Counted from the stretch's first letter, positions 1-64,000 are shown. The stretch is 64,000 nt of DNA from Monocercomonoides exilis PA203 (GCA_001643675.2 LSRY02000046.1:124001-188000), one strand, 5' to 3'. The notes: generated by a model from the letters alone, not told the origin. Made by a program: numbers and translations.

Positions 1-1351
1 GCATTTAGATTTCATTCTTCGAAGGGACAGCCATTTTGAGCAAGTCAATTGATTATTATTCGATGTTTGAAAGCGTTTGTAATATGACCAGCATCAGATT
101 AATTGGAGATAAGTGTCATTTTCGATTTGCTCTTCACTCTTCATTTGCCTTCCAAAAGCACAGTTCTTGCATTCTGTTTCGATACTTATTTTCAGTTTAA
201 TGGCTTTCAGTTCTTGACTATCAAGAAATGCAACGAGGCCGTGCCATCTTTCTCAGCATGGGAATTGTCAAATTAAAGCCAACTTTTTTCAACCTTCTTC
301 CTCAACATTGTTGAAGAAGAGCCAGCCCCGCTCAGTTCGCATTCAACTTCCCTCAAACTCAACATTTGCGTATTTCATCTATTTTTCTTTCTTTTTTTGA
401 GTGCCTTTCATTCACACAGACTGAAGAGTCACATTCTTCAAACATTTCAAAATGAATGTTATTGTCTTTTCAGCAGATCCACTTTGTTTGTCTCAATTGG
501 CCAATCTTCTTCTTCCTCTTTTTCTTCTTCATAAAATTCATCGTCATTCCACCTTTTCATCCTTCTTCGTCTTCTTCCACTTTCACTTCGACTCAGATGA
601 CTCAATCAAGCACAACAAGGCGCATCAACAGTCAAAGCAGAAAAGAAGAAGAAGAAGAAGAAACAAATTGTTTTATTTGAGATAATTACAAAGTGATAAG
701 CCACATTTTCTGTATTCAGAAAAAATCAAAATATATCTTTTTTTTGCACCACGCTCATGAAAGTTGTTGAACTGTCTTCACAAAAGGAGAAACTGAAGCC
801 AGCAAGATCATCATCAATTCGAGTGGGACATCCAACAAGCTGGCATCTTTTGTTGGATTCTGTGAAGAATATGACGTCAACGATGAAGAAAGAGAGGCAT
901 GCTTCAAACAACCAATTCAGGGCATTCATTTCGATTTGCTGAGAAAGAGTTGAATTGAAGATGAGAACGCAAGAAGAGGAATGATGTGTATTTGATTTTG
1001 CTATTTGCATCCTCGTCTTTTCACCAAATGCTTTTTTGGCATTGCACTGCAATTTCATTGTCTATTTCTTTCTTTTTATTTTCATCGACAATCCTGTTAT
1101 GATGTTTTCGAAGCGATTTCAGACTTTTCTGGGAAAACATTTCACAATGTCATTTGTGATTTCAACAGAAATGAAGAAGATCTTCAGTTTCGTTGCGTCC
1201 CTTCAATTTCTTTGCCTGTTCAGTTGTTCGAGAAACATTGTTTCGTTCTGCCTCTCAGCAAAAACAAATTTTGATTTTCCCTTTCACCAATTTTAACAAG
1301 ATAATTATTTTCTTTTAACAAGTGGGCACAACAAAAGAACATTGAAACATA

Positions 1352-2843
1352 GGTTAATTCACAATTTACGACCGTGAATAAAATTAACATATGTTGAAGC
1401 TATGATGATAACATGTCGTGCACATATGTTTTTTTCTTTCAACTATTTGCGGAAACTCGAAAAAAAATATTGAATTTTTTGTATAATTATTTTTTGATCA
1501 AAAATTTTTAAAAATTTGATAGAAAATTTTAAAAAAATTTGCAATTTGAGATTGATATGCAAACAAATATTACTTAACAAATGTGATTTAAGCAATGCTA
1601 CTGTTTTTTATTCGTGTTCATATTCAGAATGCTTTGCTCCATCTCTAACTTCCATGGTGTCCTCAGAAATTTCTTCATATTTTTCAGATAAAACTTGTTC
1701 ATCCAATTCATCATCTTTTTTGTGGCCTTCCTTTTCTTCTTCAACTTATTCTTCCGCTTCACATTGGAAATATTTCTCTCACAGTTTCAACAAACGTTGA
1801 TTGTTTTCTTTTTAGAAACACAAAAGAAGAAAGATAATCATCAATGAATTTTCCTTCATCCTCGTACGATGCAAATCTCTTCGAAATTGACTCCAAAGTC
1901 CCTGAATCATATCTGTGCATATTTCGCTTTCTGAGTATTAAAAATGATATTTTTGGCAGATTGTTTTGTGGCCATAATCGAGATCACTGAGAGATGAGAA
2001 GGCTCTCCATTCATCACTGTGAATCACAGTTCCTGGAATGATATTTGCCTGAATGATTGGTAGCAATGTGTCTTTTTTTCTTTTAGGGACTCTGAAAATA
2101 AAAAAAGCATCCTTGTTTCCCGTCCTGAGTTTTTTGTGCAGCTCCAAATAGCCAGATCTGCTTCTTCCATCTGCCTTTATAATATTTTCTTTTGTTCAAA
2201 ATTGCTTTGTTAATTTCGACAATTGAATTTTCTCCTCCAATTGGCTGAAATGATGATTCTGCGCTCTGCACCATTGCTGCTGTTGCAAGGGAATAGTAAA
2301 AACCAACTGTGTTTCTATGGACACCAAGAAGTGAAGAAGTTTGAGAAATTGAAAGCTTCATCCATTTATAAATGAAAAAATCCATTTTTTGAAAATTCAT
2401 ATTTTTTGATTTTCTTTTGAAAGATTTGATAGCAGGCTTATTGTTTGATTGCATCTGAAGCACCTCCATTGCATGGAAATTAGGATTTCATTCATTGAGA
2501 AAAATTTCATAATGGCAATTTGTACATTCTTTGTATCTTTGATTCAACACTTCATTTCTGAACCATTCCCATGTATCATTTGTGTTAAGAAATAATTCGT
2601 TGAAGAAGCTAATTTAGAATTCAAGATCATCCATGTGCAATCAGAAAATAATTGCATAATGAATAATTAGACCAAAATTTCTGAAAAAATCCATATTTCG
2701 AGATGAAAAATAATAAATTTCTTGGGTCCTTTTAAAAGTTTCCGCATGAAAGAAATTGTTCCAAGCAATATTCATCGGTTTATTATTATTATTGTTATTA
2801 ACTATACAGAATTTTGTCTACGGTTGTTTATTTTGCACTCAAC
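1352..2843 (-). mobile_element. Merlin (ISXO2/IS1595-like) DNA transposon relic
   Basis: Left TIR GGTTAATTCACAATTTACGACCG at 1352; degenerate right TIR CGGTTGTTTATTTTGCACTCAAC at 2821-2843. Encloses an ISXO2-type transposase remnant. TSD not preserved. Confidence 0.8.
1800..2634 (-). pseudogene. Degenerate ISXO2-like (Merlin) DDE transposase
   Basis: Zn-ribbon CTNC...WRCFRC, then PIGGENSIVEINKA (usually VEIDES), KRKYYKGR, QIWLFG, TLLPIIQANIIPGTVIHSDEWRAF. Contains stops and frameshifts; 3' end approximate. Confidence 0.85.
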
Positions 2844-3072
2844 GAATTTTCTACGTCAAAGCATCATTTCAACAATTTCAATGATCCGTCCATCTTTTCC
2901 CAGCTGTTAAAAATTTTGGCATAGGTTTGAAACTTAAACATGTCTTGAAATGTTCATGTTTCTAAATACTATATCTTTGATGATATTTTGAGGCAATCAA
3001 ATGAACTGATTTAACAATCGAAAAAATTTTATGAGAAGCTTAAGAAAAGATGTCGATATTTCTAATCTTAAA

Positions 3073-3340
3073 TTTCTCATATGTGTCAAATTTTTTTTGA
3101 AAAGTTCCTTTTTGTTAAATTTTCTAAAAGAATAAATATTTCCTATTTCGATCAAATTTCCGTTCCCAATCATGAAAATTCATATAAATGGAAATAATAA
3201 CATTGTCAAGATTTTGTTTTTATAATTGCAAAATTAGATGAGTGGAAACAGAAATTTGATCGAAATATGAAATTTCTCTTTATTTGAAAATTAAACAAAA
3301 AGAACTTCTTAAAAAAATTTTGACATGTGTATCTGAGAAA
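3073..3340. repeat. Foldback/MITE-like inverted repeat with ~95-bp arms
   Basis: TTTCTCATATGTGTCAAATTTT...TATTTCGATCAAATTTCCGTTCCC pairs imperfectly with GGAAACAGAAATTTGATCGAAATA...AATTTTGACATGTGTATCTGAGAAA. Mirror copy at ~51642-51909. Confidence 0.7.
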
Positions 3341-4171
3341 ACGGCTTTTCTGAATTTGTCGTTATGACATATGAAAATTCAATACAGAACAGAATCCTTT
3401 GTCAAATGTGTGAATCTTTTTGATATCATCTTTTTACCATCAAAATTTATGAAAAAAATATTTGTTGTAAACGCTTTGAGATCAATCAAATACTTTTGTG
3501 AAAAAACATAAATGCACTTCTCTGCCTTTCAGTGAAAACATGTGTTTTAAAGACAATAATTTGAAGGTATATAACGTATCTTTGAAAAGGATTTAGCACA
3601 TTTCTTTGTGCCAAAAAATAATTCATTCACCGAAAAAAGGCATGATACCGAAAATTATCACTTAAACACATTATTGATCCACACTTCTTGTACTCCTTCT
3701 TTTTGTATTATGAAAATTTGTAATCCCAACCAATCTCTCAAAAATTTTCATTGTGAAACATTGAAAAAAAAGAAGAAAATTCCTTCTATTCGTCCATTCA
3801 ACTTTTGTTTAAAAAGATTTATATCACTGTTGTTAATATTTTTTCTGTTAATTTTCGAAATGACAAAGAGAAAAAGATCTGAATTTTTATGAATGAAACA
3901 ATTCGTCTATTCGTAATTATATTCATTTGATAAAAAATTATGCATATTAAAAAAAAATTTTTTTTTTTAAAGGAACTGATCTAATCGGTTATTTCGATTT
4001 TCATTAATTTTCTAAGAAAATATATTTTTATTTTGCCTTTGAAAGGATTATTTGGTTAACTGTTATTAACAAAATTATGAAAACCAAAGAAAGACTAAGG
4101 TGATTTATTGACCCAGACTTTATTTTTTGAATAAGTTGATTTGACCCACTTTTCTTATTATTTTAACTATA

Positions 4172-4716
4172 GCTCTGTGACCTGACAAATAACTTGAAGC
4201 CTCGTCTGTCACAAAAAAAAAAAAAAAAAAAAAAAAAATAAAAAATAAAAAATAAAAAAATAAAAATAAAAAAATAAAAAAATAAAAAAAAAATAAAAAT
4301 AAAAAGTAAAAATAAAAATAAAAATAAAAATTTTAAAATTAACGTAAAATATACGATTGCTAAAACTTCCAAAGACTTTTCGAAGCACTATGGAAAAGAT
4401 TTGTTGATAGCATATGTAATATCTTGTCGTTTTTTCTCTTTTGTCAGTGACCGTCAGTGACTGTCAATGATAAATTGTGACAAAAATATTCCTCAACTGA
4501 CATTTCGTGTCAAATAAAATAAATATTGGGAACTTGATCATTTTATTTTTATTTTAATTTTTTCATAATAATAATTATTTCTTGAATATTTACAAATTAA
4601 TTATTTTAGTAATTAAGAATTATGAAATCATTATAAATAACTTTTTTTGACAAGTCATAAATATCTTGTCAGTCATTTTGTCATTTTTTCAATTTTCTCT
4701 TGTCATGTCACAGAGG
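4172..4716. mobile_element. MITE with short TIRs flanked by TATA (TA-target type), containing an A-rich tract
   Basis: TATA|GCTCTGTGACCTGACAA ... TTGTCATGTCACAGAGG|TATA. Many internal TGAC/GTCA motifs; A-rich tract at 4213-4330. Confidence 0.65.
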
Positions 4717-5036
4717 TATAATTTTAACAATTTTCAATGAAAAAAAAGTCTGTTGTTGTAAATTAATATTTAATTACAATACCTAATCTCTGATGGTGTG
4801 GTGTGGAGATGGGGGGCTTAGCTTCTCCATCTCTGATTAGTGCCTACCCTGAGGAAATTAAAAAATAGCAACGGTGCTTTCAAAGTTAGGGTTTGATCGG
4901 AAAATATTTTTTTTCTTTTTTCATATCAAAAAAAATTTTTTGAACAAAAATAAAAAGATTATAACCAATATTTATTTTGTATGAATAAGGTTCAAAACAA
5001 GAAAGAATGTAGCTAGATAATTCTTCTAAAATAAAT

Positions 5037-6351
5037 ATGATGGCATTTGAATATAGAAGAATTGAAAATCGCTATTAACGCATGGCACGTATAGTTGATT
5101 ATGATTATGTTTGAATTGCTGACACAAGAAATTCAAATGTATTCTCGCGTTCTGCAGTCATAAGAGCAGTTTCTGCAGTTTAGAGCGGAAGAACTGTTGG
5201 AAAAACAGGCAGGTCAGAGCTGTTTAACGAAGATGACAAAAATACTAATGTTGGAGTTATCAAGATTGAAAGTTTATCTGGAAGAAGTTTGAATACCAAG
5301 AGAACAAGAGAATTAGTTTGTTTTCATCTTTATTATTCTTTTGTTTCAAATAATATTTATTTTTCAGATGGAATCCGTCCTCATCGACAAAAAAAGACGT
5401 TCAGAAACTGAAGTTGATGAAAATGCCAATGTATCAAAAGCATATCCATATTTATTTGCAAAAAGGAATTCAGAGCTCAAAGCATCCATGGCCAGAAATG
5501 TGGATATCCAACGTCTTTCGGTATCCAACCAACAAGCTCTTCTTCCCTTCTGCGAGCTTCTGCAATACCTTCATGATTCACATAATTATTCACCTTCTTT
5601 GATCTTTAACACTGATGAATCTTCACTCCGCCTGTCTGATTCCTTCAAAACTCTTGTGATTCACCCTTCGGGAGTTCCAGTTGGATTTCAAACAACACCC
5701 ACAAACATGCCAAATGCCACTTTGGTTGTCGCAGCTGCTGCAGATGGATATTCTCTCAAAAGCGTTATGTTGTTGCCATGCCACAAATTTACAAAGGAAA
5801 TGGGTGTTCTGCTGGCCACACAGATGGAAGTTTGGGATAACAACGAAAGATGGATGACAGAAAGCATTTTAAAAAAAAGATATGCAAAAGAGATTTTATT
5901 AAATAGAATCATCGAAAGAAGGGATAGTTTAATGAAGAACCATGAAAGTCAAATTTTTTATTTTTTTGATTCTCATTCTTCTCGTGCTCAGCCAGATATC
6001 TGGCAGATATTTGCTCGTAACAGCATTGACGTCGTCACTTTTATTTTTCACATTTCATTCATCGCACAACCTTTTGATTGTGGTGTTTTTACCATCTTCG
6101 AAGAACGTATCAGTTTTCTCCACTTTGTGCATCCAGATTCTTCCATTTCTTTCCGATGTGAGACCATCTCTGACATTTTCCCACAAACTTTTCAGACAAC
6201 ATTGCATCCAACAACTGCCGTTTCTTCGTTCAATAAAAGCTATGTGATTTCAAAAAAGCTGCATTCAGTATTGCCAACCCTTTCAAAGGAATCTTCAGTG
6301 ACTCTTAAAAAGAGAACACATAGGTTCGATTTTTTTGGAAAAAAAAACTGA
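5037..6351 (+). pseudogene. pogo/CENP-B-like DDE_1 transposase pseudogene
   Basis: LIFNTDESSL, ATLVVAAAADG, FFDSHSSR and IAQPFDCGVF match the pogo-type DDD core. The 5' exon (5037-5315) has in-frame stops; intron 5316-5367 (GTTTG...CAG). Confidence 0.85.
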
Positions 6352-6592
6352 ACAACAAATACTTGAAGAAAGGAGAAAAGAAAAGAAAAGAAAATGAGAT
6401 AAAAAAAGAAAAAATATTAATGATGATAAAAAGAAAAAATTCTTTTGACAGCTGAAAAGTCCTTACAAAGAAAATTTTACAAATCCCACATTTGGAATGA
6501 TGGTAATTTGGATGATGAATCTAAGAAGAAAAATTCCAGAAAAATTGAAAGAAGAGAACATGTTGATTAAGCAAATTATAAATCATTTCCAT

Positions 6593-7206
6593 GGTAATTG
6601 CACAATATACGACCGTTAATAAAAATTTGTATGAATGATTGTAACGTGGTTGTTTTCTGTTTCACAATGTTATTCTTTCTTTCTTTTGTGCGGAAACTTT
6701 TATTTTTGGATGAATCAGTTTATTATTTCGCACTAAATATGCTATTGGACAAATTTTTTAGACTCGAATAATATTCAACAATTATCTCAAAAAACAGATA
6801 AAAAATAAAAATTCGACTAGCAGGAACTCAAACATGCTTTGAGAAAATACATTTTAATTTGTTCCCAATTTGAATAGAGTATTTTTGATTTTTGTCAAAT
6901 ATAATTTATTTGTGTAAAAAAAATTTGAATTATATATTCAATTGAATTAAACCCCAATAAGTTGATTTGGGATAAAGCCCTATCATTAAAACTGTGATAA
7001 AAAAAGCAAACAAATAAAAACCCTTAAAAAACTCATTTATTTCATTAAAAATTGAACAGGATTCGGAATTTTCAAGAAAATCGAAAATAAGATATTTCAC
7101 AGTTTCCGCACACAATCATCAGAAAAAAACTTATGTGCACAATATGTTGTTATCATTGCTGTGACATATGACAATTTTGTGACCGGTCGTATCTTGTGCA
7201 TTAACC
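6593..7206. mobile_element. Non-autonomous Merlin-type MITE, 614 bp, 8-bp TSD
   Basis: ATTTCCAT|GGTAATTGCACAATATACGACCG ... CGGTCGTATCTTGTGCATTAACC|ATTTCCAT. TIR resembles that of the Merlin relic at 1352. GG termini and an 8-bp TSD are typical of Merlin. Confidence 0.9.
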
Positions 7207-7620
7207 ATTTCCATTTTCATTATCTTAATATGACTGCATGAAAAAACACTTTTTTTGTTTCAAACCAAAATTATAAAAAAAGTCTTAGTTTATAAATCAC
7301 TCAATTAAAAATTGTTATGTGATGGTTTGCATGGTTACAAAATCGATGCTGTTTGTTATCATCTTTTGTGATCATAGAATTTGCACAAATGAGTTTTGAA
7401 TACAATTTTTAACATTTGTGATCAAAGCCATATTTAAGCTTTTAAGTTTTTGTTACCTTGTTTTCGTGGTATATAAAGGTTCGAAATTATATATTTTAAT
7501 ATATATTTATTCTTGTGCTGAATTTATTTATATATAGATTTATATCTATTGTCTGCTGTTGTTTTTTCATCATATTTATGAAAAATTAAAATCTTGTTTA
7601 TTTTCTTTTTAGGAAATTCA

Positions 7621-10600
7621 ATGTGGAAAATTACACTAATCCTCTTTTTACTACAACATTTGGAAAGCAAGAACCTAAAGCCTCTTGTTTTGACGCCTGC
7701 AAATTTTTCGGCTGTTCAAGAACAACCAACTCTCGTAACATTTTATGCCCAATGGTGCCCTCATAGCAAGCGAATGCTTCCAGAATTAAGCAAGGCGGCT
7801 CTTCTTTTGCAGGACGAAGATGTTTTAACAGCTCAATTAAATTGCGACAAATTTGTAGCATTTTGTCGAAATTTAAAGATTGAAGGATTTCCAACGACAA
7901 GACTTTTTAAGTTTGTTTTAAAAAATTCGATTATTTTTTAATATAAAACCGAGTTTTTGATTTAAAATTTCTTTTAATTTAAGGGGAAACGAATCAGTTT
8001 CCTATTTTGGAGATCGCACCGCAGCTGCGATTTATGCTTGGACACGAATCCAACTTCACCCGTTGCTGAGAATTTTTAAAAACAGCAAAGATGCCGACAA
8101 ATATATATTGTCAAATAGGAAAACTCTTGTTGCGAGAGTTCCGAATTTGGGAATGCCTGAATATATGGCATTTAAAACTGTTGCCGGATTATCAAAAACA
8201 GGCATCGCTCATGCTGCAGTTGTGGATGAGACATTAAGTGAATGCGTTCTCGAAATGCATTTAGTTGGAAGCGAATGCGATGAAACAGTCAGCGATGGTG
8301 ACAATCCAAGTTCTGATAAGATCAAAGATAATATACCGCACAATGTGTACAGATACGAAGGATTGTGGGAATGGTACTCGATTATTGAATACGAAAAGAG
8401 TGCTTCACTTCCGCTGCTAACGGAAATAAATGCAGAAAACGCTCACAACTACGTGGAAGCAGCATCGCCTACACTGTTTGTGTTTCTGGATCCGAAGGAC
8501 CCTTTCAACGAACAGAAGCGTCAGGCAAAGAGAAAGATGGAGGAAATCAAGCAGGCGTCTCGCGAGGAAAGAAGACGGAGAGAAAATGCAGGCAAGCAAA
8601 GCGAGCCAACGCCCACAGCAGTTGATGCGCCTGCTTCAGCAGCCGAGTCGGCGAACACGCCGTATGAGGCGAATGTGACTGTTCTGCTGCATCAGATGCT
8701 GGCAGATGTGGAGTCTGTCTCCAAGTCGATGCGTTCGATGGGGAACGATGTGCGGAACCGGCTGCGTGTGGTGTGGGTGGATACTCACAAGTACGGGCGG
8801 ATGGCTGGCGTGATGGGTGCACTCAGCGAGGCAGAGAGGAACGAGAGGCGGAAGAAGTGGGTGAGAGAATGGCTGAGCAGCAGAGAAGGCGGAGAAGGCG
8901 GAGAAAGAGGGAAACAGGAAAATAAGCTTGAAAACAGCGAGGCTCGCTCAAAGGATGCAGCATCAACAGGCGAAGAGGCTGGGCTGGATGCGACGTTCTT
9001 CCCGTTTGCGGTGATAGCAGCGCCGATGTCAGTGTTTGATGCACAGCAGAAGAAGCGATACAATCTCGACTGGGTGACAGTGGAGGAAGAGAAAGAAGCA
9101 CAACATCTGCTGACATCGCCGTCGGTGCGGTTGCTGCCGAGATACCGCTCGATGGTGTATTTCCCTCTGGACATTGCAGAAGAGATGAGGAGAGAGCGGG
9201 AAAGAGAAACAGCCAGCGAACAGGGAAAGGACAAGAGCAGCAAAGACACAGCAGGCAAAGTGAATGGACAGGGCAGCCATTCAATTGCCAGCTGCCTTCT
9301 GTCTGAAGACGATGTGCATTACGACGGCGCGCTGTTCAAACGAGTACTGACCAGCTTCATCACCTCTTTCTACAACGGACACGCAGCACCCGCCAGCCGT
9401 TCACAGCCCATTCCATACTCTCCTTCTTCCTCTCCTTCTCCTTCTCCTTCTTCTTCTTCCTTTTCACTGAACCAGTCGCTGTTCGACTTGGGGTTCTTCC
9501 CGCCAGACATCCCAATCAACGAGAGTGTGTTTCCTGAAGTGCTGGCGAAGGAGAAGAAGAGAAGGCAGGAGATGCTGGATCTTGCCATCAAGCTGAGCGA
9601 AGAGCAAAGGGCACGCACCAATGAGACAGACAACAACAACAAAGCAAAAGGAGGAAGCGAAGGGCAGCCAAAGGAAGGGGAGAAGGAGGCAAGCAGCGAC
9701 AGTTCTGCCAGTTCTGCCAGTTCAACCAGCTCTGCCACCGACTTTGGGACCGAAGCGTATCCGTCGTTCATCTCGAGGCATCCAGAGCTCCCCACGTTTC
9801 CCTTCTCTGCCGCGACGAGCATTCTCGAAGTGGTTGGAGACTCCTTCTCTTCTGTTGTGCTCAACCCGAGGTATCATTGTGTCGTGCTCTTCCATGCTCC
9901 TTTCTCGACTGCCTCGAACGATGTGCTCGGGGCATACAGACAAGTCGCCAGGAACTTCATCGCTAAAGTGAAGGTGCCCAAGCCATACTACCCGCTTACG
10001 AACGCCCCGTCGATCTTTGCGAAAACAGGAAAGGAAGACGGTGCGAATGATAAGATAAATGAATCTACTTCTTCTTCTTCTTCTTCCTCCTCTCCCTCTA
10101 ACAGCACATCCAAACCTCGCCGCCCTCCTCTCTTTGTCCCTCAGATTCCTCCATCCACCATCGTGTTCTGCACCTTCGATGTGTCGCAGAATTCGGCGCC
10201 GGCGTCGCTGGGAGTGTCTTTTTCAGGCATTCCGTCGCTTCTTCTGTTTCCCCGCGGAATAAACGGGAAGGTCAACCCCATCCGCTGTGAAGAGCCATAC
10301 ACGTTTGAGACGATCCGGAAGTTTATTGTGGGAGGGACAGGAGGCGAGGAAGGAGAGAAGGAGAGAGAGAGAGAAGGGGAGAAGATGATGCGGATGGAGA
10401 AGAAGCGGAGGAAGGTGACTGTTTCGGGGGAGGTGCTGGGGGCAGACGGGAAGGCGCGGTCGAAGGAGGATGAGGAGTGGGTGGAGGAAGAGGAGATACC
10501 AGAGACTATGGCGTGGGAGGGGGAGGAGGACACCGCAGGGATGAGCGAAGAGGAGCGGAAGGCGAAGGAAGAGGAGGATTGGAGAAGAGAACACGACATG

Positions 10601-10774
10601 GAGTATCAGATGGCCAAGCAGAAACTGGAGATGGAAGAGGCGAACAGGGCAGAGGAGGAAGAAAGAAGGAGATACGAACAACTCCAACAGCAACGCGCAA
10701 AGGAACAACAGAAACAAGCTGATGGAAACTCAAAGGAAGCAGAAGACACAAACAAAATCAAGGACGAACTATAA
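7621..10774 (+). CDS. ER protein disulfide isomerase-like protein (~1026 aa), CxxS active site, C-terminal KDEL
   Basis: Signal peptide; thioredoxin domain VTFYAQWCPHSKRM...IEGFPT. Intron 7911-7983 (GTTTG...AAG) joins in frame to ORF 8063-10774. Second Trx-like domain (EVVGDSFSSVV...VLFHAPFS); ends KDEL-stop. Confidence 0.88.
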
Positions 10775-11107
10775 TTGATTCACCTCACATGACCAATAGA
10801 AATAATCTTCCATTTTTCTAAATTTTTTATTTGTTTTGTAAGATTAATCAATTCTTGCGTGAATATATATCATTTCTGTTTATTAATTTGTTTGCACTAA
10901 TTTATTTATTAATAATGAAAATTGAATTATTTTCTCAAAACAAAAATGATCTTGAATATCCCTTTTTTCGAGAAAAATCAACTCTTTAATTTCCGCTTTT
11001 GCTTTAGATTTCTGATCTGAAATCACAAAAAGTCTGCCGCATACCTATTTAAAAGGTGATTATATATTAATTTTACATTAAAATTAGATATTTATAAAAT
11101 TTTTGAG

Positions 11108-13114
11108 ATGGCTCATTTTGGATCTGCTTCTTCAAGGACTCATGACTTGTTCATTGGCGATCTGACTCCTGAAATCACAAAGGAACACATCGTGAATTTT
11201 ATCCTCGAAAAACTTGGACCAAATACCATGGTTACTGCTATGGTATGTTATGACCATAATGCACCGGGCCGTTCCCTTTGCCATGGATATATCAACTTTC
11301 AAAAACAAGAAGACGCTGAAAAGGCTCTCAACATCTGCAATTACACAGCCATTGTCCCAGGAGGAAAACCATGTCGTTTGATGTGGGCGCAACCAGATGC
11401 TACGCTCCGCCGTTCTGGAGCAGCAAACGTTTGCGTTAAGAACTTGCCTTCGACTTTTGAAAATAAACAACTTCACGATGAATTCAGCGATTGTGGAACA
11501 ATTTTGTCGTGCCGTGTTTCTGAATTTAATAGAAAGAAAGGACGTCCGACTCACGGATTTGTTCAATTTGAAACAAAAGATATGGCACAAAAATCAATTG
11601 ATCAGAAAAATGGAAAAGAAATTGAAGGATTAAAATTGATTGTCGAATTTGCAAGACCCTTTGATCAATATGTTCATAGAACTTGCTTTATTTCACAATT
11701 GGATCCTGAAACAACAGAAGATGACTTGAAGGAATTTGTGAAAGAAATTGAAGAACCGAAAAAGGCAATTGTTATAAAGAATAGCGAAGGTGTTTCCAGA
11801 CAATTTGGGTTTGTATGGTTCGAAACAAAAGAGAAAGCTCAAGAATGTGTCGATAAGATGAATGGACAAATTCTCAAAGGAAAGCCAGCAAAAGTTATGA
11901 TTGCTCTTTCAAAATGGGAACGTCTTAGATATAAGAGACAACTTAGAGAAATGACAAAATTCCGCAACTTGTATATTCGCGGTTTCCCTACAGATTTTGA
12001 CGATGACAAACTCAGAGAAATCTTCGCTGTTCATGGCCCAATCACTTCATGCAAAGTTATGAAAAGTGAACAAGGTATTTCACGTGGATACGGCTTTTGC
12101 TGCTTTGAAAAGGATGAAGATGCACGAAAAGCGTATCTTGCCCTGAACGGACAAAAGATTGAAGGAACAGAAAACGTTTTATTAGTTAACTATGCACAAC
12201 CAAGAAGTGATAGATTGTCAGCATTTTCCAACCAAGTTGCAATGAGAGCCCCAAGAACATCATTCTATGGAATGCCATTGACTTCTGATATGCAGCAGAT
12301 GATGGCAATGACCCCACAGATGATGGAAGGTGCTCCATTCCTTCAAAGTGGTGCAATGCAAAACAGAATGAGAATGGGCAGAACAGCTGGTGGAATGGCT
12401 GGAATGGAAGGAGTTGCAGGAATGATGAATCAGATGGGAATGATGGGACCTGGAGCTGGAGCGATGGGACCAACTGGCGGTGCTGCTCTCAGACAGCCGC
12501 ATGCTGGTAGAGGTGTCGGAGGTGCGATGGGCGCAATGATGGGACAGATGAATGCAATGGGCCATGTTGGTGCTATGGGCGGAATGGGACGCCAAACACA
12601 AGGCCAACATGCCCTTATTCCCGGTATTCCAGGACAACGTGGAGGTGTACCAATTCTTCCCGGAATGGGACCTGGATATCCAACTACACCGTCTGGTCCG
12701 ATGATGAGCACTCCATCTTCATTGATGTCAATGGGAACACCAACTTCTCAAGTTGGATCTGGTGTTTCCGTTGCTTCACCTGCTTCACAAGGAGTTGGAT
12801 CAGCATCTACAACACCTTCTATGACTCCAATGACTCCTTCTTCAAACATTTCAACACCTAATCAACAGCCACAAGTGCCTACTTTTGATCCTCAAAGATT
12901 GGCTTCTCTTAATCCAGATGATCAGAAACAATACATTGGAGAGTTCTTGTACCCCACAATTCAAAATGAAGATCCCGTATGTGCTGGAAAGATTACTGGT
13001 ATGATTTTGGAACTCGACATTTCCGAACTGATCAGATTGTATCAAAAGAAGGAAGATTTATTGCAAAAGGTTAAAGAAGCTCAGCTAGTGTTGAAAAACG
13101 CTGGACAAGTTTAA
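11108..13114 (+). CDS. PABP: Polyadenylate-binding protein
   Basis: Four RRMs (HGYINF, HGFVQF, FGFVWF, YGFCCF), CRLMWAQPDATLRRSG linker, Gly/Met-rich linker, C-terminal MLLE domain (KQYIGEFLYP...AGKITGMILE). Confidence 0.96.
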   Translation: MAHFGSASSRTHDLFIGDLTPEITKEHIVNFILEKLGPNTMVTAMVCYDHNAPGRSLCHGYINFQKQEDAEKALNICNYTAIVPGGKPCRLMWAQPDATLRRSGAANVCVKNLPSTFENKQLHDEFSDCGTILSCRVSEFNRKKGRPTHGFVQFETKDMAQKSIDQKNGKEIEGLKLIVEFARPFDQYVHRTCFISQLDPETTEDDLKEFVKEIEEPKKAIVIKNSEGVSRQFGFVWFETKEKAQECVDKMNGQILKGKPAKVMIALSKWERLRYKRQLREMTKFRNLYIRGFPTDFDDDKLREIFAVHGPITSCKVMKSEQGISRGYGFCCFEKDEDARKAYLALNGQKIEGTENVLLVNYAQPRSDRLSAFSNQVAMRAPRTSFYGMPLTSDMQQMMAMTPQMMEGAPFLQSGAMQNRMRMGRTAGGMAGMEGVAGMMNQMGMMGPGAGAMGPTGGAALRQPHAGRGVGGAMGAMMGQMNAMGHVGAMGGMGRQTQGQHALIPGIPGQRGGVPILPGMGPGYPTTPSGPMMSTPSSLMSMGTPTSQVGSGVSVASPASQGVGSASTTPSMTPMTPSSNISTPNQQPQVPTFDPQRLASLNPDDQKQYIGEFLYPTIQNEDPVCAGKITGMILELDISELIRLYQKKEDLLQKVKEAQLVLKNAGQV

Positions 13115-13774
13115 ATTTTAATTCTTGTGCCAGGAGAAAGCAGATGAACGGAGGAAGGTATCGAATAGCGCCGAGGTCATGAAATGGTGTTACATTGGGT
13201 CATGTGAATCAGACATCGAGCTCTTGAAACGGATCTTTTGAACAGAAAATGCACCTATGTAGATGTTAAGATTTTGAAATGAGAGAAAATGAATTTTCTA
13301 TTGTGAAAATCCTTATAGGATGATTGATTTTGTGTGTATTTGAGTCTATTTGAGGTTTTTCGTACAGATATCATCGGCTGCTTAATAAAAACTTACTGGT
13401 TAATATTAAATAAATTTTGTGTTTTTAATTTTTCAACTTATAATTAACCTTAAGAACTGCATTAGCAGTATTTTAAAAGTCAACGAAGCTTCATGACGCA
13501 TATGCATATTTAAGCTGTCCAGTAATTTCTAAATGAGTTGTAGAATGATGCATCAAAAGAAACAGAGTAAATCGAGAGGGAAAGCATGTATTGAAAAACT
13601 CAAAAAAATTGAAAACTGATAGAATAAAAACATTCTAAACGAAATTGATAATAAAGAATAATACTTAATAAAAACAAAAGAGGAAAAAGTGTTCATTCTC
13701 AAAAATTTGCAAGCAGACGAAGCAATCGAGCTTGCATTTTTCTTTATTCATTTCTCTTCATGATGATCTTGATT

Positions 13775-15050
13775 TTAATTGTGGATTCTGTATCTAATCT
13801 CTCGTTCTCTGAGCCAGCCTTTCTTTTCAATCTTTGGTATTCCAGTGTAAACATCCGACTCTATCCCACACTCGTTAACTCCTCTTTTGATTAAAAGAAT
13901 TCCATCCATTCCAAAATCTTCTCCCCAGGAATTCACAATAATCCAATATGGAATCCCCTCTTCCTTGTTATTTTTTGTCTCATCCCTTTTCACTTTCTTG
14001 CTTTTCTCCAAAGCGTTTTGCTTGAAGTCGTGCCATTTATCTTCTCTTTTTTCTTTCTTGATTTCTTCTTCAATTCGCTTTCGCTTTTCTTCTTCTGCTT
14101 TCTTTTCTTCTTCTGTCAACATGTGCTCGCTTTCTCTCCATACGCCCCATCCCACAATCTTTATGGCATGCAACCCCTGTTCAGATCCCATCACATGGTT
14201 GTAGACACCTCTCCAATACACTGCCAAATCGTCGTAAGTCGTAAACACTGCAGTCACTGGTCCATTTCTCATCAGCTCAAGTTGTATAGCTTCTACGTTA
14301 CGTTGAATAGAATAGCTTTTACTTGCATAATATCTGTTTGACTAAAAAAAAGAAATGCACAAATGCACAAAAATCTAACAATTTCAATAAAAAAGAAAAG
14401 CAAACAGAATAGTTATAATTTGATAATGACGAGCACTCTTTTTTGCAGGTTGGAGTCTGCCAAGAAGAACAGCCTGGATGATGACATTTCCCCATTAAAT
14501 ACGGAACGCACTCCTCTGTTGGTACCCCTGCTTTTTTTGCATATTCAAAAGCCGTTTCAGTCCATCCCCTTTAAATTCAAGCTTATTTCTCAAAAATTAA
14601 TAACTTAGAAGCCACAAACCCGTTGCAGCCATGACTCCTTGAATCGCAAGAAGTAATGTCCTGCCCAGAAAGCCATGGCTTTTCTGAACCGTTTGAATGA
14701 ATGCAGAATCTGTCTTGCAATACTTCAAATGAGCACATTGCCCAACAACTGCCGCAATGGCCTTGATCATAAATATGACCTATTGTTGGACAGTTAGGCC
14801 AATTTGTGCGAGCATCAAATGATTCAGGTATTTCATCCTCAATTTTAACAAATTCATTTTTGAATTGCAGGCTGAATGAAGGATTATGTTGAGCAGAATT
14901 CAAAGATCGAAATTTCTTTTGATTAAATGATTTAAAATGTGGATTAACTCTTGCTGTCCATCCAACATCATTTCTATTATTTATTTCATGAACCATTTTT
15001 GAAAGGTCCCAATCAGTAAAACAAAATGGAATTAAAAATAACAAAAACAT
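13775..15050 (-). CDS. Cathepsin B-like cysteine protease (~386 aa, 3 exons)
   Basis: IPESFDARTNWPNC, DQGHCGSCWA, GLHAIKIVGWG, YWIIVNSWG. Exons 15050-14620, 14568-14406 and 14341-13775 with GTTTG...AG introns keep the frame. Confidence 0.93.
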
Positions 15051-15280
15051 TTCTTCAATAATATATAACGGATTGTTTGATCAATGCACGAATTAAATGG
15101 GATAGCTTTATAAATTGCTCAATTTTTATTTAATTCAAATTCATTTTCATTAAATTTAAATTTCACGAAAGTTGAGTGAGAATAGAGGAGACAATCAAGA
15201 AAAAGAATGATTGAAAAAGAATTCTCAAATTAACTAAGAGTCAATTTTTATTTTTTTATTTTTTACTTTTTTTTTTTTTC

Positions 15281-16125
15281 TTGTGACAGACGAGGCTTCA
15301 AGTTATTTGTCAGGTCACAGAGCTATAGTTAAAATAATAAGAAAAGTGGGTCAAATCAACTTATTCAAAAAATAAAGTCTGGGTCAATAAATCACCTTAG
15401 TCTTTCTTTGGTTTTCATAATTTTGTTAATAACAGTTAACCAAATAATCCTTTCAAAGGCAAAATAAAAATATATTTTCTTAGAAAATTAATGAAAATCG
15501 AAATAACCGATTAGATCAGTTCCTTTAAAAAAAAAATTTTTTTTTAATATGCATAATTTTTTATCAAATGAATATAATTACGAATAGACGAATTGTTTCA
15601 TTCATAAAAATTCAGATCTTTTTCTCTTTGTCATTTCGAAAATTAACAGAAAAAATATTAACAACAGTGATATAAATCTTTTTAAACAAAAGTTGAATGG
15701 ACGAATAGAAGGAATTTTCTTCTTTTTTTTCAATGTTTCACAATGAAAATTTTTGAGAGATTGGTTGGGATTACAAATTTTCATAATACAAAAAGAAGGA
15801 GTACAAGAAGTGTGGATCAATAATGTGTTTAAGTGATAATTTTCGGTATCATGCCTTTTTTCGGTGAATGAATTATTTTTTGGCACAAAGAAATGTGCTA
15901 AATCCTTTTCAAAGATACGTTATATACCTTCAAATTATTGTCTTTAAAACACATGTTTTCACTGAAAGGCAGAGAAGTGCATTTATGTTTTTTCACAAAA
16001 GTATTTGATTGATCTCAAAGCGTTTACAACAAATATTTTTTTCATAAATTTTGATGGTAAAAAGATGATATCAAAAAGATTCACACATTTGACAAAGGAT
16101 TCTGTTCTGTATTGAATTTTCATAT
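15281..16125. repeat. Copy B (left part) of the inverted duplication; left flank of the giant element
   Basis: Reverse complement of 3369-4214. Begins at a poly-T tract corresponding to the A-tract inside the MITE at 4172. Confidence 0.95.
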
Positions 16126-16600
16126 GGGTGATTTTTTTTGATATCATAAAAAATTACGAAGTTTGATCATTAAAAATTTTCATTAAGGGTGGGGTTGATA
16201 AGAAATTATTTTTATAAAATAATACAAAAATATTGTTTAATTTATAATTATTATTAATTATTTGTTGATTTTTATTTGTTTTCAATTGATTTTATTACAT
16301 ATTTTGAAAAAATTATTTAAAAATATTCGAAGATATCGAGAATTCAATAAATAGAACAAAACATAAGTTATCTTGTTTGAAAAGCATGATAATGGTTGTT
16401 TCAATACTCAATAAATTAATTTCTTTTATAAAGAATTGTTAAATAATGTTATTGCATAGAATTTTATAAATTGATTATGAAGATCTTGAAACATCTATTG
16501 AAAACGAATAATTTTCATTAACACATATAGAAAAATATGATGGAAACGCATGATATTTGTCGAATAAGCTATTGTTTTTTGTTAATAATTGTATTTTAAT
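16126..16600 (+). repeat. Left terminal arm: 28-bp TIR (16126-16153) plus degenerate long arm
   Basis: Colinear weak matches to the right arm at offsets ~60 (ATTAWGGG...TGAT), ~230 (AGAACAAAA) and ~440 (AATAASCTWWTGTT..TTGTTAAT). Confidence 0.7.
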
Positions 16601-16699
16601 TAATAATTCTTGAAATTAGTTATTTAGATTAATTGATCAAAGCTATTAAAAAAATTACAAAAGAAACAACATGAAATTTAAGAATTTCTCTTCAGATAA

Positions 16700-19600
16700 T
16701 TTTAAATCTTCCATAGAATGAAAATCTTCACTTGAACTTTTTCCTTTTCCCCTCTCTTTATCCTTCATCCTCTTCCTCGTCTTTCATCCTTCATCCTGAT
16801 ACTGCCTCCTCAGTTGCTCGGCTTTTGCAGGCTGCTCTTTTTATGTGCAGACTCCACAAACACCTTTTTCATATGCAACTGTGGAAGCGATTGAAGTGCG
16901 TGCGTCTTATAACAACTGCGCCCTCTCCTTTTCATGTATATTGTGTCAGTTTCTGCATCCACTTCCTCTGAACTCAAATCCCTCTCAGTCTCGTTTTCTT
17001 TGCTCACTGTCGCTGCCCTCGATGTTATCAGCCCGCCCATACTAGCCGGAAAGACTGTCTCGAGGTTGGCTGCCACAGACATTAGAAATGTCTTCGCTTT
17101 GGGCTTTGCCAACATCACCAACATCGTGCTGTCATGCAACGGGACAGTTCTAGGGGGAAAGCTAAGAGGAGATGTGCAGAAGACTGTGCTGCCTAGGCGT
17201 GAGTGTTCACCAGTTGCTCGCATTGATTTGCATCCTCATCCAGTGCATCATCACTTGCTCAACAAACAGCGACTTCCTCTTTCTCGACTGCTCCCACAAA
17301 GCTGTCGCATCTGCAAACACCATTTCCATCCTCACTCTCCGCTAAGCCTTGAATAACGCCTTTGCGGAAAAGTATATCTTTCCCCAGTGCTGCAGCATCC
17401 AAGCCAAAACAACGAATTCCTCTTTTCCCTTCACTTTTTCCAACTCTCTCTCGTCACAGAAGCCTCCTTTTGCGACACCAACTCCTCCCGTCCCGGCCTC
17501 AACTTCGATGTCGGTCACGATCTCATCCTCTTCTTCTTCTACTGCGCCCAACAGATATTCGTCGATAAAGCCACCAGATCATCCGCTTGCACATTAATCC
17601 ACTGCATCGATAACACTCGTCAATATCTGCTGGATCTCCTCCTTCTCTTTCGAAGCCCATATCTCTCTTTCCATAATCCGATTCTGGTTTATCTCCAGAA
17701 GTCTTGATCTTGTTCATTTGAACACCATCAGTTGGCTTCCGTTGTGTTTCTCAATGGCTGCATCATCCTTTAAGCCACCTCTCCTTCAAATGTTCCTTCG
17801 CATCCTCCCTTTTTTCTCCTTCCAACCAACGTGTCTGCCTCAACTCTAAGCTTCTTTGTGCCTGCAAAAACGCCACTCACCTCTCCAACGCTCCTGTTCA
17901 TCCCTTTTGCCTCTTTCCTTATGCTTCTTGTTCTCTCACTGCTTACTCCCTTAATCTCTTCCACATCAACCTCTCAGTTCTCAAAGTAACTTCAACTTTG
18001 CTTATGTTTGACGATGAATCAATAAGCATCTTCGAACATCTTTTTATAACAGTCCTCGCCATTGTTAGCAAAAGCATAGCTCTTCTTTATCTTTCTGGAA
18101 TAAAAATGTCAGAAAGCTCCTTCATCATGATGTGTTCCGCCTTCACTACCATCTCCCTCACCTAGCTCAACAGTTTTGAACGTGTTGACCGATATCTGCT
18201 CAACATCAACAGCTCAATCATTCGGAATTATCCCTCCACCTTCCATAACAGCAACTGCTCTAGCTTTTGTGTACTCCTCATTGCCTAACCCTGGAAAGGC
18301 TACTGAATGCTTTTTCATTTACTCACATAGCAACTAAACGGTGGATATTCTTTCCTCTGCTTCGCCTCTAAACTCCCTTCCATGATGATTGTTGCAATGC
18401 TCCAAAGAGCATATGAAAAAGAAGATACGGACTGAATGATTCAGACATTCAACGAACTCTTTTTGCTTCATTGTTGCGTACTGTTACTGTTCGTCGACGT
18501 CTTCTCTTCAAACTTCTCTCCATTTCTATTTAACTTTAACATTTATCAATATCTTCATTTTTTTCTTTCAAATTTCCAATCATCATTTATTGACAAAACA
18601 AATTCTTCTTCTCTTTATCTTCATTCTCTTCATTCACTTATCATCTTCTTTTCTTTTTTTAAGAAGTTGATTTCTTTATAAATTCCATTCTTTTTTATTT
18701 CTGCTATTATCCCTTATGAAGATGCAAAAAATGAGAAATACGATTAGAAAAAGAAGAAAAAGCAGTAGTGGTAGTAGTAGAAGAGGAAGAGGAAGAAGAG
18801 GAAGAGGAAGAAGAGGAAGAAGAGGAAGAAGGAGAAAAAGAAGAAGAAGAAGAAGAAGAAGGAGCAGCAGCAGAAGAAGGAGAAGAAGAAGGAGAAGAAG
18901 AAGGAGAAGAAGAAGAATTGAAATGGAGTTGATTTTGATATGGATGAGGTGGAGTTGAAAGAAGATTATCATTTTGAAGAGGAAGAGTAAGAGTAAGAGT
19001 AAGATGTTGATGATGAGGAGAAGAAGGAGAAGAAGAATTTGAAATGAAAGATGGTGAATTTGACATGGATGATGATAAAGAAGAAGAATATGACATGGAA
19101 GAAGAAGAAGAAGAAGAAGAAGAAGATGATGATGATGAATTCAATGAAATTCCCCCTTCTCCCAACATATTCATTGAATTGGACCTTTTATGCATTTCTT
19201 TTCCTTCTCTTTCTTTTCCTTCTCTTCCTTCTCTTTTTCTTCCTCCTTTCTTCTTCTTCTTCTTTGCATTCACATTCGATTTCTTTGTTTGAACTTCTTC
19301 TTTTTCTTCTCCTCCTTCTTCTTTTGTCAATTTGACATATTTCATGTCATTTTGATTTGACATGTCTGTTTTCAACTGAGTTGCGGAATTATCTCGGAAA
19401 AAATGGAACGGCCACGAACGGGGGAATTTATTTTTGGTGATTTTTTAATTTTTGAATTATTTGAAGAAGAAGAAGGAGAAGGAGAAGAATAAGAAGTAGG
19501 AGAAGAAGCAGAACGAGAAGAAGAAATTGAAATGTTCATGTTATTTGGAGAACTAGCTTCAGTAAAGATAGGAAGATTATGCAAAAGATTATCTTGTTTG

Positions 19601-22600
19601 AAAGAAGAAGTAGAATTAAAAGAAGAAGAATTTGAAAAACATATTTCTTCTTCTTCTTTTTCTCTTCCTCTTCTTCCTTCTCTTCTTCTTTCTCCTTCCT
19701 TCTCTAATAACTCTTCTCGCTAATTCATTTATCATCTTCTTTAGTATCATTTTCTCCTTCATTTCCTGAAGAAGAACTGAATCTTTGTCTATTTCATACA
19801 ATTTGAGTGCTATTTCTGCTGGAATAAGAGAAGGATCTAATGAAAGAGAAGAAGAAGAAGATGATGATGAATTTTGAGGAGAAAGATGAGAAGGAAGAGA
19901 AGAAGAAGAAGTATTTAATAGAGAAAGAGAAGAATTTTGAGGAGAAAGACAAGAAGATGATGAAAGAGAAGAAGAATTTTGAGGAGGAGGAGGAGGAGGA
20001 GGAGGAGGAGAAGAAGAAGAAGAAGAAGAAGAAGAAGAAGAAGAAGAAGAAGAAGAAGAAGAAGAAGAAGAAGACTATGAATTAGATTGTAGCTATGAAA
20101 TAAGCAGAGTAAGGAGGACAGTTGCAGGTGAAGATGAAAGAGCATCTTTTAACAAATGAGAAAGAATTCGAGAAAGTTGACTTCGCATCGTAGAATTCAA
20201 AGGAATTGTTCCAGATGGCTGGGAGAAAAGAAAGAGAAGGAGATGTTCGCTGATAACGCTGAAGTGAAAGAGAATGAGTCGAAGGAAAAGGGAGGGAAAC
20301 TGAGGATGGAGAATTTTTTGATGTGAATGACGGAGAAGAGGGAGAAGGAGAAGGAGATTGCGAAAGCAAAAAGAGAGGAAACTGAGAGGAGGTGAAGCTT
20401 GTCTGAAGCTGATGATGAAGAATTGCTGAGAATTAGTCTTTCTTTATCTGATAGGGAAGTTCTCCTCCTCATCCACTTGCTGTTCGTGATGCATTTATTG
20501 CATGCCAACGGAAGTTGTATTAGCTCCATCAGCAGCAGAGTTTGAAGATCCACTCAGTTTTTGAGAATATGTCGTCATGCTCGATTCCAATGAAGTTGAC
20601 TGAGGCTCAGATGTTAGCTGAAAAGAAGCAAAAGCGGAATGTGTGGCTTGTTGTTCGAATGCAGCGCCAACAGCCTTCAACCGCCGAATGAGAGAGGTAG
20701 AAATGGACATTTTAGGAGAAGAGGAAGGTTTTTGATCATGGTGTGTCTCGAATATGGCTGATATTTTGTGGAGCAAGTCCTTCTTCACCATCAACCAGTG
20801 ATCAGCGGTGACAACAGCGTTGAGTGCAGTGCGCGTGGCCAGCGGACGAAGCAGCAGGCGATTGGACTACGCGGCAGAAGGGCAGAGGGGCTGCGTGGAG
20901 AATAAGATGATGGAAGGTGTTGTGATGAAGGATAGCATGGACCGAGAAATGGAAATAGAAGCGACACAAAACGTGAATAGAGAAGGTATAGAGAACATGA
21001 AGATGAAGTGAAAGATGCTGAAAGCAGCTTTGAAGGCAGAGTGCGGACGATAGAAGTGAGTGGATGAGAAAGCATGAGAGGGCACACGTTGACAAGAGGC
21101 TCCCACAAAAATTTGAGAGAAGAAGGCAGAATCGAATGCTGCTTACCTTTCTGTGGATGCTCAATGCGCAGCGGAACAACCTGAAAAGATGGATTTGTCA
21201 GTTCGAGCAGAGTTTCTCCGATGGATGGGACATATGCCGTTCATTGAGGAGGAACTAAAATTGCATTTTCTGAAACAGACAGCAGAAGTTGTTGGTCTTC
21301 GAAAAAGACAGACGAAGCAAACAAAAGCGGGTCAAGCAGAATATTCGCATTGATTGCTTAAGACTCTCTTTTTATTGCATACAAAGAGAAATTATTTTCA
21401 TCATTCTTTCTATTGATCTTGTTCTGCACATCAGGAATAGTGCTGAAGATTCCCCTCTCTTCACAGAACAGCTCCGCCGTTCCATTTGCAGCTTCTCCTC
21501 CTTCCACAGCTGCCCTTCTTTCTCCTCTCCACACATTCATCTCCTTTCTCATATTCATAATCATTTGTGCATCTTTCACTGCATCTTCTCCTCCCAAGCT
21601 GAACAGCCTCGTGCCTCACAGCAGATTCAGAAACAAGTTCGCATCATTCGCCAATATTCCCCCTGTTGCCCCGGCATGAGATGATGGAATCGTAATGGGC
21701 TTCAGAATCTGCGGCAACTTGAGGTGGTCAAAAAATGGTACAGCGCCTTTCAGAGTGAGTGGAACAAAGTAGCACCTTCTTTTTGCCTTATCTTCTGCAT
21801 CGACCGCACAAACAGCGTCTCCAGCCCTGTCTTCTGTCTGTATTCACTCCCAGTCACAGAATTGTTCCCAAAGTCTTCCACTCCTCCTCCTCCTCCTCCT
21901 CCTCCTCCTCCTCCTCAACTATCTTCTCCATTTGCATTGGCATGCCAGTCTAACAAGACATACTTGCCGAAGAAGAAGCAATCACAAACCCGTTTTCCGC
22001 AGCTGTTCAAAGGTGTGCCTGAGTTGTTCTGCCGAGTGCTGCTATGATGGCAGACAAGACAAGATGCCTTCATGGCACAGAAACAGCAATGAAAATTGTG
22101 ATTGCTGTGCCTTAGGCGCGGGTTCTGCCGGGCTTCTCTGCTGACGTCTGAGCCAATTGTGTTCTCGTCTTCTTCTTTCTCTCCATTTTCCTTTGAAGAC
22201 AAGGCTGAAGGAAAGGACAGCAATAGAGGGGTCGGACTATGCTCTCCGCAGACGATGGATGAGGTGTGTGAGAAAGAAACATGCGACTTCTTCTGAGTTC
22301 TCTTTTTGAATTTCGATGAAAGCGTCTTTTACTGCGTGCGAGGGAAGCGCAGGGCAGGGAGTGTGCTTCAGTCTTCTTCTCTTTCTGCTGCCTTGTATGT
22401 TTTATTGGCATTTGAGGCTTCAGCAGATCATGTTATGTCCAAACTGTCTTCATCAACACTTACGTCACTATCATCGCTATCTTCATTTTCATCATCTAAA
22501 CTATCTTCTTCTGCTTCTTCAGTGTCTGCTGAACCTGCTCCATTCACCCTCTCTCTCCTCTCTTCATTTCGAATCAAACAGGAAATGTTCTTTCCTTTCC

Positions 22601-23950
22601 CTCTCGATCAGATCTTTCTTTTAAGCTTCTTTGACTTGCTTTCCTCTTCCTGAACATGATTTGTAGGAAGCAGAAGGTCTGCTGACTTGGTTGTTGGGAT
22701 AATTCTTCCATGTGTCAGTTTCAGTGCGTTCTCCTTCAGCTTCGTAACTGCTTCCTTCTTCTGCCTCTCTTTCATCTCAGCTGCGTTATATATCGTTTCA
22801 ATTGAGCTGTTTTCTTTCATTTTTGTTGAGTTGAATGTGGATGAGGTGTCATATTCAAACACAGATCTGCTCTTTTTCGGTGTCTGTCAGCTGGCTTGTG
22901 TGCTTGTCAAAAACATCTTTGCACTGAGAATCCTGTCTAACTCCACGTCTTCCTTTTCCTCCTCCTCCTCCTCATCATCATCCACTTCCTCACCATATTC
23001 ATTCTTATCGGTGTCACTTCTGCTTCTTCCACTTTTCTCACTCATATCAGACTTAAAAGAGTCAAAGGCGATGCAGCCATCTGCCACACGTAGCAGCTCC
23101 AGCTCTTTCGAAAGCAGCTCACTCAGCGCATCATATAAATTCAACGTCGGACTTGCCTTTGATCTAATTACTTTTCCTTTCGCTTTTCATTTCCCTTTCA
23201 CGCTCGCTTTCTATCTCCGCTATGCTCCTCTTTGCTTTCCATACTCCAATTCATCTAATGGAAGCTCATCAAACACAGAAATAATTCTTTCCTTTTCTTT
23301 CTCCTATCTCCTTTTCCCCTTCTCATCTTTTTTCACTTTCTTTTTGTTTCAAAACTATCCTCTTGCTCGCCAATGTTACAACAATTGATTCAAAACGCCT
23401 CGTATTCTGCGCTGTAGCATTTGCATTTGTGCATCCTTTGCTTTTTTTCCTCTACTGACTCAACCCCATCGCAGTCATCATTCGCTTCCTCTTCATCTTC
23501 GGTGGTCTTCTTCTTGAAATAGCCAGCGGTACTTGTTCCATCCCTACACGGAATAGCTTCTTCTTCTTGCTGCTATAATTATTATTATTATTAATGTTAT
23601 TTCCACTTCCTCCCATCTTGTTTGTCAGCCCCAGCACTTCTGATTTAAATTCTGGTGGAGCTATTTTTGAGCCTGTATGTTCTTTTTTATAGATTGTCCG
23701 CTTGAATGCAACAAGCGCTTTTAACCTGTTGCCTTTTTTGAGTGCTCTCCCGAATGCAGTTGATGGCATGCTCAGCAGTGAAACAGAAGAAGAAAAGGAT
23801 GAAGAATTCTTTGTCAAAGGACTTGAAATCGTAAAAGAGGGAGCTGGAAAACCAACATTCGATGAGGCAGAGGCAGAAGAAGATAAAAGACTTGGAAATA
23901 ATATTTCAAAATAAAAATAAATAAAATTCCTTGAAGGGCAAACATAGAAT
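16700..23950. pseudogene. Mosaic of decayed coding-like fragments on both strands, joined by Ser/Glu trinucleotide tracts
   Basis: Higher-GC, codon-like blocks broken by stops, with apparent strand switches near 20.8 and 22.3 kb. No recognisable intact domain. Confidence 0.5.
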
Positions 23951-25087
23951 AATTAGCTTTCACTCCATTGGAAACGGAAAACAGCAAAATTCTACTCAGG
24001 ATTCAGTTGGATAATAGTGAAAGAATTTCGAATAGGAAAAGAGAAAAAGCATTCGAAATATTAAATATAAGCTTTCATAAGTTGCAAAAAATAAGCAAAA
24101 ATAGAGTATCAAACACAAAATTTCAAACCTTTTTCTTCATTATAATCCCATTTCAAATTTCAATTTTTTTATTGATCTGCAATTTGCAGAAATGCTTTTT
24201 TGATATATCAAGATAATATTTATATGTTGTTGAAGTGTTTCATGAGGTTAATAACGATTTCTGCAAATTTCCACGTTATAAAAAAGTTTTCATGATCATT
24301 GAGATCTTTTTTTATCAAAAAGTTTTTTGTTGATCTGTTTAAAAAAATTCATAATGATTTTTTTTTGATTTTGTTGGTTTTCAATATTTGATCTTGCAAT
24401 ATGGAAAAAATAAAAATGATTTCAATCAGAAAAATGCTTGTATATTCGAATTTGAGTTTTTTTCGAAATGGAAAAAATATCAATGAAATGAAAAAAATTG
24501 CGTTAAAAAATAACAATTGTTCAACAATCAATATGACATAAAAAAACAAAAAGTGCTTCATGATGTCAATCATTAATAAAATAGAAAACAATCAGAATAT
24601 TTTTAATCAGATTCAATAACATTCAAAAAAACACAATTCTGTCACATAATCATAAAAACAATCACCAAATGTCAACTAAATGTCAACAATTTTGAACAAT
24701 AAAAGATATCAGAAAAAGTAATACTATAACAACAAATTCACGGTATCAAAGACAATTCCTAACAAAATAGAATACTTATAAAAAAAGTTCAAAAACTTAC
24801 TTGTCTTTTCTCCCTCTGTTTTCCACCCACTCTTCACTTTCTGATATTTCTCTTCCTTTGACTCAAAAAGATCAAATTCAACATAGAAAAAAGACAGACA
24901 CAGTGATAAAACATCACTTCACACTCTCAACAACTCTCCCATCCAAAAACCTCACCCAAAGATCTTTGAAATCCCTCACAACTCTCTCTATTAATGAATC
25001 TCGATTAATACACACATAAGCGGGACAATAACCAATTTAATAATAGGGACATTATAGGGACAAAAACCACAAGAAAACAATCGGATT

Positions 25088-25225
25088 CTAACTGTTGTGC
25101 ACCTGGGAGGCTGTTCGTCGTATCCAGGTCCGGATAAAGCAGCCCAGAGGCTGCAGTATCTAATACGAACAGTCATGTCCAGCACCCTTCCGATAGAGTG
25201 CCAGCTAAGCATGCACAACAACTAG
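25088..25225 (-). ncRNA. Candidate structured RNA (138 nt, five stems) immediately 3' of the transposase stop
   Basis: Minus-strand pairings: CTAGTTGTTGTGCA/TGCACAACAGTTAG, CTGGCACTCT/AGGGTGCTGG, CTGTTCGT/ACGAACAG, GCAGCC/GGCTGC, TATCCG/TGGATA. G-U pairs favour the minus strand. GC-rich island in AT-rich DNA. Confidence 0.55.
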
Positions 25226-25229
25226 TTTC

Positions 25230-28200
25230 TTAATAGGGGACACCATTAAAACAATTTTGAGATTCATTAAAAGAAGAAGAGTCAAGAAGAAGCTCAAATC
25301 TCCTTGAAAGAAGATCTTGAGAAGATTGAGAAAGAAGAGAAGAGTTTGATGATGTGTTACCAGAGTTGAAGGTCTTTCTTGAACGTTGCACTTTTTCTTT
25401 CATTGTCGAAGATTCGATGGCAACCAGAGAGCGTTGAGGAAGATATCCAACAGCAGATGCGCAGACAAATGAGCCCTTGCGCTCAAAATACAAGTAGTCT
25501 TTCATGTGGGGAACTGACAATGATGGCCATGAGATTTGTTGAGATGGTACATATTCTTCAAAGTATCTCTCATGCACAGAGTCATTGATAGATGTTGAAG
25601 ATGGGGAAGAGTTTGATGATGATGTTGAGAAAATGTTTGATTGAGAAGTTGAAGAAGCTGATGTCGAAGTGTTCATATTGTTTTCGAAGAAGCTGATCAA
25701 GTCATGAAGTGTGGTGATGTGTTCTGTCGAAAGATTGTTGTCAATTGCATTAACTAACGCACCAAATTCACTATCACATATATTTTTTCCATGGTGCTCA
25801 GCGAAGAAATTAAGTTGTGTGTTTTTCTTTTTAAGAAGTTTTGATTGTTTTGAAAGGATGAAGTGAAGAAGGAAGCGATTTCGGTTGTGTGGACCCGAAT
25901 CGCAGAAGAACTTAAAGGTGTGAGTGTCTGAGAAGAAGTGTCTTTTGATCACAGATTCCAGACACTCAATAACAAATCTGTGATCATTTGAGAGGCAGTC
26001 GGAGAAGAAGTTGAAAGTTCGTTTTATTTTTTGGTTATTAATTTTTTGAAGAGAGATGATTGTGAATTGAGAAACCTGTTGATAATTAAAGAATTCTTGT
26101 TGAAGTTGATTTTTTCTGATGGGGAGTTTCCACTTCTCTTTGAAGTCGAAGACGAAGACTGCTTCTCCCTCTTTCAGATTATCAACAGTTGATTGATAAT
26201 GTTTTCGTTGCATTTCTGCAACAAGACGATGTTGTCGAAGAAGTTTAAGAGTCTGAAATTCTGCAGGAGATAGTCCATTTTTGTTTTGTGAAGATTTTAG
26301 TTTGTTCTCCAAATAGCTTAACTTCTCACACATTCCACAAAGATCAGTACGCCTTTTCGCTTTGGAGAAGTTGGTAGTGAGTTTATAAAAGTGAGACAGA
26401 GAAACTTTGATGTTTGTTTCTTCTGTAAACTCTTTCCATAATTTCGTCTTGGGCTTGAAGATTAATCTCTTTTCGTTGGGAGAAAAGATGCCCGTTTTCT
26501 TTCGTTTTTCTTTCAGTGCTTCCAATCCATAACTTGTTGAAATTGACGAAGAGAGTGGAGGAATGGAAGTTGTTCGATGAGGTGGTGTGATGAATGCAGA
26601 TGACGTAGCAGTTGTTGTTGTTGACGATGATGATGAGTTATTTGAAGTGTTATTATTTGATGTTTCTGAAGAAGATGATGAACCACCAAATTGAATAGTA
26701 GATAGTGTTGGTTTTGTTTTTTCCTTGATATAGAATGAAAGTGAAGGAACGTAGCCTTGAACATAAAGATCTTTCCATGATGAATTCCAGTTTTCTTTGT
26801 CCAATTCGGAGACATCAAAATCGTTGCAAATATTCCACAATGCCTCACTTCCTGCCTTCCTTCTCACAACTGCGATGTAATGTCCGTTTTGTTGATCCAA
26901 ACGCTTAAATAGTATTTGTCCAACAAGATGGTAAATGATAGTTTCTTGATTATCCTTTTGAAGATGTTGAATATATTCTGTAGAAAACCCTTTACAAAAT
27001 GTGCGCTGGTTTACTCGATCAGTTTCAATCAGAAGCGTTCTAGAAGGTGCAGAACTAGCAGAATCAGTGCATTCATGACAGAGGGCTAGCACCTCTGGAA
27101 ATGCAGCCATTTCCTCCCATCTAACAGCACAGCATTTTTCGTTGCATTTATTGCAATAAACACAATTCTTTCCTTCCAAAACTTCAGTTGCAAAGAGAGA
27201 AGATAGTCCATTATGAGTCGAGGAAGAATTGATAACGACATTGTTACATATTTCATTGAAGTTTGATGTGATTTGTTGGCATTTTTGGCATTTGAGATGA
27301 GTTATGATAACTGGATTGAAGGAATCCTTGCTTATCAACTCATCTTTTTGAAGAAGTCGGTGAAGATTTTCAAACGCCTCAGTAACATTTTGTTGCTGTC
27401 TGCTGCCATAGTTGCAGAAATCTTCCCATTTGTCAATAAGAGATGAGACCCATGAACGCACTGACGTTCCATCTTTAGCCAATTGATGACAAACACTTTC
27501 AACACGCGAAGATGTGTTCTTCAACGATGTTTGTTTTTTGAAAAAAGATGGTTTTTGAATAGTTATTGAAGAGAAACATTGAAGAAGAGAAGCCAAATAG
27601 CATGTGTTGCCTAAGTTTGGCAATCCTTTTGCTATTTGTGATGATTTATTTGAAGAATTTAATGAATTTGAGACAGATTGTGAATGAGAATGATTTTTTG
27701 TTGAATTTTCTTTAGCATTCTTTTTTGAAATATTCTTTGAAGAATTATTTTGAATAGATATTTCATTATTTGAAGGTTGAATGCTTTGTTGTTGAACGGT
27801 TGAAGTGTTATTCTCTTTCGAAAATGAAGAAAAGAGAGTTTGAAATGCTTGAGGTGGAATTAATGTGGGTGAAGTGGCATATTCAACTAATTGCTCATTC
27901 ACAAACACATCATTGTTGAAAAAGGAAGTTGAAGTTTCTTCAATAGGAGAAGAATTTTTATTTTCTTTTTGTTTCTTTTTGAAAGATGAAAAAGATGAGG
28001 AAGATGAGGAAGATGAGGAAGATGAGGAAGATGAGGAAGAAGAGGAAGATGAGGAAGATGAGGAAGATGAGGAAGATGAGGAAGATGAGGAAGATGAGGA
28101 AGATGAGGAAGATGAGGAAGATGAGGAAGATGAGGAAGATGAGGAAGATGAGGAAGATGAGGAAGATGAGGAAGATGAGGAAGATGAGGAAGATGAGGAA

Positions 28201-29671
28201 GATGAGGAAGATGAGGAAGAAGAGGAAAAAGAGGAAGATGAGGAAGATGAGGAAGATGAGGAAGATGAGGAAGATGAGGAAGATGAGGAAGATGAGGAAG
28301 ATGAGGAAGATGAGGAAGATGAGGAAGATGAGGAAGATGAGGAAGATGAGGAAGATGAGGAAGAAGAGGAAGATGAGGAAGATGAGGAAGATGAGGAAGA
28401 TGAGGAAGATGAGGAAGATGAGGAAGATGAGGAAGATGAGGAAGATGAGGAAGATGAGGAAGATGAGGAAGATGAGGAAGATGAGGAAGATGAGGAAGAT
28501 GAGGAAGATGAGGAAGATGAGGAAGATGAGGAAGATGAGGAAGATGAGGAAGATGAGGAAGATGAGGAAGATGAGGAAGAAGAGGAAGAAGAGGAAGAAG
28601 AGGAAAAAGAGGAAGAAGAGGAAGAAGAGGAAGAAGAGGAAGAAGAGGAAGAAGAGGAAGAAGAGGAAGAAGAGGAAAAAGAGGAAGATGAGGAAGTGGA
28701 TGAGGATTGTTTTGTTTTGAAAATTTTGTGAATTGGAATAGGTGAAGGAGACGAGTGACGTTTTTGATGTGATTTATTTGTTTTTCTTTTTGTTGAACCC
28801 CTTTCTCTTCTAATTGGAGTGCTGATTGGTGCATCAATAGATTGAGAAGGTGAAGAATTTGTTGATGAAGAATAATTTTCTGAAATGGTTTTTGAATTTT
28901 TATTTCGTTGAGAAGATGTTGAAGAAGAAGAAGATTGTTTTTTATTTGAAGAAGAGTTTTCTGTGATTATTTCTTCTTCCCAAGCTGCTTCATCAATAAA
29001 TCTTGCATAATCCGGTTCTGCTCGCTGCTTTTTCTTTGCTGACTGAAGCGAAGTTGAGGCTTCAGTTGAATGGGCCAACATCCAGTTGTTGCCCTTTTCC
29101 CAATCCTGTTCATTTAAACCTTAATAAACAGAGAGAATTATTCAAAAAAAAAATTTAAATTATTACAAACCACTTTTGCAAGACGGAAGGTGAGGTTTCT
29201 GAGGCTGAATGATAAAACCTTGGTTCTTTTTGAGTGTTTGCTTCGCGTAAATAAATTTGCCTTCTGTCACATCATATCCATAGTCTTGTAAATCGGACAA
29301 TGATGTGTTGCGGGAAAGCGCTTGCAGCATTGTTGCCTGAGTGTGCAACGGAGCGTTGTTGTACACCACAGGCAGGTCTTCCAGCAGCTTTATGTGATAT
29401 TCTGTTTTAAAAAAATAAATAATTAACAAATCAAAAAGAAAAAAAATAACAGAGAGTGAAAATAATATTTTTTTTACACAATACAAAAAAGTAAAAAAAT
29501 CAAACCATTCAAAGACTTCAGTAAATCATTAATTACTGAAGATGATTGCCTGTAGTTGTAAAAGAGATAGACGAGCAATGAATTAACGTCATCTCCACCA
29601 ATTCGTTTTATTTCGTTCCAAATAACTTTGCATCGAGAATTAAGAGTTGATTGAGGTTTTGAAAAAGACAT
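25230..29671 (-). CDS. Sola-type DDD transposase containing a ubiquitin-specific protease (C19) domain (~1428 aa)
   Basis: Exons 29671-29506, 29401-29171 and 29119-25230 (GTTTG donors) are in frame. USP motifs: GLPNLGNTCYLASLLQCF, GHYIA, WNICNDFDV. Transposase motifs: TDLCGMCE, FDFKEK, FFCDSGPHNRN, FFAEHHGKNICDSEFG. Confidence 0.85.
27985..28700. repeat. (GAGGAAGAT)n 9-bp minisatellite encoding the transposase poly-Ser tract
   Basis: About 700 bp of GAGGAAGAT/GAGGAAGAA units, in frame on the minus strand. Confidence 0.95.
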
Positions 29672-30522
29672 TTTTATTTAGAAAGTATTTTAATAATGGT
29701 TTGGTGATATAAGAGATTCATAAGCTGTTGTTTGAATTTATAATACTTATTTTTTAATTTTTTTTTATGTTTTTTTGGCTTTGTGTTTATATAAAGAAAA
29801 ATTGACAAATTAAATATTCAAAGAGCTTCCAAAAATGAATTTTTATTATTCAAAATTATCCTTCTGAAAATTTACAAAAGTTCTAAACTGACATGAATTT
29901 TATCTCCTTTTCCACATTATCAGGAAAACAATACACTTCAAACAATAAAATAATAATTCTTAAAAAAAAAATGATAGAAAATATTTAATATAAAAAATTT
30001 GCATCTCTATCACAATTTAAATATTATTTCAAATAAATAATATATGTATGAATATAAAATGTCACAACAAAAGTTATAATCGAAATTTTAAAAGTAGTAA
30101 CATAAAAATTAATGATAAATTTTTTCAAAAAGTTCTTTTTTCAATGGTGTCAAATTATGAACAACGAAAATTTATATCATCCATTGAAATCAAAAAATTA
30201 ATAATATTTATAAAAAATGTTTGATATAATACTCATTTTGAAAATTGTTCAATTTGATCTTTTCGATCAATCAAAAATTTTTATTACTTGGAAATTTGCA
30301 GAAATCGTTTTAATGCTTATTAATCACTTCTTTATAACATATTTACCATTATCAATCAAAAAATAATCATTTCTGCAAATTGCAGATCAACGAAAAATTC
30401 GAAATTTGAAATGGGTTTATGGAAAGAAAAATAAAATTTGATTATCTAATGTAAAACTTCTTTTTTTGAGGAAATTGATTTATGCATTGCTCAATTATTA
30501 ATTTAACTTCTCTTCTGCTGTA

Positions 30523-33464
30523 GGATTCTTCAAAAGACACACACAATTCACTTCTCTTCCATTAGACATAAATGATGCTGTTCTCTCCTTCGCAGCTTCT
30601 CGTTTGAAGCAACAGAAGGCAAATGAGGCAGTGTTTTCATTGACTGCTCAGCGGGAACACATGACTTTGCGCTGAATGATGTTTCATTCACAGATTGCTC
30701 TGCTTTCATTGGGACGAATCTGTTTGTTTTGTTGTCTAGGCTAAACGGGACGATTACTTCGGAACACTTGAATTATGACTTGACGGAATTTATGAGCCAA
30801 AGAAACGCTTTGGTTGGCAGCGACACGGAACTTACAGAGAAAAGCCTGCTTTTGTTCATTGTGCTGAGGAAAGAGACTTCTGTTTTTGTTTCTTCTTCTT
30901 CTTCTTCTGCAGCGGATATAATTGGCTGTGTAGGCAAAGACGGTCCGTGCTATTCATTCTGGCAGGGCATGCAGAACACTGACATGACTTCTGACTCCAC
31001 AATACAAGTATCTATCATTGGCAGTGCAGAAATCGAAGACTCGTTTGACTTGTCGCTCTGCTCCGTGGCTTCCAGTGACGCCAGCGCCAAATGCACTCTT
31101 TCGTTCAAAGCTGAATTTTCTGGTGATTCACACACAAATGTGCTGACAACCACAAATTCCTTGTCATTTGCAAGGATTATTTTGTCGCTTCCTTCGTCTT
31201 TCACAACAGAAGAAGCAGTTCTTGTTGCTTCATCAACAGAAGATGCTGTGCTTTCCTTCGGAGATTGCGAATTTTCCCTTTAAAATTCCGATTCCATCAC
31301 TTTTTCGCTGGTTTTAGTGGATGCCGGCAAGTTCGAAATCAACAATTGCTATCTGACTCTTGCTTCATTTGAATCTCAGCCGTTTCTGTTCAGTCAGTCA
31401 GCTGAAATTACACTAAACTCATTTATTGTATCGAGTGTGACGTTGAGTGCTGAACCGCTATTTAGCTTAACATCTGCTTCAACAACTACAACTTCTTCTT
31501 CTTTATCTTTACCTTTATCTTCTTCTATTTCGAAGTCAATTTCTTATTCAAACGCAGTTACACCATCATTCACTCTCGAATCATGCAGCTTCTCTGATGT
31601 TAGCGCTGTTGGTATTAACAAGGAAGCGCTTTTATCTTCTACCTCTTCTTCTTCTTCTTCTCCTTCTCACCCTCTTCTTCTACCTCTCCCTCTCCCTCTT
31701 CCTCTTCCTCGTCCTTCTTCTCCAGCAACAATCACTTCATCTGCTCGCTCACTCAGCCCAATGATAACACCTCCGACTTCACCTCACTCTCATCCTTTTT
31801 CTGCTGCTTATCCACAATCTTCTTCTTCTCCTTCTTCTTCTCCTTCTTCTGCTGCTGCTCCTTCTTCTTTCTCTTCTTCCTCTTCTTCCTCTTCTTCCTC
31901 TTCTTCCTCTTCTTCCTCTTCTTCCTCTTCTTCCTCTTCTTCCTCTTCTTCCTCTTCTTCCTCTTCTTCCTCTTCTTCCTCTTCTTCCTCTTTTTCCTCT
32001 TCTTCCTCTTCTTCCTCTTCCTCTTCCTCTTCCTCTTCCTCTTCCTCTTCCTCTTCCTCTTCCTCTTCTTCCTCTTCAATTTCTCCTTCTTCTTCTACTT
32101 TTTCTTCTCGTTTTTCTTCAATTTCAACATCTCGTTCAACATCTTCTGATTCTTCTCGTGTTTTATCGTCTTCTCCTTTTTTTTCATCGTCCAACAACAA
32201 AACTCAGTTTGCCAGCAGGAAAATGGTATTCCCAACAAAACAAGTTTTATCTGCAACTTCTTCAAACACATCAATTGAAAACAAATCTAATTCTTCTTCT
32301 TCTCCTCCTCCTTTCTACTCCTCCTCCTCCTCTTCTTCTTCTTTCAATTCTTCTTTTAATTCTTCTTCATCTGTTCCTGACAACACATTGATTGTTGATA
32401 TCCCATTTCGTTCTGTTGCTTCTCCTTCCAATCCATTCTATGTGAAGTTCCATCAACAAAGAAGAACAATCATCCTTGCTCATTTTTTGGACACTTCTTC
32501 ACAAAAATTCCAGGCAAATGACTCAAAAACAGAAGGAAAATCTGTTTTGAGTGGGATTTCGTTGCAATCACTGCAAAAACAGCAGCAGCAGCAACAGTCA
32601 CAAGAGAAAATAGAAGCCAAAGTGTCAGTTTTATCAACACCCTCTTCTTCCTCTTCCTCTTCCTCTTCCTCTTCCTCTTCTTCATCCTCCTCCTCTTCCT
32701 CCTCCAACAAGTCAATGAACCATAAAGTCCCCGGTTTTATCACTTCTTCTTCCCTGTCAAATGAGCATCTTCCTCTGTTTAACCGAAGAAATTGGCTAGT
32801 CTTCCTCTTTTCTGAGAGCAAAGGCTGCATCAAAGCTAAACTTCTGCCGATTTTTCAACGAGGAAACAAAAAGGATGAAAGAATCGCAAAAAACTATTTT
32901 TTTTCATTCAAAGCAGAAGAAAAGCAGATGACTCTGCAAGATGGCTTGTTTTACTCAATTGGAAGAGAAAATGCATTGAATTCTCAACAAACAAAGGAAA
33001 AATCATCTTCGTCATCAATTTCATCTCTTTCATCCCAATCAACTCAATCGTCTCAATCATCTTCCTTTTCTCAATCAGATTCAAAAGATTTCAGCACATT
33101 CTCTTCATCTGAACAGTACTCTCTTGCTGAATCATCCACATTTTGTGTCGCAATGTTCTGGTTTGCATCGCTCATTTCGCCTTTTCTTCCGAATTCTCCG
33201 TTTTTCCGCCTTCTTCCCAATTCCTGTGCAATCTATTTGTGTTCGGCCTTTTTTGACACATCTTCTCAATGGATGTCAAAAAGAATCGTCAAATTGCTCT
33301 CTTCTGCTGCTGATTCTTTTGTCACTTGTGGCAATAATTGTAATGTGATAAATGTATCAAAAGATCCTATTCAATCATCATTATTAGTGTCATCATCATC
33401 ATCATTAGCATCTTCTTCTTCTTCCTCCTCTTCATCTTCTTCTTCCTCTTCATCAAACAACTAA
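30523..33464 (+). pseudogene. Fragment of a surface-protein-like gene fused to Ser-rich pieces
   Basis: DIIGCVGKDGPCYSF and repeated SFTDCS/FGDCEF/LESCSFSDV motifs suggest a beta-helix-like repeat. Frameshift near 30660 and stop at 31281; low-complexity chimeric sequence follows. Confidence 0.45.
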
Positions 33465-34081
33465 ACTCTTCCCATCATTTCACAATCATAATCACTTTCC
33501 TCTTCTCTTTCCTCTTCTCTTTCATTTTCTCCTTCCTCCTCATCTTCTCCTTCTCTTCCTCTGTGTCGTGTTCCTGATCCACAATGTCTTCTCAACTCCC
33601 CCTTTTCCTTCCGCCTTCCAATGGCCCTCCACTTCTCCTTCGATTGTGCTGCTTCCACTCGAAGCGTCTCATTCAAAGGATACGTCATTTCTAACCCAAA
33701 CGAAGACAAATCATCATCATCATCTTCTTCTTCGTCTTCGTCTTCGTCTTCGTCTTCGTCTGCTTCTTCACTTTTACCAAGCTCTCCTCGTTCTCCTTCT
33801 TCTTCTTCTGCTGAGTCCTCTGCAACAAAACACAAATCTCGCTCGCCTTCTTCTTCCTCTTTTTTGTCAGACACACCTCCCTCTCGCCATTCATCCTCCT
33901 CCTCCTCCTCTTCTTCTTCTCTATTCAGTTCATTGTCTCCAACTCCTTCTCTTTCCAGAACACATTCGCCATCTCATACCAATTCACGCTCACACACACA
34001 CAAACAAGCTCGCCTGCTCGTTCAAACACACACTCAGCTTTCTCTGACCAGAAAAATGAAGGGAAAAGAAATTCTGAACAA

Positions 34082-37000
34082 ATGGCTGTTTCATTGAAGA
34101 TTTCAAGTTTGATACATGATGATGCTTTATCAAGCATTCATTCACAATCATCCTCACCTTTCAGTTCAAATTCGAAAGATATCAAAAGCGCACAAGAAAT
34201 AACCACCAAACATGAGCATTCGCCGAATAGCCAACAAAAATTGTTGCATTCTGAACATCCAGCAAAGCCAATAATTCCGAGCACAGAAGTCGTCGATGTT
34301 GAAAGTTTCCCAATCGATTCGACAGGTTTTTCAAACACACAAATGTTTCCACCGCCGTATAATCCCTTTGGCATGCCAAACATCAATAGCAGATCACTCC
34401 TGGGTGATTACATGCCTTATTCCTATAACAGCAACAACAACAACAATAATAATATCAACAATTATCAGTGGAAACCACATCTCTATTCCGATGCTTCTGA
34501 TCCATTGCAACTGAACAAAAGCAAACTCTATCAGCAAAGCCATTCACCAGCAAGTGCATCACATTCAACACACTCACACCCAACAAAAAGAGATGCCTGG
34601 TCGATTCGCCCTTCAGACAGTGCAACAGAAACAGAGCAGCATTCGCAGCTGAATGAAACTGATAATCCAACAGCTCCTTTTTCGTCAAGCTCTTTTCCTT
34701 CAAAAAACCTGCTGACTTCGCAGTATTCCCATCAAACTCCTGCTCAACCTTACGATGATTCTTCTTATGTTTATAAGAAACATCAGATAATGTTAACAAT
34801 CGAAGGAGGAGGAAGAAGGGATGAAGCAGGTGGAGATGACGGTTTTGGACGAGGATTTGAATTTGATTCCAGACAAAATGGAGAAAAATATGAAGTTATG
34901 CAAAATATGAAGCGAAAAGGTACACATTCGTCCAAATCGAAATCAGAACATCACAAAACAAGCAATCATAAACACCACAGACATCATTCAAAAGAAAAAA
35001 GGGAATCTCAAAAAACAGAAATTCATTTTGAAACAACGGAGCATGCCATTGAGACAAACAGCACAAAATACACTTCGCATCACTCACACCACTCACACCA
35101 CTCACATCATTCACACCACTCTCACCATTCACATCATTCACGCCATTCATATCAGTCACAAATGCGTTCTTCATCGACTGCCAAAATCAATGAGCCATAT
35201 TCACATCTACAGGTGCCTTTCCACCAAGTTGACGCTCCTGCTAAGCATCATGAAGAACCAATTTCACCCCAAAGAGGAAGTTCCTCTTTCGCCATTCGAA
35301 CCGACTCAGGCCATCATTCCCATTCACACCACGAGCCATTTCACAGCTCTTTTAATTCACAAATCACAAAATCGAGTGAAAGACCTGCAAATTTTGTCGC
35401 TTCAGTATATAAAGCAAAGCTAAATGGCTATAAATCTCGATCAAGAAGCCATTCTCGCAATGCACATTCATTTGATCATGCATTGTTAAATAAGCTTATC
35501 AAAGAACCTTTTTCTGCTTTATCACTTGAAAAAACAGAATTTCATTCATTTTCGTCTGTCGAAGTTAGTTCACGAAAACATTCTGTCCCTTCGCAATCTA
35601 ATCCTCACATTCAAAATTTTTCAATTCATCCGAAAGAAAACGAGACTTTATTCGAACACAGTTACCATCACATCAGCAGCGATAAACATCCAGTAAAGAA
35701 CACTCAAGAACTTGATCCAATACAAACAAGAAAAGAAACCCATTCTGAATATTCTGCTTCAAAAGATCTTAAGCATCGAAGTCAGAGGCACAATCATATG
35801 AAAAGAAGTCACAAAAGTCATACTTTTGTAGAAAGGAAAGACGATCATGCTACTCCGCTTCTGATGGCACCAGAGTTAGCAAGCGATGCCAACCTTCAGA
35901 AACAAAATCACCAAAATGTGGCTATTCGGAGATCGATGTCTGCCAATGATGAAAGTCAGAAACAATTGATACAGGAGCCAATTTATCAGGATCACGCTGA
36001 TTCTTATTCCTCGTTTTCAGCTTTGCCTCATGGTGTTGATCAGCAAGTTCCACTTTTTCATCCTCCTTTTCCTCCTCCTCCTCAACTTTCACTTCCAATT
36101 GCATCAAGCCAAAAATCTGCAATGATGAATGCTCCTTTTGTTAAGCCTGTTCGTAATTCAATGAATTTTCATGGTGTTTCTAGTGGTTTCATATCTCGTC
36201 ATTTGATACCTGAAAATTTTCTATTTATAAAGAGAGTGTCTCAAATGCGTCATCTTCATCCGTCTGGCAATCGAATTTCGAATAAAAAGATAAGTTCTGG
36301 CTATGATTCAATCTCAGATCCATTCAATTTGCAGCTTCCTCAAAAAAACAGTTACCTATGGAGGAATATCAAGTTAATGAACATCATCTTGATGATAGCA
36401 AAGCTGTTACGAACAGTGGTTTAAGTGAGACAAAAGAAATAAACGAGGAAAATAATCAGTTAACAAAAATTGAAACTCGAAAGGAAGGACATAACAAACA
36501 CGCAGCTCTTTCAGATAACAGGAAAAGAATGATAACAGAGCAAACAAATGAAAATACGAAAATGAAGACAGATGAGTTTTCTCAGGAGAATGAAGCGGCT
36601 TTGAATGATAATCTTTCTAATCGGAAACAATCAGAATCAGAGAAAGAATCGAAACTTTCAAATGATTCTTCTGTTTTGTCTGAAAGCATCCAGACTCAGA
36701 TAGGAAACAATACACAGCCTGCTGCAACATCAGCAGAAATACTTAGTGCACACATTCAAAGCCAAAGCTCGAACCAGCTTGCAAATGTTACCACTGCTCT
36801 GAACGATTCACTTGAAAAGCAAGCAAGTGCTTTAGAAACGCGTTTGAGTCAAACATTGAAGCCAGAGAGACGAATGCCTTCGCTTCTGAGTCTTTTGAAT
36901 GGCGGACGCAAAACACGCTCCTGGCAGAGGAACCTGAATGTTGAGGAGCAGCACTTCCTGTTTCTTCCACTGAATGAAAATCAACATTGGAGTTTGATAG

Positions 37001-38877
37001 TCATTTGTAATGCTAATGCTGTTGCTGAAGAGCAACGCAAATTGATGCAATTTAGAAGGAAGAAGTGGGAGTTGCATCATCAGGAAGAGAAAGAGAAAGC
37101 TGAGAAGAGAAGCGAAGAAGAAGCAGAAAGTACTGATAACGAATTTGAAAAAAATCTTAAGAGAATAAGTTATTCGCATAAATATCGCTCTTTTCCTGTT
37201 TTTGGCAATGAAAGAGAAAGTGGGGAGCTGAACATGAAGAGCATTCTCCATCAGCACCAGGCACCTGCGCCTCTCCTTCCGTTGAGGAGAAGGCGCTCTT
37301 TGCACGCTGCTTCCCACTCAACAAAGAGCTCAAACAGAAAGAATGAAAATGATAGAAGTGCTCAGCAATCTGTTTATCGGAATTTATTTAAACTGAGAAA
37401 TGCAGATAAGCCAAAGGCAATGCCAGAAAAATCACCACTTCTAGCTCCTCAAAAAGAGACAAAGAAAGTTAGACTGAAGACTTTTCTCGAATTTTATGCA
37501 GCTCAATTAGCAGATTATAACAAATTGGGCAACAAGCGAACGAGAATAAGGTATTCTCAAAGAGCATCAGCTGCTTCAGAAGGGAATAAGGATCATCAAG
37601 CAGATCCCTCTCATTTTTTGGACGCTGAATCAATTGCTAGCTCTGTGCCAATTATGATTGGTGATTTCCTGGATAACGTGCATCTTTTCCAGAATAAATT
37701 GGACGAGTATCATGGAGATATTATGAGTGTGAAGGGAGGAGCAGACAAATTTGAGGCAGAAAGCAAACAGTGGTTTGCTTTTAATAACAGATTAAATGCT
37801 ATACGCTCTCTCGACACGGAAAAAAAGGAAAGTGAAAAACAAAAGATGATTTCTGAATTAATAAGCAAAGAGCGAGAAAAGCTGAAAAAAGAGGAAGAAG
37901 AGGAATCTACCAATGAAGAAATCAAAAGCACTTCTCAAAAGAAAATTGACTCAAAGCAGTCGAATTCGAATGCGGAACAATCGAAACGGTTGCAGCAAGG
38001 TGATAAGGATGAATCCAATTTCTTGAAAACTGAACCGGAATCTGAAACTTCAGGAAAACAAGGGCAATCTCAATTTTCAGAAGATGGAAAAAATGAACAA
38101 CAAGAAGATTTCATGAAAGAAGCGGAAAATTCCATTCAGAATGATTTCACAAGCTCCAATACTGAGACTTTGAACACCAAAAATGAGGGAACTTCAAAAG
38201 AAGACAAACAATCGCAGCTTAATTCACAAACAGACTTGTCACATATTGCACCTTCTGATTCAATAAGCAGATTGGCTGGTGAACAGTCATCAGAGACAAG
38301 AAGCATATTATCCGAAGAGGAGGAGAAAATTGCAGAAGATGATGAAAGGAACAACAAGGAACTTCAATTGCACGAATTGCGTGCGTCAAGGGAAGGAGGT
38401 GGCCCGTCTCGTTCTCATTCAAAGAAAGGAAACCCGAAGCCCAACTCAAAAGTCGGATCCGAATTGCAATCAAAAACAAAGGCCAAAGCACAAGCCAAAG
38501 CACAAGCTGTCACTAAAGTTAACATTAAATCGAAGGCGAAAGCTAAACCAGAAATTGCTCTCAGCCCAGTTCGAAGGAAAACCTCATTGTTTTCTTTTCG
38601 TTCGTCTGAACCTGCGAAAACAGACTCAGTTTCTTCAGCCGCAAGAGCAGATCAGGATTCAGTAATTTCTTCTTCTACTTCTTCTTCTTCTTCTACTACT
38701 ACTTCCTCAGATTCTTCTTCTACCTCTTTGGTAACATCGAAAGCTACAAACAATTATATTCTCAGAAAAAGCTTGACTCCATCATATATTATTTCAACAG
38801 AGAAGAATTCGATTTTTTACGATGGGAAGAGAGAAAGTGCTGAGGGATCTTCACAAGCAAACGAGGCAGATTCGTAG
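34082..38877 (+). pseudogene. Partial Ulp2/SENP6-7-like (C48) SUMO protease gene
   Basis: RSWQRNLNVEEQHFLFLPLNENQHWSLIVICN (~36915-37010) matches the His-box region. Two ORFs overlap at an A-run (~36345). No QxNxxDCG Cys box seen downstream. Confidence 0.6.
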
Positions 38878-39019
38878 CAATTGCCATCTGAGCAAACAAA
38901 GACAACTTTGTCGGAGGACAAATCTGAACACTTGGTGAAGGAATTTGGAGTAGAACATAAAGCAAAGAGGAAGTACGATGAAACCACTCAGAAGTTGGCA
39001 TCTCTTTTGAACAAGTCGT

Positions 39020-39640
39020 CATCTTCATCATCTACATCTTCATCTTCTTCATCTTCTTCATCTTCTTCATCTTCTTCCTCTTCTTCCTCTTCTTCCTCTT
39101 CTTCCTCTTCTTCCTCTTCTTCCTCTTCTTCCTCTTCTTCCTCTTCTTCCTCTTCTTCCTCTTCTTCCTCTTCTTCCTCTTCTTCCTCTTCTTCCTCTTC
39201 TTCCTCTTCTTCCTCTTCTTCCTCTTCTTCCTCTTCTTCCTCTTCTTCCTCTTCTTCCTCTTCTTCCTCTTCTTCCTCTTCTTCCTCTTCTTCCTCTTCT
39301 TCCTCTTTTTCCTCTTCTTCCTCTTCTTCCTCTTCTTCCTCTTTTTCCTCTTCTTCCTCTTTTTCCTCTTCTTCCTCTTCTTCCTCTTCTTCCTCTTCTT
39401 CCTCTTCTTCCTCTTCTTCCTCTTCTTCCTCTTCTTCCTCTTCTTCCTCTTCTTCCTCTTTTTCCTCTTTTTCCTCTTCTTCCTCTTTTTCCTCTTCTTC
39501 CTCTTTTTCCTCTTTTTCCTCTTCTTCCTCTTCTTCCTCTTTTTCCTCTTCTTCCTCTTTTTCCTCTTCTTCCTCTTCTTCCTCTTCTTCCTCTTCTTCC
39601 TCTTCTTCCTCTTCTATTTCCTCTTCTTCCTATTTTTCTT
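39020..39640. repeat. (TCTTCTTCC)n poly-Ser minisatellite
   Basis: Direct inspection; a similar tract lies at 31870-32070. Confidence 0.95.
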
Positions 39641-40092
39641 CATCTTCTTCCTCTCTCCTTCCTCTCTTCTTTCTTTCTTTTCTTTTCTTATTCTTTTATT
39701 TTTCTCTCCTTTTCTTCTCTTTCTCTTTTAATTCTTTCCTCTTATTCTTTCTCTCTTCCTCATTCAAATTATCATCTAACTTCTCTTTCAACTGCTGAAA
39801 ATCAATCAAATTCTGATTTTCATTCAAAATCTCTTCTTTCTTCCATTCAACAACAAAAAGATGAAAAAGATTCAATGAAACAATTAAAGAAACAGTAGCT
39901 ATTTTAATCATAAAAATTATTTTTTGTAAAGATCTTTTGATTTTTGTTTTGATATTTCTTTATTTGTTTCAACATAAGTTCTGAAAATTATGACGAGTGA
40001 TTAATTGAACTTTTTTTAATATATTGGCTTTAACATAATATTGATAACTTTCCATTATAATTTCATTTTCTGGAGATTTTATTTTTTTTATC

Positions 40093-43000
40093 ATGTTTAG
40101 CACAACTAAAGTACATCGCAGCACGCGCAAAAGACTAATAAAATCGGAAGCAATATATATTGCTAACATTTTTAAAAAAATGCCTTACGAGCGCGCTGTT
40201 TTGTTATTTAAAGCTTTTGTGCTTGATGAAGAATTTGGAAATCTTCTTTTCCGCGATTTTATTAAATCGTGTTACTGTTTGCATATTTCTTTTTGATTTT
40301 CTTTTATAACATATTTTATTTTTATTATCGATAATGACATTTTTAAACTATTCATTTTTAACAAATAAAAAATGCGAATTTTATTCATATTCATTAGCTC
40401 AAGTTATCAAAATTATTTGTGAAGTGGAAAAAACAATGCAAAAGAAAAATTCAACATTAACATGTCCCTCTTCTTCTTCTTCTTCTTCTTCTTCTTCTTC
40501 TTCTTTTTCTTTGTCTCCTTCTTCCTCAACATCTTCATCTCCATCCACCACAAAAAAAGCTTCTTCCTCTTCTTTTTCTTCCTTTTCCTCTTCCTCTGCA
40601 TCTGACCCTGCCTCTCTCTATTCTTCTGCCTCGATCTCTGCTCGTATTCCTGCCCTGATGCCTATCGAAAGTACATTCCATTTCCCTTCTGTTGAGCAAA
40701 ACGCCCAGTCATCCACATTCTCTTTGTATTCTGCTGATTCACTGCTTGCTTCTGGCACCACTGCTGATAATGCCACCTCGAGTGATGCTTCTGAACAGTC
40801 AGCACAGCCACCCCAGTCATCTGCACATGCTACTGCACCTGCATCATCATCATCTGCTGCTGCTACTACCACTACATCTTCTATTTCTTCTGCTTCATCA
40901 TCATCTTCTTCTTCGAATTCTTCTGCTTTTTCTGTTAAAATGTCAAATACACCTTCTCCTTTGAATGTTGGAGCATCGCCAGTTTCCTCACCTCTGCCTC
41001 CACATAACTATATAATCGTTCCCACAAATGCATCAGCTTCTCCTTCAAAAACTGCATATTCACCTCAATCTTCTTCTTCTTCTTCTTTTTCTTTGTCTCC
41101 TTCTTCCTCAACATCTTCATCTCCATCCACCACAAAAAAAGCTTCTTCCTCTTCTTTTTCTTCCTTTTCCTCTTCCTCTGCATCTGACCCTGCCTCTCTC
41201 TATTCTTCTGCCTCGATCTCTGCTCGTATTCCTGCCCTGATGCCTATCGAAAGTACATTCCATTTCCCTTCTGTTGAGCAAAACGCCCAGTCTTCCGCAC
41301 TCTCTTTGTATTCTGCTGATTCGCCTCTTGCTTCTGGCACCACTGCTGACAATGCCACCTCGAGTGATGCTTCTGAACAGTCAGCACAGCCACCCCAGTC
41401 ATCTGCACATGCTACTGCACCTGCATCATCATCATCTGCTGCTGCTACTACCACTACATCTTCTATTTCTTCTGCTTCATCATCATCTTCTTCTTCGAAT
41501 TCTTCTGCTTTTTCTGTTAAAATGTCAAATACACCTTCTCCTTTGAATGTTGGAGCATCGCCAGTTTCCTCACCTCTGCCTCCACATAACTATATAATCG
41601 TTCCCACAAATGCATCAGCTTCTCCTTCAAAAACTGCATATTCACCTCAATCTTCTTCTTCTTCTTCTTTTTCTTTGTCTCCTTCTTCCTCAACATCTTC
41701 ATCTCCATCCACCACAAAAAAAGCTTCTTCCTCTTCTTTTTCTTCCTTTTCCTCTTCCTCTGCATCTGACCCTGCCTCTCTCTATTCTTCTGCCTCGATC
41801 TCTGCTCGTATTCCTGCCCTGATGCCTATCGAAAGTACATTCCATTTCCCTTCTGTTGAGCAAAACGCCCAGTCATCCACATTCTCTTTGTATTCTGCTG
41901 ATTCACTGCTTGCTTCTGGCACCACTGCTGATAATGCCACCTCGAGTGATGCTTCTGAACAGTCAGCACAGCCACCCCAGTCATCTGCACATGCTACTGC
42001 ACCTGCATCATCATCATCTGCTGCTGCTACTACCACTACATCTTCTATTTCTTCTGCTTCATCATCATCTTCTTCTTCGAATTCTTCTGCTTTTTCTGTT
42101 AAAATGTCAAATACACCTTCTCCTTTGAATGTTGGAGCATCGCCAGTTTCCTCACCTCTGCCTCCACATAACTATATAATCGTTCCCACAAATGCATCAG
42201 CTTCTCCTTCAAAAACTGCATATTCACCTCAATCTTCTTCTTCTTCTTCTTTTTCTTTGTCTCCTTCTTCCTCAACATCTTCATCTCCATCCACCACAAA
42301 AAAGCTTCTTCCTCTTCTTTTTCTTCCTTTTCCTCTTCCTCTGCATCTGACCCTGCCTCTCTCTATTCTTCTGCCTCGATCTCTGCTCGTATTCCTGCCC
42401 TGATGCCTATCGAAAGTACATTCCATTTCCCTTCTGTTGAGCAAAACGCCCAGTCATCCACATTCTCTTTGTATTCTGCTGATTCACTGCTTGCTTCTGG
42501 CACCACTGCTGATAATGCCACCTCGAGTGATGCTTCTGAACAGTCAGCACAGCCACCCCAGTCATCTGCACATGCTACTGCACCTGCATCATCATCATCT
42601 GCTGCTGCTACTACCACTACATCTTCTATTTCTTCTGCTTCATCATCATCTTCTTCTTCGAATTCTTCTGCTTTTTCTGTTAAAATGTCAAATACACCTT
42701 CTCCTTTGAATGTTGGAGCATCGCCAGTTTCCTCACCTCTGCCTCCACATAACTATATAATCGTTCCCACAAATGCATCAGCTTCTCCTTCAAAAACTGC
42801 ATATTCACCTCAATCTTCTTCTTCTTCTTCTTTTTCTTTGTCTCCTTCTTCCTCAACATCTTCATCTCCATCCACCACAAAAAAGCTTCTTCCTCTTCTT
42901 TTTCTTCCTTTTCCTCTTCCTCTGCATCTGACCCTGCCTCTCTCTATTCTTCTGCCTCGATCTCTGCTCGTATTCCTGCCCTGATGCCTATCGAAAGTAC

Positions 43001-46000
43001 ATTCCATTTCCCTTCTGTTGAGCAAAACGCCCAGTCATCCACATTCTCTTTGTATTCTGCTGATTCACTGCTTGCTTCTGGCACCACTGCTGATAATGCC
43101 ACCTCGAGTGATGCTTCTGAACAGTCAGCACAGCCACCCCAGTCATCTGCACATGCTACTGCACCTGCATCATCATCATCTGCTGCTGCTACTACCACTA
43201 CATCTTCTATTTCTTCTGCTTCATCATCATCTTCTTCTTCGAATTCTTCTGCTTTTTCTGTTAAAATGTCAAATACACCTTCTCCTTTGAATGTTGGAGC
43301 ATCGCCAGTTTCCTCACCTCTGCCTCCACATAACTATATAATCGTTCCCACAAATGCATCAGCTTCTCCTTCAAAAACTGCATATTCACCTCAATCTTCT
43401 TCTTCTTCTTCTTTTTCTTTGTCTCCTTCTTCCTCAACATCTTCATCTCCATCCACCACAAAAAAGCTTCTTCCTCTTCTTTTTCTTCCTTTTCCTCTTC
43501 CTCTGCATCTGACCCTGCCTCTCTCTATTCTTCTGCCTCGATCTCTGCTCGTATTCCTGCCCTGATGCCTATCGAAAGTACATTCCATTTCCCTTCTGTT
43601 GAGCAAAACGCCCAGTCATCCACATTCTCTTTGTATTCTGCTGATTCACTGCTTGCTTCTGGCACCACTGCTGATAATGCCACCTCGAGTGATGCTTCTG
43701 AACAGTCAGCACAGCCACCCCAGTCATCTGCACATGCTACTGCACCTGCATCATCATCATCTGCTGCTGCTACTACCACTACATCTTCTATTTCTTCTGC
43801 TTCATCATCATCTTCTTCTTCGAATTCTTCTGCTTTTTCTGTTAAAATGTCAAATACACCTTCTCCTTTGAATGTTGGAGCATCGCCAGTTTCCTCACCT
43901 CTGCCTCCACATAACTATATAATCGTTCCCACAAATGCATCAGCTTCTCCTTCAAAAACTGCATATTCACCTCAATCTTCTTCTTCTTCTTCTTTTTCTT
44001 TGTCTCCTTCTTCCTCAACATCTTCATCTCCATCCACCACAAAAAAAGCTTCTTCCTCTTCTTTTTCTTCCTTTTCCTCTTCCTCTGCATCTGACCCTGC
44101 CTCTCTCTATTCTTCTGCCTCGATCTCTGCTCGTATTCCTGCCCTGATGCCTATCGAAAGTACATTCCATTTCCCTTCTGTTGAGCAAAACGCCCAGTCA
44201 TCCACATTCTCTTTGTATTCTGCTGATTCACTGCTTGCTTCTGGCACCACTGCTGATAATGCCACCTCGAGTGATGCTTCTGAACAGTCAGCACAGCCAC
44301 CCCAGTCATCTGCACATGCTACTGCACCTGCATCATCATCATCTGCTGCTGCTACTACCACTACATCTTCTATTTCTTCTGCTTCATCATCATCTTCTTC
44401 TTCGAATTCTTCTGCTTTTTCTGTTAAAATGTCAAATACACCTTCTCCTTTGAATGTTGGAGCATCGCCAGTTTCCTCACCTCTGCCTCCACATAACTAT
44501 ATAATCGTTCCCACAAATGCATCAGCTTCTCCTTCAAAAACTGCATATTCACCTCAATCTTCTTCTTCTTCTTCTTTTTCTTTGTCTCCTTCTTCCTCAA
44601 CATCTTCATCTCCATCCACCACAAAAAAGCTTCTTCCTCTTCTTTTTCTTCCTTTTCCTCTTCCTCTGCATCTGACCCTGCCTCTCTCTATTCTTCTGCC
44701 TCGATCTCTGCTCGTATTCCTGCCCTGATGCCTATCGAAAGTACATTCCATTTCCCTTCTGTTGAGCAAAACGCCCAGTCATCCACATTCTCTTTGTATT
44801 CTGCTGATTCACTGCTTGCTTCTGGCACCACTGCTGATAATGCCACCTCGAGTGATGCTTCTGAACAGTCAGCACAGCCACCCCAGTCATCTGCACATGC
44901 TACTGCACCTGCATCATCATCATCTGCTGCTGCTACTACCACTACATCTTCTATTTCTTCTGCTTCATCATCATCTTCTTCTTCGAATTCTTCTGCTTTT
45001 TCTGTTAAAATGTCAAATACACCTTCTCCTTTGAATGTTGGAGCATCGCCAGTTTCCTCACCTCTGCCTCCACATAACTATATAATCGTTCCCACAAATG
45101 CATCAGCTTCTCCTTCAAAAACTGCATATTCACCTCAATCTTCTTCTTCTTCTTCTTTTTCTTTGTCTCCTTCTTCCTCAACATCTTCATCTCCATCCAC
45201 CACAAAAAAGCTTCTTCCTCTTCTTTTTCTTCCTTTTCCTCTTCCTCTGCATCTGACCCTGCCTCTCTCTATTCTTCTGCCTCGATCTCTGCTCGTATTC
45301 CTGCCCTGATGCCTATCGAAAGTACATTCCATTTCCCTTCTGTTGAGCAAAACGCCCAGTCATCCACATTCTCTTTGTATTCTGCTGATTCACTGCTTGC
45401 TTCTGGCACCACTGCTGATAATGCCACCTCGAGTGATGCTTCTGAACAGTCAGCACAGCCACCCCAGTCATCTGCACATGCTACTGCACCTGCATCATCA
45501 TCATCTGCTGCTGCTACTACCACTACATCTTCTATTTCTTCTGCTTCATCATCATCTTCTTCTTCGAATTCTTCTGCTTTTTCTGTTAAAATGTCAAATA
45601 CACCTTCTCCTTTGAATGTTGGAGCATCGCCAGTTTCCTCACCTCTGCCTCCACATAACTATATAATCGTTCCCACAAATGCATCAGCTTCTCCTTCAAA
45701 AACTGCATATTCACCTCAATCTTCTTCTTCTTCTTCTTTTTCTTTGTCTCCTTCTTCCTCAACATCTTCATCTCCATCCACCACAAAAAAGCTTCTTCCT
45801 CTTCTTTTTCTTCCTTTTCCTCTTCCTCTGCATCTGACCCTGCCTCTCTCTATTCTTCTGCCTCGATCTCTGCTCGTATTCCTGCCCTGATGCCTATCGA
45901 AAGTACATTCCATTTCCCTTCTGTTGAGCAAAACGCCCAGTCATCCACATTCTCTTTGTATTCTGCTGATTCACTGCTTGCTTCTGGCACCACTGCTGAT

Positions 46001-49000
46001 AATGCCACCTCGAGTGATGCTTCTGAACAGTCAGCACAGCCACCCCAGTCATCTGCACATGCTACTGCACCTGCATCATCATCATCTGCTGCTGCTACTA
46101 CCACTACATCTTCTATTTCTTCTGCTTCATCATCATCTTCTTCTTCGAATTCTTCTGCTTTTTCTGTTAAAATGTCAAATACACCTTCTCCTTTGAATGT
46201 TGGAGCATCGCCAGTTTCCTCACCTCTGCCTCCACATAACTATATAATCGTTCCCACAAATGCATCAGCTTCTCCTTCAAAAACTGCATATTCACCTCAA
46301 TCTTCTTCTTCTTCTTCTTTTTCTTTGTCTCCTTCTTCCTCAACATCTTCATCTCCATCCACCACAAAAAAGCTTCTTCCTCTTCTTTTTCTTCCTTTTC
46401 CTCTTCCTCTGCATCTGACCCTGCCTCTCTCTATTCTTCTGCCTCGATCTCTGCTCGTATTCCTGCCCTGATGCCTATCGAAAGTACATTCCATTTCCCT
46501 TCTGTTGAGCAAAACGCCCAGTCATCCACATTCTCTTTGTATTCTGCTGATTCACTGCTTGCTTCTGGCACCACTGCTGATAATGCCACCTCGAGTGATG
46601 CTTCTGAACAGTCAGCACAGCCACCCCAGTCATCTGCACATGCTACTGCACCTGCATCATCATCATCTGCTGCTGCTACTACCACTACATCTTCTATTTC
46701 TTCTGCTTCATCATCATCTTCTTCTTCGAATTCTTCTGCTTTTTCTGTTAAAATGTCAAATACACCTTCTCCTTTGAATGTTGGAGCATCGCCAGTTTCC
46801 TCACCTCTGCCTCCACATAACTATATAATCGTTCCCACAAATGCATCAGCTTCTCCTTCAAAAACTGCATATTCACCTCAATCTTCTTCTTCTTCTTCTT
46901 TTTCTTTGTCTCCTTCTTCCTCAACATCTTCATCTCCATCCACCACAAAAAAAGCTTCTTCCTCTTCTTTTTCTTCCTTTTCCTCTTCCTCTGCATCTGA
47001 CCCTGCCTCTCTCTATTCTTCTGCCTCGATCTCTGCTCGTATTCCTGCCCTGATGCCTATCGAAAGTACATTCCATTTCCCTTCTGTTGAGCAAAACGCC
47101 CAGTCATCCACATTCTCTTTGTATTCTGCTGATTCACTGCTTGCTTCTGGCACCACTGCTGATAATGCCACCTCGAGTGATGCTTCTGAACAGTCAGCAC
47201 AGCCACCCCAGTCATCTGCACATGCTACTGCACCTGCATCATCATCATCTGCTGCTGCTACTACCACTACATCTTCTATTTCTTCTGCTTCATCATCATC
47301 TTCTTCTTCGAATTCTTCTGCTTTTTCTGTTAAAATGTCAAATACACCTTCTCCTTTGAATGTTGGAGCATCGCCAGTTTCCTCACCTCTGCCTCCACAT
47401 AACTATATAATCGTTCCCACAAATGCATCAGCTTCTCCTTCAAAAACTGCATATTCACCTCAATCTTCTTCTTCTTCTTCTTTTTCTTTGTCTCCTTCTT
47501 CCTCAACATCTTCATCTCCATCCACCACAAAAAAAGCTTCTTCCTCTTCTTTTTCTTCCTTTTCCTCTTCCTCTGCATCTGACCCTGCCTCTCTCTATTC
47601 TTCTGCCTCGATCTCTGCTCGTATTCCTGCCCTGATGCCTATCGAAAGTACATTCCATTTCCCTTCTGTTGAGCAAAACGCCCAGTCATCCACATTCTCT
47701 TTGTATTCTGCTGATTCACTGCTTGCTTCTGGCACCACTGCTGATAATGCCACCTCGAGTGATGCTTCTGAACAGTCAGCACAGCCACCCCAGTCATCTG
47801 CACATGCTACTGCACCTGCATCATCATCATCTGCTGCTGCTACTACCACTACATCTTCTATTTCTTCTGCTTCATCATCATCTTCTTCTTCGAATTCTTC
47901 TGCTTTTTCTGTTAAAATGTCAAATACACCTTCTCCTTTGAATGTTGGAGCATCGCCAGTTTCCTCACCTCTGCCTCCACATAACTATATAATCGTTCCC
48001 ACAAATGCATCAGCTTCTCCTTCAAAAACTGCATATTCACCTCAATCTTCTTCTTCTTCTTCTTTTTCTTTGTCTCCTTCTTCCTCAACATCTTCATCTC
48101 CATCCACCACAAAAAAAGCTTCTTCCTCTTCTTTTTTCTTCCTTTTCCTCTTCCTCTGCATCTGACCCTGCCTCTCTCTATTCTTCTGCCTCGATCTCTG
48201 CTCGTATTCCTGCCCTGATGCCTATCGAAAGTACATTCCATTTCCCTTCTGTTGAGCAAAACGCCCAGTCATCCACATTCTCTTTGTATTCTGCTGATTC
48301 ACTGCTTGCTTCTGGCACCACTGCTGATAATGCCACCTCGAGTGATGCTTCTGAACAGTCAGCACAGCCACCCCAGTCATCTGCACATGCTACTGCACCT
48401 GCATCATCATCATCTGCTGCTGCTACTACCACTACATCTTCTATTTCTTCTGCTTCATCATCATCTTCTTCTTCGAATTCTTCTGCTTTTTCTGTTAAAA
48501 TGTCAAATACACCTTCTCCTTTGAATGTTGGAGCATCGCCAGTTTCCTCACCTCTGCCTCCACATAACTATATAATCGTTCCCACAAATGCATCAGCTTC
48601 TCCTTCAAAAACTGCATATTCACCTCAATCTTCTTCTTCTTCTTCTTTTTCTTTGTCTCCTTCTTCCTCAACATCTTCATCTCCATCCACCACAAAAAAA
48701 GCTTCTTCCTCTTCTTTTTCTTCCTTTTCCTCTTCCTCTGCATCTGACCCTGCCTCTCTCTATTCTTCTGCCTCGATCTCTGCTCGTATTCCTGCCCTGA
48801 TGCCTATCGAAAGTACATTCCATTTCCCTTCTGTTGAGCAAAACGCCCAGTCATCCACATTCTCTTTGTATTCTGCTGATTCACTGCTTGCTTCTGGCAC
48901 CACTGCTGATAATGCCACCTCGAGTGATGCTTCTGAACAGTCAGCACAGCCACCCCAGTCATCTGCACATGCTACTGCACCTGCATCATCATCATCTGCT

Positions 49001-50917
49001 GCTGCTACTACCACTACATCTTCTATTTCTTCTGCTTCATCATCATCTTCTTCTTCGAATTCTTCTGCTTTTTCTGTTAAAATGTCAAATACACCTTCTC
49101 CTTTGAATGTTGGAGCATCGCCAGTTTCCTCACCTCTGCCTCCACATAACTATATAATCGTTCCCACAAATGCATCAGCTTCTCCTTCAAAAACTGCATA
49201 TTCACCTCAATCTTCTTCTTCTTCTTCTTTTTCTTTGTCTCCTTCTTCCTCAACATCTTCATCTCCATCCACCACAAAAAAAGCTTCTTCCTCTTCTTTT
49301 TCTTCCTTTTCCTCTTCCTCTGCATCTGACCCTGCCTCTCTCTATTCTTCTGCCTCGATCTCTGCTCGTATTCCTGCCCTGATGCCTATCGAAAGTACAT
49401 TCCATTTCCCTTCTGTTGAGCAAAACGCCCAGTCATCCACATTCTCTTTGTATTCTGCTGATTCACTGCTTGCTTCTGGCACCACTGCTGATAATGCCAC
49501 CTCGAGTGATGCTTCTGAACAGTCAGCACAGCCACCCCAGTCATCTGCACATGCTACTGCACCTGCATCATCATCATCTGCTGCTGCTACTACCACTACA
49601 TCTTCTATTTCTTCTGCTTCATCATCATCTTCTTCCTCTTCATTTTCTCCTTCATTTATTACATCAATGCAGAATTTACTAACTCAACATCAACAGCAAC
49701 AGCAACAACCTTCTCTTCAAATTTCCACAAACATATTCAAAGAAAGTGAAGAAAATGATTCTTTTTCATTTACACATCATATCAATGATTTTTGTATTTC
49801 TTTTGAAGCCACTTCTTCATTTCACATAAATAAAAAAGAAGCAAAGAAATGCAAAAAACATTCGACTTTTTCATCCAAAATTACTAAACAATCAAAAAAG
49901 CAAAATTCTTCTTCATCTTCTTCTTCTTCATTATCTTCGAAAGTTAATTCAAGATCGTGCGTTTCAATTCTTCTTTCTTCTCAAAGAGGATTGAAAAACA
50001 ATGGCAGTGTGTGCTCTCTTTCTGCCATTTGTCAATGCATGGCTTCTATTAATCTTGAATTTATAAACATTTCTAAAATGAACAGTATGCAAAAAACATT
50101 CATGCAGCTGTTTCATCTTCTTCGAATCTCTTCGTTTAATTTTAATGTGTGGGATGGAGGTCAGATTAATAAATTTTACGACACTTATCTTGGAGGGAAG
50201 AATCAGCCAAAAGAACTGTCTGTTGTTTTTGAAAGACTTCTCAAAGTTCTTTCCAAAAATTGTGATGAAATAAACGATATGTTTTCTATCATTTCACAAA
50301 ATGTTTTAATGTGTGTTCATTGTAATGATTACTCCATTTCAAAAAGGGATGATCAGTTTTTTGTTACAATTAGAGGATCAGATGTTGTTTCTGGTCTTCA
50401 AGATTTATTAACTTGTAATTCTTTTTTAGTTGAGAAGAGAGAAGGAGAGTGTGTATCATGTCACAAAGATAGACAATTTTTGAAATATGTTCGTTTTTTG
50501 TATTTTCCAAAAGTGTTAAGTGTTTTATTCAACGTTGGTGATTTTTTCACTGTTACAGCTCCTCCTCTTACTATTCATTTTGTTGATTCAGGGTTAGGGC
50601 CTGAGGATTTAAAAATATTTGATCCAAAGGCTTCCTCTGAAGATTCATTTTTTGCTTCTGGTTCTATTGATGATGTTGTTGTTTATGAATTTGTTGGATG
50701 TGTTATTCATTCAAGTGTTCTTTATGAGCAAGGGCATTTTTTGGCCATTGTGAAAGAAGATGTTTCTAAACCTAGTTCCATTTCAAAGTTTATTGAGTGT
50801 AATGATCATATTGTTTCAGAAATTATTCCTGAAAAATGGAATGATTATTGGAATCATCTCGCTTTGGAAAATTTCCATCCTTCTATTTGTTTTTTCAAAA
50901 AAATAGAAATATCATAA
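40093..50917 (+). CDS. Very large Ser-rich tandem-repeat protein with C-terminal USP (C19) domain; ~3570 aa if the homopolymer frameshifts are errors
   Basis: Exon 40093-40276, intron GTTTG...TAG, exon from 40398 in frame. USP motifs: GLKNNGSVCSLSAICQCM, CVHC/CVSC, QGHFLAIVK, FIECNDHIV. Frameshifts occur only in A7/T5 runs within the repeat. Confidence 0.7.
40483..49635 (+). repeat. Tandem array of 582-bp (194-codon) units, ~15.7 copies
   Basis: MPIES start recurs at 40658, 41240, 41822, 42403, 42984, 43565, 44147, 44728, 45309, 45890, 46471, 47053, 47635, 48218, 48800 and 49382. Confidence 0.97.
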
Positions 50918-51129
50918 TTCTTTTCATTTTTTTTTTTTGATTTTTATTTTTGAGAATTTTCTCAATTGCAAAAAAACAAATTTAACTTTTCTATTCATTT
51001 TTTTTCTTTTTTGTTTTTTTTCATATCATAATAATAAATCATTGTTGGAAATTTTTTTCATAACTTTTTTTTGAAAAAATGATAATTCAAAATTGAATGA
51101 TAATCCAATTACTGTGAATAATTGAATAT

Positions 51130-51609
51130 TAAATATTTTTTACTTGATTAACAACAACATAAGGTTATTAGTTGTTTTCAAAGAAAATATTTTCTTCAAA
51201 GAGTACTATTATGAAAGAAAAATAGATTTTTAATGGATAAACATTTTTTAACTTAAAAAATCCATATCTCTGAAAGAAGAAAGAATAATTAAATAAATAA
51301 TGTCATATTTTATTCATTAATAAACGTCGTTTGAAAAACATTTAATGATTAAAAATTTGAAAAACAATATTCCTTGAAAAAAATATTTTTTTGTTCTTTT
51401 TTTTTTTATAAAAAGTGAATCATTCAAAAATGTTCAAGAAAAATATATTTAACTAAAAAACAATGCAAAAAGGATATTTTGTTGATATTTTTGTATATTT
51501 TCGAAAAACAATTAATCCTTTTCAAAAAAATTGATTGATCACAACAGCCCATAATTTTATTTTTTTTTCAATTTTTGATCTTTTTTTATGACATCAAAAA
51601 AAATCACCC
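51130..51609 (-). repeat. Right terminal arm: 28-bp TIR (51582-51609) plus degenerate long arm
   Basis: Reverse complement begins GGGTGATTTTTTTTGATGTCATAAAAAA and shows colinear weak similarity to the left arm. Confidence 0.7.
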
Positions 51610-54600
51610 ATATGTCATAACGACAAATTCAGAAAAGCCGTTTTCTCAGATACACATGTCAAAATTTTTTTAAGAAGTTCTTTTTGTTTAATTTTCAAAT
51701 AAAGAGAAATTTCATATTTCGATCAAATTTCTGTTTCCACTCATCTAATTTTGCAATTATAAAAACAAAATCTTGACAATGTTATTATTTCCATTTATAT
51801 GAATTTTCATGATTGGGAACGGAAATTTGATCGAAATAGGAAATATTTATTCTTTTAGAAAATTTAACAAAAAGGAACTTTTCAAAAAAAATTTGACACA
51901 TATGAGAAATTTAAGATTAGAAATATCGACATCTTTTCTTAAGCTTCTCATAAAATTTTTTCGATTGTTAAATCAGTTCATTTGATTGCCTCAAAATATC
52001 ATCAAAGATATAGTATTTAGAAACATGAACATTTCAAGACATGTTTAAGTTTCAAACCTATGCCAAAATTTTTAACAGCTGGGAAAAGATGGACGGATCA
52101 TTGAAATTGTTGAAATGATGCTTTGACGTAGAAAATTCGTTGAGTGCAAAATAAACAACCGTAGACAAAATTCTGTATAGTTAATAACAATAATAATAAT
52201 AAACCGATGAATATTGCTTGGAACAATTTCTTTCATGCGGAAACTTTTAAAAGGACCCAAGAAATTTATTATTTTTCATCTCGAAATATGGATTTTTTCA
52301 GAAATTTTGGTCTAATTATTCATTATGCAATTATTTTCTGATTGCACATGGATGATCTTGAATTCTAAATTAGCTTCTTCAACGAATTATTTCTTAACAC
52401 AAATGATACATGGGAATGGTTCAGAAATGAAGTGTTGAATCAAAGATACAAAGAATGTACAAATTGCCATTATGAAATTTTTCTCAATGAATGAAATCCT
52501 AATTTCCATGCAATGGAGGTGCTTCAGATGCAATCAAACAATAAGCCTGCTATCAAATCTTTCAAAAGAAAATCAAAAATATGAATTTTCAAAAAATGGA
52601 TTTTTTCATTTATAAATGGATGAAGCTTTCAATTTCTCAAACTTCTTCACTTCTTGGTGTCCATAGAAACACAGTTGGTTTTTACTATTCCCTTGCAACA
52701 GCAGCAATGGTGCAGAGCGCAGAATCATCATTTCAGCCAATTGGAGGAGAAAATTCAATTGTCGAAATTAACAAAGCAATTTTGAACAAAAGAAAATATT
52801 ATAAAGGCAGATGGAAGAAGCAGATCTGGCTATTTGGAGCTGCACAAAAAACTCAGGACGGGAAACAAGGATGCTTTTTTTATTTTCAGAGTCCCTAAAA
52901 GAAAAAAAGACACATTGCTACCAATCATTCAGGCAAATATCATTCCAGGAACTGTGATTCACAGTGATGAATGGAGAGCCTTCTCATCTCTCAGTGATCT
53001 CGATTATGGCCACAAAACAATCTGCCAAAAATATCATTTTTAATACTCAGAAAGCGAAATATGCACAGATATGATTCAGGGACTTTGGAGTCAATTTCGA
53101 AGAGATTTGCATCGTACGAGGATGAAGGAAAATTCATTGATGATTATCTTTCTTCTTTTGTGTTTCTAAAAAGAAAACAATCAACGTTTGTTGAAACTGT
53201 GAGAGAAATATTTCCAATGTGAAGCGGAAGAATAAGTTGAAGAAGAAAAGGAAGGCCACAAAAAAGATGATGAATTGGATGAACAAGTTTTATCTGAAAA
53301 ATATGAAGAAATTTCTGAGGACACCATGGAAGTTAGAGATGGAGCAAAGCATTCTGAATATGAACACGAATAAAAAACAGTAGCATTGCTTAAATCACAT
53401 TTGTTAAGTAATATTTGTTTGCATATCAATCTCAAATTGCAAATTTTTTTAAAATTTTCTATCAAATTTTTAAAAATTTTTGATCAAAAAATAATTATAC
53501 AAAAAATTCAATATTTTTTTTCGAGTTTCCGCAAATAGTTGAAAGAAAAAAACATATGTGCACGACATGTTATCATCATAGCTTCAACATATGTTAATTT
53601 TATTCACGGTCGTAAATTGTGAATTAACCTATGTTTCAATGTTCTTTTGTTGTGCCCACTTGTTAAAAAGAAAATAATTATCTTGTTAAAATTGGTGAAA
53701 GGGAAAATCAAAATTTGTTTTTGCTGAGAGGCAGAACGAAACAATGTTTCTCGAACAACTGAACAGGCAAAGAAATTGAAGGGACGCAACGAAACTGAAG
53801 ATCTTCTTCATTTCTGTTGAAATCACAAATGACATTGTGAAATGTTTTCCCAGAAAAGTCTGAAATCGCTTCGAAAACATCATAACAGGATTGTCGATGA
53901 AAATAAAAAGAAAGAAATAGACAATGAAATTGCAGTGCAATGCCAAAAAAGCATTTGGTGAAAAGACGAGGATGCAAATAGCAAAATCAAATACACATCA
54001 TTCCTCTTCTTGCGTTCTCATCTTCAATTCAACTCTTTCTCAGCAAATCGAAATGAATGCCCTGAATTGGTTGTTTGAAGCATGCCTCTCTTTCTTCATC
54101 GTTGACGTCATATTCTTCACAGAATCCAACAAAAGATGCCAGCTTGTTGGATGTCCCACTCGAATTGATGATGATCTTGCTGGCTTCAGTTTCTCCTTTT
54201 GTGAAGACAGTTCAACAACTTTCATGAGCGTGGTGCAAAAAAAAGATATATTTTGATTTTTTCTGAATACAGAAAATGTGGCTTATCACTTTGTAATTAT
54301 CTCAAATAAAACAATTTGTTTCTTCTTCTTCTTCTTCTTTTCTGCTTTGACTGTTGATGCGCCTTGTTGTGCTTGATTGAGTCATCTGAGTCGAAGTGAA
54401 AGTGGAAGAAGACGAAGAAGGATGAAAAGGTGGAATGACGATGAATTTTATGAAGAAGAAAAAGAGGAAGAAGAAGATTGGCCAATTGAGACAAACAAAG
54501 TGGATCTGCTGAAAAGACAATAACATTCATTTTGAAATGTTTGAAGAATGTGACTCTTCAGTCTGTGTGAATGAAAGGCACTCAAAAAAAGAAAGAAAAA

Positions 54601-54981
54601 TAGATGAAATACGCAAATGTTGAGTTTGAGGGAAGTTGAATGCGAACTGAGCGGGGCTGGCTCTTCTTCAACAATGTTGAGGAAGAAGGTTGAAAAAAGT
54701 TGGCTTTAATTTGACAATTCCCATGCTGAGAAAGATGGCACGGCCTCGTTGCATTTCTTGATAGTCAAGAACTGAAAGCCATTAAACTGAAAATAAGTAT
54801 CGAAACAGAATGCAAGAACTGTGCTTTTGGAAGGCAAATGAAGAGTGAAGAGCAAATCGAAAATGACACTTATCTCCAATTAATCTGATGCTGGTCATAT
54901 TACAAACGCTTTCAAACATCGAATAATAATCAATTGACTTGCTCAAAATGGCTGTCCCTTCGAAGAATGAAATCTAAATGC
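51610..54981. repeat. Copy B (right part) of the inverted duplication
   Basis: Reverse complement of 1-3372. Probably continues past 54981, but its partner lies outside the window. Confidence 0.95.
52139..53629 (+). mobile_element. Merlin relic, duplicate of 1352-2843 (transposase pseudogene from 52348)
   Basis: Mirror copy sharing the same inactivating stops, so it was duplicated passively. Confidence 0.8.
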
Positions 54982-55996
54982 AGTTGGACAGAATGTTGTT
55001 TGATTCCCAACAAATATTCGATTATTGAATGTCTCGTCGTTGGCGTTTCTCATTTGTTTTGCTTCAAAAGTGGAATCAGAAATTGAATTTTTTGCTTTCC
55101 ATATCTGTCTGGTGCAGCCCAAGAAACAGGAAAACCTTATAAATGAAATTGACAATTTGGGGTTTTCCTTTTTTCCATTGAATTATCGCATTTTTTGTGA
55201 TAAGCATACTTCCCTTGATATTGCCATCCACTTTCCTTGCCAAAAAACCACTTTCCTGCCTCACGTTCCAAAATCCTATCTAATTTTGATTGTTCCTTAT
55301 TTTTCTCAGAATACAATCCATAAATCAACATTTTATAAAATAACAGTCGAATTTGTTTCACCTCTTGCTCCAATCAAGAAATTATGAATCATGTATCTTG
55401 CACACATTCCTTTATTTAACAATTGTCAAACAATTATCTGCTCCATTCTCATCGTTATGCTCTCCAAAGCGGATATTGGCCATTTCAACAATTAGTCAGA
55501 TTCCTGGGCTTTGGAAAGAATACAGATGGAAATATCCTTAGAATCAATAGAACAACAAAAATTACATGTATTACGTCTTTTGTGTTATTAATGAAATTGT
55601 TGGGTTTCTTTGACCATCCAATTGACAAAAATAATCAGATAGAATTCCAAAAATATTGCATTGCCTCATTTCTTGTTATCTCCACAGGAAATAATATTCC
55701 CAGTTCTACAGGAAATGTTCATTCAGTGTTTTCTCATTTTGCCAATTTCCATTCCAGTGCAAATAATTCTTTTTAATCATTTTATCCGTTGCAGATAAAG
55801 ACAAATCGAAGAAGCGTTATTTTCCATCATAATTACTGCACAAAAATACATGTGCAAAAAATAAAGGTTTGAGTGAATACATTTTCCGACTTTTTTTAGA
55901 GTATTTATATTTCATCTAATTCTTCTTTCCAAACTTTTGCATGTTCAATGTGAATATCAAAATTGTGTTGTTTTCTGAATGAAATTCTTTTTAAAG

Positions 55997-57440
55997 ATGA
56001 TTGAAAAGAATGTTACCGAAAAATTCGCAGGTGTGCATTCATTGTTGCACTTGCATTCTTGTTGATTGGATTTCTTTCTTAGTTATTAATTTTAATTTAA
56101 GAATTGTTTTCTAAATTTGAAGATTGCGATGATGAAGAACAGAGAAAGAAAATCGAAGAAATAAATGGATTTGTGGAAAATATGAAAAAAAGAGGAATTC
56201 AAATCTGTTTTCACAAAAGAACTATTCGACAAATTGGATAAAATGATAGAAGAAAAGAAATTTTCTTTGGAAAATGCATTGCTTTTATTGAAAAGTATTA
56301 ATTATCGCAGGGTGCTTACAGATATTTATTGTTCAAGTGATGAAACTACTTTTCTGAACAAAAGATTAGAGAAGATGATTGTTGATGAAGAACAAAAAAA
56401 AGAAGAAAAGAGCAAAAAGCTGTTTGCAGATCTTTGCGAATGCTATCTTTTGCTTAACGGCACGTTTTCTTCAGAATTATTTTCAATTTGTATTTTCTGC
56501 CTTTTGAAAGTTGCGTTGAAGAAAGAGGAAAACGAGGAGACTCAAAAAGGAGTAGAAATGGCTTTGCTGGCTTTGAGTAAAATCATAGCGTGGAATGTGT
56601 GATTCATTTGTTTTTGCGTTTGGAGAATTGTTTTGCTTTTCTTATTGATATTTTTCTCCTTTTTTTCAGGAAATGGGTCAAGAACTTTTCCTGAATGCAA
56701 TCAAAGAGATCATGAAATACCATCAAAAGCATCACAATCTGACGCGACTTGCCTATCAATCTGCTTGGCAGTTTTTGATCAACAGATTGAGCTATGAAAA
56801 AAGTTTGGAAGGTGTAATTGTGAACGAGCTGCATTTTGTGAGAGAAGCAAGAAAAGAATTGGAGGAACTTGCAAAAAGTGTGGATTGGAAGAGAAAAGCA
56901 GAAGAGAATGAAAGAAGAGGAAAAGAAAGGAAAGAAGAGTTTGTTTTATTGAGATTGCTCCAAACTTGTGGGTCTTATTTTCTCTATTGCAACTTGTGGA
57001 ATGAAGAATTTGCTGGGCTTATTGATGACATTGTTCAAGCGTTGAAAGTATCAAAGGATAATTATAGAGAAACTTTCAAAGAATGCATTTATTCGTTGAA
57101 GGCGGCCGCAGATAATAGGGCAGTGAAGATTGACTTCTTGGTGAAAGGAGGGGCTGTTGATGCTATTTTGGAGGAGATTCAGCAGCAAACAATGGATGAC
57201 AAATTAACACTTGAATGCACGAGATTTTTTGAATCGATTTCAAGTAGATTAAAAGAATAGGAATGTGAATCTGATGAAACGAAAAGAAAAAACTTGCAAA
57301 GGAAATTATTTGAAAAGATGGAAGAAGATGGATACGAAGACATCGTTGCAAGTTTTCAAGAAATGTTTAATTTTCATAACAAAATTGTATTTGACGAAGA
57401 TTTATTGTTGGATTTTTATGATCATTTTTTGAATTCTTGA
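55997..57440 (+). pseudogene. Member of an expanded helical hypothetical protein family, disrupted
   Basis: MIEKNVTEKFA, intron 56031-56101, ...KEENEETQKGVEMALLALS...LTRLAYQSAWQFLINR...KMEEDGYEDI. Frameshift in an A-run (~56190) and in-frame TAG at 57258. I recall this family from Monocercomonoides; not verified. Confidence 0.6.
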
Positions 57441-57556
57441 GGAAACGAAAAGCTTTGTTTTTTGTAAATCAAAATATTTGTTTTTCTTTTTTTCTCCATT
57501 TCACAAAATGTTAAAAAAAAATAGACTTTTAATCAAAGCACCCAATTTAATTTTCT

Positions 57557-59398
57557 ATGCAAAGTTCAATCCCTGTTTTGAGGCAACAAACAGCGTACCA
57601 TGTAAATTGTGCTTCATTCAGTTCAAGATCGCAAACTCTGATTTTAGGAACCACGGATGGTTATAGACTTTATTCAACAAAATCAAGAAAGCTGCTTTCT
57701 ACAGGATGTTCGTTTTTCTTGTGTTTTTATAAAACGTGTTAGATTCTTTCTTCTCTAAATTAAACATACATCAAAAGGTGAAGGTGAAGACATTCAGCTC
57801 ATAAAATTGTGGGGAGAAAAAGCTTGTGCTGGATTAATTTCTTTATCATTTGACAGCTCACAAGGAACAAAATTTCAATTGATTGACTTGTCACAAAAAC
57901 CCTCTCGAATCATTGATAGTATAGAATTCAAAACTCCAATAAAAGACTTTTCGTTTTCAAGAAATACGTTTGCTTTTGATTCATTGAATAAAAGATTTTA
58001 TATTAAATTTAAAAAGATTGAATGTCATTTTGGCAAATTTTATTTATATATTTGAGCTTCCATCATTGACTTTGTTGTTTGCAGAGAGTTTGAGTAGATT
58101 TTTTTTGTAATTTTTTTTTATTCAAATGTTTTCAGTCACCACTCCAGGCACTGAGTCATCTGATGTTGCTCTTATGGCTTCTTCATTTGAAACTTCTCGC
58201 GTTGCATTCAGCGGTGTTGTTGTTAGTTCAAGCTGCAAGGTTGGAGTTACAGTTAGCGATCAACCATCACTGGTTACTGGCAAAGGAAGCTTTTCTGTAT
58301 TGACAAATGTGAACAAACTTGTGGAATTATATCGTAAATGTTTAAAAGAATTTGAAGATGCGACTTCAAATAAAATTGGGGAGCAAAGCACGCAAGAGAC
58401 ATTAACAGCTATTCCTTCCTCTAAAACAGAAATTCCAACTACACTTTCTTCTGATATTTCGCAGACAGAAAACGCAAATTTCATAAGCAGAGGGAAAAAA
58501 ACAATTTTCAGCTCTCCATTCTGCTTTGCGACCTCGTGCGATGCATATTCTGCTTCCTTTTCTATTTTTACTCCATTTTCGCAGTCGTTGCATTCGCTGT
58601 CAATTTCGAATGATGGAACATGGGCGGCTGCATCCGCATCAAATGTATGCGCAACCCTTCTTTTTATTGTTTCCAACAAAAGTGATACCAAACATTTAAT
58701 GATACTTTCTGTTGATAAAATAAACATTCATTTTTGTCAAATCAACAGCAGGGCTTTTCTTCCGACTTCTTCCTTGTTCACGTTGACAAACGAGCACATT
58801 TCAGAATGAAATTGGGAGTTGCACCTTCACTTCAGTTTTCTCCTTGTTTGCCACACTCTTTAAAAACTCTACACATTTTATTTTCATATTTAACTTTATT
58901 TGCATCCTGATATTTCTTTAAAAACCTTTTTTTTTCCCGCATCTTCTTCATCTTCTTTGTTATAATTTATTTATTACGCATTTTTTTTTTCAATTTTGAA
59001 TGCTCGATTTTATTTGCAGCCATCGTATTCTCCCCAAATTCTACAATTGTGCTCGTTCGTCTGAATGACAACAAAGTGTGCGTGTTCGAAAAGAAACTGT
59101 CTCTCCAAACCGAAGCAGATTCTTCTTCTCAAGACAGAGTTGACCAAGCAACTTGGCCATCAGCGCCCACGAGGGTAATTAAAAATCTTCGAGAAACATC
59201 AGAAAAAATTGGATTAATGGCAGATTCTGATGATAGAGATATCTATGTTTGCATAATTAATGACGCTTTTTCATTTCAAGATTTCAATGCCTTTTGTTAT
59301 TGATTTAGATTATTTCGGATAACTGCGTGCTTTACACATTTTGTAAATCTTGGCGCGGGGAGTTATCAGATTCTCCAGTAACAAAAGTTCTTCAATGA
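57557..59398 (+). CDS. Divergent multi-exon WD40 protein, Atg18/WIPI (PROPPIN)-like
   Basis: CASFSSRSQTLILGTTDGYRLY, SLSISNDGTWAAASAS, IVFSPNSTIVLVR...VCVF and terminal IISDNCVLYTF...GEL follow PROPPIN blade order. Internal exon boundaries approximate. Confidence 0.55.
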
Positions 59399-59566
59399 TC
59401 ATGCACCAAAAAATGTTCAATTTTTCAATTTTATATTTTGTACTTAATTTTATGTTATTATTATTATTATAATTTTATTTTGTAATATTGAGGAAAATAA
59501 TATACGAATAGTATTCTCCCATATTCTAAAAATTAGTAATTTCTTTTTGCGTTTCAAAGGTATTTA

Positions 59567-61032
59567 ATGGACATTGACCAAAATGAAACAGTTTGAATGC
59601 ATTAAAATTTTGAAATCTACATTGCCACAATTTTATTATAATAATTATTTTCTTCTTCATCAAAATATTTGAAATATTTAAAACAAGACACATTTTCAGT
59701 CATCATTCAATGTCCTTGAATGCTTTAATTCTCTTGGATTCCACAATTCATCTGAGGATTCAACGCTGTTGAAACTTTGGAAATTGTTTCAAGGATTAAT
59801 TGAACCAGGTGTAAGAACTCTTCAAAATGAATTGTCATCGAGAAATGAGGAACAATTACAAATTCCACAAGAAAGAATTGAAAAAGAAAAAAGCGAATGC
59901 TTGAAACTTCAACGAAAAGTTCATTCAACGATAGACTTATTGGAAAATTTAATTTTTATTCGAGGAATTCCATCTACTTCTGTCGAGCACCATCCAATAT
60001 TTATGCATTTTATCGAACAACGTCAATACAATCCAGAAGAAATTAGAAATGCCTTTTCCATGCATGGAAAATTGGAAGAACTTGAGGCGATAATTATCAA
60101 GTGGCAATCGCAATACAAGTTGATCCTTCATTTCGATCCGACTCCTTCTCGTGATCCAAGCATTCCCACTCTTCCCATAGAAAAGTACATTATTCGATGG
60201 CAACAGGTTGGTAAGGCTTGCAAATCAATAGATACAGCTTTGAAGAATGAATGGGTGCGTAGAGCCGTGGAAATACATGACCAAATGAATGAACGAAGGA
60301 AATTCTTGACTACCTTTCCAGGAGATGCATCGTTGACAGCAGAAATGTCAGAAAAGATTAACTTTGTGGATTGGTTGGGAAGGCTTCCTATTCAGCCAGT
60401 TTTGGAAGCTCACACATTTGGCGATGCAAGCGACGGCATAATGCTGTTCTTCAAGGCTTTTCCCCGGGAAATGGAAGGCAGCGTGCTGCAGCATGCCCCA
60501 GAGCTGGTGGCGTGCATGGCTGGTGAGGTGCCGCTGGTGCTGACGCGTATTGTCAGCGAGAAGCGACTGCTGCACCAGCGCCCGAGCGAAGTCTCAGCGA
60601 CACTGCGGGAGCTGCGGGAGGTTGTGGATGTGTGGACGGAACAGTTCAAGCTTTTTGCCAACAACCGCTCGGCTGCCCTGCTGCGGAAGGAGCAGAGGCG
60701 CACGCTGGCTTCGATGTCAGCGGCAGAGTACTATTCTGCGTTCCAGGCGAAAGAGGCGCCGCTGGAGAACCCGCTGTTCAAAGGGCAGCTGAGAAACACA
60801 GTGAACAGGCGGTTGGACGATATTGAACGTGTCACAAACGACATTTTCCTTCTGTTTGACACGGCACAGATTGTATTTCCGAACAGAGCAATCGATTTAG
60901 AGACTGCGCTCGCAAAAACAGAAGGCAGAATGACGCAAAAGCAGAGAATGCTTCTTCAGCAACAGGAAAAGAATGAAAATGACATGCAAAACAGGATGAT
61001 GAGAATCGAGCTTGAAGCATTTGATGCGCAGG

Positions 61033-61071
<39 letters not shown>

Positions 61072-64000
61072 GTTCTTCTGATTCCTCTTTTTCCCTCTGT
61101 TCCACCCACACGCCATCCGCTTTCCACAATGCAGTTCAGCTGATAAAGCAACGACATCCGCTGATGCGTCTTCTGAGTGGCTATGCGAACTTCTGCGAGG
61201 CTGCCGAGCAGATTTTGCTGGACACGACACCCGAAGGAATAGCTGAATGGGAGCGAATTCGAGGGTTGCTGGACAAAGAGACGCAGAAGTTCGACGGCGC
61301 AGTGTGCAGACTGATTGAAATGCACATTGCAGTGAAGAAGAGAAGCGAAAGAATGAAAGAGCAGGGCGGAAGAAGCGGAGGGGCACAAGAAAAGACAAAC
61401 GGAAGCTTAAATATGGGCTCTTTCAGAGAGATTAAAGAGAGATTCACACAAAGTCCCTCGCTTGCTGTGTTTGAAGTATTGCTGCGGTTTGGCCCTCTGA
61501 TCAGACTGCGAAAGGAGATTGCTGAAAAAGAAGTGCTGTATTGCGACGAGTTTGAGAGAGAATGTGACATTTTGATGAGAAGTGCCAACGATATTATGAG
61601 GAAGCAGAACATATCTATCGACGGCTTATCAACTTCTTCGCCTTCTTCATCAGCAAATTCATTTTCCTCAACAGCAAATGCGCTGATGATTCTTTCACGT
61701 ACCTCGTTTCAGCACATTTCTGCTGCGTCTGTGCATCCAATCACACCAAATGCAAATGGATCTTTCAGAAGCAATTCTGCTTTGTCTTCTTCAAACTCAG
61801 CCAATCATGCCCAATTCTCATTCTCTGCAACACCTTTCTCCTTCACTTCCATCCTCAGCAACGCCCTCACAAACAAGCCTTTCTCGTCAGGCCAAGTTCT
61901 GCTAAAAGCACAGTACATGAAACAGTGGCAGCTCCTCACCGATGCAATCAACGTTGTCCGTCTTGCATTCTCTCTTCCCCCCTTTCCCCGCCTGCAAATC
62001 GCGAATGAGATGCACACACCGCCCCACTCACACAACTTCGATCTCCTGTCTGCTGGCATCAAGCAGGGACTTTCACAGACACTCGAGCAAGGTATTTGGC
62101 TCAGCAGCCGCTCAGACAACGTGCTGGCTGTTGTGAGTGCAGACGCTCTGCCGCTGCAGCCGAAGACAGACGCAGAGCGGAGGCTGATCGAGTTTTCGCC
62201 GGCTGCTCTGACACTTCTGACGGCAAAGGGACAGCCGCAGCATCAAAAGAGAGAGAGCAGAAAGTGCGTGCTGCGGGTGAATGTGCTGGAGTCACTACTT
62301 TCACTTTCTGCTGAGCGTAGGTTGTGGAGCGTTTTAACGTTCGATGCAAAAGCGCTGCTTCCATTTATTGACAGCATAAGCACAGTTAGAAAACACACAG
62401 TGCTTCTGAAAAGAGCCGTCGACACATTCATTCGATCAACTTCGCTTTTGAATTCTTGTTCGTCTCGTGCTTATACAGCATTTGCGATCGGACAACAGAA
62501 CTTTGCAGGAACAAGAACAGAATATTCATCTCATAACAATACTAATTCAGTTATAACAACATCGTCATTATCAACTTCTTCAATTCCAATTCCATTTCAA
62601 TCTTCAATTATGAATGTGACTCCTCCTTCTCAGCCATCTTCAAGCAGCGCTCAGCTGACACACACACTCACGCCCACCTCGATGCTTGCCATTCCTCTCA
62701 ACGCCCTCCACATTGGAACAGGAAACGAGGCATTGCCTCCAAAAGCCCCAACAACCAGCTCCAGTTTGTTGTCCAGCAATTCAACCAATTCTGTCACTGC
62801 CTCATCATCTTCCACACAAAATACACATGATGATATGAATGCAGGCAACTTCCAGCTTCCTCCGTCGAATGTTTCGTCTGCCTCAGACTTCTTCCAGTTT
62901 GTACTTAAGACGCCAAGTGGAGTTCGAGGCACTTCTCAATCACCTTCCAGCTCTTTGCCAGTCGGAAGCGTTTTTGCGTCGTCTTTTTCAGAGAGACAGC
63001 AACAGACCTCTTCTCAATCGCCATCAAATTCATCTTCTCCTTCTCCTTCAATTTCTTATGAGGCCCAGCGTCATCGACTGCTATTGAAGCAGCCGCTTCT
63101 GCGCTGCCATCGACTGATAAACGAAGGAGTAAACACCGCTCGCTGGCGAGGCAGGCAAATGAACGATAGACTGCCTCACTTTGTGAGAGAGTTTGGCGAA
63201 GCGGTTCAGCGGCTGTCGCTTTGTGTTGAATGTGTGATTGAAGGAGAGAGAACTCTGGCTGACTGCGTAGAAGAATTGTGGAAGGCTCCGTTGTTGTTAG
63301 CAAAAGATGGTAACAAAATTGAAGAGGAAAGACACGAAAATGGATCGTGGAACAAAGAACACAGCTATCTTGCTGATTCAAACAAAGCCTCACCTTCAAA
63401 TAACAGACAAAGACAAAATGAAGTTTCCAAAAGAAAAGCCGAATTTAATGGAGCTCTTTTTGATACGACGCCGTTTATCATTCAACTACAGCGTGCTTCT
63501 CGTGTTGTGTCTTCTCTTCAGCAGACTGGTTTAGATACCAAAAGCATCAACACGTGGATTGAGCCCTGGCTGAATGAGATCAGCACGTCACTCTCTGCCA
63601 GGCTTTGCGAAGCACTGCAGCTGTGGCTTCTGTCTTTTTGCAGAAATTCAAAAAATCTCTGCAACTTTGGTGTGGATGTTGTGAAGCTGAGGGAAGAAAT
63701 CAAACCTCCCTTGATGCTGCTCCAGCAAATTGAGAAGATGGACATTGCGAACAGTTTATCATTGAATGGAAATGGAAATTCCTCATTGACAGCATCTTCA
63801 TCAGCACAACATTCATCAACCCAACCGTATTATTCAGACGATGCATCTGTGCCATCACATCTTCAGTTTCCTTCATTGGTTGTTTGTCTTACTTTGGATC
63901 CCTCGGCAAACAATGTGACTTCTTCTCCTTCAATCGGTGAGCTGAGATGCTCCTGCTTTGATCAGCTGCAATCAATCATCAACGAGTTTGTTGGGTTACC
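59567..64000 (+). CDS. Cytoplasmic dynein heavy chain, N-terminal tail (truncated by window end)
   Basis: Micro-exon 59567-59590 and intron to 59699, then a frame that appears open to the window end (missing from the ORF track because it has no stop). IPSTSVEHHPI, LPIQPVLEA, VVDVWTEQF, LDTTPEGIAEWE and LSARLCEALQLW parallel DYNC1H1 tail segments in order. Confidence 0.8.

Follow-up and report, generated by a model that had tools for sequence, protein, structure and literature searches.

The closest described relatives of the element reported here are the Sola2-Fanzor1 transposons of dictyostelids, DFa-1, DFa-2 and DFa-3 of Dictyostelium fasciculatum and PPa-1, PPa-4 and PPa-5 of Polysphondylium pallidum (Bao and Jurka, 2013; PMC3627910). 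They are 10-15 kb long, have terminal inverted repeats (TIRs) of 12-22 bp and AWWT target site duplications (TSDs), occur in 2-12 copies and include an exchangeable arm (PMC3627910), so that an earlier reading of our locus, made from sequence alone, set the size of Sola2 elements too low in taking them to be normally only a few kb. Transposition proteins associated with ubiquitin or SUMO proteases are known from Ginger1 (OTU or Ulp1), Mutator-Ulp1 and Helitrons (OTU/VTD), and in T. vaginalis the protein XP_001314237.1, of another superfamily, combines transposase_11 with Peptidase C19; the VTDs of Helitrons are proven to be active and have been proposed to protect transposition proteins (PMC2836005, PMC9741609). 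Host gene fragments are carried by Pack-MULEs, which are non-autonomous and mostly 1-2 kb in length (<7 kb), and by enlarged En/Spm (CACTA) elements of 16-20 kb (PMC6431247).

The window analysed here, a stretch of 64,000 nucleotides from the Monocercomonoides exilis genome (82.3 Mb in 101 contigs, named below by C-numbers), contains a 35.5-kb element which, judging by its sequence, is very probably an autonomous Sola2-type cut-and-paste DNA transposon with a USP inserted in its transposase and with exchangeable, host-derived arms. The family resembles Sola2-Fanzor1 elements in the motifs of the transposase and their order, in its 4-bp AWWT TSDs, short TIRs and large size, and in pairing a common transposase part with an arm that is exchangeable, but differs from them in the absence of Fanzor from the scanned ORFs, the USP within the transposase, the central position of the core with variable arms on both sides, a cargo of broken host genes, and its dimensions (17-36 kb, a 28-bp TIR and ~100 copies). 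As in Ginger1, Mutator-Ulp1 and Helitrons, a deconjugating cysteine protease travels with a transposition protein, whereas here it is a USP (C19) that separates the N-terminal domain of a Sola2 transposase from its core, and many copies carry a second, free USP gene. With Pack-MULEs and enlarged CACTA elements the family shares host gene fragments that lie between TIRs and decay as passengers; unlike them, it has autonomous copies of 20-36 kb with multi-kb fragments from several donors. In the searchable literature we found no report of a Sola-USP fusion and no precedent for this combination of features, size and selection pattern.

Ends, target site and size of the family

The 35.5-kb element (Table 1) is a real transposon copy in M. 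exilis. As the sequence-only reading had described, it is bounded by 28-bp TIRs (27 of 28 bases identical, GGG...CCC termini) and flanking ATAT, and its flanks, once joined, are equal to the uninterrupted copy of the site on the minus strand of the same window. Between the right flank and this duplicate there are no substitutions and two homopolymer gaps in 3372 bp, and between the left flank and the duplicate four substitutions in 881 bp, all of them within a poly-A edge. The duplicate is part of a bounded 6.2-kb inverted duplication (C43:122048-128251), the arms of which show no substitution outside the poly-A edge in the ~4.2 kb compared. The simplest reading is that the element entered one arm of a very young duplication. 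The insertion at 16122-51613 is recent, in agreement with what had been deduced from the near-identical flanks beside the empty site, but its interior is old, a mosaic produced by recombination. The element has one left and one right end and no further TIR inside, and from its own matching TSD and empty site we infer that the 35.5 kb moved as one unit.

Table 1. Features of the 35.5-kb element and its empty target site. Positions are counted from the first nucleotide of the window.
Feature	Position	Strand	Remarks
Empty site, single ATAT	3369..3372	-	Other arm of the 6.2-kb inverted segmental duplication
Left TSD ATAT	16122..16125		Sequence at left end
Left 28-bp TIR	16126..16153	+	Followed by ~550 bp of AT-rich, family-wide left subterminal sequence
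Left cargo module A	16700..18917		Decayed coding sequence, in at least 9 other copies (89-94%)
Ser/Glu-repeat-rich stretch	18917..20016		No long match elsewhere
Left cargo module B	20016..24100	-	Stops and frameshifts; at least 24 copies (80-85%)
Inner imperfect inverted repeat (76%)	24123..24297 and 30265-30441		Brackets the core in this subfamily
USP-transposase gene, exon 3	25230..29119	-	Stop codon at 25230-25232
Exon 3, Sola2-type Zn motif and DDD core	about 25650-26480	-	Motifs, model
Exon 3, USP domain	about 26718-27632	-	PF00443 profile match
Exon 3, Ser-rich linker with poly-Ser expansion	27983-28696	-	Sequence
Exon 2, Sola N-terminal domain	29171..29401	-	Match to N-terminal part of homologs
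Exon 1 with start codon	29506..29671	-	Inferred model, conserved in 8 copies
Right cargo C	30610..31664	+	Fragment of 4594-codon host ORF (C24:108189), 93% nt
Right cargo D	32287..38728	+	Fragment of Ulp1/C48-family host ORF, 92-95% nt
Poly-Ser microsatellite, 9-bp period	39016..39684	+	Repeat scan
Second, transposase-free USP gene	40093..50917	+	Right-arm type in >10 copies
Array of 16 near-identical 582-bp units (194 Ser-rich codons)	40470..49650	+	Inside second USP gene
Second USP domain	about 49967-50914	+	Cys, His and Asp motifs kept
Right 28-bp TIR	51582..51609	-	1 mismatch to left TIR
Right TSD ATAT	51610..51613		Sequence at right end

A genome search with the TIR and pairing of its ends, as had been proposed, gave 397 matches at ≤2 mismatches and none for the reversed control. 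Exact ends were of the left type in 107 cases and of the right type in 76. Matching 4-bp TSDs flanked 27 of the 29 adjacent left-right pairs (P ~7e-13 under the observed TSD composition); given this and the 397 matches against 0, the ends are not due to chance. The duplication follows ANNT in 182 of 183 ends and AWWT in 149. Of the three forms that had been considered, TA, ATAT and CATATG, the 4-bp one stands, while TA and CATATG are ruled out by ten matched pairs with non-palindromic TSDs (ATTT, AAAT, ACAT, ATGT, ATCT) and by base variation at positions -5 and -6. Target duplications are TTAA in Sola3, 3 bp (TWA) in Zator and TA in Tc1-mariner, and the 4-bp ANNT TSD rules out all three. Bao et al. 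reportedly described, in 2009, Sola2 TIRs with GRG termini, to which the 28-bp GGG...CCC repeats conform. Such termini are a soft feature, since published PPa elements deviate from them (PMC3627910).

The matched pairs comprise ten of 4.2-6.9 kb and two of 12-13 kb, all without a close transposase, one of 17.0 kb, nine of 19.5-23.6 kb and four of 30.4-36.5 kb; one further pair spans 60 kb and is probably two elements. Autonomous copies are typically 17-24 kb long, with a family mode of ~20-23 kb, and derivatives of 4-7 kb are non-autonomous and carry the family ends. Autonomous copies are thus large as a rule, the 35.5-kb copy being in the upper tail. The giant size claimed for it is real, with the qualification that 15 kb corresponds to an array (8.7 kb) and one host fragment (the 6.3-kb Ulp1 piece), the remaining 20.5 kb being the family mode. 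The sequence-only reading had also envisaged that all other copies might be short and the interior a product of later insertions or of recombination between copies: the nine copies of 19.5-23.6 kb contradict the former, and recombination does explain the interior (see below). Besides the 35.5-kb copy, seven full autonomous copies (19-22 kb), all picked for exact TIRs, were read; the other 30-36 kb copies and most of the short ones are known by their paired ends.

There are ~100 transposase-bearing copies in the genome. Full transposase domains at ≥90% amino acid identity number ~96 (69 stop-free, 27 with stops), ~49 of them in open frames of at least 1000 codons, and further transposase families are present at 53-59% identity. 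Word-index protein searches returned M. exilis proteins only, and a metagenome search found no related loci; the contigs of homologs are too short to include element ends.

An assembly artefact, by which an inverted duplication would have been created from filled and empty alleles, or the 582-bp array given too many units, is improbable. The assembly is nanopore-based (PMC8767320), the flanks are practically identical, and so nearly are the 582-bp units, which differ in length by single-base homopolymer indels, possibly sequencing errors. However, the duplication has defined ends and its arms are separated by an 11-kb spacer with distinct genes, one array unit carries 7 substitutions, and the element and its TSD are real regardless, nine other copies of 19-24 kb also having matching TSDs. 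Over 49700-55500 the reads consist of short unitigs from one sample. In the closest siblings the match covers a single 582-bp unit, and growth of the array could have taken place after insertion.

The USP-transposase gene and selection on its copies

The core of the element, overlooked in the sequence-only reading, is an open frame of 1296 codons (25233-29120, minus strand). It encodes a USP domain (PF00443, E 3e-13; nearest solved structure USP21) and, after it, a transposase not covered by Pfam, which has no Sola model. The gene lies antisense, 9.4 kb from the left end (7-16 kb in other copies). Two upstream exons, joined through phase-consistent GT-AG introns, are conserved in 8/8 copies read and complete a three-exon model predicted from sequence, with homology searched exon by exon. 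Transposase relatives amounted to 711 among cluster representatives. In homologs, the exon 2 domain precedes the DxCxxC zinc motif by ~70-170 amino acids, and here the USP intervenes, so that the USP is an insertion in the transposase. Residues D112, D194 and D236 are ≥90% conserved in 79 homologs, the HGK motif is conserved among homologs too, and the structural model (pLDDT 88), for which Mos1, Hermes and IstA were the best PDB folds at weak Foldseek TM-scores (~0.3), predicts a transposase of the RNase H-fold DDD type. The motifs RTDxCxxC, DFKE, SxxLxH, WxDxxxH and HGKSxxD follow the same order as in Sola2_DFa-2 and Sola2_PPa-1, an agreement judged by eye, motif by motif, without a scored alignment. 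By the features tested, the family appears to belong to the Sola2 clade that includes the Fanzor elements of dictyostelids; the Sola2-like character first suggested for the element is borne out by the motifs, the 4-bp AWWT TSD and the GGG termini.

The catalytic Cys, His and Asp of the USP are kept in 8/8 core domains and in both types of the second USP. The second USP gene is not a truncated copy of the transposase gene, since exons 1 and 2 fail to match it, and the relation between the two genes is remote at most. By analogy with the proteases of Helitron, Ginger and Mutator elements (PMC9741609, PMC2836005), we lean slightly towards a USP that would strip ubiquitin from the transposase, or from chromatin or repair proteins at the cut, thus countering host degradation or steering repair.

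Comparison of the eight copies gave dN/dS values of 0.02-0.07 for the transposase, at dS of 0.27-0.57, and of 0.12-0.28 for the USP. Private changes, drawn from 8 of ~100 copies on branches that are not truly terminal, were 70 synonymous versus 19 non-synonymous (on 160 vs 650 sites). These substitution patterns indicate strong purifying selection on copies within one genome, which conflicts with the neutral evolution described for DNA transposons of vertebrates; current theory holds that the copies of a eukaryotic DNA transposon have their transposase in common and that their evolution inside a genome is neutral (PMC7070016, PMC13558583). Host-level selection could produce such a picture if the USP-transposase genes were a domesticated multigene family and the ends relic or rarely mobile, and the combination of very low dN/dS and high dS, found between all copies and also for private changes, is of the kind that is unexpected for DNA transposons within a genome (PMC7070016). 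Nevertheless, the TIRs and TSDs are perfect, one insertion is fresh and lies beside its empty site, 27 of 96 domains have stops, and non-autonomous 4-7 kb derivatives with family ends exist, all of which makes domestication very improbable. For an autonomous, mobile family, it is conceivable, if rather unlikely, that the transposase works preferentially on its own source copy (cis-preference), or that selection acts on it in individual copies in some other way, with the USP as part of the mechanism; if true, this would explain dozens of intact genes at dS 0.3-0.6, as well as the 15-30 kb of cargo and the behaviour of the copies as a recombining population.

Exchangeable arms and host-derived cargo

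The seven complete siblings share with the 35.5-kb copy only the subterminal ends and the core (24430-29690), and 42 ends fall into 10 left and 7 right interior types. Several cargo modules could be traced to host genes with long ORFs that are broken inside the element, as expected from transduplication and in support of the host fragments proposed from the sequence. These donors were identified by their coordinates and open-frame length (3548-6002 codons). Module B is an older capture, now broken, whose probable donor is a 3548-codon ORF at C38:174126, with 75% amino acid identity to an ORF of a sibling. At the position of the Ser/Glu-repeat-rich stretch, siblings have a piece of a 4056-codon host ORF (C43:738895, 95% amino acid identity). 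The donor of cargo C is a member of a large giant-protein family, and ORFs in the arms of siblings also match CFAP65-like and phosphodiesterase proteins.

Cargo D derives from a single-copy, 6002-codon ORF of the Ulp1/C48 family (match C26:177324-184757), relative to which it has lost 1 kb and changed frame near 36309. It retains the His strand and lacks the Cys region, which rules out Ulp1 as a working protease encoded by the element, and its ORF in the window gave no Pfam match. The C48 matches of the donor fall in the 1 kb deleted here (C26:181961) and outside the matched stretch (C26:189641), so cargo D cannot be a complete protease. The protease genes attributed to the element are thus its own, conserved USPs, one in the transposase and one as a separate gene, the Ulp1 being a broken host fragment. 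In siblings on C18, C21 and C22 the two ends of the cargo D fragment are joined directly; either they lost the middle or the 35.5-kb copy regained it. Fanzor/TnpB Pfam matches were absent from 76 arm ORFs of six copies and from the scanned ORFs of the window, a scan that spliced or short pieces could escape, and no polymerase B, capsid, viral gene or tyrosine recombinase (Polinton/Maverick, Teratorn, Starship) appeared among the ORFs scanned.

Which copies are nearest neighbours varies from one part of the core to another, and a test for neighbour incompatibility was significant (p<0.001); hence, the copies recombine. In the 35.5-kb copy, the USP part of the core is closest to C36/C58/C80 and the left arm belongs to the C1a/C7 type. 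While this mosaic interior and the inner inverted repeat around the core would suit a composite of two neighbouring or nested elements, with TIRs from different copies and trapped chromosome between them, such an origin is scarcely credible against single left and right ends without an inner TIR, identical ATAT, an exact empty site, a transposase in the position and antisense strand seen in other copies, right-arm modules in identical order in the siblings C21, C25 and C18, and cargo donors on other contigs. Junctions between modules lay within 30 bp of a tandem repeat in 7 of 11 cases, against a coverage of 18% (p ~0.001), a statistic inflated by alignment ends that drift into microsatellites, and are suggestive of a preference for Ser/Glu microsatellites.

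Proposed transposition cycle and implications

For an autonomous Sola2-type element, the encoded transposase would bind the TIRs, excise 4-36 kb as one unit and insert it with a 4-base stagger; the 35.5-kb copy would have moved in this way, recently, into one arm of the young 6.2-kb duplication. Repair of the gap after excision, with template switching at Ser/Glu-codon microsatellites common to the elements and giant host genes, may copy host pieces in and swap arms and core segments, and slippage or unequal exchange may then expand the repeats; the cargo would be a neutral passenger.

The family extends the size range of Sola2 from ~15 kb to 20-36 kb, which puts it on a level with the largest plain cut-and-paste elements that a review describes, and a transposase that naturally moves 20-35 kb would be a candidate tool for large cargo. 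It also provides a natural transposase-USP fusion in ~49 intact-looking copies, making the old idea that deubiquitinases are carried to evade host degradation testable in one protein. At ~20 kb each, ~100 copies would represent ~2 Mb, part of the 35% of unclassified repeats in this genome, and they inflate the M. exilis gene models (MONOS hypotheticals).

Possible arm exchange between families

A 15-kb element in the M. exilis genome (C11:1556541-1571676) has the same TIR as the 35.5-kb reference copy and encodes the transposase of a distant family (56% at the amino acid level, 1426-codon frame), while its right arm is 97% identical to that of the reference copy. This combination suggests that arms have been swapped across transposase families.

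Gene pair in other copies and transposase linker of the reference copy

In the copies on contigs C36, C58 and C80 (loci L035-L036, L038-L039 and L044-L045), a 500-bp inverted repeat (94-98%) flanks the transposase gene and a second USP gene, of another type and placed head-to-head with the former. This bracketed gene pair resembles a nested unit within the element. The poly-Ser linker of the reference-copy transposase spans around 240 codons in frame, and it is much shorter in the other copies.

Flank, spacer and neighboring ends

The ORF in the 1.5-kb flank repeat shows motifs resembling those of a Merlin/IS1595 transposase fragment; a Pfam search with this ORF gave no match. The MITE-like palindrome also adjoins several other TIR loci (L004, L009, L012, L017).

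Features of the reference copy, duplicated flank and spacer
Feature	Window position	Details
Poly-Ser linker	27983-28696	
Multi-copy repeat, 1.5 kb	52143-53632; 2086-2487	80-88%; within duplicated flank; contains ORF
Imperfect palindrome, 240 bp	51657-51898; 3084-3325	MITE-like
Poly-A-like tract	4213-4330; 15245-15279	end of 6.2-kb inverted duplication
pogo/Tc1-like DDE_1 transposase ORF	5317-6348	spacer; degenerate; PF03184, E 0.01
Host genes, overall span	7582-15080	spacer
Thioredoxin-domain protein	7961-10771	spacer; host gene
RNA-binding-like ORF	11060-13111	spacer; host gene; judged by eye
Papain-family cysteine protease	13778-15080	spacer; host gene; minus strand

Two outward-facing TIR ends are separated by 6 bp at locus L010 (C6:990904), and by around 140 bp in another such pair (C80:1082989-1083198); both could possibly reflect tandem or targeted insertions.
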